The notes under the pieces: generated by a model
Told to the model about the DNA's origin: nothing
The model's input: only the letters and a program-made list of their open reading frames with translations
Databases searched by the model: none
Part shown: piece after piece, positions 1 to 64,000 of the stretch
Position numbering within the stretch: the first letter of the stretch is position 1
Layout: each line of letters opens with the position of its first letter
Origin: Mobula birostris
Lineage: Eukaryota
Assembly: GCF_030028105.1 (NCBI RefSeq)
Contig: NC_092375.1
Span: forward strand, 164,857,415-164,921,414
Direction of reading: 5' to 3'
Length of the DNA stretch: 64,000 nucleotides
Made by a program: the position numbers and the translations under genes

Positions 1-1136
1 TACGAAACATCCTGACCACTTTGCTGATAGTTTTGTTAGTGCAATGAGAGAGCTTGTAACAGAAAAATCTGAAGAGGATATTGAAACATTCAGTATTTGC
101 ACCCCTGTGGTTAAAAGTGCATTCCAAATAATAAAGCCGTCTTTACCTGCTCAAAAAGACGTGTCAACTCCTTTAGATACACGTGAACCCACGGAAGACT
201 ATAATTCAGCTAATATGCAGCAGTGTGGAAATTTGTTCCAAGCACAAAGCGGATTTTTGCCAGGGAAACTTGATGAAAATCATCAAGTGTACTTCCAATC
301 CTTAAAGACAGGAAAAGAAGCTGAGGTGATTTATGAAGATAAAATAAGACAGAAAGAATCACAATCTGAAGCAGCAGTTCTAAATTCCACATGGATGGTG
401 AAGACTTCCTCTTTATCAGAGGACAAGGAAACTTCAGTTTATACAAGCTCCTTGAAAAAACAATCACCAGTAGACACAAGAGATTCTCCTTGCAACTTTG
501 AATTTGAGGAAGACCACGTGAAAGCTTTGAAAAATTTTACCAGCATTGACAAAGAAGTTCCAGCAGAGAAACTGGAAGATGTCAAAATAATACCCCATAA
601 ATCGGCACTCACAGAGACAGCAATGATTAATAGATCTGAAATTGGTCAGAAACATCAATGGGAAATTGAAGGCCCATCTTATACTGTGAACCTCAACCAA
701 ACAGTGGAAACACCTAACTTAAAAGATCAAAAACAGGCTCTAGAATCATTCAGTTCATTGATGAAAGAGGCACCAGCAGATGAGCAACATAATAAATTTA
801 TTGATCTGAAAGAATCCCCAGAAGCAGAGACTCATTCCAATCAACTTGACAACCATTGTCCGCCAGTAATTGTTCACTATATTACATCTCCTAAAATAAA
901 ACAAGGAGCTCCTTGTGTGCTTGAATGTCAATTTCATGGGAACCCACAACCTACTGTAATTTGGTACAAGGATGAGCGTCCAATTCCACAAAATAGGGAT
1001 TATGATATCTACTTCACAGAAAATAAATCCTTGTTGACTATTAGCTGTACACACAAAGAACATGAAGGAATTTATTCATGCGTGATATTCAACCAGTATG
1101 GTACTGCAACAACAACTTGCGTCCTTACTTTACAAG
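1..1136 (+). CDS. TTN: Titin Novex-3 region, upstream exon (5' end outside window): unique sequence plus one Ig domain
   Basis: Frame open from nt 2 through ORF 44-1189; Ig CPPVIVHYITSPK...EGIYSCVIFNQYGTATTTCVLTLQ resembles the human Novex-3 Ig (recalled); donor CAAG|gtaaat at 1137. Confidence 0.88.
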
Positions 1137-1233
1137 GTAAAATTCATTATACTTCATTTTGTAATTTTTTTAAAAGTATGTTGCAATAAGATAACTGAAG
1201 ATCATAAATTATTATTTTTTTTTTACTTTTCAG

Positions 1234-4200
1234 ATACTGGACCATTTGAAGAACCTTTGAAAACATTTAATATGCATGTGATAGAAACACCAGAGGACTA
1301 TGCTGAAAAAGAATATCCGGACCATCAGGTTGAAAAGGAAGTTGAGTCTTATTTTCCACCAGCTCCACTAATAAAATCCACACTGCAAATACCAAATGTT
1401 TCAGTACCCCCACCACGTCCAGTAAATTTGTCTACTCTATCATCTGTTGTTGAAATTAAAATAACTGCTCCAACTCCAACACCAGAGCGAGATGAAAAAA
1501 AGAGAGAGTTATTTCAATTAGACGAGGTTGAATGGACAGGTTCACCTCAAGAACCCTCCTCTCAATCTACAAAACATAAATTTAAGTTTTCATTTGATGT
1601 AATTTGTGAACCTCCAGAAGTTGTAAAAGAGTTGGATAAGATTTGTTGTACAGAAGGAGAAACAGTGATGTTTGAATGTGTAATTTCTGGTGAGCCAGCA
1701 CCTGTTGTTACGTGGATTCAAAATGATAGAGTTTTAACTTGTGATACAAGCAAACACCAATTTGAAGAGAGTGGAGGAACTTATAGATTGTATATTAATG
1801 ATGTTTCAGAATCTGATGTGGGGAACTATACGTGCATAGCTAAAAATAAGGATGGGGAAGCACAGAGTACATCTAGTCTCACACTAGAACCTGTAATGCA
1901 TAGTTTCATTTACCATCTGAAAGATATTGAGTTATCTGAGGATGAAACAGAATCACCTGTTAGTAAAATGGACCAGGGTGAAGATGTTGAGCAGCAATGT
2001 CAGAAGGAAAACAGCAATAATTCTCTTCCATTAAATTCAGAGAAACGAACCATTCATGTGGATTCTGAAGTTGGTGATTTTTCTCCAACCACTGCAGATG
2101 GATTTTCAAGCATTGTTTCATCTTTAAAGGAAGACAGCGGCGAAGTTGTATTGGACTCATTGAGTTCTTTTGATAATGAACTTTTAAGTAAAAGTTTACC
2201 TTTAAGAGAAGAAAGTAATGAAATAGTTGCAGAATCAGTGACTAATTTTGTTGATGATATTTCAAATAAATGTCCTTCTTTAGAAGTAATTAATACTACA
2301 ATAATAAGAAATTCAGATGTGACAGGGTCAAAAGCAGAGAAAATAACAGAAGAAACCTGTTCTGTCAGCCAATATTTACGCGATCTTGATAAAAGTCGTA
2401 AGTTATCAGAAGATCAGGAGATGAATAAAGAAATAGAAGTAAAAGACATCAAGTGTGCATTTTTAGAAGAAATTCATGAAGATAGTTTACTTTCAGAAGG
2501 TGGAATTAAGCAAGTTGTTGAAAGTAATAAAGGAGAAGTAGAAAAAATTACCTCAGAGATGGAGTTAAGTCATTCAGTGTTTCAGAAAAATATTTGTGAT
2601 ATTGGTGAAGATTCAGTGGAAACATTTTCTAAGAAGGATGAGCCGAGTGAAAATATTTCCATTGCACAATATCTCCTTACTGCAAGAGAGGAAGAAGCAC
2701 CAATTCATGATTGGGAAAACAATGAGGCCTTTCAGCATGATGAGTCTGGGATTACTTCAATGGAAGTTGAAGAAGTAACATTTTCTGCTGTTTATGACTA
2801 TTATAATCAAAATGAAGAATGGACACGGTCCCTTTCTCCTGAATCTGAAATGTCAATTGAAATTAGTAGCACAATTAGCGATGAAATAGCAGAGAATGAA
2901 AGATTTTATACACCACCCTTGGCTTCAGAAAATTTCAGATCTGTTGTATCTGCAGAGTCATTTCATACACCACTTCAGTCACCTGGCTTTGTGACTCCAG
3001 AAGAAAGATTGCCATTACTTAACGCTGTGGGTAGATCTCCTAATTATGAACTAGAAAGATTTTACACGCCATCAGACCATTTTAGATCACCAATAGATGA
3101 GGGTATTGAAACAACACCTATTGAATGTTCAAGACTCTCCACTGAAGAGCAAAGATTGGAAGCATTTTCAACTCCTCCACAAGAAGCTGAAGCTAAAGGA
3201 AATGAAATGCCTCCAGCATTTATTAAACCCCTTACTAGGAAAAGGATTCATGAAGGAGGCTCACTTACATTTATTACAGAAGTAATTGGTTGCCCAATTC
3301 CAGATGTGAAGTGGTATAGAAGAAAATTGTTATTAGAGCGAAATCACAAAATTAGAGTAGAAAGAGAAGGAAATCTGTGCATTTTAGTGATCCATAACAT
3401 GCAAAGAGAAGATGAAGGAGAGTATATTTGCAATGCTGTTAACGTTGTAGGAGATGCGAAAAGTATTGCTCAGGTGGATGTTTTAGCACAAGATGCAAAG
3501 TTAGTTGCATTGCCACCACCAGTGACACATCAACATGTGATAGAGTTTGATGTACAGCAAGAACAAACATCAAGATCTCCTTCACCTCAAGAAATTCTTC
3601 TGGAAGTTGAACTTGATGAACATGAAGTGAAGGAATTTGAAAAACAGATAAAAATTATTACAATTCCTGAATTCACTCCTGACAATAAAAATATGATCAT
3701 ATCACTAGATGTCCTTCCTGTGATGATTGCTGATGAGTATAATGTAGGCTTGACAGCAAAAGAAAATGGAGATGTGAAAATTGATTTAGAAGTCACTGAA
3801 ATGCCCCCACGGTTTACTAGTTATATTTTTGATCTTGATATTCCAGAAAACACTGATGCAGTATTTGAATGTTCTGTGACAGGTATTCCTCCTCCAGAAA
3901 TAACATGGTTCAAAGATGATTTGCATATAACTGTGGATGGTACGAAATACATTAGAAAAGATAACTCAAATCATAGTCTTAAAATAACAAATGTTTGTCC
4001 TTCTGACAATGGCATATACAGTTGCAAGTTAGTGAATAGTGTTGGAGAAGCAACATGTAGAGGATATCTTGCAGTAACAAACTCAAACATGGCACTAACA
4101 AAAGCAAGTGGTAGAGCTGTAGCTGCTTTATCACTGGCTGGTGCTCATGAACGTTCACAGGAATTAGATGTTGTTGTTGGTGATTCTTCACCAGATGTCA

Positions 4201-4712
4201 ATCATAGTTCAGAATTTGAGGTTGAGTTTGAATTTGAGCAAGGCAGAGATGAATCTCAGAAATCCGTGAAACTTGTTGCTGTAACAGAGAAAGGAAATAA
4301 GGAAAAAGGAGAAAAATGTGTGAATATCAATTTTGATGTATTTGCTGAACCTGCCAAAGATGAGACAATTCAGTTTAAAGCAGAGGCTTCTGAAACATGT
4401 TCATTTGAATTTCAAGTAACAGAGATTCCACCCAAGTTTGTGATTTCACTTCTTGACTGCAACACAGCCATAGGGAACACAGCATCTTTTCAATGCTATG
4501 TAACTGGTACTCCAAAACCAAGTATAAATTGGTATTTCAATGACAGATTACTTGAAGGTACCAATTACCTAATTGGGGAAAAAGATTCTGGGCAACATTA
4601 TCTGAACATTGTAGGTGTTACAGAAAGTGATGCTGGAGTCTACAAGTGCAAAGCCGTTAACAAAGCTGGAAATGCAGTTACATGTGCTGTTTTAAAAGTA
4701 TTTTATGCATAA
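1234..4712 (+). CDS. TTN: Titin Novex-3 terminal exon: four Ig domains and unique segments, ending at TAA
   Basis: Acceptor tttcag|A at 1233/1234 in frame with upstream exon; uninterrupted ORF; VALPPPVTHQHVIEFD, RSPSPQEILLEVEL, KIDLEVTEMPPRF and FEFQVTEIPPKF match the recalled Novex-3 C-terminus; stop 4710-4712. Confidence 0.92.
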
Positions 4713-4810
4713 AATACTTCTGAATGTCCTTTACATACTTAGAATAATGAAGTATTTTGATATTTATCATATGTAGCATGTTTAGGGATGTGTTAATTTC
4801 TGACACAATA

Positions 4811-4816
4811 ATTAAA
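4811..4816 (+). terminator. Candidate poly(A) signal (ATTAAA) for the Novex-3 isoform
   Basis: Variant PAS about 100 nt after the Novex-3 stop, with T/GT-rich sequence downstream; alternative AATAAA at 6214-6219 and 6299-6304. Confidence 0.35.
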
Positions 4817-7800
4817 TTGATTTTAACATTACAAATTTTATTTGGTATTGCTAAAATGTTGAAAAATTTACTCTGGAGTAGTGTATCAGTAGGAAAGCTG
4901 ATATTTAGATGTTTAAAACATTAATCAAGTTAAAATACTGAACATTTTGGATTAAGGACATGAAAAGGTCTGGCTAGTAAGGCTAGTTTGTTGAAAATAT
5001 TGATAACTCAAGAGATTTTGCATGAAGCAGCTAAACCATTAATGTTTAACCTCTTAAACTGTGATTATATTGCATCTGGTCACAATGAAGGTTACAGAAT
5101 TACTGAACTTCCTTTACAATAACTGTAACAAAATTTTACTTTTATATACACTTGATCTTTTTTTCAATTTATGTTGTATATTCACCATCAGACGTAACTT
5201 CCTCCTTTTTAGTTCTTATAGTGTGAGTAAAATATAAAGACATACAGTTGCATTGATGCAAATTAGTTCTATCATTGCTCCTCTATTTCCTGTTCAATAT
5301 TATGATGTATTTAAAAATACCAGGGCAAACTGAATAGGTTGATAGAAGCTTTATTGGGACATTGTAGTTTAGGATGAGCAGACATAATTTCAAAATCAGA
5401 ACCAGGTTTTTCAAAAAATGAATATAGAAAGACTAATACAAGCAGACATTAATAGAAGTTTGGAATCCTCATCTACAGATGGCAATTCCTGTTAAGTCAT
5501 TAAGTATAATACTCATAGTTTCTGTTATTGAAATTAATTAGTATCTAAATGTCAGAACAGACTTATTGCCCTATTGGTTAATTACAGTTATTTTGTTCCT
5601 TTTTTTCATTTGGGCGTAAGTGTTATTTGAAACATTTATCATTTTAAAAACTTAAATTATTTAGGTTAGTTATGCTGAACTTAATATGACATTCTTCTGA
5701 CAATATTTTATATGGATCATGAACCTTATTTATTTTAATCCATCTAAGGTATAAATTATTGCTTTATAGGGAAATACCAAATAAATCATTTGCTAATGTC
5801 TTTCACAACTACAGAATAATATATAAAAATCTAGTATCCTTGAGCTACATGAAAGTGACCTCTCAAATATTGTGTGTTGCAATTGGGAGAAAGATAAACC
5901 AAATTAAATTTCTAAAAAGGGTGCTAACTATCATAAGGCATTCTGAGATGGTCAGATTTCTAGCAGGTCAGAATCCGTGCCTTAAGATGGAATATTATAG
6001 ATGCTTAAACATGATTGTTTTGGTGGCTTTTAAGTATCAATCTGAAAAGTCTAATTCCAATAATTAGAAATAATTAAATTTTATCTACTCTCTCCTCATC
6101 TTCTTTTACCTTCCTTCCCATTTCTTAGCTAAAGTAGAAAAGAATCTATTCCCAGATTTCTACTGCTAGAAAGTGAAGAGTCCATTTGACTCTGCTTCAC
6201 TTTCCAGCCTTCTAATAAAAAGGTGTTTACCATTTCTGTCTTATCCTGTTACCTTCATAAATGAGGCAGGAAATTTGTTGTTATGGAATCGTACATTAAA
6301 TAAACAAATCTTGCCATTCTGTGCTTTAGTTCATTTAAAAACATATAATATGTCTAATAATCTACATGTTTAAAATTAGATTTACTCATTGCTTTTTGTA
6401 TTACTTTATTGTTTTTGTTAATACATTTGTCCTGTCTTTAGACATTAGCAAGGTTCAGAGTCAAAAATGTAAACTTTGGTTCAGACTGAACTAATGTTTG
6501 CTGTTGGAGGAAGTTTATTAAAGATCATGATGGAGTTTCGTAGGTACTGGGGGAATTATTAGTCTGGCAGTCAGACAGTAAAATATTTGATGAGTCCAGA
6601 GATTTTAAAAATAACTTAATAGAGATTATTTCAAAGTGGAAATCTCCTCTTTGATAATCTTGCAAATAATAAAATTGTTTCTGCATTTTTATGAGTCAGA
6701 TCATTGCAGATCATTTTAATATTTACTTTCTAATCAGTTAATCTTACATTTTAAATGAAGTTATTTCATTGCATTGAGTCATTTTTGCACAAACTATATA
6801 AAATATGTGATATTTTAAAATTAACAAGCTTTAGTGGTTTGGATTCCGAAAGTTCATGGCCAATTTATTGAAGTTGTAAATTTAGAAAGCAGGTACCTTC
6901 CGTGACATCAGCATGAGTATTTTAATAAGCACACTTCTAATGATAATCTCAGTATGGTAATCTAGTTGCTTGAAAGCATGCATTGTTTCCTGTTTTATAT
7001 GGCACATTTGACATGATATTAAAGTGTGATTATTATTGCACCTGTTGCGAGGAACTGTTGAATGCTACAACTATTCATTCCTTCTGCAGGTTTCTATTGT
7101 TAGTAATCGTAGTTATGTTTTATTTTACTGTGAACACTTATGTGTGCGCAGCTCCTGGCTCTGTTGTCATGTAAATATACAGCTGGTATGCAAGATATAG
7201 TCTCTTTTGATTATCCCACCACTGCTTAAGACAGAAACTTATACTAAGTTCTGGTTCCAAGGGTGGTAGCAGCTTCCTCTCGTGCTCCTGAACTAAGTGC
7301 TTTGATGTTTGCTTGTTGGGATAAATAGTTTAATTGTAAGTCAATACAGTGAATGTAATCTTGCACTTAATAACTGCAAATACTCCCGTTATGGATTGTT
7401 TGAGATCAGCCTGCAACTGTTGGCTGTTTTCTTGTACTATAGCTTGGAATTACTGATATCAATTTTAACATTTCATTGCTGTCTAGGTAAGAGAAGTTAA
7501 CCTAAATCAGAGATTTATAGGTAGCTTTCAGCTGTTTTGTTGACAACCAAAATTACAGCATTGATTTTGCTATCACCAGGTGCAGTATATTCCTACAATA
7601 TCATAGGAATACAATATCTCTTGATGTGACTTAACAATCAAATTTTGATATATTTGATGAGAAATATGTATTTCAGTGAATGAATAAAGCTTATATTAGA
7701 AATTACTTTTAAGTCTGTTGAAAATTTGTAGCATGCACTACATTTTTGTGTGATAGTAACACTATCATGAATGCCCTGGGCAATGATTCTAGATTTACAG

Positions 7801-8263
7801 AATGCCAGCCACTACTAACAAACTTCAACCTATGTAGTTTGTTTTTTCCACTTTTGAGTTGGACATGCAAATATTGATTACGTATCGGATATTTTAATAC
7901 CCAAGTTAATTGCGTGAAGACACAAATTTTGAATCAGTGAATTTGAATAAATGGTATGTTAAAACAAGTTTAACGAAGTATGTTTTTATTTAAACTACTG
8001 TGGTGTTGCTAAAATTGTTTTTAGGAAAAATAAAACCTCCTTAATTTTCTGAGCTGATTCTATATACAGTGACATGCCTAGTACATATCTAGATTGAAGA
8101 TAAATATTTAAAGAAGATTTATAGAATTTTAACCTTTTGGAGAAAAAGAAGCTTTCCACGAAGTGACATAAATAATTCTGGTGATTTTTGTTTGCTTTCC
8201 AATATTTAGCAGTACTCACAATCAACATGCCTTCTAAACTTAAACATTTTATTTCTTACACAG

Positions 8264-10358
8264 AATTTTCTAGATCTGTATTTATTGCTGCTGAGGATAA
8301 GAGGGAAGGTTTCTACTTGAGTGAACTTGAAACATTTGAACTCAGCACTGAAATTCCTGTTCCGTTGAACATATTGGACAAAAAAATGATGCTGAGCTTT
8401 TAAAATCTGTGCCAGTATTCATCAAATGTATTTCTAAGATGGAGGTGGTTGTGGGAGATATAACTAAATTTTCTGTCACTCTTAGTGGGTTACCTGAGCC
8501 CTCTATTCAGTGGTTTTATAATGGTAAAAAATTGACTCTTTCATTGAATTACAAGTTTGTTTATGCTAAGGATGAATATAGTCTAATTATTCCTTACACA
8601 AAATGTATGGATGAAGGAGAATATACCTGTACAGCTACTAATGTGCTTGGTGAGACTTCATGTAGTGCATACCTAAAAATCAAGCTAAAGGATTTAGGAA
8701 ATCAACTACAAGACCTCCAGTGGCAAAACTTCCAGAAAAAAAGAGAAGTAAAGAAGCTATGATAGTAAAACAAACAAAAGCTTTCTTTGTATCGGGGGGG
8801 TGAGGCACCACAGTTTTATAAATAAATTAAATCTTTGCAGTGCCTTAAAGACGTGCCTGCTAGATTTGAGTTTTTAGTTACAGGAAAGCCAATGCCAGAT
8901 GTGCTTTGGTATAAGGGATAGTACCAGATCAGTCAGTGTGTGCATTACAACCTGAGCTACAACTCCAGTGGCTCTGGTTCACTAACTATCCATAATGCAC
9001 AGAAGGAGGATAGTGGCCGGGACTCCTGCAAAGCATTTAACTCATTTGGAGATGCAACTTGCACTGCAGAGATAATTGTGATTACCAAGTAAAGAAGCAC
9101 AGCCAGACCAAGCAGAACAAACTGAATCCTTTGAAATGAAAATTGACAACTTGCTTCCTGAAGTCAAAACTGATCCTCTGCCAGAAAAATATCTCCCGTC
9201 TGTATCTCTACCTATACAAAAATCAAAAGAGAAAATGTTTACAATTGAAGAAAAAGGGCAGTGTGCAGTAATAAGAGTCTGATAATACTTTCAAACAGTT
9301 CAGTACTACAACAGACTGCGCAATAGTTGAAGATGGTTCTTTTGTCATTTTCAAAGCCATAAATACAGCAGTTTGTGAAAATAAATATGAACCAAAACTA
9401 ACTTCAACTTCTGTGCAAGTTAAAGAAAACACAATGTCTATAGAAAGTACTAATATGCTAGAGTCTGCAGAAGAAGATTTTGTAATAGGGATCCAGAGGG
9501 ACAGTTAGCAAGATTTCCATTGTTGCTTCAAGAAAAACAAATTATTGAAGAAGAACGCTCTTCAGATCTTAAGCTAGGTACAGTTGCAAAGCCAGCTGAT
9601 AGGCTAGAAAAATTAGGCATCAGTATCACTCCTGCAAAAAGGACAGTAGAAGCTGTCAACATTGATGAAAGTAATTTGGATATGGGGAAGGATAGGATGG
9701 GAAGAACTGAACTAAAAATACAGACTGAAGAGTTATTGCAACCTACAGTTACCCAGCAGTACCCAAAGAAAGCAGCACCTAGTTATAAAGGAAAAGAGCA
9801 GCCAGCAGTTTCAGCAGATAAATCAACATCGGGTGTATCAACTGAAGCTATATATCAGGAAACACAATCTCAACAACGTGTAGCAATGGCTAAATCAGAG
9901 GGTTTTTCTCAAGAATTTAAATCTGTAGAGTCAATTGGAAAAATGGAAGTTGTGAGTCATGTAAAAGATATTAGAGATGCAATACTTAGCACTGGTGCCC
10001 CTTCGCTGTCTGTTCTCGTCAAACCCTTGTATTTCTAAAATGAAAATGCCAAGCAAAACACTAATAAAACGTACTATAGTCAATCCAATTATTATTAAAG
10101 GCCTTATTGATATCATTGCAGATGAAGGCAGCCAAGTGACATTTAGCACGTTGATAAAAGGAGTGAGAAGTGTAAATTGGTATATCAATGGGAAGAAAAT
10201 TACTTCAAAAATTAGTTCAAATGTTTTCAGGATTTCGATACATATTCACATAATCAACAAAGTACAGAAAGAGGAACATCAAGGAGAATATGTCTTTGAG
10301 ACACTGATTGAAGCAAGAAAAGCAACTACTTCTGCAAAACTTACTGTTGTAATAAGAG
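8264..10358 (+). pseudogene. TTN: Degenerate cardiac N2B exon (I24, I25, N2B unique sequence, I26) with multiple frameshifts and stops
   Basis: Acceptor ttacacag|8264 and donor AGAG|gttgga 10359; I24 in ORF 8409-8762; I25 GEAPQFYK*...WYKG*...; RFPLLLQEKQIIEEE resembles human N2Bus; I26 ends AKLTVVIR; in-frame stops 8823-25, 8919-21, 9090-92 and several frame switches. Confidence 0.88.
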
Positions 10359-11188
10359 GTTGGATTATGGGGATAAAACTTTATGAATATGAAATTCACA
10401 ATCTAATCCATTCAACTGACAAAACAGTTAACTTTTGTTTTTATTTTACTCTAATAAATTAATATGACTCAATCTTTTGTCCCACCACCCTTTTCCTTCT
10501 TTCTTTCCCATAATATTTTAATGGTAAGGAAGTAATTATGTTACCGATTTGGTATCAAAATAAAATGCCGTCAAAGCTTGTTAAAACCACATTCTTTTTC
10601 CCCCCACGAAATATGCATTATAAATGTTAAATCTTGACAGTATTGTTTTAAAAAAAACTTAATGTGAATTTAATACTCTTTATGTGATCTTCATATGCTT
10701 TTACTAACAATAACAAAGAGCACTTAAAGTTAACCTTATGTTTAAAATATTGCTATGGATATTTTATTCAATTTTTACACTTTTTTATTTTGATATTAAC
10801 AATTAATTAACGTCAACTGCCATTTTAAAATTTTTACTAACACAATATTGCTCTCATCCCCATATCCATTTTTGAGGAGATGCTAGATAATTATCATCAC
10901 CATCACTGTTCCATAATGAGAGGACAATTGAATATTTCTATACTCTTCATACTGTATATGTCAAATAAATGTTGAATTTCACCCATTGAAATATTTTCAT
11001 TGAGCACAGCCAGCTAACAACTTTAAACCATTATTTCTTCTCTACAGTCACTCCATGGATTCTTAATTTCTGCCACCCTTTCTTCTTTCACTTCTGAGAT
11101 TTCAGCGGGCCAGGACTAAACTCTATGCTGAAAGAATTAGTTTGTTGTTACAATCTTCTTACATTTTCTTTTAAATTTATATCTACAG

Positions 11189-11467
11189 TGCCTCCAGCTT
11201 TCAAAAGGAAGATTGAATCACAGGAGGTGATAATTGGACATGCTACTCAGTTTGAATGTGAGGTTGAACCTGTATCTGATGTGAGGTTCCAGTGGTTCCG
11301 GGCTAGAGCCGAACTCCGTGATAGTGAAAAATATAGCATTGTGAACAAGAAATATATTTCCATCTTGAAACTTCTGAAGCCACAGCTAATTGACTGTGGA
11401 GAATATACTTGCAGAGCATCAAACCAGAGTGGAAGTGTAAGCAGCACAGCTAAATTGATTGTGACTG
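11189..11467 (+). CDS. TTN: Titin I27 exon (human exon 50 equivalent)
   Basis: 279 nt, ag|...|gtaagt; VPPAFKRKIESQEVIIGHATQFECEVE...AKLIVT. Confidence 0.93.
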
Positions 11468-11602
11468 GTAAGTAGATTAAGTTTTGATTTTTATGTTTCA
11501 CTTAATAATTCAATTTTCAATTTGATTTGGTCTTAGAAGATTTGCATAGATTTAGCTTTATGTTACCATTTCATGTAATCAGAATGTTAGTTTCATACTT
11601 TA

Positions 11603-12715
11603 AATAATGACCTGGATAGAAGCAACAAAGGTACTACTGCTAAATTTGCTGAAGGCACAAAAATAGATGGCACAGTAACCAGTGAAGGTGACAAAGTGAA
11701 TCTACAAAGGAGTATTGATAGGTTAAGGGAGTGTGCAAAGGTCTGGCAAATTGAGTATCATGTCAAAAAATGTGGAATTGTCTATTTTGTTAGAAAAAAT
11801 TAAGTATATCATCTAACTGGTGAGAGATTGCAAGGCAATCAAGAGAAAATCTGTAGATGCTAGAAATCTGAGCAACACTCACAAAATGCCAGAGGAACTT
11901 AGCCAGTCAGGCAGCATCTATGAAAAACAGTACAGTTGATGTTTCAGGCCGAGACCCTTCTTCAGGATTGGAGAAAAAAGATGAAAAGTCAGAATAAGAA
12001 GATGGAGGAAGGGATTGCAAAACTCTGAGGTGTAGAAGGATCTCAATGTTCTAATGCATGACTCACAAAAGGCTAGACTGCAGGTATTACAAATAGGAAA
12101 GTGAACACAAAGTTATTATTTATTGATAGGTGAATTGAATATCAAAGTGGAAATGTTTTGTGGAGCATTCCTAAGACTTTGGACTACAGCATTCATTATT
12201 GGTCTCATTATATAAAGAAGGATGCTTATACTGTACATTGAAAGCGTTTTAGGAAGGATTTACTAGACTAATATCTCAGATATGCAAGTTTTACAAGGAA
12301 GCACTTTGGAACAGGCTAGGCTCATATTTACTGGGGTTTGAAAGAGTGAGAGGGATCCTGGGAGTCTTCAAAGGGTGGTTGCTGAGAGGAAATTAGCTCT
12401 TGACAGAGCCTCTTAATCTAGTGGTCTCTGTTTAAAAACATGGAGTTACCCATAAAAATAGAGATGAAGTGATACTTTTCTCTCATTGGGTTGTGAATCA
12501 TTGGAATTCTCTTCTTCGAAGGTGGGTGGAAGCAGTGTTTTCAAATATTTTTAAGGTAGAGGTAGATAGATGCTTGTAAAACAAAGAGGTAGGCAAGAAT
12601 ACAGAAATGCGATTACAATCACATTGGTCCTTATTTTATTGAATTGTGGAAGACGTTCAAGGGATTGAGTGGCCTGCTCCTGTTCCTAGTTTGTGTATTT
12701 GTATGTATGTTCATA
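11603..12715 (+). mobile_element. Degenerate CR1-clade LINE 3' fragment, interrupted by a Penelope tail
   Basis: Remnant translation NDLD...AKFAEGTK...LQRSIDRLRE.AKVWQIEY (RT C-terminus), decayed 3' region. Confidence 0.7.
11838..12030 (-). mobile_element. Penelope-like element 3' terminal fragment containing a fossil hammerhead ribozyme
   Basis: Reverse complement of the tail at 48939-49040; minus strand caatcCTGAAGAagggtctcggcctGAAACATCaactg at 11933-11970. Confidence 0.7.
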
Positions 12716-13096
12716 TGTAAAAAGATCATTGTAGTTTGCAAATGAGTGGAGCAATATTACTTTCCAAAATTGTGTAGATTTTGTAAGATGTCTTCTATTT
12801 CTATCACTTCAATTTCATATAACACAAGTATTGAGTTCACATTTCTTTCAGTATCTCTCAATAATGCAATACACATCTTTGGCATTTAAAGCTGTTTTGA
12901 TACCTAGACAAAATTGTTTGAAAAAATATATTTGTTTAATTTGGTAAGATCGATAAGTGATCTAACAAATACATTAGAACATCAGCAGTTCTCTTTCTCT
13001 TAAGGAGATAGGACAATGTACCAGTTCTTAATTATTATCTTAAAATTTAATTCCTTCAGTAAATGACAATACTCAACCCAGATGTTTATTTTGCAG

Positions 13097-13660
13097 AGCT
13101 GACCCCACCAAGCTTTGTAACAAGACTGGCATCAGTAACAACATTTGTAGGTAAAACTGCAAGACTTGAGTGCACAGTAGCTGGATCACCTGTGATTCAT
13201 ACGGTTTGGCAGAAGAATGGTATTAATATTACAGATGAAGAGAACTATAATGTATCAGCCAAAGGCAACAAACGTGCTTTAGAATTTAGTAACTTAAATG
13301 TTCAGAACAAAGGCAACTATTCTTGCAAAATTACCAATGACTGTGGCACTGATATCTGTTATGCCGATCTAATCGTCCTTGACAAACCATATTTCACTAG
13401 GACCCTTGAATCTACTCAGACTGTAATTAACAATAGTGTACGTCTTGAATGTCAAGTAGATGAAGACACAGCAGTAACAATTTCGTGGAAAAAAGATGGA
13501 TTAGCACTTCATTCCAGCAAATATTATAAAATTACATTTGAAGACAAAGTAGCAGTTTTGGAAATCCTGAAAGCTAGATTGAAAGATGCTGGGAGTTATG
13601 AATGCATGGCTTCCAATGAGGCTGGAAGTGATTCCTGCTCAGCACTATTAACAGTTAAAG
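13097..13660 (+). CDS. TTN: Titin I28-I29 double-Ig exon (human exon 51 equivalent)
   Basis: 564 nt, ag|...|gtaaga; ELTPPSFVTRLASVTTFVGK... and DKPYFTRTLES...RLECQVDED. Confidence 0.93.
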
Positions 13661-13974
13661 GTAAGAAATACTGTAAATCACAAGCTGTTTTTAAGCAGTA
13701 CTTGCAGTTACCCAATATAAAACTAAAAATATTTTTTGCAGGTTCCATTATAGCCAATGTCTCTTGCTGTATTATTTGTTTTTCTTTTAATTTTCTTATG
13801 ACATAAGGGCTGGATATTTGGCCCATGTGGGCTCTTAGAGCAATCTCATCAATGCGTTTCTACACTTAGCTGTAACCCACTCCTGTATGTGTATCAACTC
13901 CAACTGAGCTCCTGCCATTTACCTTTCATTGGAGTAGTTTAATGTAGCCAAAAAAAAACTATAAACCAGCATAT

Positions 13975-14100
13975 TTTTGGATTTCTGGGAGGAAACTGGA
14001 ACACCTGGAGCAAACCCACAGAAATCACAGAGACAAAATGCAAACTGAAAATAGACTGCACTGGATTTCAGGAGGAACCTTGGTCAAGGCACATGAGAGG
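13975..14100 (-). mobile_element. Decayed V-SINE/HE1-like fragment
   Basis: gggaggaaactggaacacctggagcaaacccac is the reverse complement of the V-domain motif ggtttcctccgggtgctccggtttcctccc. Confidence 0.5.
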
Positions 14101-14479
14101 CAATAGCATTGACTGCTTTGTGATTGTGCTATGCTGAGAAATACTTTAATCATAGTTTCTGTATTTTACATTTATTCATTTGTACTTCTGATATAGTGAT
14201 TTAATTAAAATATCACGAGTAAAGTAGGTTTTCTAAAGCAGTTGACTCTCTTGTAACTATATCTCATCTTGAGTTTGTTACTTCTGACAAACCTCTTTCA
14301 AAGGACTCCTGCTAGACTCCTTCATATTTTCCTCCATTTGAAGTCAACTGAAATGCTTGACAGTAACTGAAGTTTTACTCGGTTACCTTCACTGATTGCT
14401 CTGTTGCTCACTTGTTTCTGATTAAGCAACACTTCACTTTTGAAATTGTAATTCTTACTTCGAATCCCTTGATAATTCC

Positions 14480-14790
14480 TCCTATCTCCCTGAGCTCATT
14501 AAGCCTCTGAGGTAATTTTGCACTTTCAATTCTGACTTGCTAAGCATTCCTAATTTTAATCACTTTCCTAAGGTAGGCCTTTACTATCAAGCTCTGGAAT
14601 AGTCCTTTGTCTCCCTTCCTTTCTTTCTTTTTTAAGGAGACTTGTTAGAACTCACCTCTTTGATCAAGTTGTCTATAATCAGCTTGTTATCTCCTTTTTG
14701 TGGTTTGTGTTAAATTGTTGTTTATTAGTCATCCTATGAAAGACCTTGGGCGTTACGTATGTGCCTATAATAGTAAATGTCCAAAAAAAT
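14480..14790 (+). mobile_element. Old L2-like LINE 3' end
   Basis: ctctggaatagtcc...cacctctttgatcaag...tgaaagaccttgggcgttacg resembles L2 3' tails; heavily decayed. Confidence 0.3.
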
Positions 14791-14839
14791 GGACATTAAC
14801 CTCTTCCTTGTTACATAATCAGAAATACTGAAGAAATAA

Positions 14840-15160
14840 TGAGAATATAAGAAATAGAGGATCAAGTAATTTGGATCTGTTCAACCATTCATTGTGATAA
14901 AGGTTGGTCTTTTACCTCAGCCATGTTTTCCTGTTCTACCCTATATCTATTATTTTAATATCTAAAAAATTGATCTCTGTCATGAATATACTTATGAAAT
15001 GAGCCTTCATGGCTCTCTTCAGTGGAGAATCCTCGATGCTCTGGGTGAAGAAATGTACAATATTCTGTTCTCAGATCTTGTTATTATGACCCTTGTCTTA
15101 TATGCCCAAACCAGGTAATATCAGCCCTGTCAAATTTTGTAAGGAGTTTGAATTTTTCAT
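14840..15160 (-). mobile_element. Old CR1 3' fragment
   Basis: aatataagaaatagagg...ttcaaccattc opening resembles the other antisense CR1 tails in the window. Confidence 0.4.
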
Positions 15161-16625
15161 GAAATCATTTATTTTTGTAAATTGCTGGGTATAGGCCCAG
15201 ACTACATAAACTCTTCTCATAAGACAATAATTCTATATTAGGAAACACTCTGGTGAATGGATGTACTTTAATTGAATTGGTACTCAACTAGGTATTTGCT
15301 TTTATAAATTGACTGCAAAATTATCTTCAAAGTTCAAAGTATGAACTTTGCAAGGTATGACTTGTCTCCTTACAGGCAGCCACAAAACAAAGAAACCCAA
15401 TAGAGCCCATTAAAAGAAAGACCATGAAAAACTCAATATGCAGAAAAAACTGTGCAAACAATAAAAGTAAGGAAGTAACATTCAGAGCTGAATTTCATGA
15501 AACTGAGTCCACAGCCACAAAGCCAGTCAGCACTGCAGCTGATTCAAGAGTCTGTTATTTGCTGGCCACAGCCTCAGTTCAAATGAATAAATCTCGTGAG
15601 CAGTGAGCTGAACACCGACCCTGATAGTCTTATCTTTTAAAACCAGTTCATTGCTTAAAATCCTCCAAATAGTTGTTTCTCACTCTCGGACATGGGCCCT
15701 GTTGCTTCGATGCATTTTTAGGCCTGGGACCCACTGCCTGGATTCGGCCCATACCTGACCTTTCCAGTATAACCTGGCACTTAAATCCGTCAAACATCAG
15801 CAAGGCAGAGTTGGGTGCTGGAGCCCAGGCCTGCTCTCATAGTCCACTTCAGCAATGACCGTACATTGGCTTATTCCTCGCTCTTGAGCCCTGGCCCCCC
15901 GCCCCCACCTCAACGCAACCATCCTGGACCTTCGAAACTTCAGTTCGCACTCCAAAAATGCTAGGTCAACAAGCAGTTCAAAATCTCATCTCCAAAAAGG
16001 AAGTTAAATGTTATTGATTGAAAAGATTGTTTTTGAGAAAAAGTGTAATTAATAAAGTAGTTAATAGTTTTGTTTGCTGCCAGCAAATTGTTGCTGTACT
16101 TCACCAGTGTTATCCTAAACCAAAACTACAATAGTAACTATCATAAAAAATTTTGCAACTACAATTGTAGTTTTATTCTTTTCATTGGAATTCAGATTCA
16201 TAAAACCTGTGGAAATCTTATTTGATGGTGATAGGGAAGCAGATTTGTTGTGTTTATTTTTTGCTTTTATTTCATAACGGAAGACATTACACATAGAAAA
16301 TTGATCATTTGAAATGGGATGCAGTTACTAAATCAAGATCTCTATTGATGACATGATATTATGAAAACAAAGCCATATTAACCAAAAATGTTATCAACCC
16401 CTAAAATGTAATTGCTGCTTTATAGCCTTAACATTTTTATAACTTTATTTATTATCTGTTTACTTTGAAAAGAAGGAATTTGTTTTTTTTCTTAAATTAT
16501 CACCAAGGAAAAATAGCTTATGTGTTGTAACCTTTCTTTTAACGATTGTCTTGGGATATTAGTTCTCTTTCATAACGGTTTTTACTCTGGCAATTCTTAA
16601 TATTTTTCTTTAAACTTATCTTCAG

Positions 16626-16907
16626 AGCCACCTTCGTTCGTCAGGAGGCCAGAACCATCAATACTGTTGAAAAAAGGTGATTCAGCACACTTGAATTGCC
16701 AAGTGAAAGGGTCTCCTGAAATTAATGTCGCCTGGTACAAAAACAATAAGATTCTCAATTCCTCAGAAAAATACACAATATCATTTACTGACTCTTCAGC
16801 TGAACTTGAGATTAATGATCTAAATGTAGAAGATAGTGGGGATTATGTGTGTGAAGCACAAAATGAAGCTGGGACAGATAGCTGCAGTTCTGTCATTACA
16901 ATCAAAG
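16626..16907 (+). CDS. TTN: Titin Ig exon, 6-Ig repeat 1 position A
   Basis: 282 nt, AG/GT, phase 1-1; EPPSFVRRPEPSILLKKGDSAHLNC. Confidence 0.92.
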
Positions 16908-17029
16908 GTTTGTACAGTATTGATATTGCTACACTTCGCATTGCTGCTATTGAAAAATCCATACTGTTTGTATTTTTAATCTTTTTGAAAAGCAGATAGT
17001 TTGAAAAACATTTATGTATTCCTTTTTAG

Positions 17030-17308
17030 AACCACCCTCTTTTATCAAAACATTTGATCCTACTGAAGTGGTAAGAGGATTCAATTGTACTCTTGAATGT
17101 GAGCTGATGGGTACAACTCCATTTGAAGTTGTTTGGCACAAAGACAAAAAGCTGATCCGATCTAATAAGAAGTACAAGATGATTTTCCAAAATATGCGTG
17201 CTTATCTCCACATTAGTCTTTTTGAGTTCTCAGATGTTGGTGATTATCAATGCACAGTGTCGAATGAAGTAGGGAAGTGTCTCTGTGGTGCAACTTTGAA
17301 AATGAAAG
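17030..17308 (+). CDS. TTN: Titin Ig exon, repeat 1 B
   Basis: 279 nt; EPPSFIKTFDPTEVVRGFNCTLECE. Confidence 0.92.
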
Positions 17309-17409
17309 GTCAGTGATCTCAATGGAAACTGGGAGAAATATGTCCAATAATGTACAAATTTAACAGATGGACAGATAATGTATAACCCACTATTTTTATT
17401 TTAAATTAG

Positions 17410-17688
17410 AACCACCATCATTTGTGAAGAAAATTGAAAACGCAACAGCAATTTTGGGAAGTTCAGCAATGTTTCAATGCAGCATAAAAGGCTCAATGCC
17501 AATCACTGTAACTTGGCTGAAAGATAAAGATCTTATCACAGAAAGCAGTAATGTCAAAATGACTTTTGAGAATAATATTGGTACTCTTCACATTGCTGCT
17601 GTAGAAATGAACAGCAGTGGCAGATACACTTGTCATGCAGAAAATGATGCAGGAAGTCAGAAGTGTCTAGCAACATTAATTGTGAAAG
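17410..17688 (+). CDS. TTN: Titin Ig exon, repeat 1 C
   Basis: 279 nt; EPPSFVKKIENATAILGSSAMFQC. Confidence 0.92.
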
Positions 17689-17779
17689 GTCAGTTTGACA
17701 ATATATTGGTCTGGTTTATAAAACAACATACTTTGCATTGCTAAGCTTTATTAATGTTAACCATTCCATTTCACTACAG

Positions 17780-18058
17780 AGCCAGCAAATATCGTAGAAA
17801 AAGCAGAACCAATTAGTGTGACTGCTGGAGACCCAGCAACTTTGGAGTTCGTAATAACTGGCACACCAGAACTTAAAATTAAATGGTTTAAGAACGGGAA
17901 GGAGCTAATATCCAGTAGAAAATGTAAAACAAGTTTATTAAATAAAATTGCCAGCCTAAGGATTATTTCTGCAGAAAATAAGGATAGTGGTGAATATACT
18001 TTCGAGGTAAAAAACGATGTGGGGAGTTGCAGCTGCAAAACTTCTATTACAGTATTGG
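17780..18058 (+). CDS. TTN: Titin Ig exon, repeat 1 D
   Basis: 279 nt; EPANIVEKAEPISVTAGDPATLEF. Confidence 0.92.
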
Positions 18059-18155
18059 GTTAGTACATAACTTATACCTCCCTTTCTTTCAATAATTTAA
18101 GCATAATTTAATTAATTCAAGTAATATCATTGATTTGTTGCTCTGCCTCGGACAG

Positions 18156-18443
18156 ATCGTATGATTGCTCCAACCTTCACTAAAAAACTGAGGAAAATGA
18201 CCAGCAATTTGGGTGCGACCTTTCATATGGATTGCAAGTTCTCTGGTTCTATCCCTGTTGGTATTTCTTGGTATAAAGATGACAAAGAGTTATCAGCCAA
18301 TGATAAGTACACAATGTCGTGTCAAGACAACACTGCTGCTTTGACGATTAAACAATTAGAAATTGCGGATGGTGGAACTTACTCCTGTAAAGCTACTAAC
18401 TCTGCAGGAAGTGATGAATGCAGTGGAGTCTTAAACGTAAAAG
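18156..18443 (+). CDS. TTN: Titin Ig exon, repeat 1 E
   Basis: 288 nt; DRMIAPTFTKKLRKM. Confidence 0.92.
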
Positions 18444-19108
18444 GTCTGAATTAGTAATTTAATTTTGACTTAAGTCATTTGCTAATGTAGCTTTGTTCCT
18501 TCTGCAAAACTGTTTTCATTTTTAATACATATTCATTGATAAATATGTTGAGATCTGGCAATATTTTGGAGCATTTTTGCTTTCTTAACATCTGTTGCTG
18601 TGTCTCTGCCAAGGAAGCATTTATGTTATGTTACCTTTCAGTTTTCTATCTAATGATCCATAATACTTGCATGAAGCTTGATAGAGACAATTAGTAGAAT
18701 ATTCAATTATAGTAGTCCACCTTGCAGAGCTGCTACCTGCCTTTATTCAATGACAATATGCACAATATTCAAGTCAAATATTGGAAATAAGCATCCTATA
18801 GTTTTTTTTCTCTCTTATACCTCACTTCTGTTTTATAATGGTGTCACTTTCATCCTTTGGAGATCAGCTTACAAAGTACAAATTAGCAATTATTCCTTGT
18901 ATGTTCTGGTTTGTGTTAGTTAACTACTTGACAGATTACTGTGCCTTTTCAATATTAGAATGTATTCAGTTATCTGATTCCAAATATTTAAAGTACTAGT
19001 AGACTACTGAATTTATGACAGTGTACATCTTCAGAGAAGGTGGAGAAAACTTACTTGATATGTTTAATTGTTATGAATTATTGTGATGTTTTTTAAAATG
19101 TCTTTTAG

Positions 19109-19387
19109 AGCCTCCAAGCTTCATAGTAAAACCTGCATCAGAGAAAGTTCTGCCGGGTACAACTGTGAAATTTAAGGTTGTTGTAAATGGAACACCTCCA
19201 ATGTCAATGAAATGGTTCAAGGGCCACACAGAGCTTGTGACTGGTGGCAGCTGTTTCATCATGAAGGATATTTCTACAACCTATCTTGAGCTTTTTTCGG
19301 TGAAGCCATCTGATATGGATGATTACATTTGTGAAATCAGCAATGACGCTGGAACAATTTCCTGTACAACAAATCTTTTTGTTAAAG
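19109..19387 (+). CDS. TTN: Titin Ig exon, repeat 1 F
   Basis: 279 nt; EPPSFIVKPASEKVLPGTTVKFK. Confidence 0.92.
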
Positions 19388-19568
19388 GTGATTTTTTTTG
19401 TTTCTATCCATAATGCTTAATTGTATTTTATTAAAATATCTTTAATGATCTTTGATATGCTCTTCGTAATAGGAGGAGCTGAGTGGAAAAGATGCTCTTT
19501 ATTGCATTTTTGTTAGCTTTTATGAAAATATTTCAAATTTATTCTTCATGGCATCTTGACTCTTATAG

Positions 19569-19850
19569 AACCACCAACATTCTCCCGGAAGCTAGAACCA
19601 ACAAAATTACTGAAAACTGGTGACTCGGCTCGATTTGAATGCGAGGTTACTGGCACACCTGAAATAAAAATTACATGGTATAGAAAAGACAAGCAGGTTC
19701 ATCCCAGTGATAAATACCGAATCTCATTTGTTAACAATGTGTCAGTTCTTGAAATTCTTGATGGTGACGTGGAAGACAGTGGTGAATACACTTGTGAAGC
19801 TAAGAATGAAGTTGGTAGTGAGAGTTGCAGTGTTACTGTAACAATTAAAG
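19569..19850 (+). CDS. TTN: Titin Ig exon, repeat 2 A
   Basis: 282 nt; EPPTFSRKLEPTKLLKTGDSARFEC. Confidence 0.92.
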
Positions 19851-19971
19851 GTCTGTGAACATATAATTTTATTACTTTGGCTACAGTCATAAGATATTTA
19901 TCAATCTTATGAAGTTGTATCTAAATGTCAAATGACATTTTAGATTGAATTTATTATTTATGTTTTTGCAG

Positions 19972-20250
19972 ATCCTCCATCATTCATAAAAATGCTTGAA
20001 CATCTTGAGGTGATTAAGGCCTCTAATGTTATACTTGAATGTGAACTGGCTGGTACAGCACCTTTTGAAGTTTCTTGGTATAAGGATAATAAGCAGATTA
20101 GGCCGAGCAAAAAATACAAGGCAGTCTGTCAAAACTCTTTTGTTTATTTACATATTCTTAATTTTGACACTGTGGATGTTGGTGAATATCAATGCAAGGT
20201 GTCAAATGAAGTTGGAGGTTGTTCATGCAGTTCTGCAGTGGCTTTGAAAG
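19972..20250 (+). CDS. TTN: Titin Ig exon, repeat 2 B
   Basis: 279 nt; DPPSFIKMLEHLEVIKASNVILECE. Confidence 0.92.
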
Positions 20251-20370
20251 GTTAGTTAAATTTTAGCAAGAATTTATCATCCACAATGTTACAATGAAAT
20301 TGATTTTGTTTTTCTCTAGTTAAAATTTGACTTTGCATTAACTAACCTAAGAGTCCTGTTTTAACAACAG

Positions 20371-20649
20371 AACCACCATCATTTCTCAAGAAGATTGAAA
20401 ATAATACAGTGCTTTTGGGAACATCTGCATTGTTTCAATGTGCTGTGAAAGGTTCAAGACCAATTTCCATAACCTGGCAAAAAGATAAAGATGATATTAC
20501 TGAAGATGCTAATATTAAAATATCTTTTGAAGATGATATAGCAACACTGCATATTGCTTCTGCTGAAAAACATCATGGTGGGAAGTTTGTTTGTGAGGCA
20601 AAGAATGATGCGGGAATCACAAAATGTGTTGCAAATTTAATTGTGAAAG
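20371..20649 (+). CDS. TTN: Titin Ig exon, repeat 2 C
   Basis: 279 nt; EPPSFLKKIENNTVLLGTSALFQC. Confidence 0.92.
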
Positions 20650-22071
20650 GTTGGTTTAAAGATTACTGTCATCTGTGTTAAACCTTCAGTCAGTTCTTTT
20701 AATTAACAGATTTAAATGTTTTGAGTTACTTCAATTTTTGGAAAGATCTTTTAAGATACTAAATGGCAATAAAAGCATATTATTTTCTGGAAAGATTATC
20801 CTATAAAGGAAGTGCTAAACTTAAACTTAGGGCTAGAGTTTTGATTTTTTCAGTGTCCACCATTTCTGCTGCATAAAACTTCTGGGATTTGTGGTAGGGC
20901 AGTGATACACCATTAATTGCTAATGCCACAAATTGCTGGATTTGCACCAGCCTTACAAAAGTGGGAACTTTACTCTCCTGCTTAAAGTTCAATCTTTTGT
21001 CTCAGAAAGAGACTTGTAATTGTTCAATTGAAGCTATCAAATTATAAGCAGGTGATAAACTACTCTGAGATTTTCAAACGTTTTTATTTTCTTTCAGTTG
21101 CTTTCTGTTTATAGTTCTAATCACTCTTTTAATCCCATCTTTCTTTCAGTCTCTATTTATTTTTACCTATTTAATTTGTCATTAATTCATTCTTTTTCTT
21201 TCTATGTTGTTCCACCTATCACTTTATCTACCTATAAAGTTAAGTATTATATGAATTTGACAGCTGAACGATATTCAGAAAATACCACTTGTTCCTTGTG
21301 CAAAGTGGTGCCATGATACCTTGTATTATTTTGCCACTTGTTTTGTAAAATTAATGAATTCTGAAGGGTGTAGAAAACAATGGACTTTGATATTCACTCC
21401 TTCCTTTCTGAATACCCTGACAGCCTATGGCAGCTAGCCATAGTCCACGGCTTTTGAATTTTTCTCAATGTCTCTGAAGGAGACTCTTAGATATTAGTCA
21501 AAATAGATTTAGTAACTTTTAGAAGCTAAACTAAAATTTAAAGCCACATAGAGAATTTGAAAGCATTAAAGTAATGCAAAGATTTCCTTTATTGATTTTT
21601 TTTTTACTAGTGTTGATTCAAATAAATTGGGTCTCCTTTGCAAACCAACTAGCCCTAGCATAGAATTGAGGGAACAGTTGAAAAGTGCCCATTCCCATTT
21701 CTCCAGATTATTGCTTTGCCTCTGGATTTGACAATGAGTCAAGAATTTGAGAAAGTTGCTAGATATGCTGGCATCTGACTTCCAGAGTACTTTGGAGCTT
21801 TGTGTGAATAGCTAAGACAAACTTAGTCACTAATGGTTCATAGATGGATTGAATGAACCCCAAGTTGATTGGATATTTGTTTAATTAGTTCTCCTGAACA
21901 CGAGGTGTGTATGAAGAGATGCACTGATATTTATAATCAGATATTTATAATCTGCATGTGGTTTTAGATTTGATAGCTTGGCTCAGGGGAAGTAAAATGA
22001 AAGCTCTTAAATAGTCTTCCATTGTTTCTTATATTCTTGTCCTCTAATATTAGTTTTTTTTATTGTCACAG

Positions 22072-22350
22072 AACCTGCAAGTATTATAGAAAAAGCAGAT
22101 TCTATTAGTGTAACTGCAGGAGAGCCAGCAACATTGGACTGCAGTTTTACAGGAACACCAGAAATTAAAGCCAGGTGGTTTAAGAATGGCACAGAATTGA
22201 TTACTGGGAGAAAATACAAAATCAGCGTTGCAAATAAGATTACTAGTTTAAAGATCCCTTTTACTGAGAAAGAGGATAGTGGTGAATATACCTGTGAGGT
22301 CGAGAATGACGTTGGTAGCAGCAGTTGCAAAGCTTCCATTACAGTATTGG
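22072..22350 (+). CDS. TTN: Titin Ig exon, repeat 2 D
   Basis: 279 nt; EPASIIEKADSISVTAGEPATLDC. Confidence 0.92.
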
Positions 22351-22452
22351 GTTGGTATTTTTACTTTTCCATTTTATAATGATCACTGAAATATTTAAAA
22401 GAAGATTGTGGGAGAAATAGTAATCTTTGATTTCCTACCATGTGTTGGACAG

Positions 22453-22740
22453 ATCGCATAGTTCCACCATCATTTAAAAGAAACTTAAAAAAGACGGATG
22501 GCATCAAAACTTCTTTTGTTAAGATGGAATGCAAAATCTCTGGTTCTCTTCCAATGACTGTACTTTGGTATAAGGACAATGAAGAATTAACATCTAGTGA
22601 AAAGCATAAGTTTTCTTACTATGATAACATTGCACAGCTGGAGATTCATCAACTAGAAATGACAGATGGTGGAAGCTACACTTGCAGAGCAACAAATTCT
22701 GCTGGAACTGATCAAAGTATTGGTGTCTTAACTGTGAAAG
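22453..22740 (+). CDS. TTN: Titin Ig exon, repeat 2 E
   Basis: 288 nt; DRIVPPSFKRNLKKTDG. Confidence 0.92.
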
Positions 22741-22900
22741 GTTCGAAATGTTGCATTCAATTGATTAATTGCTTAAAAATTAGATTGACTGATATCCTTC
22801 AGTTAACCAAGGCATAACTTTTATCCACGGCTTCTATTTAATTTACTGCATTAACAAACATGTTGAGAATGCATGTATTAGGTTTATGCTCTCTTATTTT

Positions 22901-23130
22901 GTGTGGGCACGTGGCCAAGTGGTTAAGGCATTCGTCTAGTGATCTAAAGGTTGCCAGTTCGAGCCTTAGCTGAGGCAGCGTGTTGTGTCCTTGAGCAAGG
23001 CACTTAACCACACATTGCTCTATGTCTGTGTGAGGAGTGGCACGCCACACAGTCTTTCGTTCAGCACCTTGTAAGGCATGAAAGTCCCCGACGCTGGCCT
23101 CCTAGGCCTGAGTCGACGATCCCCTCCCTC
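22901..23130 (+). mobile_element. tRNA-derived SINE with CORE/Meta-like central domain and 10-bp TSD
   Basis: A box tggccaagtgg 22912-22922, B box gttcgagcc 22957-22965, central gtgtccttgagcaaggcacttaacc; direct repeat ctcttatttt at 22891-22900 and 23131-23140. Confidence 0.8.
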
Positions 23131-23216
23131 CTCTTATTTTAACATTTTATTTTCAGAAAAAGTACAATTTTCATTTACTTTTCTTGTGATAATGATTTGT
23201 CCTCTTGAATTTTCAG

Positions 23217-23495
23217 AACCTCCTTATTTTACTCTGAAACCTTTGTCTCAGGATGTTATACCTGGTTCTAAAGTACAGTTTAGGAGTGTTATTGGTGGAA
23301 CTCCTCCAATAACCATCAAATGGTTCAAGGACAAAAAGGAACTGGTGCCAAGTAGTTCACTTTACATTTCCAAAGAAGGTTCAACAAGTATGCTACAGCT
23401 CCATTCAGCAAAAATCTCTGATACTGGTGACTACACTTGTCGAGTCAGCAATGAAGTTGGCAGTGAAACATGTGTGGCACATCTTTTTGTCAAAG
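23217..23495 (+). CDS. TTN: Titin Ig exon, repeat 2 F
   Basis: 279 nt; EPPYFTLKPLSQDVIPGSKVQFRS. Confidence 0.92.
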
Positions 23496-23960
23496 GTGTG
23501 TTATTTCTAATGACTCTCTATAGCATTGTAAACTGTTTGAAAACAATCTTTATTTGAAGACCTTCTCATTGCTACAACATCTTTCTATTCAATCTGAGGC
23601 TTCCTTCAACATTAATACTAATTACTTTGTCTTACTTATGTTAGAACTATGAAAACTTTACCCGTTTATGTCTTCCATTGATTTAACTTCTTGTAATATA
23701 ACCACATAATTCTTTTATGAGATTCTAAATTTGTATTCAATTTGCATGTGTTATATAATATGATGGCCAAACTGAAGTGCTTGCACCATATGCTACCTTT
23801 GAAATCTGGTAGATCAGTTTCTAATTACATAATTTTAGCCAGTTTTTAGTAGGCAAGGCACTGGAAAACAGTCAGGAATGTCTTATTTTTACAACTATTC
23901 CCTTGTTGGATATTGATTATAGGATAGAAAAGGTATCAGTAATTAAGCACACCAATAATG

Positions 23961-24209
23961 GGGCGGCACGGTAGCATAGTGGTTAGCCCGACGCTTTACG
24001 GAATAGGCAACCTGGATTCACTTCCCACTGTTGCCTGTAAGGAGTTTGTACGTTCTCCCAGTGACTGCACGGGCTTCCTCCAAAGACTTATCAGTTGGTA
24101 GGTTAATTGGTCATTGTAAATTGTCCCATGATTAGACTAGGATTAAATCGGGTGATTACTAGGCAGCATGGCTCGAACCTATTCCATGCTGTATGTCAAT
24201 AAATAAATA
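23961..24209 (+). mobile_element. V-SINE/HE1-like SINE with (AAAT)n tail
   Basis: tRNA-like head gggcggcacggtagcatagtggttagc, remnant ggcttcctcc...aaagac, ggttaattgg...gtaaattgtcc, (AAAT)n tail; probable TSD aataatg at 23954-60 and 24210-16. Confidence 0.75.
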
Positions 24210-24853
24210 AATAATGCTTAGCCTGTCCTCCCACAAAACCCCTTGACCCCTCTAGGTATGACCAAATGTTTTGGTCCTGTGGGTCCACTTTTCTAAGAAG
24301 CTTGGCTGTCGCACAAAGCGGAGTGGTTCAAAAACATCTCATGGTCCTCAATTTTTATTAATCTCTAATTTTAGACAATAGAAATTATAGTTAATAAGGA
24401 AGATATTGCAAATAAAAATTCCCATTGTTTTTTGAGAGAACACTGGCAACACAATGGATGGATTGCAGTATCAGTTGTTCAATGAATTCAGAGGGAAAAC
24501 ATGGTAAGTGATGTTAGGTGGTGCATATCATTGGTAGAAATTAAGTACAGAGCTAAAGTTTTCATTTGAATGGATATGCTAATAAATAGAGAAGAAGGCA
24601 GTTGCATAAAACAAGCATATAATCTGTGAAAAGTAACCTAAAAGACTTATTTTGTTTGGAAACGAGTATTTGTTTGATTTTAGTTAGCTATTGATCTATT
24701 TTATTAAGGTGCTATTCACATATTTGACTGAACACAACTTTCTTAATATTCCAAAATGTGTCCTTTTTCAGATACCTTTATAAATATTAGTACAGTAAAT
24801 TTTAAAATAATGATTGATGACAGATGAAATATTTTCTCGAAGCTATATACATA

Positions 24854-25375
24854 CCACTTTATTAGGTGCCCCCTGTATCTGATAAAATGGTCACTGAGTG
24901 CATGTTTGTGATCTACTGCTGTAGTTCAGCCATTTCAGGTTTCAATGTGTTATGTGTGCAGAGAAGCTCTTCCACACACCACGATTGTAATGCCTGGTTA
25001 TTTGAGATGCTTTTACTTTCCTGTCAGCTTGGATCAGTCTGGCCATTCTCCTCTAACCTCTCTCATTAACAAGGCATTTTTGCCCACAGAACTGCCACTT
25101 ACTGGATGTTTTTTGATTTTTGCACAAATCTCTGTGGTGTGTGAAAATTCCAGATCAGTAGTTTCTGAGATATTGAAACCTTCCTGTCTGGCATCAACAA
25201 TTATTCAAAGGTCAAAGTCACTTAGATCATCTTTCTTCCCCATTCTGAGGTTAGACCGAACAACAATAGAACCTCTTGACTATTTCTGCATGCTTTTACG
25301 CATTAAGTCACTGCCACATGATTGGTTAATTAGATATTTGCATAAACAAGCAGGTGTACCTGATAAAGTGGCCTG
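24854..25375 (+). mobile_element. Tc1/mariner-derived non-autonomous element (MITE)
   Basis: Inverted ends ccactttattaggtg... and ...caggtgtacctgataaagtggcc; no transposase ORF. Confidence 0.65.
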
Positions 25376-25475
25376 AATATTTGTGTATACCATCAAAGAC
25401 TTGTTAATCCTCTTTAAGTATGCATAAAATCTTTTAAAAATTTTCTCATTCTGTTCATTACATTTTGGTTTATAG

Positions 25476-25757
25476 AGCCTCCAAGCTTCATTCAGAAGCC
25501 GGATCGTACAACATTATTGAAAAAAGGAAGTTCTACATCTCTTGAGTGCTCAGTAATTGGTACACCTGAGATCAAAATAACTTGGTACAAGCAAGAAAGT
25601 GAAATTCTCCCAAATGACAAATTCAGGATGTCATTTGTCGATTCAAAACCTGTGCTTGAGCTTACTAATGTCAATGTGGAAGACAGTGGTCAATATACTT
25701 GTAGAGCAGAAAATGAAGCTGGCTTTGACAACTGCAGCGTTACAATTACTGTTAAAG
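25476..25757 (+). CDS. TTN: Titin Ig exon, repeat 3 A
   Basis: 282 nt; EPPSFIQKPDRTTLLKKGSSTSLEC. Confidence 0.92.
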
Positions 25758-25774
25758 GTGTGTGACCATAAAAT

Positions 25775-27610
25775 GTAAAAGAGCTATAGAATAAGCAACA
25801 CAGAAGTAGGCCCTTTGGCTCGACTCATCCATATCCTGTTTGACCAACCCCTCTCAATTTTTCTTATCCATGTAGCTGTCCAAGAGTTTTAAATGTTGTT
25901 GCCTTAAGGCTGATTTATACTTGTGCGCACTACCTTACGCCGTAGCCTACGCAAGTTGGCTGTGCTGTTGTGACCATTTATACTTGTATGTTGGTGTGTC
26001 TGCGTCGCTCTGCAATTCACCACCAAAACGCTAGTTGGTGGTGGGGTTTCTAAGCCACTGTGTTGAGTTTCTTCATATTGAAACTCAACACGAAGAAACT
26101 CAAACTTCAAACAATGGCGACTGAAACTGAAGGAGGGTGAATTTTCTGTGCTTGTCCGGCCACTGAGAGACATGGACGAGGAAATGCGTTTCAAATATTT
26201 TCGGATGTCAGCAGGTAGATTTGATGATTTGGTGCATCGTCTCCAACCATTTATTTCGCATTAGCGTACGCACAGTATACTCAGAGACTGGCAATTACCA
26301 TTCGAGTTTTAGTTTCAGGTGGAAGTCAACAGGCTGTAGCAGCTAGCTACAAACTGGCGTCAAGCACAGGGTCCGCCTTAATTTCGGAGGTCTGTAAAGC
26401 TTTATGGAAAGCATTGCAGCCAGAGTTCCTTCCCTGTCCTTCAGTTGCCCAATGGGAAGCTATTGCAGCGTAGGAAGGAATGGGATGCTACCAAACGGAC
26501 CAATCACAGTTGTTGCAGTCTGCATCGCCGCAACGCATAGTTACATTTTTGAGGAGGTGCACGTCAGACTACCGCATAGGGTAGGGTGTAGGGTACGTGG
26601 CTATGCGGTACCTAGGACGTCAATTTGACGCACAAGAATAAATTGGCCTTTAGTCATTTCTTCTGGCAGTTCATTCTACATACACACTGCCCTCTGCGTG
26701 AAGAGGTTGCCCCTCAGGCTCTTTAAGAACTTTCCCCTCTCATTTTAAATCTATATCCTATGGTTTTTTTATTCACTTTTACTATGAAAAAGACTATGTA
26801 CATTCACTCTATCTATACCCGTCATAATTTTATATAGCTCTATAAGGTTACTGTTGAGTTTCCTACACTCTAGGGAATAAAGTCCTAGCCTGAAGATCTC
26901 TCCTTCTATTGTAAGTCAGGCCCTAAGGTATTGACAGCATTCTTCTTTGCAGTCTTTCCAGCTTAATGACATCATTCCTGTAACTGTACACAGTACTCCA
27001 GATAGAGCCTCACCAACGTTTTGTTTCAATTCCTGTCTCACGTGCCCTGACTGAGGAAGACTAACATGGAAAATGTCTTATTCACCACCCAGTATCCCTG
27101 TGACAAATGTATATGTACTCCTCAGTCCCTTTGTTCTCCAATACATACCAGAGTCCTAATGTTTATTATGAAAGTCCTACTCGAATTTCACTTCTCAAAA
27201 TATCTCATATTTAGTTACCTGGTTGATAACCTTTTTTGCTGACTACAGTACCACCCATTTAAAGTCATCTGCAAACTTACTGAACTTACTTACATTCTCA
27301 TCTAAATTGTTTATATGAATGACAAACAACAATAGATGCAACACCATTCATAGTGTTTAACACTAGTCACAGGCCTTTGGTTTAAAAAATTAATTTGTAT
27401 CATTGCCCCTGCCTCCTACCATCATGTCAATTATGTATCCACTTAGCTAACTCACCCAGGATTTCATGCGATCTAATCTTCCGTACTGATGTTCCAGATA
27501 GGACCTTGTCAACGGTCTTGCTTAAGTCCATATAGACAATATCAATCAACTCCCCTGTTCTCATCAATTCTCTAAGTTACCTCTTCAAAAATCTTAATAG
27601 ACTTTAATGA
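25775..27610 (-). mobile_element. Decayed CR1 3' fragment split by a Harbinger insertion
   Basis: atagaataagcaacacagaagtaggccctttgg tail; continuous CR1-like sequence on both sides of 25907-26649. Confidence 0.7.
25907..26649 (+). mobile_element. PIF/Harbinger internally deleted element with transposase N-terminal fragment
   Basis: TIRs aggctgatttatacttgtgcg / cgcacaagaataaattggcct; 3-bp TSD TTA at 25904-06 and 26650-52; broken translation [17 protein letters not shown] and [29 protein letters not shown]...[10 protein letters not shown]...WEAIA. Confidence 0.85.
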
Positions 27611-27690
27611 AGGAGTTTTGAAAACTTATTTTCCAGTGATATTTCTTTTTTGCTTGGTATCTTAACTTTTGTTCTTCCTTTTTTTCAAAG

Positions 27691-27969
27691 AACCTCCTTC
27701 TTTTAGCAAGAAGCTGGAACCTATGGAGACAGTGAAAGGAAATGATGTCAGTCTTGAATGTGGAATTGCTGGTTCAGGTCCATTTGATGCCACTTGGTAT
27801 AAAGACAATAAGCAGATTCAGTCAAGTATAAAATTCAAGCTGACAACTGGAAAATCTTTAACAAGTCTTTTTATTCAGAATGTTGATAATTCAGATGCTG
27901 GTGAATACCGGTGTGAAGTAACAAATGACGTGGGAAGTTGTTCTTGTGCTGCAGTGGTCAAATTAAAAG
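27691..27969 (+). CDS. TTN: Titin Ig exon, repeat 3 B
   Basis: 279 nt; EPPSFSKKLEPMETVKGNDVSLEC. Confidence 0.92.
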
Positions 27970-28115
27970 GTCAGTTACCAAATGCCACATTTTATCTCTT
28001 TTGATAATTTCAGTAATCCCATTCATTCTCACTTGGCTTTATGACTGTAGCATCACAAAGTTACTGAACGTCTGATTCTTATCTCTAATTGATACAATTC
28101 TTAACTCTAAACCAG

Positions 28116-28394
28116 AACCACCTTTCTTCATGAAAAGGATTGAAAATGTTACAACATTATCTGGAAATTCTGCCACTTTTAATAGCCAAATAGAAGGCTC
28201 ATCTCCCATATTTATCACATGGATGAAGGACAAAGAAGAAATCAGAGAAGATGACAATATTAATATATCTTTTGAGGACAGTATTGCTGTACTGCACATT
28301 GCTTCTGTTGAATCATATCACAGTGGAAAGTACGCCTGTCAGGCTAGGAATGATGCAGGAACTGAGAAGTGTTTTGCAACCTTGTCAGTAACAG
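28116..28394 (+). CDS. TTN: Titin Ig exon, repeat 3 C
   Basis: 279 nt; EPPFFMKRIENVTTLSGNSATFNS. Confidence 0.92.
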
Positions 28395-28501
28395 GTTGGT
28401 GTAATGCACTTGACCTTTGTGAATCTCAATAATTTGTTCATTAGTAAGAGGTAAAACATTTTTTAACTTCATCCATTGAGAAAATACGGTTTTCCTTTCA
28501 G

Positions 28502-28780
28502 AACCCGCACAAATCCTAGAGAAACCAGAGCCTTTAAGTGTAACTTCAGGAACAATGGCAATCTTGGAATGTGTTGTTGCTGGTACTCCAGAGCTAAAAG
28601 TTAGATGGTTCAAGAATCAAGAAGAATTGACATCTAGTAGGAAATATAAAGTGACATTTGTGAACAAAGTGGCAGCCCTAAAGATACAATCTGTTGATAA
28701 GGATGATAGTGGAGAATATGCTTTTGAAGTACAGAATGAGTTTGGACACAGCAGCTGCACAACTTCGTTGACAGTACTAG
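28502..28780 (+). CDS. TTN: Titin Ig exon, repeat 3 D
   Basis: 279 nt; EPAQILEKPEPLSVTSGTMAILEC. Confidence 0.92.
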
Positions 28781-29253
28781 GTTGGTTTTATTGTAATGTC
28801 TTAAATCCATTAATAGTACGTATTAGAACAGTAGCTAAAATGGTACAGTATAATTACAACATAGTTGGACTAAGAAGGTTATAATTTTGTGTTCTGAACT
28901 TGAAATTATGTATTCAACATATTGTCTTCTAAATATACGCAATTGGTTATGAACAGAATAATCAGTACCTTCATGATTGTGTCTCATCATCCAGTTGTTA
29001 TGGAGTGGAGTATGTATCTACTGCTGAATAGTCCATAGTATTATAATGAGGTACTAGTATATAATGCAATCAGAATTTACATTGCATTATGTTATAGATC
29101 ATCTAATTTTGCCATAGAAATGGAAAGTGTCAGCACTTCCACCTCTTACATTTTAACTCCATTACCATCCAATTTCTATGAATGAGGATGAATAAAAATC
29201 TTATTCTTGATGTTTCCGCTGATAAGCTTTCTTTTTTGTTCCGTGTTGTATAG

Positions 29254-29541
29254 ATCGAATAATTGCTCCAACTTTTACTAAAAGTTTAAAGAAAATGGAT
29301 AATATATTAGGAGCTTTGATGCACATGGAGTGCAAAGTATCTGGTTCACTTCCAATCAGCATTTCTTGGTATAAAGATAACACAGAAATAATGGCTGATC
29401 ACAAATACAAAATGTCTTTTGAAGAAAATACAGCATTTTTGGAGATTAACGAAATTAAAATCACAGATGGTGGAAACTACTCTTGCAAAGCAACAAATGC
29501 TGCTGGAAGTAGTAAATGCAGTGGATCTCTAACTATAAAAG
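29254..29541 (+). CDS. TTN: Titin Ig exon, repeat 3 E
   Basis: 288 nt; DRIIAPTFTKSLKKMDN. Confidence 0.92.
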
Positions 29542-29980
29542 GTTTGAAGATATACTTATCTTAATCCACTTTTGTTTAAAGACGCATCAAATACTGATTT
29601 TTCTGGTTAAAAGGGTGCTAGCTAATAGCAGAAGTTCCAGAATCTGTTTAAGTACTGGTAAGTTCAAATGTTATGTTCATTCTGCCTCTCGACTTCATAT
29701 GAAGTTGGACTGAACACGAGATTTGAACTCCATTGATTTCAAATGGTTTTGTAAGGCTTTGGATTAGAAGGCAAATTGGCCTTGATTAAACTTGCCTATT
29801 TAATTTTAACTGAACATTGTTAATTTATTGCCTAAATCTTTTAATTGCAATATATTTTAAACTTAATTGTTTTAATAGCTTAAAGTTATTAAAATCATCC
29901 TCACAGCTTTTACAGCTGGCTGAGTTGCAGACTGGGCTTTGCTGCCTGTTGAAGCATAACTGTCATCTATCATTCCAGAC

Positions 29981-30060
29981 CAGGGGTTCCCAACTTTTTT
30001 TTATGCCATGGAGCCCTACCATTAACCGAGGGGCCACAGACCTCAGGTTGGGTATCCCTG
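29981..30060. mobile_element. 80-bp hAT (Charlie-like) MITE
   Basis: TIRs caggggttcccaac / gttgggtatccctg; imperfect 8-bp TSD ttccagac / ttctagat (NTCTAGAN type). Confidence 0.7.
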
Positions 30061-30317
30061 TTCTAGATCATGCCAGTGGATACGTATGGAAACTTAGGTG
30101 TGGGGGTCCATATCAGGAAAATTTCACCCAATATTATATTTTTCTTAACTTTCTGTAACAATGTAGATAAATTATATATACTTAAACTTCCTAAAGTATT
30201 TTGAAGTCATCTATTTCAATGACAGAGTGCTGGAGTAGTATAAATAATTATAGAAGTTTTAGTATTTTTACTTCTGAAAATACTAAAAAAACATTATTTT
30301 TCTCAAATGAATTTTAG

Positions 30318-30596
30318 AACCGCCAAGCTTTATAGAAAAACCGATGTCCCAAGAGATTGTACTTGGTTCTACACTACAGTTTAAAAGCATTGTGAAAGGA
30401 ACTCCTCCATTATTTATCAAGTGGATTAAGGATAATAAGGAGCTGAAACCTGCCCCAAGATGTTCCATTTGGAATGAAGAAACAACATACTTCCTCGAGC
30501 TAATTTCAACCAAAGCTTCTGATGCTGGTGTTTACAGCTGTCAACTCACTAATGAAGCTGGTTCAGTCATTAGTACTGCAAATGTATTCATTAAAG
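30318..30596 (+). CDS. TTN: Titin Ig exon, repeat 3 F
   Basis: 279 nt; EPPSFIEKPMSQEIVLGSTLQFKS. Confidence 0.92.
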
Positions 30597-30798
30597 GTTT
30601 GTGTTTATTGTTAATCTTAATTGTAATTTAATGTTGTGTGTCATTTTTGACACTGTGATATACTCTTGCATTCTTAAACTCGCAGAAGAGTGACTCTTAC
30701 CGAAAGGTTATTATTTCTTCTCTTTTCTTAACCTTATTTACTATGCCAAATTTGTCTAATTTTAACTATATTTAAGTTTCCTACATTTCATTTCTCAG

Positions 30799-31080
30799 AA
30801 CCTCCAAACTTTGTTACAACGCCACCTTCGTCAACATTTCTGAAACAAGGAGAATTTGCACGTTTTGAGTGCAAAATTACTGGTACACCTGAAATCACAG
30901 TAACATGGTATAGAAATAACCAGGAAATTAGAACCAGTGACAAGTATAGGATGTCATTTCAAAACTCATTGGCTGTCCTTGATATTGCTGATGTAAGAGT
31001 GGAAGACAGTGGGGATTATTCTTGCGAAGCCCAGAATGATGCTGGCATTAACAGCTGCAACTTTATGATTCAGGTTAAAG
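30799..31080 (+). CDS. TTN: Titin Ig exon, repeat 4 A (absent from ORF track)
   Basis: 282 nt, open frame translated by hand; EPPNFVTTPPSSTFLKQGEFARFEC...FMIQVK. Confidence 0.92.
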
Positions 31081-31169
31081 GTGTGTAAGTAAACAGTACT
31101 TTAAGGGGAGATTGAAAACTTTGGCATATGACTGTTTTCTAAGCCACATTGTTATGTTTTACTTTTTAG

Positions 31170-31448
31170 AACCTCCCTCATTTACAAAGAAACTTGAATC
31201 TATTGAGATAATTAAAGCTAGCAATGTTACTCTTGAATGTGAGATGACTGGTACAGCTCCATTTGAAGTTTCGTGGTATAAGGGCAATAAACAAATTCGT
31301 CGCAGCAAAAAGTACAAAATGATCTCAGACAATTTGTTAGCCAGTCTTTACATTGTAACACCTGATATTACGGATATTGGCGAATACAAGTGTACTGTAA
31401 AAAATGATGTGGGAAGTTGCTCATGCAGTTCTACAGTCAGGTTGAAAG
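31170..31448 (+). CDS. TTN: Titin Ig exon, repeat 4 B
   Basis: 279 nt; EPPSFTKKLESIEIIKASNVTLECE. Confidence 0.92.
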
Positions 31449-31610
31449 GTCAGTTAATGTGTTTCTGGGAGCATATTTGGCTTCTGCAATTTGAAACAAT
31501 GTTCAGTTATTTATGGAAAAAAAACTACCTTTTAGATTAAAGCATTTCTACACAATAATGAAAAGCTAAAATTAAAACTCATTTTTGTATAACTATTTGT
31601 TTTAAATTAG

Positions 31611-31889
31611 AACCCCCAAGATTTATAAAGAAGATTGAAAATATGACCATATTGTCAGGTAATTCAGTTGTATTCCAATGTCAAGTAAAAGGCTCAAAGC
31701 CTATTTGCGTAACTTGGATGAAAGATAGAAGTGAACTCCAAGAAGATGGTAATATTGCTTTGTCTTTTGAGAATAATATTGCTACTCTTCAAATAAATGC
31801 TGTTGGAGAAAATCATGCTGGGAAGTATACGTGCCAGGTCCAGAATGATGCAGGAACTGAGCAGTGTTTTGCCACTTTGTTGGTAGCAG
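31611..31889 (+). CDS. TTN: Titin Ig exon, repeat 4 C
   Basis: 279 nt; EPPRFIKKIENMTILSGNSVVFQC. Confidence 0.92.
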
Positions 31890-32009
31890 GTTAGTGAATT
31901 GTTTGGCCACCATTTTAATTAACAGTGGATTCAGATTTTTTTTAACCATGAATCAACTGAAATGAATTAATGCAAGTCATGTATTGAAGAGATTTCTTTT
32001 CCCTCATAG

Positions 32010-32288
32010 AACCGGCAAAAATCACAGAACAAGCACAGTCACTCAGAGTGACAGCAGGAAATGCAGCAAACCTGGAATGTACTGTCACTGGTACACCAGA
32101 ACTAACAGTTAAGTGTTTTAAGGATGGTAATGAAATGGTGTCCAGTAGAAAACACAGGATCAGCATTGAGCATAATGTGGTCAGCCTAAAGATTCCTTCT
32201 GTTTCTAATGAAGACACTGGGGAATATACTTTTGAAGTCAAGAATCAGTTTGGAACCAGCAGCTGTAAAGCTTCGTTGACAGTATTAG
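32010..32288 (+). CDS. TTN: Titin Ig exon, repeat 4 D (core Trp replaced by Cys)
   Basis: 279 nt; EPAKITEQAQSLRVTAGNAANLEC...LTVKCFKDG. Confidence 0.92.
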
Positions 32289-32764
32289 GTTGGTGTTTTG
32301 CTTGCAATTTGAATTTGATTATGAAATTATGTTCACATTAATCATCAGCAAATATAAAAGCTGTAGGCATTTTTGCATATGCAATAGGATTAAGATTTTT
32401 GCCAAATTTAGTGTGCTGGCTAGGTTTTGTCTCTCTCCAGGCAGCAAGGCTATTGTACCTGGTATTCTCAGATGGTTTTCATTCAATCATTGATTAATCC
32501 TGAGCTTCTTAACTGGGTACTCCCAGGCAATACACGAGGATGCTCCAGATTCCAGCATCTGCGCTCTCTCTTGTTTTCATAATGATGCTGGTATATTATT
32601 TCCCATATAATATCCCAATTCTGCAGGGAAATACTGGTGATTCCTTTTATAATTGCCAACCTTTTTAATGTATAATTATCAGTAACTTAGTGATTTCCAC
32701 GCAAGTCTTCATGTTGTGGGTTAACAATGCAGCCAAATTTTATAGTGTTGAACATTTGTGCTAC

Positions 32765-33675
32765 GTGCCCAGAGACAGGGAGAATGTGTCTCCATTCAGG
32801 AAGGGAAACATGAATAATAATGGAAATTTTAGACTGGTGAGTCTCATGTCAGTGGTGGGGCAGTTACTGGAGAGGATTCTTAGAGATAGGACTTATGAAT
32901 AATTAGAAAACTATGGCCTAGTAAGGAACAGTCAACATGTTTGTATGCAGGAAAACATGTCTTACTAACCTAATTTTTTTAAAGAGGCAATGAAGGTGAT
33001 TGATGAAAGCAGAACTTTGAATGTTGTCTGCATGGATTTCAGAAAGGTGTTTGACAGTATTTTATATGTATATATTAATAAAAATCTGGATGAAAATATA
33101 GATGGATGAGTTAGTGAGGTTTCAGGTTAATGAAGATTGGTGGTGTTATGGATAGTGTAAAAGAACAACAAAGGATAGAATGAGATATAACCCAGTTGCG
33201 GATGTGGGTGGATAAATGGCAGGTGGACTTTAACCCAGCTGTGGTATTAACTATGGTATTGCACCTTAAGAGATCAAGTGTAAAGTGACAGTACACTGTC
33301 AATGGCAAGACCTTTAACAGTGTTGATAAGTAGAGAGATCTTGGGGTTCAAAGTTATAGCTCTCTGAAAGAGGCTGCACAGGTTGATATGGTGATAAAGA
33401 AGGCATTTGGTATGCTTGCAGGGCAAATAATTTACACACTAACTGGTGGGTGCCCAGGATACTCTGCCTGGGTGGTGGTGGAGGCAAATGCAATAAAAGT
33501 ATTCAGGAGGTTCTTAGATAGACACATGAATGTACAGGAAATGGAAGGATATGGACATTGTGTAGGTAAAAGGGATTAATTTAGTCATGTGTTTGATTAC
33601 TAATTTAATTCATTTGGCACATCATTGTGTCTGAGGGGCCACATTTTGTGTTGTACTCTTCTACATTCTCTATTT
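32765..33675 (+). mobile_element. Degenerate, internally deleted CR1 fragment (sense to titin)
   Basis: Remnants FRKGNMNNNGNFRLVSLMSVVGQLLERILRDR and VIKKAFGML...; CR1-type 3' tail. Confidence 0.75.
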
Positions 33676-33933
33676 TTTGTTCTATAAATTCATTGGAATA
33701 AAAAGGTCTTGTCAAAGACTAAAGTCAGTAAAGATTGTTTAAATTTATTAATTTTGAGTATATTAGGCATTTAAACTTTTAAAGCTTTTTAAACATTTAA
33801 AATATTTAATAGTTTAAAAGTTTGAAATGCTTTTTAATAACTTTTGAGTATATCTGATTCTATATGTCTCAGAATCATTCAGAAGATTTCAGTGTCCAAT
33901 AGCAGAAGGCACTTGCTAAGCCATTTCACCAAC

Positions 33934-34094
33934 AGGAGAAAATCTGCAGATGCTGGAGATCCAAAGCGACACACACAAAATGCTGGAGAAACTCAGCAGG
34001 CCAGGCAGTATCTGTGGAAAAGAGTAAATAGTCTCTTTTACAGATGCTGCCTGGCTTGCTGAGTTCCACCAGCATTTTGTGTCTGTTGCTTTGG
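33934..34094. repeat. Head-to-head inverted Penelope-tail remnant forming a long hairpin
   Basis: 33961-34020 ccaaagcgacacacacaaaatgctggagaaactcagcaggccaggcagtatctgt pairs with the reverse complement at 34040-34094; inner aaaagag/ctctttt also pair. Confidence 0.85.
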
Positions 34095-34505
34095 TAAGCA
34101 AAGTATATGGCATAGGCATTTGTCAATTTTTTTGGGTATTTTCAGTGGATCAGGGTGTTTTGTCCCATTGTCGCATGTGATACCATTATATCACTATAGC
34201 CTTGCTGTCATGAAGAATGTTGCTACGATGGAATCAGCTAATACTTTGTGAGAGAGCTGCATTAGAATGTGACATATTAGTTATCGATAAGGATGGTCAT
34301 TGATGATTGAAAAATCTATGTTCCATAACTGTGGAAGAATGCACAGCAGCTTTATTAGGACTTTTTGGTATATTTCTGAATATTCACTAAAAGTACAACC
34401 TAATGAACACAATTTTTTGTTGGGAACAAAAAGCACAATGAATTTTATTCATTTAAAGCATTTGCTGTTTGAATTGATCAGCTATGCTTTTGGTATCTTG
34501 GACAG

Positions 34506-34793
34506 ATCAACTAATTCCCCCAGTGTTTACACGGAAATTACGGAAAATGGACAGTGTTTTAGGATCATCTGTACAAATGGAATGCAAAGTTTCTGGTTCT
34601 CTTCCAATGAGCTTCTCATGGTATAAGGATGGCATTTTAATAATGACTAGTGAAAAATATAAAATATTATCTCAAGATAACACAACAACTTTGGAAGTTA
34701 ATCAACTAGAGCTTTCAGATCGTGGAATTTACGTTTGCAAAGCAGCCAATTCAGTGGGAAGTGATGAATGCAGTGGTTTCTTAAATGTAACAG
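34506..34793 (+). CDS. TTN: Titin Ig exon, repeat 4 E
   Basis: 288 nt; DQLIPPVFTRKLRKMDSVLG. Confidence 0.92.
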
Positions 34794-35037
34794 GTTTGAA
34801 AGTTGAATTTGCTTTCAATTCAATTTATATCTTTATTGTATTTATTCACTTCTTTAATTTTTTTATTTTTGCCTCTTACTCAATAGAAAAGTAATATACC
34901 TACATGCTTCAAATTTGATTGGAATTTATTGTAATTTCTTATTTCAATTTGAGCTCTTGTAATTCTTGACATACAGTACAACGCGGTGTAAATGATGTAC
35001 TGTTGGAATTCAATGTTTTTTTTCACCTGACTTTCAG

Positions 35038-35316
35038 AGCCTCCAAGTTTTATAGAAAAACCATTGGCCCAGGAAAGCTTACCTGGCTCAACGGTGCAGT
35101 TTAGAAGTGTTGTGAAAGGATCTGCTCCACTAACTATAAAATGGCTGAAGGATGGCAGGGAACTGATGTCTGGAGCTGATTATTTCATTTTAAGTGAAAG
35201 CTCAACAAGTTTACTTGAGCTGTTTTCAGCCAAAGTTTCTGATTCTGGTGACTACATTTGTGAAGTGAGCAACAAAGTGGGCAGTGCCTCTTGTGCGGCA
35301 AGACTCTTTATAAAAG
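35038..35316 (+). CDS. TTN: Titin Ig exon, repeat 4 F
   Basis: 279 nt; EPPSFIEKPLAQESLPGSTVQFRS. Confidence 0.92.
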
Positions 35317-35567
35317 GTGTGCAATATGTTTGTATTCGTTTAATTGTTGTGGGATGGTTTTAAAAGTACAATCTATTTACATAGTGTGTAGGAGCCTTTC
35401 CTTGATCTGCTACATAATTTTCTCTTTGATATTTTTAATGTTAGTTTTGTGTGAAGTGTTGTCTTTCTTTGTTCATCTTAATGTTTCATGTATCTCATTC
35501 TTTGTGCTGAATAGAATTGTTTGGGACTTTTGTATGTCTAGCTAAACTAACAATGTTATTTCCACAG

Positions 35568-35849
35568 AGCCTCCATATTTTATTATGAGGTTAGAACCAA
35601 CAGCAATTTTCAGAAAAGGAGAGACAGCAAGTTTTGAGTGTAAAATAACCGGCACACCAGAAATTAAAGTAACTTGGTTCAAGAATCATCATGAAATCTG
35701 TGCCAGCGAAAAATATAAAATATCATTTATTGATTCTGTGGCATTCTTGGAGATTACTGATGTAAGCTTGGATGACAGTGGTAATTATACCTGTGAAGTC
35801 CAAAATGAAGCTGGCACTGAAACTTGTGACATGACAGTTACAGTTAAAG
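35568..35849 (+). CDS. TTN: Titin Ig exon, repeat 5 A
   Basis: 282 nt; EPPYFIMRLEPTAIFRKGETASFEC. Confidence 0.92.
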
Positions 35850-36196
35850 GTGTGCATAAACTCTCTATTACATTTAATCATTAGTCCATCAGCTTTGTGA
35901 GTCATGTTGCAACCTATATTTAATTAAGGATTAATGAGGTCCCTATCATAAGAAGCTGATTCTTCTACATTTTGAATTGGCCAATACATTTACCATTTGA
36001 TTGCCACGTGAATTTTGATTTTACTAGTCCGTAAAATAAAATATAAATATTTTTCAGTGATTATCAATGGAACGCTGCTAAAGCAGACCAGATTTTTCTG
36101 TTGGAGGCTTGGCATATTTTAAGAGCTATGGATATCACATCCAAGAACCTTGAGGCCTGATGAGGTCACAAATTCTCTTTCTTCATCTGATCCCTT

Positions 36197-36765
36197 AAGA
36201 CATAGGAGCAGAATTAGGCTATTTAATTTAGGCTATGGGTATGACCATGGCTGATTTATCTTCTCTCTCAACCCCATTCTCCTGACTTCTCCCAATAACT
36301 TTTGATATTCTTACTAATCAAGAACCTATCAACTTCCACTTTAAATATACCTGATGACATGGCCATTGGTGACAATGAATTCTGCAGATTTACCACCCAC
36401 CGGCTAAAGACATTTCTCTTCATCTCTGATCTAAAGGGATGTCCTTGAATTCTGAGGTTGTGCCCTCTGATGATACACTTTTCTACTATTGGAAACATCC
36501 TTTCCACATCCACTCTATCTAGTCCGTTCAATATTTAGTTACTGTCAATGAGATACCCCCTTGTTCTACTAAACTCCAATGAGTGCAGGCCCAGAGGCAT
36601 CAAATGCTTCTTATATGTTAACCCCTTCATGCCCAGGATTATTCTTACAAACCTCCTCTTGACCCTCTCCAGTGTCAGCATATCCTTTCTTAGATATGGG
36701 GCCCAAAACTTCTCACAATACTTGAAATGTGGTCTGACCAATGCCTTATAAATTCCAGTATGAGC
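36197..36765 (-). mobile_element. CR1 3' fragment
   Basis: Minus-strand remnants YKALVRPHFKYCEKFWAPYLRKD and RVDVERMFP...RGHNLRI. Confidence 0.85.
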
Positions 36766-37420
36766 CATAGAGCCATAACAAACAAAACAGGCCCTTCAGC
36801 CAAGCATCAAGCATGTATCTCTACTAGTCCCATTTAAATGTAGTTGATCCTTAGCTTTCTTGTTACTTATCATAGTATGAGTATACAGTATATCTTTATC
36901 ATCCAGTTAGTTCGTGTGTTCCATATTCCATCCACTCTCTGGATGAAAAGGTTTTTTCTCAGATCTTCTCTAAAAGTCTTATTCCTTTTCCTAAACCTAT
37001 TCCTCTGATACCTCTGTATGTGAAATACTTCCTTCTATCTATCACTATCAATGCCCATCATAATTTTGTACATCTTTATCAGGATCCACTTCTCAGCTTA
37101 TGCTATAAGGAAAGCAAGACCCTTTATGATCCAGCCTTTCCTGTGAATGGAAATACTCCATCCTCTTATATTTATTTTATAGTCCTATCACGTTATATAA
37201 TATACCTCCATGCTCTTTTATTACATGCCTCAGCTACTGAAAATAAACATTCCATTTGCCTTCTTCACTGACTTATCCACATGTTTGGGTCCTTATACTT
37301 GTACATTGTCATCTCTCTAGTTTCCATACTCCTTCCCTACCTATCACTGAGTGGGTCCTGCCCTTATTTGTCTTCCCATAATGTGTCACCTTGCACTTAA
37401 CAGGATTAAATTGTGGAATT
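36766..37420 (-). mobile_element. Older CR1 3' fragment
   Basis: acaaacaaaacaggcccttcagcc tail and decayed RT C-terminal sequence. Confidence 0.55.
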
Positions 37421-37620
37421 TATCTGTGGGCATTTGCAGTGGGCATGTTGCTAGGTGGATCTTTAAACTGCTGTTTGAGTCGTTTATGCATCTTAGTGTG
37501 CCATTTCCAATCAATATAGTAACTATTTTTTCTGAGAGTGGATTTTTATGAGAGTCATTGTGCAAACTTGAATTTCGTCATCTGTGATTCATAAATCATG
37601 ATATCATGTTTACTCTTCAG

Positions 37621-37899
37621 AACCTCCCATATTCACAAAGGAACTCGAACCTGTTGAGGTAGTTAAAGCCAATGATGTTACTCTTGAATGTGAGGTGGCT
37701 GGAACTGCTCCCTTTGAAGTTATGTGGTATAAGGATGATAAACAAATACGACGAAGTAAAAAATACAAAATGGTTTCTGACAAGTCTTTAGTCAGTCTTT
37801 GCATTCTAACATCTGATAGCTCAGATGTTGGTGAATACAAATGCATGGTAAAGAATGATGTGGGAAGTTGTTCCTGCAGTTCTACAGTCAATTTGAAAG
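37621..37899 (+). CDS. TTN: Titin Ig exon, repeat 5 B
   Basis: 279 nt; EPPIFTKELEPVEVVKANDVTLECE. Confidence 0.92.
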
Positions 37900-38044
37900 G
37901 TCAGTTAAATATTAATTTTAGTAAGTAACCTTACCTGGATCTTGTGTGTTATTTGATTCTTTATCATGAAATTATGTAATAATAAGCGTTTTAAAGCAGA
38001 ATATTTTTCATTATTAAGTGTATATTCTTTTTACTTCAAACTAG

Positions 38045-38323
38045 AACGACCAGTCTTCGTACAAACAATAGAAAATGCAACGGTATTTTCTGGAAATTCT
38101 GCCGTATTCCAATGTCTTGTAAGAGGCTCAGTTCCTATAATTACAAGCTGGAGAAAAGATGACAAACGTATCAAGGAGAATGAAAATATTAAGATTTCCT
38201 TTGAAAACAATACTGCCACATTACATATCATTAAGACTGAAGAACACCACAGTGGAAATTATATTTGTCAGGCAAAAAATGATGCTGGAACAGCAAAATG
38301 TTTCGCCACATTGGCTGTAATGG
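38045..38323 (+). CDS. TTN: Titin Ig exon, repeat 5 C
   Basis: 279 nt; ERPVFVQTIENATVFSGNSAVFQC. Confidence 0.92.
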
Positions 38324-38460
38324 GTTAGTAGGAAATTGTAAATAGAAATACAGTATTGCCCAGAAATTATTGATTTCAGATTCAGGCCATTTACTTTTCA
38401 TAGTAAAATTGTTGTTATTTTCTTAAAGAATTTTATGAATATTAAAGTAATATATGTAAT

Positions 38461-38720
38461 AAGACCATAGGATATAGGAGCACAATTAGGTCACATCGAG
38501 TGTGTTCTGCTATTTCATCATGGCCGATCCATTATTCCTCTCAGCTCCAATCTCCTGCTTCTCCCCGTATCCCTTCATGCCCTGACTAATCAAGAATCTA
38601 TCAACCTTCATAAAGACTTGGCTTCCACAGCTACCCGTGGCAACGAATTCCACAGATTCACCAGTCCCTGGCTAAAGAAGTTCCTTCTCATCTCAGTTCT
38701 AAAAGGATGCCCCTCTATTC
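38461..38720 (-). mobile_element. Short CR1 3' fragment
   Basis: accataggatataggagcacaattagg tail, similar to 36197-36480. Confidence 0.75.
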
Positions 38721-39141
38721 TGAGCCTGTGTCCTCTGGTGCTTGATATTATGGTTGATTATGGGAACTTTTTCCCTCTTGAGAAGTCATTGTAGGGGTTG
38801 CTTAGTAATATTTAGAATGTAAGTCCTTCTGCTTGTCTCCAACAAGCTGTATGCAAATCCTTTGAAAAGAATTTCCAGTTAAATAGTTTGTTATTTTATC
38901 CATTTTCACTCACTGTCTATTTTGTGAGGCACTGCAAGCTGAACAGAGATTTCTAAACTTATTTAAAGGAATACATTCAGCAAACATGTAGTAGAAATAT
39001 TTATTACAGTAATATATTTTAGATTTGAAACTGTCAATTAAGTAAAACAAAACAAGTGACATCTGTTAACTGCAAAATCTACTATCAATCCTGACATAAA
39101 TATTGTATAATTTGTGATGTAAATAATGTACCTTTCCACAG

Positions 39142-39420
39142 AACCTGCAAATATTATAGAAAAAACTGAGCCACTCACAGTGACTTCAGGAAATCCTGCT
39201 ATTCTGGAATGTACAGTAGCTGGAACACCAGTATTAAATGTTGCATGGTTCAAAAATGGAACGCAGCTAGAATCAAACAGAAGATGTAAATTAACTTTTG
39301 TGAATAAGGTGGCCAGTCTAAAAATTTTGTCTGTTGAAATGGACGACAGTGGAGACTATACTTTTGAAGTCCAGAATGAGTTTGGAGTCAACAAATGTAA
39401 TATTTCTTTGACTGTGATAG
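39142..39420 (+). CDS. TTN: Titin Ig exon, repeat 5 D
   Basis: 279 nt; EPANIIEKTEPLTVTSGNPAILEC. Confidence 0.92.
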
Positions 39421-39546
39421 GTCAGTATATAAATAGTGTTGACGTTTTCCTTTTATATCTTTTGATTAAAAGCCATAGCTTATTATAAAGTTATAAGTAC
39501 AATACATCATTGGTGTTTTATTATTTTTCCCCTTTATATTGAACAG

Positions 39547-39834
39547 AACAAATAATTCCTCCATTGATTACAAGGAAGCTAAAGGACGTTGGCAGTATTT
39601 TAGGGTATTTTGTGCGAATGGAATGCAAAGTTTCTGGTTCTATTCCAATGAGGATTACTTGGTACAAAGAGGATCAAGAAATATCAGCTAGTGACAAATA
39701 CAAGATGCTATTTCAAGAAAACACTGTCTCTTTAGAAGTCAATGAGTTAGATTTTTCAGATGGTGGAATTTACACTTGCAAAGTAGCAAATTCAGCAGGA
39801 AAGGATGAATGCAGCGCTGTGTTAAGTATAAAAG
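39547..39834 (+). CDS. TTN: Titin Ig exon, repeat 5 E
   Basis: 288 nt; EQIIPPLITRKLKDVGSILG. Confidence 0.92.
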
Positions 39835-39992
39835 GTTGGAATTGATGCTTTCTTTCATGTCTTTCTCAGTTTCACATATAAATGCATTCTTTACAGAATA
39901 GTTTCTATATGTAGATGGATATAGTAGTATCTAAATAAATAAATCAACCATCTTTCTCTTTAAGAGCTCTTTAGACTCTTGAAGGATAAATT

Positions 39993-40340
39993 CAGTGGTG
40001 CAATGCTAACTGGAGCGTACCGGAGCACGTCCGGCACATCTTTAAGAAAAAAGCCAAAATAAACAAGCTAATTAATTAGGTGCCGCCCAGGATGATTTGA
40101 GTATCTGGCTGTTCTGTGAGCGAAAACATCTTCTTAAATCCACTCGCTGGATTTTTTTTTCTTTGGCACCATTCTTTGTAAACTCCAGAGTCTGTTGTGC
40201 ATAAAAATCCCAGGAGATCAGCAGTTTCTGAGATACTCAAATCACCCTGGGCGGCACCTAATTAATTAGCTTATTTTGGCCTTTTTCTTAAAGATATGCC
40301 AGACGCACTCCGGTACGCTCCGGCTAGCACTGTACCACTG
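39993..40340. mobile_element. 348-bp hAT-type MITE with ~115-bp inverted arms and perfect 8-bp TSD
   Basis: cagtggtgcaatgcta...gatttgagtatct versus agatactcaaatc...tagcactgtaccactg; TSD gataaatt at 39985-92 and 40341-48. Confidence 0.88.
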
Positions 40341-40430
40341 GATAAATTAGCACATAAAAGTTAACTTTAATCTGGTCAGTTTTTATAGTTTGTTTATAAT
40401 CTTGTTAATTGTTTTTTATTTGATTTTTAG

Positions 40431-40709
40431 AACCCCCAAGTTTTACAGATAAAATAATGTCCCAGGATGTTGTACTCGGTTCTACAGTGCAATTTAGGGG
40501 TGTTGTGAAAGGAAGCATACCATTATCCACAAAATGGTTCAAAGGAGACAGAGAATTGATGCATGGTACAACGTATAATATTTGGAATGAAGGCTCAATG
40601 TATTTTCTAGAATTGCTCTCAACTAAGATATCTGATGCGGGTAGATACACTTGCCAAGTTAGCAACGATGTTGGTACAGATGCCTGTTCTGCCGAACTGT
40701 TTGTTAAAG
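40431..40709 (+). CDS. TTN: Titin Ig exon, repeat 5 F
   Basis: 279 nt; EPPSFTDKIMSQDVVLGSTVQFRG. Confidence 0.92.
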
Positions 40710-41233
40710 GTGTGGATTTTTTTTTTGTCTGTAGTTTTGAGTTGTATGCATTGTTTTTCTTTTTGCTGCTTTGCTACGTTGAACTTTAAGCTACATCATT
40801 TTGTCTTCTTGACAGTTGACCAGATGTTGTCAAAGAAATGTATCTTGGCAAACATGAAGTGTGCATTGTGGTCTTGTGACATTCAAATCTGAGTTGATTG
40901 TCAGACTCAGTGCTCTTAGAAGCCCAACTGTATACAAGTTGAGGCACATTTAATGATGGGGAATCCTGTCTCATATAGTGGCAGTTATAAGTATTCTCAT
41001 AAGCTAGTATCTCACACCACTACTGTGTAGAAAGCTATTTTACTGGTTGCAGTGATGAGGAACATGAAAAAGAATGTTGTTTTGCTGATTTAAGAGAGAG
41101 CTAACTTTTGAATGTGTTTGGTGAATCTGATCTTTGTATTTTATGGCCAATTATTTATGCATATACATTTGCTTGAATTTGTTTTGATTGCCTTATAAAC
41201 GTGTGTTGAGATCTGTAATATTTTGGATTCTAG

Positions 41234-41515
41234 AACCTCCAAGCTTCATTAAAAAGCTGCACTCCCCAACAATCCTAAAGGAAGGTGTCTCAGCACATTT
41301 TGAATGCAGTATAAGGGGCACACCTAACATTAAAGTTACCTGGTACAAAAATGGTGATGAAATTATAGTCAGTGAAAAGTTTCTGATGTCCTTTGATGGC
41401 GCTGTGGCAGTTCTTGAGATTATTGATGTGATTCCAGAAGACAGTGCATGCTACATCTGTGAGGCACAAAATGAAGCTGGCAGTGAGAGCTGCAGCACTG
41501 AAGTTGAAGTTAAAG
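41234..41515 (+). CDS. TTN: Titin Ig exon, repeat 6 A
   Basis: 282 nt; EPPSFIKKLHSPTILKEGVSAHFEC. Confidence 0.92.
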
Positions 41516-41634
41516 GTGTGTAGTAATATCTTTTATTCAATAAGACTATATATTTTTTACTTTCTTGAGCAGGGATTTTGATAGCTTCTGTATTTTTATT
41601 CATTTAGATATTTTTACTGTGATTACTTTTTTAG

Positions 41635-41913
41635 AACCACCAAGCTTTAGACGGAAACTTCAATCCATTGAGATAGTTAAATCCAATGATATTTCCCTCG
41701 AATGTGAGGTGGCTGGTACAGGTCCCTTTGAAGTTATGTGGTATAGAGATAATAAACAAATTCGACGCAGTAAAAAATACAAAATGGTCTCTGACAGTTC
41801 TGTAGTTAGTATTTGCATTCTAAACTCCGATACCTTGGATGTTGGCGAATACAAGTGCATCATTCAAAATGATGTGGGATGTTGTTCCTGCAGTTCTACA
41901 GTCAGTTTGAAAG
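41635..41913 (+). CDS. TTN: Titin Ig exon, repeat 6 B (probable chimera at duplication junction)
   Basis: 279 nt; EPPSFRRKLQSIEIVKSNDISLECE. Confidence 0.92.
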
Positions 41914-42103
41914 GTTAGTTTTACTATGTTGTCAGAAGATATTTTCCTTTTGATGGTTAAGGTGATGTTAAAAACATCTTATTACGTGCTTGGAAACTCA
42001 ATGCTGATTTATTTGCAAAATTCTTCAATTTATCTTACCTCTTAAGTGTCATGAAAAAGCGAAATAATCCCATTAAGTCATGTTATTATTTATTTTAAAC
42101 TAG

Positions 42104-42382
42104 AACCCCCAGGATTTATAAAGAAGATTGAAAATATTACAACAGTATCAGGCAATTCAGTTGTATTCCAAAGTCAAGTAAAAGGCTCAAAGCCTATCTA
42201 TTTAACTTGGATGAAAGATAAAGATGTTATTGAAGAAGATGGTAATATTGCTTTGTCTTTTGAGAATAATATTGCTACTCTTCAAATAAATGCTGTTGGA
42301 GAAAATCATGCTGGGAAGTATACATGCCAGGTCAAGAATGATGCAGGAACTGAGAAGTGTTTTGCCACATTGTTGGTAGCAG
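42104..42382 (+). CDS. TTN: Titin Ig exon, repeat 6 C (absent from ORF track)
   Basis: 279 nt, open frame translated by hand; EPPGFIKKIENITTVSGNSVVFQSQ...FATLLVA. Confidence 0.92.
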
Positions 42383-42517
42383 GTCAGTAGGATATTGATT
42401 ACCTTAATATTTCCCTGCACTCCAATGATTTTTCTAATCATAAGTCAATTCAAATACTTTGCAATGCATCAACTAAAATAAAATAATGACATATAAAAGA
42501 GATTTTTATTCCCATAG

Positions 42518-42796
42518 AACCAGCAAAAATCACAGAACAAGCACAGTCAATCAGTGTAACGGCAGGAAATACAGCAAACCTGGAATGTACTGTAACTGGT
42601 ACACCAGAACTAACAGTTAAATGTTTTAAGGATGGTACTGAAATGGTGTCCAGTAGAAAACACAGAATCAGCTTTGAGCATAATGTGGTCAGCCTAAAGA
42701 TTCCTTCTGTTTCTAATGATGACACTGGTGAATATACTTTTGAAGTCAAGAATCAGTTTGGAACCAGCAGCTGTAAAGCTTCGTTGACAGTATTAG
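42518..42796 (+). CDS. TTN: Titin Ig exon, repeat 6 D (core Trp replaced by Cys)
   Basis: 279 nt; EPAKITEQAQSISVTAGNTANLEC...LTVKCFKDG. Confidence 0.92.
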
Positions 42797-43125
42797 GTTG
42801 GTGTTTTATTTTCAATTGGAAGTCAGCTAATCTACTTATCTAATGGGTTAAAATATGGTTATTAAATAAGGAAATCCTAATTGCATTGAACATAAACATA
42901 TATAAAGGCAATGTTAGAATTTTTAAATTGAAATCTAGTGATAATAGGATTTGGCTGATTAGCTATAATGGAAAATTTTAAATTAATGTTATTTTTCAAC
43001 AGTCACCTTAGATATATATAAAACATGACAAATCTTACTTTAAAAATGCACAATAAATTTTGATTCATTTAAATATTTGCTATATGAATTGATTGACTGT
43101 GCTTTTGTCACTTTACCTTGGACAG

Positions 43126-43413
43126 ATCAACTAATTCCCCCATTATTCAAAAGAAAATTACGCAGAATGGACAGTGTTTTAGGGTCTTCCATACAAATGG
43201 AATGCAAAGTTTCTGGTTCTCTTCCAATGAGCTTCTCATGGTATAAGGATGGCATATTAATAACGACTAGTGAGAAATACAAAATATCATCTCAAGATAA
43301 CACAACAACTTTAGAAGTGAATCAAACAGATGTTTCAGATCATGGAACTTACATTTGCCAGGCAGCCAATTCAGTGGGAAGTGATGAATGCAGTGGTTTC
43401 TTAAATGTAACAG
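43126..43413 (+). CDS. TTN: Titin Ig exon, repeat 6 E
   Basis: 288 nt; DQLIPPLFKRKLRRMDSVLG. Confidence 0.92.
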
Positions 43414-43644
43414 GTTTGAAAGTTGAATTTGCTTTCAGTTCAATTTATATCTCTTCTGTATTTATACACGTAGTTAAATAATAATTTTGACTCTTAAAGT
43501 AAAATTAATACATGTAGAGCTTAAAATTTGATTAGAATTTATTGTAAATTCTTCTTTTAGTTCCAACTTTTCATTTACACGATGATGCAGTGTAAACGAT
43601 GTACTGTGGGAACCAATAGTGTTTCTTTTCTGCCTGATTTTCAG

Positions 43645-43923
43645 AGCCTCCAAGTTTCATAGAAAAGCCTATAGACCAGGAAAGCTTACCTGGTTCATCA
43701 GTGCAGTTTAGAAGTGTTGTGAAAGGAACTGCTCCACTAACTATAAAATGGCTGAAGGATGGCAGGGAACTGATGTCTGGAGCTGATTATTTTATTTTAA
43801 ATGAAAGCACAACAAGTTTACTTGAGCTGTTTTCAGCCAAAGTTTCTGATTCTGGTGACTACATTTGTGAAGTTGCCAACAAAGCTGGCAGTGCCTCTTG
43901 TGCGGCAAGACTCTTTATAAAAG
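43645..43923 (+). CDS. TTN: Titin Ig exon, repeat 6 F
   Basis: 279 nt; EPPSFIEKPIDQESLPGSSVQFRS. Confidence 0.92.
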
Positions 43924-44152
43924 GTGTGCAATTTGTCTGTACTTGTGTTGTGGAATGGCTTTAAATATTGTGTGCAGAATCTTTTTTGATTTGTTCTGTA
44001 ATGTTCTCTTTGTTAATTATGTGACTTCTGTTTTGTGTATTGTCTTTCTTCATACTTTTAAATATTCTGTGTGTCTCATTCTTCTTAATACTAAGTAGAT
44101 CTGTTTTGGATTTTTATATTTCTCATGAAGTTTGCAACTCTTTTTTCTACAG

Positions 44153-44434
44153 AGCCTCCATATTTTATTAAGAAATTAGATCCAACAGCAATATTTAAAA
44201 AAGGAGACACAGCAATTTTTGAGTGTAAAGTAACTGGCACACCAGAAATCAAAGTCTCTTGGTTCAAGAACTATCGTGAAATTAGTTTTGATGAAAAATA
44301 CAAAATGACATTTGTTGATTCAGTGGCAATCTTGGAGATTGCTAATGTAATCTTGGATGACAGTGGCAATTATTCTTGTAAAGCCCAAAATGAAGCTGGC
44401 AGTGAATCTTGCGACATTATGGTCACAGTTAAAG
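44153..44434 (+). CDS. TTN: Titin Ig exon, repeat 7 A
   Basis: 282 nt; EPPYFIKKLDPTAIFKKGDTAIFEC. Confidence 0.92.
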
Positions 44435-45215
44435 GTGTGTAAATATTCCCAATTTCATTTTTCATGATTGATCCAGAAGTCTTTCCAGCCTTGTTGCATC
44501 TTTTGTTTCTTGAAAGCCATTATTTAAAACTCTGAATACTAGGCTTTTCAAAATGGATGTTAAAATAAACTGCAGACTCAAATTGAATTATGAAACAATG
44601 CTAATCTTGATAGACTGACTTCAGAACTGATTTCTGAAGACTGATTTTAACTTTCAGATCATTACTGTAGGAATGCCTCACTTAGAGGCCAAAATTTTCT
44701 TCATGGGACCAGAAGGAACTCTGCTCTTCCTCATATTGCTATTATGGAAAGATAATTAAATTCTCTCAAAAGCCTTGCTACTTTCCCAGCAATGTTTATT
44801 TGTCCATAGATGTGTCATGGAATCAGCACCATTGGTTTCCTCTTGTCTAGTGCAATTTAAAGTTCAATTCCTACACTTGTCTCAATTCTCCTTAACCAAT
44901 TCAAATTGAAGATTGGATTCATGGGAATCTCGTGAAATATTTTAATAGACCTGGCTAAGAATGATTTTGGATTTGTAAGTGATTTATGAAGCACAAAGGC
45001 TACAGGCATTTATTGATGTATTTTGTTGATCTGTGTAAAATAGTAGCTGTAACAAGATTTACCCACATGCTGATTGGTCTCCTATAATAAATTAACACTT
45101 TAAAATAAAAAATTATTCAGAGTTTTCTTTTGATGATTATTGTTGGAAATCATTGAGTAGACCTAATGTTTGTACCCAGTGATTTATAGACCATTTTATC
45201 ATGTTTGCTCTTCAG

Positions 45216-45494
45216 AACCTCCAGCATTTATGAAGATACTTGAACCTGCTGAGGTAGTTAAATCTAGTGATGTTACTCTTGAATGTGAGGTGGCTGGTAC
45301 AGCTCCCTTTGAAGTTTTGTGGTATAAGGACAATAAGCAACTTCGTCGCAGTAAAAAGTACAAAATGATCTCTGACATTTCTTTAGTCAGTCTTTGCATT
45401 CTTACATCTGATAGCTCAGATGTTGGTGAATACGTGTGTGTGGTCAAAAATGATGTGGGAAGTTGTTCCTGCAGTTCTACCGTCAAACTGAAAG
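45216..45494 (+). CDS. TTN: Titin Ig exon, repeat 7 B
   Basis: 279 nt; EPPAFMKILEPAEVVKSSDVTLECE. Confidence 0.92.
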
Positions 45495-45624
45495 GTCAGT
45501 TATGTCCTTATCCTTGTTTCCTTGATATTGTGTGCTACTTATTCTATTAGTATATTTTTATCAAATAATACTAAATTTTCCAAGCATGATAGAAATATAA
45601 CAAGCTATACTCTCTTCAAACTAG

Positions 45625-45903
45625 AGCGACCAACCTTCTTACAAACAATAGAAAATGCAACAGTATTTTCCGGAAATCCAGCTGTGTTTCAGTGTGTTGT
45701 AAAAGGCTCAGGACCTATTACTACAAGTTGGAAAAAAGATGACAAACATGTCCGTGAAGCTGAAAATATAAAAATTTCCTTTGAAAACAATATTGCTACA
45801 TTACAGATCATTAATGCTGAGGAAAATCACAGTGGAAATTACATTTGTCAGGCAAAGAATGATGCGGGAACAGCAAAATGCTTTGCTACTTTGGTTGTAA
45901 TGG
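45625..45903 (+). CDS. TTN: Titin Ig exon, repeat 7 C
   Basis: 279 nt; ERPTFLQTIENATVFSGNPAVFQC. Confidence 0.92.
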
Positions 45904-46094
45904 GTTAGTAAGCAATTATAAGCACAAATATTATCTGCATAATATAGTAATTATGTTGCGACTGAAATTATTTTAATTTTAAAATTAAATGAGAGCATAA
46001 AAGTGAGAAATGTGAAAAATGGAAATATATTGAGTAGCCAGTTAAGTGTACACAGAACACTGTTCCCTTTCTGAATCTTTGTAGTACCCAATGT

Positions 46095-46680
46095 ACATAG
46101 AGCAGTACAGCACAGTACAGGCCCTTTGGCCCATGATATTTTCTTGTCCAAGATAAACATACTCCCTGATCAATTTAACACTTCCCTCCCACTCAGCCCA
46201 TATCTCTCCATTTTTCTTAAGTGTGTCTAAGATTCTTTTAAATAATCTTATTGTATCTCGCTCTACCACACCTCTAACAGTGTATTCCATGCACTCACCA
46301 CTCTCTGTGTAACATTACCTTGCTTCTCTTGAACTCAATCTCTTAACTAATGATGACCAACACACCATTGGCCTGCATGGCAGCTTGAGTCATCTATGTA
46401 CTTTGACCCTAATATCCCTCTGTTTCTCCATATTACTAAGAATCATGCTATTAACTTTGTACTCCACCATCAATTTCAATCTTCCAAAATATATCAGCTC
46501 ACATTTTAATGGATTGAACTCCATCTGTGACTTCTCTGCCCAACTCTGTATCATGTCCATATCCTGTTGTAGCCTATGACAACCTTCTACACTACCTACA
46601 ATTTATTACCCTATCCTTCCACTTTCTTATCTAAGTCTTTATAAAAATCACAAAGAGCTGGGACCCCAGAACAGTACCAT
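46095..46680 (-). mobile_element. CR1 fragments (3' tail plus RT piece)
   Basis: gtacagcacagtacaggccctttggccc tail; ctccatctgtgacttctctgcccaac matches the RT region of the younger CR1s. Confidence 0.7.
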
Positions 46681-47006
46681 TGTCAGCTCTTCAAAAGATT
46701 ATTGCTAGGTATCAACAAGACATTTTATCCTCAAGTGTGTTTCTAAACGAGATTTATAAATGGTTGACCAGTTAAAGATAATTTGGTACCATCAGCACTG
46801 GGATTGCTAAAGCTAATTTCACATGAAACACCTTTGGCTGCATGCAGAAGGGACCTTTATTCCAATAGACCTGATTGCTTTGACCTGGGTATGAGGAATC
46901 ATACACATCAGCGGTTTATCCCTTGTGAAATTATTTCCTTAAAATGGCAACTTTTGATTCAATTTTGCTAAATTCTCTTGATGTAAATGATCTATTTTTT
47001 TCACAG

Positions 47007-47285
47007 AACCAGCAAATATTATAGAAAAATCTGAACCACTCACAGTGACTTCAGGAAACCCAGCCATTTTGGAATGTGCTGTAGCTGGTACACCAGTATT
47101 AAATGTTGCATGGTTCAAAAGTGGAAAGCAACTGGAATCAAACAGAAGATATAAATTGAGTTTTGCAAATAAGATAGCCAGGTTAAAAATTTTGTCTGCT
47201 GAACCCGATGACAGTGGAAATTATGCCTTTAAAGTCCAGAATGAGTTTGGGGCTAACAGCTGTGATATTCATTTAACTGTAATAG
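47007..47285 (+). CDS. TTN: Titin Ig exon, repeat 7 D
   Basis: 279 nt; EPANIIEKSEPLTVTSGNPAILEC. Confidence 0.92.
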
Positions 47286-47409
47286 GTCAGTGATTACATT
47301 TTGTTAATAGCGTTGTTTTCTTAAAATATCAAAAATAGTGGAGCTCAAAATTTGAAATATTGACACTTGATCATTAATGTTATTGTCATTTGTCCCTTTA
47401 TATGAACAG

Positions 47410-47697
47410 AGCAAATTATTCCTCCGTTGTTGACAAGGAAGTTAAAGGAAATGGGCAGTACTTTAGGATCTTTTGTGCGAATGGAATTCAAAGTTTCTGG
47501 TTCTATTCCAATGAGCATTACTTGGTATAAAGAGGACAAAGAAATATCAGCTAGTGACAAATATAAGATGTTATTCCAAGAGAACACAGTCTCCTTAGAA
47601 ATCAATGAGCTAGACTTTTCAGATGCTGGAATTTACACTTGCAAAGCAGCAAATTCAGCAGGAAAGGATGAATGCAGTGCTGTCTTAAGTGTAAAAG
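47410..47697 (+). CDS. TTN: Titin Ig exon, repeat 7 E
   Basis: 288 nt; EQIIPPLLTRKLKEMGSTLGSFVRMEF. Confidence 0.92.
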
Positions 47698-47949
47698 GTT
47701 GGAAGTATTTCTTAACACGGTTTTTATCATTGAATTTGTTTACAAAAGAGATTGTGTTTGCTATTAGCTGCAAAAGTGAAATTTCCAATTAAATGAATCA
47801 ACTAATTCTACACTCTGTTAAGCATTATTAGAATTTCAAAGGCTATGTTAGTTCGTATAATTGATAAAGTTAGCTTTAATCTGATCTTTTCTTCCAATTT
47901 ATGTATGAACTTAAGTTAATTAAATGTTTCTTTGTTGTATGATTTTTAG

Positions 47950-48228
47950 AACCCCCAAGCTTTACAGATAAAGTAATGTCCCAGGATGTTGTACTCGGTT
48001 CTACAGTGCAATTTAAGGGTGTTGTGAAAGGAAGTACACCATTATCTACAAAATGGTTCAAAGGGGACAGAGAATTGATGCATGGTGTGGCATATTCTAT
48101 TTGGAATGATGGCTCGACATATTTTCTAGATTTGCTCTCAGCTAAGATATCTGATGCGGGTAGTTATACCTGCCAAGTTAGCAATGATGTTGGTACAGAT
48201 GCCTGTTCTGCAGAACTATTTGTTAAAG
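47950..48228 (+). CDS. TTN: Titin Ig exon, repeat 7 F
   Basis: 279 nt; EPPSFTDKVMSQDVVLGSTVQFKG. Confidence 0.92.
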
Positions 48229-48339
48229 GTGTGCAAATCTGTCTTTACTTTGCAATTTTGACTTAGAACAGTTTATATTGCTTTGCCGTCTTAAAAGTTT
48301 AGAAACATTAGAAAAGCGGCCCAAGTACTACACTTGCCT

Positions 48340-49040
48340 ATTCACCTCTTTCCTCACCTCCATTCAGGACCCCAAACAGCCCTTCCAGTGAGGCAAGAGT
48401 GAACCTGCAAATCTGCTGGTCTATTGTATCTGGTGCTCCTTATGCAGCCTCCTCTACATTGTTGAGACCCATCGTAAATTGGGGGACTGCTTCACTGAGT
48501 ACCTCCATTCCATCCACTAAAAGCATAACTTCATGGTGACCAAACATTTTAATTCCAATTCCCATTCTTGTTCTGACATGATGGTCCATGGTCTCCTCTT
48601 GTGCCAAGATGAGGTGATCCTCAGGGTGGAGGAACAATACCTTATATTTCATCTGGGTAGCCTCCAACATGATGGCATGAATATTGATTTCTCCTTCCAG
48701 TAATTTTTCCCTCCCTTCCCCTCTTCTTCTATTCCCCACTCTGGCCTTTTACCTCTTCTTGCCTGCATATCACTTACCCCAGGTCCCCTCGTCCTTTCCT
48801 TACTCCTATGGTCCACTATCCTCTCCTGTCAGATTCCTTTCTCTCCAGTCCTTAACCTTTCCCACTCACTTGACTTCCAGTATCACCCTCCTTCACCATC
48901 CCTCACCTTTTTAATCTTGCATCTTCCCCCTTCCTTCTCAGTCCTGAAGAAGTGTCTCAGCCCAAAACATCAACTGTTCATTCATTTCATAGAAGCTACC
49001 TGATCTGCTGAGTTCCTCCAGCATCTTGTGTGTGTTTCTT
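48340..49040 (+). mobile_element. 5'-truncated Penelope-like retroelement: GIY-YIG endonuclease remnant plus 3' tail with fossil hammerhead
   Basis: From 48419: VYCIWCSLCSLLYIVETHRKLGDCFTEYLHSIH*...HFNSNSHS...EEQYLIFHLGSLQHDGMNIDFSF; HHR-like 48939-48976. Confidence 0.85.
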
Positions 49041-49498
49041 TAGGAACATTATCTTTTTCTTGATAGTGATATACTCAAGTGGTAGAATTTTGTAGAGCTA
49101 TACATGGAGAGGGTAAGATATCTTGAAGCACTCTGATTTTATCTTAAGATCAGATTAATAGAGAACATCTATATATGATGTTTAGTTTAAGAAAGACCTT
49201 GCAAATCAGGTAGTGACCACTGTTATTTATATGCATCATCCAGTCCTAGAGGAATAATTATGGCAATTTGAAGGATTTTTTGACGATCCCCCCCCCCGCC
49301 CCCCCAATTAAATGATGAAGGCTGCATCCTAATAGCATATTAATAACAAAATACTGTTTGCTCGAATTAACCTATGAATTTCCTAAATTAGTAATTTGGA
49401 TTATAATCATTATATAGTCAGTTGTTTATGACTTGGTTTGAATTTTTATTGAATAACGTTTAAATGTATATTTAAATTTTTAATATTCTGGTTTCCAG

Positions 49499-49780
49499 AA
49501 CCCCCTACTTTCATTAAGAAGTTGAATTCTTCAACAATATTGAAAAAAGGCGTCTCAGCACGCTTTGAGTGCATTGTTACTGGAACGCCTGAAATCAAAG
49601 TGTCTTGGTATAAAAATGGTGCTGAAGTTGTTGCCAGTGACAAATATATAATATCATTTGATGGCTCTGTGGCAGTTTTTGAGATTATTGATATGGTTGT
49701 CGAGGACAGTATGTGCTACGTTTGTGAGATTCGAAATGAAGCTGGCAGTGACAGCTGCAGCACAGAAGTTGAAGTTAAAG
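49499..49780 (+). CDS. TTN: Titin Ig exon, repeat 8 A
   Basis: 282 nt; EPPTFIKKLNSSTILKKGVSARFEC. Confidence 0.92.
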
Positions 49781-49896
49781 GTCTGTAATAATGTCCAGAT
49801 TGGTATTAAACTACATTTGTTACTTTCTGGGGTAGGGATATTGTTAGTTTCAGTAATTTTGTTAATTTTGATTTCTTTACTATGATTACCTTATAG

Positions 49897-50175
49897 AACC
49901 TCCCAGTTTCAGAAGGAAACTTGAATCGGCTGAGGTTATAAGAAGTAGTGGTCTTACTCTTGAATGTGAGGTGGCTGGTGCAGGCCCATTTGATGTTATG
50001 TGGTTTAAGGACAATAAAAAGATCCCACCAAGTGAAAAATACAAGATGATCACAAAGAATGTTTTAATTAGCCTTCACATCTTAAAGGTGGATATTCCAC
50101 TTGTTGGTGAATATAAATGCACAGTAACAAATGAGGTGGGAAGCTGCTCCTGCAGTTGCATTGTCAGTTTAAAAG
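49897..50175 (+). CDS. TTN: Titin Ig exon, repeat 8 B
   Basis: 279 nt; EPPSFRRKLESAEVIRSSGLTLECE. Confidence 0.92.
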
Positions 50176-50400
50176 GTTAGTTACATGGCGATACAAATAT
50201 ACATTTTGCCATCTTTATCGGATATATTTTAAAGTAAAATTCTAGTTAAAGGATATATATTGGGGGTTGGGAGGTAACTTGAATCTTAGACTTTTTAATG
50301 ATTTTCATAACACCACATATTTTGCCATTTTATTTTCATCTTGAAAGAGGGCAGGACATATCACTCATATTTATTTGTATGCTTCTTTATCTTGAATTAG

Positions 50401-50679
50401 AACCTCCATCATTTATAAAGAAGATTGAAAATATTACAACATTTGTTGGAAATTCAACTTGTTTTCAGTGCCTTGTAACAGGCTCAGAGCCTCTATCTAT
50501 AAGTTGGATGAAAGATAATGTCAATATCAAAGAAGATGAAAATATATCAATTTCCTTTGAAAACAATCTTGCTGTGCTAACATTTGCGGCAGTTGAAGCA
50601 AAAGATGGTGGGAAATACATCTGTCAGGCCAAAAATGATGCAGGGGTTGAGAAGTCTTTTGCCACATTGATAGTAACAG
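50401..50679 (+). CDS. TTN: Titin Ig exon, repeat 8 C
   Basis: 279 nt; EPPSFIKKIENITTFVGNSTCFQC. Confidence 0.92.
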
Positions 50680-50825
50680 GTTGGTTGGGAATATTAAATA
50701 TAATTAGCTGACACATAAATACAAATTATTTCTGTTCAAAATTATTTATCAGTTTAGCGTGAAAAAGAAGGTGGTGTTATATTGAATGTACTGACATCAC
50801 TCAGAATAATATTTTCTTTTAACAG

Positions 50826-51104
50826 AGCCTGCAAAAATTGTTGAGGCAGCAAAATCATGCAACGTAACTGTAAAAAATCCAGCAGTTTTGGAATGTATTG
50901 TAGCAGGCACACCAGACCTAAAGGTTAAGTGGTTTAAAGACAGAATGGAGCTCACATCCAGCAGAAAGTATAAATTGACTTTTGAGAATAATGTGGCTAG
51001 TTTAAAGATTCATTCGGCAGAGAAGTCAAATAGTGGTGAATATACTTTTGAGGTCCAGAATGAATTTGGAGTTGACAACTGCAAAGCTTCCTTGACTGTA
51101 TTAG
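50826..51104 (+). CDS. TTN: Titin Ig exon, repeat 8 D
   Basis: 279 nt; EPAKIVEAAKSCNVTVKNPAVLEC. Confidence 0.92.
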
Positions 51105-51220
51105 GTTAGTATTTCTAATTTGGACATGAAAAATAGAATTCTGTAATGACGAACGAAACTTTGCTGTTTTAAGTTAACCTTTGCATCTTAAGCTTACTAG
51201 TTGTGCTCTGTGTTACACAG

Positions 51221-51508
51221 ATCAAACGATTGCTCCAACATTTACAAAAAAATTAAAGGACATGGGCACTTCTCTAGGGTCTTCTGTGACCATGGAGTGC
51301 AAAGTATCTGGCTCTGTTCCGATGACCATTCTTTGGCATAAAGATGGGAAGGAGATAATGGATAGTAGCAAATATAAACTATCACAGCAAGATAACGCCT
51401 CATCTTTGGAAATTAATCAACTAGAAATCTCAGATTGTGGAATTTATTCTTGCAGAGTATCAAATATAGCAGGAACTGATGAATGCAGTGGCAAACTAAT
51501 TGTGAAAG
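51221..51508 (+). CDS. TTN: Titin Ig exon, repeat 8 E
   Basis: 288 nt; DQTIAPTFTKKLKDMGTSLG. Confidence 0.92.
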
Positions 51509-51697
51509 GTGTGACTGTCTTTGTATTTTTACTCATATTTTTGGCAAATTAGATGTTTGACGTCATGTTTTAACCTCATGAATGTCTTTTGTATAACCTA
51601 ATTATTCTAAATTTATTATTCATTACTTAAAATGCAAAAAATTGTAAGTTTATGCTCTTTCTTGCAACAAATATATTCTTTGTTCGATGAATTTTAG

Positions 51698-51976
51698 AGC
51701 CACCAAGATTTATAAAAAAGCCTATGCCTCAGGAGGTTCCCCCGCGCTCTACAGTGCTGTTCAAGAGTGATGCAACAGGAACGCCCCCACTGTCTTTCAA
51801 GTGGTTTAAGGATGACAAGGAGCTAAATTCTGATGCAACATGTTGCATTGTGACAGAAGTTTCATCCAGTTCTGTGCAACTGTATTCAGTAAACCATTCC
51901 AATACGGGATATTATACTTGCCATGTCACCAATGATGTTGGCACAGATTCTTGTACAGCAAAATTGTTTGTGACAG
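51698..51976 (+). CDS. TTN: Titin Ig exon, repeat 8 F
   Basis: 279 nt; EPPRFIKKPMPQEVPPRSTVLFKS. Confidence 0.92.
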
Positions 51977-52416
51977 GTGTGGAATTCTTAATTGTGTGTG
52001 CATGTGTGTGTGTGTTTTCTCAGTGTCTTGTTTAGTTCTTACCTGTTGTTAACGTCTTCTAGGATTCTGAGTTTTCGCAGTTTGTACAAACCTTTTTTTA
52101 TATGTATTCTGTGTTGGCATCTGTTGTCCATATGACATTGTTTGTATCGTCATATACTCTTTACCACATCAATCCTATATTATCTTCTTGCACTCTTCAT
52201 GATCTCAAGAATGTACTCTTCATTAAATTAGTTCCTTATATAAAAAATACAATAAAATTACAGTTGGTTTACGTATGCCTTTTAAATGTTTTTGAAGCAT
52301 TCTCGTCTGATTAATATTCATGATTCAAATTCCTTCCACAAATTTAACAATTCCACTTTCCAAAAGATAATCCTCTGTAAAACCAGTGCTACATGTGTTG
52401 TATTTTGGTTTTCTAG

Positions 52417-52698
52417 AGCCACCATCTTTCATCCAGAAGCTGGAGTCATCAAAAATTCTGAAGAAGGGCGAATCAGCACATTTTGAATGCAAAGTGACTG
52501 GAACACCTGAAATCAAAATTTCGTGGTTCAAGAATGATACTGAAATCAGAAACAGTGAAAAATATAAAATTCATTTTGATAATTCTGTAGCATTTCTTGA
52601 AATTAATGACTCTGGTTTAGAAGACAGTGGCGATTACATTTGTGAAGCTCAAAATGAAGCTGGCAGTGTCAGCTGCAGTGTTGCCGTTAATGTCAAAG
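52417..52698 (+). CDS. TTN: Titin Ig exon, first 10-Ig repeat position 1
   Basis: 282 nt; EPPSFIQKLESSKILKKGESAHFEC. Confidence 0.92.
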
Positions 52699-52790
52699 GT
52701 AGGCAGTTATTTCCTGTTACCAATCAAAAAATGTTATCAAATGACTTGTTGTAAATATATAAATGAGTCAATTATGTTCTTTTTTCCCAG

Positions 52791-53069
52791 AACCACCTGT
52801 TTTCAGTAAAATGCTTGAGACATTGGATGTAATAAAAAGTTCTGATGTCATACTGCAATGTGAATTCAGTGGTACATCTCCTTTTGAAGTTACCTGGTAC
52901 AAAGACAAAAGGCAAATTCGAGCAAGTAAAAAATATAAAATTACATATGAAAACAATGTAGCAAGTCTTTATGTTCTTAAAGTGGAGACACCTGACATAG
53001 GGGAATACATGTGTATGGTGAAGAATGATGTGGGAAGTATTAGTTGCACTGGCACATTAAATCTCAAAG
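52791..53069 (+). CDS. TTN: Titin Ig exon, 10-Ig repeat position 2
   Basis: 279 nt; EPPVFSKMLETLDVIKSSDVILQC. Confidence 0.92.
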
Positions 53070-53175
53070 GTTAGTAAATTTTCTAAGTTCAATACTTAAC
53101 TTTTACTGTACCAATTTTGGGAAATTATTACTGTCAGTTTTTGTTCCACACATAAGATATACTTTATTTCTTTAG

Positions 53176-53454
53176 AGCCACCCATGTTTGTGAAGAAACT
53201 TTCAAACATTTCTTCAGTATTCGGAGAGCCTGTCACATTACAAGGTACTGTTAGAGGTTCGGAACCAATTCAAGTAACATGGATGAAAGAAAAGAAACAA
53301 GTGAAAGATAATGAGGACATAACTATTACCCATGTACAAAACATTGTTACTTTGCATATTTCAAAAATGGAGCCTGTCCATGCTGGAATGTATGCTTGCC
53401 AAATCAGAAATGATGCTGGAGTGCAAGAGTCCTCTGCTGCATTATCACTCTTGG
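53176..53454 (+). CDS. TTN: Titin Ig exon, 10-Ig repeat position 3
   Basis: 279 nt; EPPMFVKKLSNISSVFGEPVTLQG. Confidence 0.92.
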
Positions 53455-53571
53455 GTCAGTAACTTAATGTCAATATATATGAAATTTAATTCATGTTTGA
53501 GAACACTGCAGACCATTGTTTTATTAATGATATACAAGAATATTTTGTAAAATTGAATTTGCTTCTTACAG

Positions 53572-53850
53572 AACCTGCCACTATAGTGGAAAAAGCAGAA
53601 TCTGTCAACGTAACTTCAGGAGATCCGGTAACCTTGGAATGCATTGTTAAAGGCACACCTGAGCTAAAAGTAAAATGGTTGAAAGACAATCAAGAATTAG
53701 TGTCTGGCAGGAAATACAAGATCAGTTTTCTTAATGGAATTGCTACTTTAAAAGTTCTATCTGCAGAGAAAGCAGATGGTGGTGAATATACCTTTGAAGT
53801 CCAGAATAATGTGGGTAGCAGCAGCTGCAAAGTATCAGTCAACGTTCTAG
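53572..53850 (+). CDS. TTN: Titin Ig exon, 10-Ig repeat position 4
   Basis: 279 nt; EPATIVEKAESVNVTSGDPVTLEC. Confidence 0.92.
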
Positions 53851-53937
53851 GTTTGACTTCCTGTGTTTTCTTTACTCTTTATTAATTCATTTTTAAAATC
53901 TCTTTCTAATCATGGTTCATTTTTGCTATTTAAACAG

Positions 53938-54225
53938 ATCGTATTATTCCACCAACATTTATTAGAAAATTAAAGAAAATGGATGGTATCTTGGCTTCTC
54001 CACTCAAAATGGAATGCAAGGCTTCTGGATCACCTCCAATTACTATGTCTTGGTTCAAAGATGGCCATGAGATTGTCCATGGAGAAAAATATCACCTGGT
54101 ATTTGGAGAAAATAAATGTGATTTGAAAATCAATACTTTGGAACTATCCGATGCTGGCAATTATTTATGTAAAGCAACCAATGCTGCAGGAAGCGATGAA
54201 TGCAGTGGTGTTTTAACTGTGAAAG
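53938..54225 (+). CDS. TTN: Titin Ig exon, 10-Ig repeat position 5
   Basis: 288 nt; DRIIPPTFIRKLKKMDG. Confidence 0.92.
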
Positions 54226-54501
54226 GTCAGTTTGATTTTTAATAATGGTACTAATTTTTATTATTCTTTGTATAAAAATTGCACTTTATGGTTGTAATAA
54301 TTTTCATTTGATAGCAATTTGGCTATAAATTTGTGAATATTTATTGCAAATGAGTGGTGTTCAAAGACATAATTTATGAAAAGCTGTAAACTATAAATGA
54401 CAAAAATATAATAAAAGACAGGACATGGTTGTTATATCAATTAATCAGGCAATATCTTTAGAGATAAAAACAGTGCTTATACTTCAGGTTGCTGACCTTT
54501 C

Positions 54502-55555
54502 TGTCACAATTGGGGCGCTGGTAGTGGACCCAAATGCGAGACACAGACACTGAAGTGCAAGGAACAGGACTTGACTAGAGTAGGGACGTGACAGGATACA
54601 GACAAGGAGCAGGGACAAGAACGCAGACTTGGGCTAGGACATGGACTAGACACAGGGAACCCGGACAAGGAACTATGAACTAGGAGCCTGGGCTTGGACT
54701 CCGAGCCAGAGACTGGACAAGGACCTAGGACCTGGGTCTTGCCTCGGGCTCGGACCCCAGAACTAGGCAAGGACATGACATGGCTACAGGACAGGACATG
54801 GCTGGGGTCTTGGCTCTTGAGGCTTGAGGCTAATAACTCAGAGGCTGGAGCTCGGAGACAGACTGGGAACTGTACATCAACATAGAGCCAGGACTCATCT
54901 TTAACATGGTACTAACACGAGACTGGACAGTACATAAACAGAGCCAGGACTTATCCTTGGACAAGCCGGGACTCATCTTTAACATGACACCAGCACGAGA
55001 CAGGACAGTACATAGACATATGGCCAGGACTTATACTTAGACTAGCCAGGACTCCACTTCTCCACACCAAGGTGGGACAGGACCATCCATCGGGTAACGG
55101 CAGAACAGCCAGACTTACCCAACAGAGGTAAAGACAAGACAGGTCCCCCCACAGGGCAACAGCAGAACAGCCTGACTTACCCCACAGAGGCAAGGATAAG
55201 ACAGATCCCCCTGCAGGGCAATGGCAGAGCAGCCTGACTTACCCCTCAGAGGCGAGGACAAGAAGAGACGAATACCAAAGAATGACAGACAGTTCCATTT
55301 CTGCATTGGCAATTGAACTTGACAGTGGTGCAGGGGAGGTATCCAGGTAGAGAGTCAGGCAAAGGTGGAAAAGAGAGGGAAGGGACAGGACAGTCCAGCA
55401 AGGAATCCCTCGTTTGCAGAGGTATTTATGTCTCAGCCCCAAAACGAGAATCATGTGCCCACAACAGAAACTGGGGAAAACCAGAAACCCCGGAACAAGG
55501 AATCATGGACCGGACCATGAACCAGAACACGGATTTCCCGGACCGGACCATGACA
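54502..55555 (-). mobile_element. Solo LTR (Gypsy-like) with internal tandem repeats
   Basis: Ends TGTCA...TGACA; 5-bp TSD ctttc at 54497-54501 and 55556-60; about 3 copies of a ~58-nt unit (cttacccNNcagagg...) at 55100-55265; orientation inferred from composition. Confidence 0.8.
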
Positions 55556-56262
55556 CTTTCATCAAATTGAGGCAGGTTAGAAATTAGTTAATATTTCAGT
55601 TTGAAACCCTGTTCTGATGGAGAGTTTTGATTCAAAACACAAACAATTTCTTCTCCCCCACTGGTGGCACTAAACCCACTGAATTCCTCTCACAGATTGC
55701 TTGTTGATCCAGCTTCCAACACCTGTAGTCTCCTGTGTCTCTTAAAATCAGTTGGAGAGAAGGGGGAGAGAGGATGGACCCAAAGAAATCTCTGTGATAG
55801 AGGCCAAGAGATAGCAAAAGGGATATATGGGTGTAGGGCCAGCTGATCTTACAAATTACAGTTAATTTGTCTAGAGAAGTTGTAAATAGGAAAAGACAAG
55901 TCATAGCATAGAGGAGAAAAATACACAATGCTGGAATTGTGAGATAGAAAATGGGGAAATGTTTGAAAGGACACCAAAGTTAGTCTTGAGTCAGGATGGA
56001 AACAAATTCTTTAAAAATTATTTGTAGAAGGGAATAGCCTGATGTCCTGATCCTTTAACTTAGACCTAAACTTTAAGGAAGGGAAAAATATAGGATGAAG
56101 TTTGTAGTAATATGGCTTGCTGTCAGAAGAAGAGGATTACAAAGGTGTGAAGTTTATAAAAAAAAAGGACAATTGATTTTATTTCCATTTACAACAAAAT
56201 GTCTCTAAAATTTTCCATTTAAAATAAATTATGCAATATATTATTTCATTTTCACCCTTTAG

Positions 56263-56541
56263 AACCACCCTCATTTGTGAGTAAACCAGATCCTCAAGAA
56301 GTTTTACCTGGCTCAACAGTGAAATTTGTAAGTGTTATTACTGGCACAGCACCATTGAAAGTAAAATGGTTTAGAGGCAGCACTGAACTGTTAACAGGAA
56401 GAAGAAGTCACATATCTTTAAGTGACTCAACATCAGTACTTGAGCTACTAAATGTGGAACCTTCCCAAAGTGGTGACTACACTTGCCGAGTTAAGAATGA
56501 AGCTGGTGAAGATTTTTGTACAACAAAATTAGTTGTGAAAG
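56263..56541 (+). CDS. TTN: Titin Ig exon, 10-Ig repeat position 6
   Basis: 279 nt; EPPSFVSKPDPQEVLPGSTVKFVS. Confidence 0.92.
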
Positions 56542-56644
56542 GTTTGTAAAATACACATTTTAAAGATGAACATGAGTAATAATATTTTATCAAAGTTACA
56601 AGTATATATTTTTACAATTATTTGTCTATGTTTTTTTTTACCAG

Positions 56645-56923
56645 AACCAGCAGTATTCCAGAAAAAAATAAAAGATTCCAGTGCAGTACTGGGAAAGTCA
56701 GTTTGTCTTGATTGCATATACTCTGGTACTCCAGAAATCAAAATAACCTGGAAAAAGAATGGACTTGAGATACTCCAGTCTGAAAAGCATATTATTACAA
56801 CTACTGAAACATCTTGCATTTTGGAAATTCTCAACTCTGTTAGAGATGATGGTGCAACATATACTTGTGAAGTACAAAATGATGCTGGAGGGGACACTTG
56901 TCAGGCTGAAGTAAAAATACTGG
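56645..56923 (+). CDS. TTN: Titin Ig exon, 10-Ig repeat position 7
   Basis: 279 nt; EPAVFQKKIKDSSAVLGKSVCLDC. Confidence 0.92.
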
Positions 56924-56950
56924 GTTTGTTCACTTTTAATTTCTTCCATT

Positions 56951-58987
56951 TAGAAACCATAGAAAAACTACAGCACAGAAACAGGCCTTTTGGCCCTTCT
57001 TGGCTGTGCTGAACCATTTTCTGCCTAGTCCCACTGACCTGCACACGGACCATATCCCTCCATACACCTCCCATCCATGTATCTGTCCAATTTATTCTTA
57101 AATGTTAAAAAAGAACCCGCATTTACCACCTCCACTGGCAGCTCATTCCACACTCCCACAACTCTCTGTGTGAAGAAGCCCTCCCTAATGTTTCCTTTAA
57201 ACTTTTCCCCCCTCACCCTTAACCCATGTCCTCTGGTTTTTTTCTCCCCTTGCCTCAGTGGAAAAAGCCTGCTTGCATTCACTCTATCTATACCCATCAT
57301 AATTTTATATACCTCTATCAAATCTCCCCTCATTCTTCTACGCTCCAGGGAATAAAGTCCTAACCTATTCAACCTTTCTCTGTAACTGAGTTTCTCAAGT
57401 CCCGGCAACATCCTTGTAAACCTTCTCTGCACGCTTTCAACCTTATTAATATCCTTCCTGTAATTTGGTGACCAAAACTGAACACAATACTCGAGATTCG
57501 GCCTCACCAATGCCTTATACAACCTCATCATAACATTCCAGCTCTTATACTCAGTACTTTGATTAATAAAGGCCAATGTTCCAAAAGCTCTCTTTACGAC
57601 CCTATCTACCTGTGACACCACTTTTAGGGAATTTTGTATCTGTATTCTCAGTTCCCTCTGTTCTACTGCACTCCTCAGTGCCTTACCATTTACCCTGTAT
57701 GTTCTACCTTGGTTTGTCCTTCCAAAGTGCAATACCTCACACTTGTCTGTATTAAACTCCATCTGCCATTTTTCAGCCCATTTTTCCAGCTGGTCCAAAT
57801 CCCTCTGCAAGCTTTGAAAACCTTCCTCACTGTCCACTACACCTCCAATCTTTGTATCATCAGCAAATTTGCTGATCCAATTTACCACATTATCATCCAG
57901 ATCATTGATATAGATGACAAATAACAATGGACCCAGCACTGATCCCTGTGGCACACCACTAGTCACAGGCCTCCACTCTAAGAAGTAATTCTCTACTACC
58001 ACTCTTTGGCTTCTTCCATTGAGCCAATGTCTAATCCAATTTACCACCTCTCCATGTATACCTAGCGACTGAATTTCCCTAACTAACCTTCGATGCAGGA
58101 CCTTGTCAAAGGCCTTACTGAAGTCCATGTAGACAACATCCACTGCCTTCCCTTCATCCACTTTCCTGGTAACTTCCTCGAAAAACTCCAATAGATTGGT
58201 CAAACATGACCTACCATGCACAAAGCCATGTTGACTCTCCCTGATAAGTCCCTGTGTATCCAAATGCTTGTAGATTCTGTCTCTTAGTACTCCTTCCAAT
58301 AACTTGTCCACTACCGACGTCAAACTTACCGGCCTATAATTTCCCGGATTACTTTTCAATCCTTTTTTAAACAACGGAACAACATGAGCCATTCTCCAAT
58401 CCTCCAGCACCTCACCTGTAGACACCGACATTTTAAATATTTCTGCCAGGGCCCCCGCAATTTCAACACTAGTCTCCTTCAAGGTCCAAGGGAATACCCT
58501 GTCAGGTCCTGGGGATTTATCCACTTTAATTTGCCTCAAGATAGCAAGCACCTCCTCCTTTTCAATTTGTACAGTTTCCATGATCTCACTACTCGTTTCC
58601 CTTAATTCCATAGACTTCATGCCAGTTTCCTTAGTAAATATAGATGCAAAAAACCCATTTAAGATCTCCCCCAGCTCTTTTGGTTCTGCACATAGCCGAC
58701 CACTCTGATCTTCAAGAGGACCAATTTTATCCCTTACAATCCTTTTACTCTTAGTATAGTTGTAAAAGCTCTTTGGATTATCCTTCACTTTGACTGCCAA
58801 GGCAACCTCATGTCCTCTTTTAGCCCTCCTGATTTCCTTCTTAAGTATTTTCTTGCGCTTTTCATACTCCTCAAGCACCTTATTTACTCCCTGTTTCCTA
58901 TACATGTCATACAACTCTCTCTTCTTCTTTATCAGAGTTGCAATATCCCTTGAGAACCAAGGTTCCTTATTCCTATTCACTTTGCCT
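56951..58987 (-). mobile_element. Young 5'-truncated CR1 LINE; ORF2 RT portion still open (57025-58980, 651 aa)
   Basis: PGNYRPVSLTS, QHGF...SCLTNL, VYMDFSKAFD, GVPQGSVLGPLLF, SKFADDTK; CR1 3' tail at 56951-57024. Confidence 0.95.
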
Positions 58988-59106
58988 TAAATCCTGACAG
59001 GAACATTTGTGGAATTAAAACTAATACCTTTCTTATTTGCTTTCTTTTATCAAAACATTTGGTATGCATCTTCTTTAATCATAATAATGTATTGTTTTTA
59101 TCTTAG

Positions 59107-59385
59107 AACCGCCAACATTTGTCCAACATTTAGAGCCTCTGGAAGTAACCGTCGGTGACTCAGGATCTTTTCAATGTGCGCTGACTGGAACACCTGAAAT
59201 AAAAGTAGCTTGGTACAAGGGAGATACAAAACTGAGATCCACCCCAAATTGCAAAATGGAGTTTGTGAACAATATTGCAAAATTGGAATTAAAGAAAGTA
59301 GCAATGAACGACTGTGGGGAATTCATATGTAAAGCTGAAAACAAAATAGGTGTCTGTTCATCAAAAGCTGTGCTCACTGTACAAG
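59107..59385 (+). CDS. TTN: Titin Ig exon, 10-Ig repeat position 8 (absent from ORF track)
   Basis: 279 nt; [45 protein letters not shown]. Confidence 0.92.
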
Positions 59386-59519
59386 GTAATTTTGGTTGAT
59401 ACATTAATTAACATTGTGCAGAATGTGTATACCTTTGTTGGAACATTTTGACCTTTTAACTATTGGTAAAAGAAGCTTGTACAAGTATATTAACTCTTCT
59501 GTTATGGTTTGTTTTACAG

Positions 59520-59807
59520 AGCGCAAAACTGCACCTTCTTTTGTAAGAAAAGTTAAGAATATGGAAGTAACCCTTGGTCTTTCAGTAACATTTGAATGTC
59601 ATACTGCTGGTTCAGCTCCCATTGAAACTTCTTGGTTTAAAGATGGTGTAAAGTTGGTCCCTGGAGAAAATTTAAATATGTCTTTCATGGAGAATGTAGC
59701 AACTCTTAAAATTCTTAAAGCTGAGATGGAGCATGCTGGTGAATACACTTGCAAAGCATCAAACATGATGGGAGATGCTTCATGCAGTTCTAGATTATCT
59801 GTCAAAG
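59520..59807 (+). CDS. TTN: Titin Ig exon, 10-Ig repeat position 9
   Basis: 288 nt; ERKTAPSFVRKVKNMEVTLGLSVTFEC. Confidence 0.92.
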
Positions 59808-59864
59808 GTATATTGAGTTAAACATTTACGATTTTGACTTCTATAATATTTACCATAAACTATA

Positions 59865-62856
59865 TAGAACATAGAATAGTACAGCACAGTACAGGTCCTT
59901 CGGCCCACAATGTTGTGCCGACTCTCAAACCCTGCCTCCCATATAAGCCCCCACCTTAAATTCCTGCATATACCTGTCTAGTAGTCTCCTAAACTTCACT
60001 AGTATATCTGCCTCCACCACCGACTCAGGCAGTGCATTCCACGCACCAACCACTCTCTTAGTAAAAACCCTTCCTCTGATATTCCCCTTGAACTTTCTAC
60101 CCCTTACCTTAAAGCCATGTCCTCTTGTATTGAGCAGTGGTGCCCTGGGGAAGAGGCGCTGGCTATCCACTCTATCTATTCCTCTTATTATCTTGTACAC
60201 CTCTATCATGTCTCCTCTCATCCTCCTTCTCTCCAAAGAGTAAAGCCCTAGCTCCCTTAATCTCTGATCATAATGCATACTCTCCAAACCAGGCAACATC
60301 CTGGTAAATCTCCTCTGTACCCTTTCCAATGCTTCCACATCCTTCCTATAGTGAGGCGACCAGAACTGGACACAGTACTCCAAGTGTGGCCGAACCAGAG
60401 TTTTATAGAGCTGCGTCATTATATTGCAACTCTTAAACTCTATCCCGCGACTTATGAAAGCTAACACCCCATAAGCTTTCTTAACTACCCTATCCACCTG
60501 TGAGGCAACTTTCAGGGATATGTAGACAAGTACCCCGAGATCCCTCTGCTCCTCCACACTACCAAGTATCCTGCCATTTACTTTGTACTCTGCCTTGGAG
60601 TTTGTCCTTCCAAAGTGTACCACCTCACACTTCTCCGGGTTGAACTCCATCTGCCACTTCTCAGCCCACTTCTGCATCCTATCAATGTCTCTCTGCAATC
60701 TTTGACAATCCTCTACACTATCTACAACACCACCAACCTTTGTGTTGTCTGCAAACTTGCCAGCCCACCCTTCTACCCCAACATCCAGGTCATTAATAAA
60801 AATCATGAAAAGTAGAAGTCCCAGAACAGATCCTTGTGGGATACCACTAGTCACAATCCTCCAATGTGAATGTACTCCCTCCACCATGACCCTCTGCCTT
60901 CTGCAGTCAAGCCAATTCTGAATCCACCTGGCCAAACTTCCCTGGATTCCATGCCTTCTGACTTTCTGAATAAGCCTATGTGGAACCTTGTCAAATGCCT
61001 TACTAAAGTCCATGTAGATCACATCCACTGCACTACCCTCATCAATATGCCTGGTCACCTCCTCAAAGAACGCTATCAGGCTTGTTAGACACAATCTATC
61101 CTTCACAAAGCCATGCTGACTGTCCCTGATCAGACCATGATTCTCTAGATGCCCAGAGATCCTATCTCTAAGAATCTTTTCCAACAGCTTTCTCACCACA
61201 TATGTAAGGCTCACTGGTCTATAATTACCCGAACTATCCCTACTACCTTTTCTGAACAAGGGGACAACATTCGCCTCCCTCCAATCCTCCAGTACCATTC
61301 CTGTGGACAACGAGGACATAAAGATCCTAGCCAGAGGCTCAGAAATCTCTTCCCTCACCTCGTGGAGCAGCCTGGGGAATATTCCGTCAGGCCCCGGGGA
61401 CTTATCCGTCCGAATGTATTTTAACAACTCCAACACCTCCTCTCCCTTAATATCAACATGCTCCAGAACATCAATCTCACTCATATTGTCCTCACCATCA
61501 TCAAGTTCCCTCTCATTGGTGAATACCGAAGAGAAGTATTCATTGAGGACCTCGCTCACTTCCACAGCCTCCAGACACATCTTCCCACCTTTATCTCTAA
61601 TCGGTCCTACCTTCACTCCTGTCATCCTTTTTTTCTTCACATAATTGAAGAATGCCTTGGGGTTTTCCTTTACCCTACTGACCAAGGCCTTCTCATGCCC
61701 CCTTCTTGCTCTTCTCAGCCCCTTCTTAAGCTCCTTTCTTGCTTCCCTATATTCCTCAATAGACCCATCTGACCCTTGCTTCCTAAACTTCATGTATGCT
61801 GCCTTCTTCCTCCTGACTAGATTTTTCACCTCACTTGTCACTCATGGTTCCTTCACCCTACCATTCTTTATCTTCTTCACCGGGACAAATTTATCCCTAA
61901 CATCCTGCAAGAGATCTCTAAACATCGACCACATGTCCATAGTACATTTCCCTGCAAAAACATCATCCCAATTCACACCCGCAAGTTCTAGCCGTATAGC
62001 CTCATAATTTGCCCTTCCCCAATTAAAAATTTTCCTGTCCTCTCTGATTCTATCCTTTTCCATGATAATGCTAAAGGCCAGGGAGCGGTGGTCACTATCC
62101 CCCAGATGCTCACCCACTGAGAGATCTGTGACCTGACCCGGTTCATTACCTAGTACTAGATCTAGTATGGCATTCCCCCAGTCGGCCTGTCCACATACTG
62201 TGACAGGAATCCGTCCTGGACACACTTAACAAACTCTGCCCCATCTAAACCCTTGGAACTAATCAGGTGCCAATCAATATTAGGAAAGTTAAAGTCACCC
62301 ATGATAACAACCCTGTTATTTTTGCACCTTTCCAAACCCTGCCTCCCAATCTGCTCCTCTGTATCTCTGCTGCTAGCAGGGGGCCTATAGAATACCCCCA
62401 ATAGAGTAACTGCTCCCTTCCTGTTCCTGACTTCCACCCATACTGACTCAAAAGAGGATCCTGCTACATTATCCACCCTTTCTGTAGCTGTAATAGTATC
62501 CCTGACCAATAATGCCACCCCTCCTCCCCTTTTTCCGCCCTCTCTATCCCTTTTAAAGCACTGAAATCCAGGAATATTGAGAATCCATTCCTGCCCTGGT
62601 GCCAGCCAAGTCTCTGTAATGGTCATTACATCATAATTCCATGTATGTATCCAAGCTCTCAGTTCATCGCCTTTGTTCCTGATGCTTCTTGCATTGAGGT
62701 ACACACATTTCAGCCCTTCTACCTTGCTGTCTTTACACCGTATATTCTGCTTCTCTTTCCTCAAAGCCTCTCCATATGTTTGATCTGGCTTTATTCCATG
62801 CACTTCTTTCACTGCTCTATCGCTCTGGGTCCCATCCCCCTTGCAAATTAGTTTAA
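59865..62856 (-). mobile_element. Young CR1 LINE with near-complete ORF2 (APE endonuclease + RT), disabled by one frameshift and one stop
   Basis: ORFs 62162-62812 (YLNARSI, ITETWL, GDFNFP), 61842-62225 and 59925-61841 (PQGSVLG, FADNTK); stop at 61842-44 in frame; frameshift near 62175-62185. Confidence 0.95.
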
Positions 62857-62951
62857 TATAGTGTTGACATTTTAATATCTGCTTTCATGTTGCCTTGCAT
62901 AGTTATTACTTTGTTACTTTTACAATAAAATATTTATGTTTACATTTTTAG

Positions 62952-63239
62952 AGCCTAGGGTTGCACCCCGCTTTGACAAAAGACTAGAACCAGTAGAAGT
63001 TACAACAGGGGAAAGTGTGGATCTTGAATGCCATTTAACTGGATCTTTCCCAATTAAAGTTACTTGGCTGAAGGATGGCAAAGAGATTCGATCTGGTGGC
63101 AATTACAACATAACTTATGTAGAAAATACACCCCACCTGATCATTCTGAAAGCAGACAAAGGAGATGTTGGTCAATACATTTGTGAGGCCAGCAATGATA
63201 TTGGAAAGGATTCATGCAAAACTGAAGTGACTGTGAAAG
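62952..63239 (+). CDS. TTN: Titin Ig exon, 10-Ig repeat position 10
   Basis: 288 nt; EPRVAPRFDKRLEPVEVTTGESVDLEC...RSGGNYNITY. Confidence 0.92.
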
Positions 63240-64000
63240 GTACTGATCAATAATAATTACAAATCTTTGCTCTCTGTTATATCGTGTGAGCCTAGATGTT
63301 AGTAATTATAGAAGAAATCTTTTAAATATTTAAAAATGAATGTGAGTTGTAAGAATCCAGGTTTGATTAGTTTCAAAAGATACTTTTTTAACATCTGCAG
63401 TGTGACTCTTAATGGTTACTTGGTCAATTTTTTTTTGCTATCCAGTGCATGTGCATTTCTTATTTTGATTTTTCTAACCATCTTTGGGTTGGAGCTTTTC
63501 TTGCTATAATAGTTGGCATTGCTTTTGTAGTTAATAGGTTTATTCAATATCCAGATATAGGTTAACTATTAATAAAATTGAATTAGGAAAAAAAATGAAA
63601 AGATCCAAACAAGGTAACAAAAATGCATAAACACCAATAAATAAAAATATCAAAATAATACAAAAACAAAACTAAAGAGTAATACATTCCTCCTCAAGTT
63701 CTGCTCTACAATCCCTATGAAAATCAACAAGCTGCCAGAATTTCCACCAAATATGACTTTGTACATGATCCAGGAGGCAACTTCCTCAGCTTAAAGGTGA
63801 CCAGAATCCTGTGGTGTAGTGAACTAATAATAAGTCCATATCAATGTACAGAAATGTGTGATACACTGATATTTCAAAAATTAAGTGGAAATAGTTTTGG
63901 ACTACAAGCCTTAGCTAAAGTTAGCATGCTTCACGACAACTGGTTGTTTATCACTTTCATAGTGCTACTTCTGTCTGATACAGATCGTAAAATTCCACCA

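Follow-up and report, generated by a model that had tools for sequence, protein, structure and literature searches.

The titin (connectin) gene that is carried in part on the + strand of the window, by which we mean the whole 64-kb stretch of DNA analysed, runs from the Novex-3 exon through a decayed N2B exon to the I27 exon and onward. The explanation that accounts best for the data, to which we assign a probability of roughly 0.8, is that the N2B orthologue at 8264-10358 lost its coding capacity in an ancestor of the window species, has since drifted in an intron-like manner and is skipped by titin mRNA, including that of the heart. The N2B unique sequence is an extensible spring and a signalling hub (FHL1/2, alphaB-crystallin, PKA/PKG/ERK sites), and N2B is regarded as the defining heart-specific spring and signalling platform of titin. 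The original prediction, according to which the N2B exon is pseudogenised inside an otherwise intact and expressed titin gene, is upheld by intact orthologues, by read contigs that are identical to the window, by lesions that are nested among relatives and by RNA data.

Lesions were called by nucleotide alignment to two intact skate orthologues. One of them, L001, is a skate-like 9.8-kb genomic contig (Logan assembly of SRR17051962), which was recovered with the I27 exon as bait and is colinear with positions 5950-15054 of the window at 70-80% nucleotide identity; its N2B exon (L001:2289-5828) comprises 3540 nt, is open, has phase 1-1 and contains no stops. The other, L003, is the titin locus of Rhinoraja longicauda (GCA_053455715.1), which is colinear with 1260-18612 of the window and likewise possesses an open phase 1-1 N2B exon without stops (L003:7779-11384, 3606 nt). 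Among 'titin-like' proteins, the N2B product of L001 shares 83% identity with one of Rhinoraja longicauda and 59% with that of the carcharhiniform houndshark Mustelus asterias (GCA_964213995.1), which has an intact N2B product of 1350 amino acids and was compared at the level of the protein sequence only. Teleosts, too, have related 'titin-like' proteins of similar length. In Rhinoraja (L003 6001-12228, 1185 amino acids) and Mustelus (1350 amino acids), the N2B exon is annotated as a separate 'titin-like' gene, which is nested in a giant titin gene model of 35,045 and 32,672 residues, respectively; the separate gene model is probably an annotation artefact that results from heart-specific splicing.

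Colinear blastn matches with L003 and L001 place the window exon between the Novex-3 and I27 exons, where it forms a single block with the order Ig, Ig, unique sequence, Ig between a conserved acceptor and a conserved donor. The landmarks of the locus are as follows.

1098-4712, + strand: Novex-3 exon with an open reading frame of 1204 amino acids, the intact control; 81.7% nucleotide identity to the Rhinoraja locus (L003:1-3903).
8262-8263, + strand: conserved AG acceptor with pyrimidine tract; its context, tatttcttacacag before and AATTTTCTAG after the splice boundary, is almost identical in both skates.
8264-10358, + strand: N2B pseudo-exon of titin with remnants of I24, I25, the N2B unique sequence and I26, colinear with the intact skate exons.
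10359-10360, + strand: conserved GT donor (AAGAG followed by gttggattatgggg), identical in L001 and L003.
11189-11467, + strand: I27 exon, intact and expressed (RNA contigs of the libraries X21, X25 and X11).

Identity of the Ig remnants of the window amounts to 69-76% with the skate domains and to 63-71% with the Mustelus domains, values that indicate an elasmobranch, though no close relative of either. Pfam I-set matches were obtained for I24, I25 and I26, the last of these being weak. As far as sequence comparison goes, the colinear order of Novex-3, N2B and I27, together with the intact skate exons at the same place, identifies 8264-10358 as orthologous to the titin N2B exon (human TTN exon 49). 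What the window exon lacks is a continuous reading frame with a length that is a multiple of three: it measures 2095 nt, which leaves a remainder of 1 on division by 3 and is incompatible with a phase-1/phase-1 titin exon. The neighbouring exons are sound, as had been foreseen for Novex-3 and the 60 downstream exons: the reading frame at 1098-4712 is open, 60 of the 60 Ig-sized exons downstream (11188 to 63241) are uninterrupted, and stops were found in only one of the 68 Ig-like loci on the + strand of the window, namely I25, the 67 others being clean.

Several other elements were seen in the course of the analysis. Upstream of the main Novex-3 reading frame lies a 381-codon open frame (44-1189), which ends in an Ig domain and is apparently parted from the Novex-3 frame by a very short intron (about 1165-1230), so that the Novex-3 region seemingly consists of two exons. 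The intron after I27 contains, at 11836-11980, a very high-copy interspersed repeat with the recurring core AGGTCAGGCAGCATCTATGGAAA and a SINE-type look, the summed contig depth of which reaches 10^4-10^5 in RNA and DNA runs of several species. Two reverse-transcriptase reading frames (651 and 638 amino acids) and an adjoining endonuclease-like frame are located on the - strand at 57025-58980, 59925-61841 and 61842-62812; they lie antisense in titin introns and look like LINE insertions with apparently intact frames.

Compared with the intact orthologues, the window N2B exon carries at least eight frameshifting indels and two nonsense codons. In the list below, organism A is the window species, and its relatives are organism B (about 2% divergent), organism C (about 4%) and organism E (about 5-7%).

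8380-8386, + strand: A7 run with a 1-nt loss against both skates; organism C has one A more, and organism B equals the window.
8409-8690, + strand: I24 remnant, open but out of the entry frame; Pfam I-set E = 2e-21, 75.5% identical to skate I24.
About 8688-8692, + strand: 13 nt deleted from the I24-I25 linker; organism C retains them, A and B do not.
8794-8800, + strand: G7 run with a 1-nt gain, confined to the window species among those compared; the run is one base shorter in B DNA, B RNA, C, E and the skates.
8805-9086, + strand: I25 remnant with two in-frame stops and a lost Tyr corner, from alignment to the skates.
8823-8825, + strand: TAA nonsense codon in I25, GAA (Glu) in the intact orthologues.
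8919-8921, + strand: TAG nonsense codon in I25, AAT/AAG in the intact orthologues.
About 9017-9022, + strand: loss of the Tyr corner of I25, DSGRDSC versus DSGLYSC.
9082-9115, + strand: deletion junction, with about 1.3 kb of the N2B unique sequence gone; skate residues about 307-749 are without counterpart.
9274-9275, + strand: 2-nt loss in the unique sequence, from alignment to the skates.
9494-9495, + strand: 1-nt loss in the unique sequence, from alignment to the skates.
9520-10038, + strand: longest open remnant of the unique sequence, 172 codons within about 1 kb of non-Ig sequence, out of frame with I26; aligns with Mustelus N2B.
10085-10358, + strand: I26 remnant, in which 1 nt is missing from the A-run 10207-11 and 2 nt are missing at 10249.

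Read from the acceptor, the entry frame stops at 8401-03, after the A7 loss and 46 codons into the exon. Together, the 13-nt loss and the 1-nt gain make a net difference of 12 nt, which leaves I24 and I25 in one frame, and the linker between them is read out of frame with three consecutive stops (8763-71). The large deletion amounts to 1301 or 1358 nt against the two skates, with a remainder of 2 on division by 3 in both cases, and I25 and the sequence past the junction are in different frames; the missing unique sequence was searched for in the whole 64-kb window and was not found elsewhere in it. The frame changes once more at about 10030-10085, between the 172-codon stretch and I26, and within I26 the 14 codons between the two losses are out of frame and include a TAG (KN*FKCFQDFDTYS versus KNEFKCFQDFDTYS in the skate). 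The original prediction had named most of these lesions, and the alignments bear it out for every lesion named, to within a few bases: the frameshift at A7 is the 1-nt loss, the switches near 8706 and at G7 correspond to the 13-nt deletion and the 1-nt gain, the break near 9090 is the junction of the large deletion, those near 9275 and 9490 are the 2-nt and 1-nt losses at 9274 and 9494, the break at 10000-10080 falls between the 172-codon stretch and the start of I26, and the compensating pair in I26 consists of the losses at 10207-11 and 10249; the two stops outside homopolymers and the lost Tyr corner of I25 were likewise recovered.

The N2B unique sequence is poorly conserved even among intact orthologues, and the remnant of the window aligns with Mustelus N2B over 176 positions at 40% identity. 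An exhaustive phmmer search with the 172-aa remnant returned one spurious low-complexity match only, and a word-based search returned nothing; the unique sequence has diverged too far to serve as bait. The segment 9505-10020 aligns with the houndshark protein and hardly with the two skates, which, judging from these alignments, appear to have replaced it or to have diverged strongly in it. None of five window reading frames was present in the protein collection by exact look-up, and a PDB search with I24 gave generic titin and Ig matches, which hold no information on orthology.

The distribution of the lesions among the relatives is nested. Organism B, which differs from the window by 39 substitutions in 2118 nt, has in common with A the large deletion, the 13-nt loss and the losses of 1 nt at 8380 and 2 nt at 10249. 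The extra G at 8794 is missing from it, and a 10-nt deletion at 9218 occurs in B alone. Organism C keeps the full-length A-run at 8380, the 13 nt and the TT at 10249, and once its indels are introduced into the window, a single frame runs again from 8266 to about 9090; organism C nevertheless still carries the large deletion, which is out of frame, and lacks the same single nucleotide in I26 (10207). Organism E spans 9082-9115 without the 1.3 kb, has no extra G and shows a 1-nt gain of its own at 8849. At the 9082-9115 junction, no large gap interrupts the contigs of B, C and E. The 1.3-kb deletion is thus found in A, B, C and E, the loss at 10207 in A, B and C, and the 1-nt, 13-nt and 2-nt losses in A and B, which, with the exon intact in the outgroups (two skates and the houndshark), is a distribution of the kind that a unitary pseudo-exon shows. 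The alignment over skates, houndshark and relatives reveals several lesions that are shared and not private to one assembly. Neutral decay after one ancestral inactivation predicts such nesting, and the pattern dates the loss to the time before the A-E split and after the split from the skates (dS about 0.43). A and E differ by 7% within the pseudo-exon, by 5.5% within 11012-11824, which is mostly intron, and by 2.7% within 13001-13446, which is mostly exon. As a separate observation, the match between the window and the contigs of organisms C and E breaks off at about 9262-9265, C continuing with at least 345 unlike letters, and resumes at about 9400 in C and at about 9615 in E. Such breaks hint at another rearrangement or insertion at 9262-9615, which differs among the relatives.

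The rate of amino acid change is of limited use for recognizing the decay. Between L001 and L003, both of which are intact, dN/dS of the N2B Ig domains is about 0.49, compared with 0.06 for I27, and these domains are much less constrained than I27, the constitutive Ig domain beside them. Between the window and the skates, I27 reaches 0.09-0.15, and the N2B Ig domains yield 0.33, which is not above the value of 0.49 between the intact skates. As the N2B Ig domains evolve fast even in intact skates, dN/dS over such long branches is uninformative for decay.

Titin-expressing RNA libraries of unspecified tissue were available for organism A (X21 and X25) and organism B (X11). In X21 and X25, the depth over 8200-11109 is 0, and I27 is covered at depths of 25 and 6.3. 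In X11, fragments of the pseudo-exon reach a depth of 2.4-4.8, which equals the level of the flanking intron, compared with 72.5 for I27; one X11 contig runs from 10274 through the donor into the intron up to 10856 and represents unspliced precursor, and X11 contigs are continuous over the end of I24 into I25 (8584-8816). In all three libraries, I27 is spliced to the next exon (joint from 11466 to 13096, 13096/7, with GT..AG). The I27 contigs, in three of three cases, extend by 28 letters of the upstream exon and two letters matching the intron AG, and this overhang of 30 letters, set against a word size of 31, is read as a sign that the upstream exon of I27 has more than one downstream partner. 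The pseudo-exon is absent from the titin mRNA contigs of the sampled libraries. To our knowledge, skeletal muscle skips N2B in all vertebrates studied; the RNA data are therefore compatible with the loss and are no proof of it for the heart.

Three of the indels sit in A or G homopolymers, which raises the question of whether the exon is in reality open and the lesions stem from assembly or sequencing errors. This is scarcely conceivable, given that a 14.6-kb contig that was built independently from reads of the same source sample shows 0 differences from the window over 2201 nt, restoring no open frame, that most lesions (the 13-nt, 2-nt and 1.3-kb deletions, the two nonsense substitutions and the Tyr corner) lie outside homopolymers, that lesions are found again in the independent data of three further species and that the 67 other Ig loci of the window are clean. 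The identical contig is weak support by itself, as it comes from the same sample, and the data of the other species weigh more. The lesions are genuine and not assembly noise, in line with what had been expected. It is also very unlikely that N2B is supplied by another copy, i.e., a second titin gene or a relocated exon that renders the window copy redundant. Teleosts do retain two titin genes, ttna and ttnb (PMC9575118); however, the source run holds one contig that matches the region at an identity of at least 85%, the missing unique sequence is absent from the whole window, the elephant shark is reported to have a single connectin gene (PMC12198301), Rhinoraja has one giant titin model, to which the window locus is orthologous, and the I27 and I28 exons of the window locus are the ones found in RNA.

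The intact outer splice sites leave room for two further proposals, in which the exon is still used in some form. It might be retained in the heart in a reduced version, internal splice sites or a new acceptor past A7 salvaging I24 or other pieces, and the uninterrupted, high-scoring I-set domain I24 (8409-8690) and the perfect conservation of both outer splice sites would fit this idea. We consider it improbable, as no in-phase GT donor was seen by eye between I24 and the triple stop at 8763-71, no RNA contig of organism A covers the region, those of organism B are continuous over 8584-8816 and through the exon donor, and the changes in I24 between A and B are mainly non-synonymous (four of five among the differences listed, which are small counts). 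Alternatively, the exon could act as a terminal coding exon of a short, Novex-3-like titin that ends 46 codons in, at the stop 8401-03, and a truncated titin isoform is already made from the neighbouring Novex-3 exon (PMC9575118). The nil coverage in organism A and the intron-level coverage in B do not agree with such a product, and an mRNA of this kind, with hundreds of downstream junctions, would be a target for nonsense-mediated decay, which makes a terminal exon highly unlikely.

We therefore return to the ancestral loss of coding capacity, followed by drift and skipping. The ancestor of the window elasmobranch and its close relatives would have lost the coding capacity of N2B. Of the lesions that can be placed, the oldest are the deletion that removed about 1.3 kb of unique sequence and shifted the frame, and the loss of a single nucleotide in I26. 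The 1-nt, 13-nt and 2-nt losses would then have occurred in the common ancestor of A and B, followed by private changes, i.e., the 1-nt gain in A, the 10-nt loss in B and the 1-nt gain in E. Inclusion of the exon would end translation after 46 codons, upstream of more than 60 exons in the window alone, so that mature titin mRNA must skip the relic. The same follows from two experimental systems, as summarised in PMC9575118: a stop codon in the included N2B exon is lethal in zebrafish, and N2B knock-out mice (Ttn delta-49, Radke et al. 2007), in which the exon is cleanly removed, are viable and fertile, which leaves skipping as the sole viable reading. We infer that the relic is skipped in heart titin and that the proximal Ig segment is joined directly to I27, in which case the heart would depend on a titin of the N2A type, whose springs are confined to tandem Ig and PEVK. 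That the splice sites are conserved and I24 is open is most likely due to the inactivation having happened only a short time ago.

A literature search for natural N2B loss or an N2B pseudo-exon found no report. The supposition that elephant-shark heart connectin skips N2B, which had accompanied the original prediction, proved to be incorrect: the elephant-shark ventricle expresses an N2BA isoform that contains N2B (Hanashima et al. 2025, PMC12241362), and the decay thus represents a derived loss within the cartilaginous fishes. We lean, with some reserve, towards the view that a group of elasmobranchs (at least four species sampled, with up to about 7% neutral divergence) has long lived without the N2B cardiac spring and with a heart that works on N2A-type titin. 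If this is true, it contradicts the notion that cardiac titin cannot do without N2B in any jawed vertebrate: a decayed N2B exon in a titin gene that is under selection would amount to a natural N2B knock-out experiment, in which the element is dispensable. It would also offer a system in which to ask what compensates for the loss, e.g., a longer tandem-Ig segment, PEVK splicing or a low-pressure heart, a question that bears on diastolic stiffness, on the mouse N2B knock-out and on therapies that manipulate titin splicing. For genome annotation, a decayed N2B exon is a place at which gene predictors are liable to stumble; the intact skate and houndshark exon already stands in the annotations as a 'titin-like' gene of its own within titin.

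The N2B relic is of interest for titin biology and comparative cardiac physiology. Like the N2B exons of other jawed vertebrates (human TTN exon 49, elephant-shark LC422594, Rhinoraja and Mustelus), it occupies the position between Novex-3 and I27, and it has the composition of the intact exons of Rhinoraja, Mustelus and others, i.e., two Ig domains, unique sequence and one Ig domain between phase-1 splice sites; its Ig remnants are 63-76% identical to the skate and houndshark N2B domains. Unlike these exons, its frame is broken at ten or more places and about 1.3 kb of unique sequence are gone; in the elephant shark, the N2B segment is expressed in the ventricle (PMC12241362). The Ttn delta-49 mouse is similar in that its titin is devoid of the N2B element with the remainder in frame, a state that would apply here by inference; according to PMC9575118, however, the mouse carries a clean in-frame exon deletion and shows diastolic dysfunction and a small heart, whereas the loss in the window is natural, is apparently common to a group of species and leaves a relic exon that must be skipped. 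Stop codons within the N2B exon are also known from the zebrafish mutant pickwick m171, which has a nonsense mutation in the unique sequence of ttna N2B (PMC9575118). In this mutant, the exon is included in heart mRNA, thereby truncating titin, and homozygosity is lethal (PMC9575118); the stops of the window, by contrast, would be tolerable only if the exon is no longer included.

Follow-up and report, generated by a model that had tools for sequence, protein, structure and literature searches.

An eight-fold 6-Ig super-repeat array in manta ray titin and a probable 12-exon unequal crossover within it

The middle-Ig segment of human titin contains three 6-Ig super-repeats followed by three 10-Ig super-repeats, as a sequence-only reading of the present locus had noted and as Hanashima et al. 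state (2025, Sci Rep 15:24715; PMC12241362), whereas eight 6-Ig super-repeats lie in tandem in the 64,000-nt stretch of the manta ray (Mobula birostris) genome analyzed here (the window). This raises the questions of how and when the last of these repeats were added, and whether all of them are genuine, functional titin exons. The explanation that best accounts for the locus overall, and which is considered highly probable, is that it encodes the differentially spliced middle tandem-Ig spring of titin (connectin) in an 8 + 1 layout (6-Ig + 10-Ig), to which two repeats were added by one 12-exon unequal crossover after the chimaera split.

Exon architecture and gene identity

A phase-aware search for AG...GT-bounded exons recovered 58 consecutive exons on the + strand (16626-63239), each encoding one I-set Ig domain. 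The length cycle 282-279-279-279-288-279 nt is repeated eight times in the 48 exons of 16626-51976, and the next 10 exons (52417-63239) measure 282, 279, 279, 279, 288, 279, 279, 279, 288, and 288 nt. The 58 exons each have a GT donor and an AG acceptor that follows a tract rich in pyrimidines; all are of phase 1-1, and their spliced sequence of 16,308 nt is translated into 5,435 residues with zero stop codons. The sequence-only reading had described a strict A-F exon cycle, open in all eight rounds, and a following 10-Ig unit; all of its coordinates for the cycle were found to hold, and the ten exons of the unit were recovered. Since every exon is of phase 1-1, any run of exons could be skipped with the reading frame kept.

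One member of each class, A to J, matched the Pfam I-set family (PF07679) with E-values of 1e-16 to 1e-26. The mean pairwise amino acid identity was 52-58% within classes and 27-39% between classes, for every one of the 54 A-F domains the top four matches were to members of its own class, and the nearest relatives of each array domain were located 6n domains away, whereas neighboring domains were 22-43% identical. With these class identities, the six-domain cycle is far beyond chance. Residues G30, N81, and G84 do not vary across the 58 domains, and W38 occurs in 56 of them; D4 and D6 carry Cys where the Ig fold has its core Trp, which may weaken these two domains. The first six domains of the 10-Ig unit (A9-F9) were assigned to classes A-F, as in the 6-Ig unit, while H9, I9, and J9 best matched the H-I-J portion of a turtle H-I-J-A-B-C titin fragment (62, 47, and 53% identity, respectively), and a killifish fragment was matched by G9 and H9. 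The Ig domains upstream of the array (11185..13659) are probably the equivalents of I27-I29, because their position agrees with the "three N-terminal Ig domains" described for the middle-Ig segment (PMC12241362). No additional Ig remnant or pseudo-exon was detected within the array by tblastn. A second 10-Ig unit was not seen before the window end at 64000, near which a new Ig-type exon begins (~63984); the N2A region, farther downstream, falls beyond the window.

Table 1. Coordinates of the Ig-encoding features and of the inferred duplication in the window (SR, 6-Ig super-repeat)
Feature	Position	Strand	Basis or remark
Three Ig domains upstream of array	11185-11472 (one), 13096-13659 (two, single open stretch)	+	tblastn, Pfam I-set
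SR1 (A1-F1)	16626..19387	+	exon table, class assignment, Pfam I-set
SR2 (A2-F2)	19569..23495	+	exon table, class assignment
SR3 (A3-F3)	25476..30596	+	exon table, class assignment; P0272 100% identical
SR4 (A4-F4)	30799..35316	+	exon table; M. birostris model P0314 matches C4-F4 at 100%
SR5 (A5-F5)	35568..40709	+	exon table; D5-F5 97-99% identical to M. hypostoma P0323
SR6 (A6-F6)	41234..43923	+	chimera: SR8-like head, SR4-like body
SR7 (A7-F7)	44153..48228	+	younger twin of SR5; M. hypostoma P0271 98-100%
SR8 (A8-F8)	49499..51976	+	exon table, class assignment
10-Ig super-repeat (A9-F9 + G, H, I, J)	52417..63239	+	exon table, class assignment, Pfam
Duplicated unit, first copy (B4..A6)	31170..41515	+	colinear blastn blocks, pairwise amino acid identity
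Duplicated unit, second copy (B6..A8)	41635..49780	+	colinear blastn blocks, elevated exon pairs
Inferred crossover junction inside exon B6	41653..41667	+	maximum chi-square breakpoint, intron alignment, AU test

The locus was identified as manta ray titin because the NCBI "titin-like" M. birostris models P0272 and P0314 match the spliced exons at 100%; the match to P0272 includes E2-F2. The "titin-like" models of M. hypostoma are 97-100% identical to array exons, and the titin gene in which the matching models are nested has a product of 30,179 aa; a gene other than titin was rejected. The array combines I-set modules, symmetric one-Ig exons, six-domain periodicity, a 10-Ig unit, and a location inside the titin gene, as is characteristic of the titin middle-Ig segment. 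Some of the array exons are absent from the NCBI main titin models and are annotated as separate nested genes, an omission that shows only that they are skipped in the chosen isoform.

Junction, divergence, and constraint of the twin copies

We infer that two of the eight repeats derive from a single tandem duplication of 12 exons, in which B4..A6 gave rise to B6..A8. In blastn blocks the copies are colinear at 75-87% nucleotide identity, introns included (the blastn blocks were preferred to global pairwise alignment, in which paralogous introns could not be told apart from control introns). Identity is elevated in 12 exon pairs, B4/B6 through A6/A8 (64-93% at the amino acid level), and SR7 shares 71-88% of its residues with SR5. 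Exon A6, the intron downstream of it, and ~20-30 nt at the start of B6 are SR8-like, whereas the remainder of B6 onward is SR4-like. The maximum chi-square breakpoint divides SR8-like sequence on the left from SR4-like sequence on the right (informative sites 28:61 vs 106:30, chi2 = 48), and a clade uniting A4 with A6 was rejected (p-AU = 0.0036). Unequal homologous crossing-over is proposed because the junction is chimeric and lies within exon B6. The ancestors of SR8 and SR4, two units apart, would have recombined in such a crossover, which would have duplicated 12 exons in one step, raised the number of repeats from six to eight, and left the chimeric exon B6 behind at the junction.

Assemblers are known to have difficulty with tandem arrays, but no evidence was found that the eight-fold array is an artefact (a haplotype duplicated in error or a repeat joined wrongly). 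Even between the two most similar copies, exons differ by 5-16% and the blastn-alignable intron columns by ~24%, and a haplotype origin is contradicted because this divergence is far above haplotype differences. The window is free of N runs, and the distinct copies D5-A6 and F6-C8 are also encoded, with 97-100% identity, in the independent assembly of M. hypostoma. The artefactual duplication that the sequence-only reading had named as a possible refutation is excluded by the sequence, with copies that differ by 5-34% at the nucleotide level and recur in the assembly of a second species; its probability is considered negligible.

Comparison of the twin copies gave a pN of 0.090 and a pS of 0.285 (pN/pS ~0.3, Fisher p = 1e-36), which argues against neutrality and indicates that purifying selection acts on both copies. 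These values also bear on the other possible refutation named by the sequence-only reading, in which the extra repeats would be exon-like relics left out of all titin mRNA, as might be supposed from the skipping of several extra-repeat exons by the NCBI main titin models and from the missing core Trp in D4 and D6. Against this, the splice sites, phase, and open frame are kept in 58/58 exons, the fold-defining residues are retained, and the elephant shark skeletal-muscle cDNA keeps the middle-Ig segment except i36-41 (PMC12241362). The extra repeats are very unlikely to be such relics, and the exon sequences suggest that the extra exons are included in manta mRNA.

Synonymous divergence is uneven along the duplicated unit, with pS ranging from 0.11 to 0.52 across exon pairs (chi2 = 54, p = 1e-7) and reaching its maxima at both unit edges, which points to later exchange between the copies. 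The unevenness could also reflect duplication in two or more steps instead of a single event and subsequent conversion. Under the preferred reading, a single crossover, the twin copies would later have exchanged sequence, by which their divergence became uneven, and constraint at the protein level would have persisted on both.

Timing relative to the chimaera and shark lineages

Orthologous repeats of other cartilaginous fishes allowed the duplication to be placed. For SR8, orthologous domains were found in Mustelus (at 78% identity for A, 70% for B, 68% for C, and 76% for D) and Callorhinchus (65-71%), and D2, at 75-76% identity to a Callorhinchus fragment, is an orthologous copy. In the trees, (Mustelus,(F5,F7)) excludes the Callorhinchus F domain (support 94/96), and (A8,A6,Mustelus A) excludes the Callorhinchus A domain (support 86/91); these topologies indicate that the duplication postdates the split of the chimaera lineage.

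The duplication may have preceded or followed the shark-ray split; the Mustelus fragment forms a three-way split with SR5 and SR7. The Mustelus repeat adjoining SR8 is equidistant from manta SR5/SR7 (84/84, 75/78, 78/76, 79/80, and 84/85% identity), SR5 and SR7 resemble one another slightly more (85, 80, 80, 87, and 88%), and they are grouped together in the best concatenated tree and in the D, E, and F class trees. The two extra repeats might, on this evidence, have arisen in the ray lineage after the shark split, the eight repeats of the whale shark then being an independent expansion from six; this is a tentative reading, given somewhat less than even weight. Support for (SR5,SR7) in the best concatenated tree is weak (70/47), and (SR7,Mustelus) was not rejected (p-AU = 0.38). 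The least homogenized edge pair, A6/A8, is in an exact three-way tie with Mustelus A, the same SR5-SR7 picture would be expected from gene conversion within the ray, and the shared count of eight in whale shark and manta would be explained more simply by a single origin on the elasmobranch stem. Slightly more speculative still is the proposal that the change from six to eight occurred independently in rays and sharks, with two repeats gained at once in either lineage through a homologous crossover out of register. If so, the titin spring would have a built-in, recurrent route of lengthening, with ongoing exchange keeping the twins alike.

Splicing and comparison with other titins

From titin biology, the included Ig domains would act in series as an entropic I-band spring, and the number of domains spliced in would set the extensible length of titin and the passive stiffness of muscle. 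In the elephant shark heart, i28-i69 are spliced out, removing all 6-Ig repeats; the middle-Ig segment of this species is used mainly in skeletal muscle, and its retention in skeletal muscle and skipping in heart are shared by elephant shark and human (PMC12241362). Cardiac use of the manta array is doubtful, and the suggestion in the sequence-only reading that extra domains compensate for N2B loss is unsupported, since every 6-Ig repeat is lost from the elephant shark heart. The figure of ~30 extra Ig domains in that reading was overstated, as a single 10-Ig unit is visible in the ray against three in human: the super-repeats hold 58 domains in manta and 48 in human, a visible net gain of +10 and, for muscle physiology, a modest one.

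An earlier description of such arrays in cartilaginous fish had been suspected, and one exists: PMC12241362 reports 6 + 1 super-repeats in the elephant shark and 8 + 1 in the whale shark (Rhincodon typus). The eight-fold layout is already known from the latter and is not new; new here are the proposed 12-exon crossover with its chimeric junction, the purifying selection on both copies, their likely later exchange, and the post-chimaera timing. Like the whale shark, the manta is an elasmobranch with eight 6-Ig repeats, then one 10-Ig unit, and one Ig per exon. Batoids, to which the manta belongs, were not examined in PMC12241362, and no ray or skate titin papers were found in literature searches. 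The 2025 finding in a shark and a chimaera is extended to a ray, and with ray joining shark, the enlarged 6-Ig array looks general for elasmobranch titin. Its last enlargement appears to be legible in the DNA, as a 12-exon unequal crossover and a chimeric exon, then selection on both copies. The manta junction provides a concrete mark to look for in sharks, skates, and rays, which could separate single from repeated lengthening of the spring.

The elephant shark (Callorhinchus milii) shares the A-F and A-J classes and the single 10-Ig unit with manta, but has six 6-Ig repeats rather than eight; manta SR5/7 and SR8 have their orthologues among its last repeats, and its single F domain is co-orthologous to F5 and F7. 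Human TTN (I27-I79) has the same domain classes, one Ig per exon, the same super-repeat logic, and a differentially spliced spring, but the 10-Ig unit was expanded in human (three copies), whereas elasmobranchs expanded the 6-Ig unit (eight copies). Zebrafish ttna, as cited in PMC12241362, resembles manta in its single 10-Ig unit and differs in having three 6-Ig repeats. Duplication "in six-domain blocks" was described in PMC12241362, with a transposon trigger suggested but not tested there; the last step in manta would instead have involved a 12-exon block and a homologous crossover inside an exon. The same paper cites a triplicated block of nine PEVK exons in human TTN, which, like the manta unit, is a multi-exon tandem duplication in the titin spring; that block consists of another exon type and its origin is ascribed to a LINE-1 insertion, whereas in manta the junction falls within exon sequence that is homologous.

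Exon array and gene identity

For every open Ig-like stretch, AG...GT pairs in its reading frame were sought, which revealed 58 consecutive exons on the + strand (16626-63239), comprising eight six-Ig super-repeats (SR1-SR8; exons A1 to F8, named by domain class and repeat number) and a ten-exon unit (A9 to J9). All 58 exons are phase 1-1, with a GT donor and an AG acceptor preceded by a pyrimidine-rich tract, and the spliced 16,308 nt form one open frame of 5,435 codons. The window is free of N runs and has a G+C content of ~35%. One member of each class from A to J matched Pfam I-set (E 1e-16 to 1e-26), and tblastn with all 58 domains as queries found no additional Ig remnants within the array. 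The exon search recovered exactly the borders and lengths proposed in the sequence-only reading, and the array that it described was confirmed by the 58-exon call, the open frame and the class periodicity.

Mean amino-acid identity is 52-58% within classes and 27-39% between them; every one of the 54 A-F domains finds its four best matches within its class, and adjacent domains are only 22-43% identical. The fold positions G30, N81 and G84 do not vary across the 58 domains. G9-J9 form a set apart from classes A-F. A turtle titin fragment (H-I-J-A-B-C) matches H9, I9 and J9 at 62, 47 and 53%, respectively, and a killifish fragment matches G9 and H9, thus defining the last ten exons as the vertebrate 10-Ig super-repeat.

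Three Ig domains lie directly upstream of the array. Downstream, a new exon opens with the acceptor ...gatacag; its first codons encode D-R-K-I-P-P, which is how Ig exons of the 288-nt E/I type usually begin, and the Ig series thus runs on beyond J9. Two long open stretches at the 5′ end of the window, in different frames and overlapping at 1086-1186, contain five Ig domains with unique sequence between them, and together look like a very large titin exon, perhaps Novex-3-like; the shift of frame may mark an intron or a break.

A profile search returned two NCBI Mobula birostris models, "titin-like" (823 aa) and "peroxidasin homolog" (444 aa), which are 100% identical, in each domain, to spliced exons E2 to A4 and C4 to A5. 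For M. hypostoma, two models cover D5 to A6 and F6 to C8 at 97-100% identity. These small models are nested within titin genes (main products of 30,179 and 30,655 aa), and their spans are consistent with the exon coordinates found here. The 100% identity and the nesting identify the window as manta/devil ray titin, and the matches indicate that an independent gene-prediction pipeline placed the same exon borders. Several array exons are omitted from the NCBI main titin models, which demonstrates no more than skipping in the chosen isoform. NCBI splits runs of skipped titin Ig exons off as nested genes of their own, under misleading names ("peroxidasin homolog" in M. birostris, "myosin light chain kinase, smooth muscle-like" in Mustelus asterias), and main titin models therefore under-count middle-Ig domains.

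Features of the titin segment (window coordinates)
Feature	Position	Strand	Description
Open stretch	2-1186
Open stretch	1086-4709
Upstream Ig domains	11185-13659		three domains
6-Ig array A1..F8	16626-51976	+	282-279-279-279-288-279 nt, eight cycles
Colinear block	30792-32313 with 41228-42821		self-comparison
Colinear block	34428-35875 with 43043-44460		self-comparison
Foldback, D4-E4 intron	33961-34094		66-nt arms, 85% complementary, 2-nt gap
Foldback, E5-F5 intron	39990-40343		85-nt arms, 84% complementary, 184-nt loop
10-exon unit A9..J9	52417-63239	+	six lengths of the 6-Ig cycle again, then 279, 279, 288, 288 nt
LINE copy, G9-H9 intron	57025-58980	-	reverse-transcriptase ORF, 651 aa
LINE copy, I9-J9 intron	59925-62812	-	reverse-transcriptase ORF, 638 aa; AP-endonuclease ORF
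New exon opening	63984-64000

Duplication of a twelve-exon unit

Self-comparison revealed colinear blocks of 75-87% nucleotide identity continuing through the short introns (two are listed in the table; three further blocks were found), in which exon columns are 86% and intron columns 76% identical. Twelve exon pairs (B4/B6, C4/C6 through F5/F7 and A6/A8) stand out at 64-93% amino-acid identity, and make up two twin copies of one unit, B4 to A6 and B6 to A8. A4 and A6 are 54% identical, an A4+A6 clade was rejected (p-AU 0.0036), and A4 is outside the duplicated unit.

The junction was mapped by aligning the heads of SR4, SR6 and SR8 with one another. The intron 5′ of A6, A6 itself and the entire A6-B6 intron show SR8 affinity, including a ~30-nt stretch in the A6-B6 intron that is common to the SR8 side and missing from the A4-B4 intron, and SR4 affinity begins early in exon B6. 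Informative sites place the switch at 41653-41667: the ratio of SR4-like to SR8-like sites is 28:61 to its left and 106:30 to its right (chi2 48). A chimeric repeat such as SR6 is the expected product of an unequal homologous crossover between repeats two units apart, and one such step could have added the 12 exons. The junction lies within homologous exon sequence rather than at a transposon end, and the antisense LINE copies of the window are located away from it, in introns of the 10-Ig unit. These two copies are ~69% identical in nucleotide sequence; two other introns carry foldback inverted repeats.

Of the 58 domains, 56 have the tryptophan at the core of the Ig fold. D4 (32010-32288) and D6 (42518-42796) carry Cys instead (KCFK versus KWFK), a change that is older than the duplication and was retained in both twins, and that may weaken these domains mechanically. 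E7 (47410-47697) has Phe at the B-strand Cys position (MEFKVSG); its twin E5 reads MECKVSG, and most domains have Cys.

Selection, probable exchange and timing

Across the 12 twin pairs, pN (0.090) is well under pS (0.285; odds ratio 0.25, Fisher p 1e-36), indicating that both copies were maintained as protein. The pS values are heterogeneous (0.11-0.52, chi2 54, p 1e-7), greatest where the unit begins and ends (B4/B6, 0.42; A6/A8, 0.52) and smallest in C4-F4 versus C6-F6. This pattern is most simply explained if the twins later exchanged sequence and the edges were spared; a stepwise duplication history may instead account for the unevenness. An assembly artefact is very unlikely, since divergence is 5-16% between the closest twin exons and about a quarter between aligned introns, and the same distinct copies are present in the assembly of a second species, M. 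hypostoma.

Domains of the chimaera Callorhinchus lie outside the manta twins: its F domain falls outside (Mustelus,(F5,F7)) with support of 94/96, and its A domain outside (A8,A6,Mustelus A) with 86/91. The duplication therefore postdates the chimaera split, which fits the six repeats of the elephant shark. In the shark Mustelus asterias, the repeat adjoining SR8 is equally near SR5 and SR7; in the concatenated tree, (SR5,SR7) received support of only 70/47, (SR7,Mustelus) was not rejected (p-AU 0.38), and A6, A8 and Mustelus A tie exactly. We lean towards a duplication that arose once, in the elasmobranch stem, with homogenisation later in the ray; a duplication in the ray lineage, parallel to that of the whale shark, is a credible but somewhat less probable history.

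Probable spring function and comparison with other titins

Tandem Ig domains in series act as an entropic spring, with the number of domains included governed by exon skipping. From what is known of titin biology, the manta segment would play this role, and its phase 1-1 design permits skipping. The interpretation in the sequence-only reading is partly supported. Its estimate of about 30 extra domains relative to human holds for the 6-Ig repeats alone; within the window, the super-repeats total 58 domains versus 48 in human, because the manta segment shows one 10-Ig unit and human titin has three. Its proposal that the extra repeats offset loss of N2B finds no support: in the elephant shark ventricle, splicing skips domains i28-i69 and with them all of the 6-Ig repeats (PMC12241362).

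A literature search found no publication on ray or skate titin. The modest additions made here are the crossover junction, and the pattern of selection and exchange in the twins. The numbers of 6-Ig and 10-Ig super-repeats are six and one in elephant shark, eight and one in whale shark, three and three in human, and three and one in zebrafish (Hanashima et al. 2025, PMC12241362). The manta layout is the same as that of the whale shark; the eight-plus-one architecture is thus already published for another elasmobranch, and the manta is a further case.
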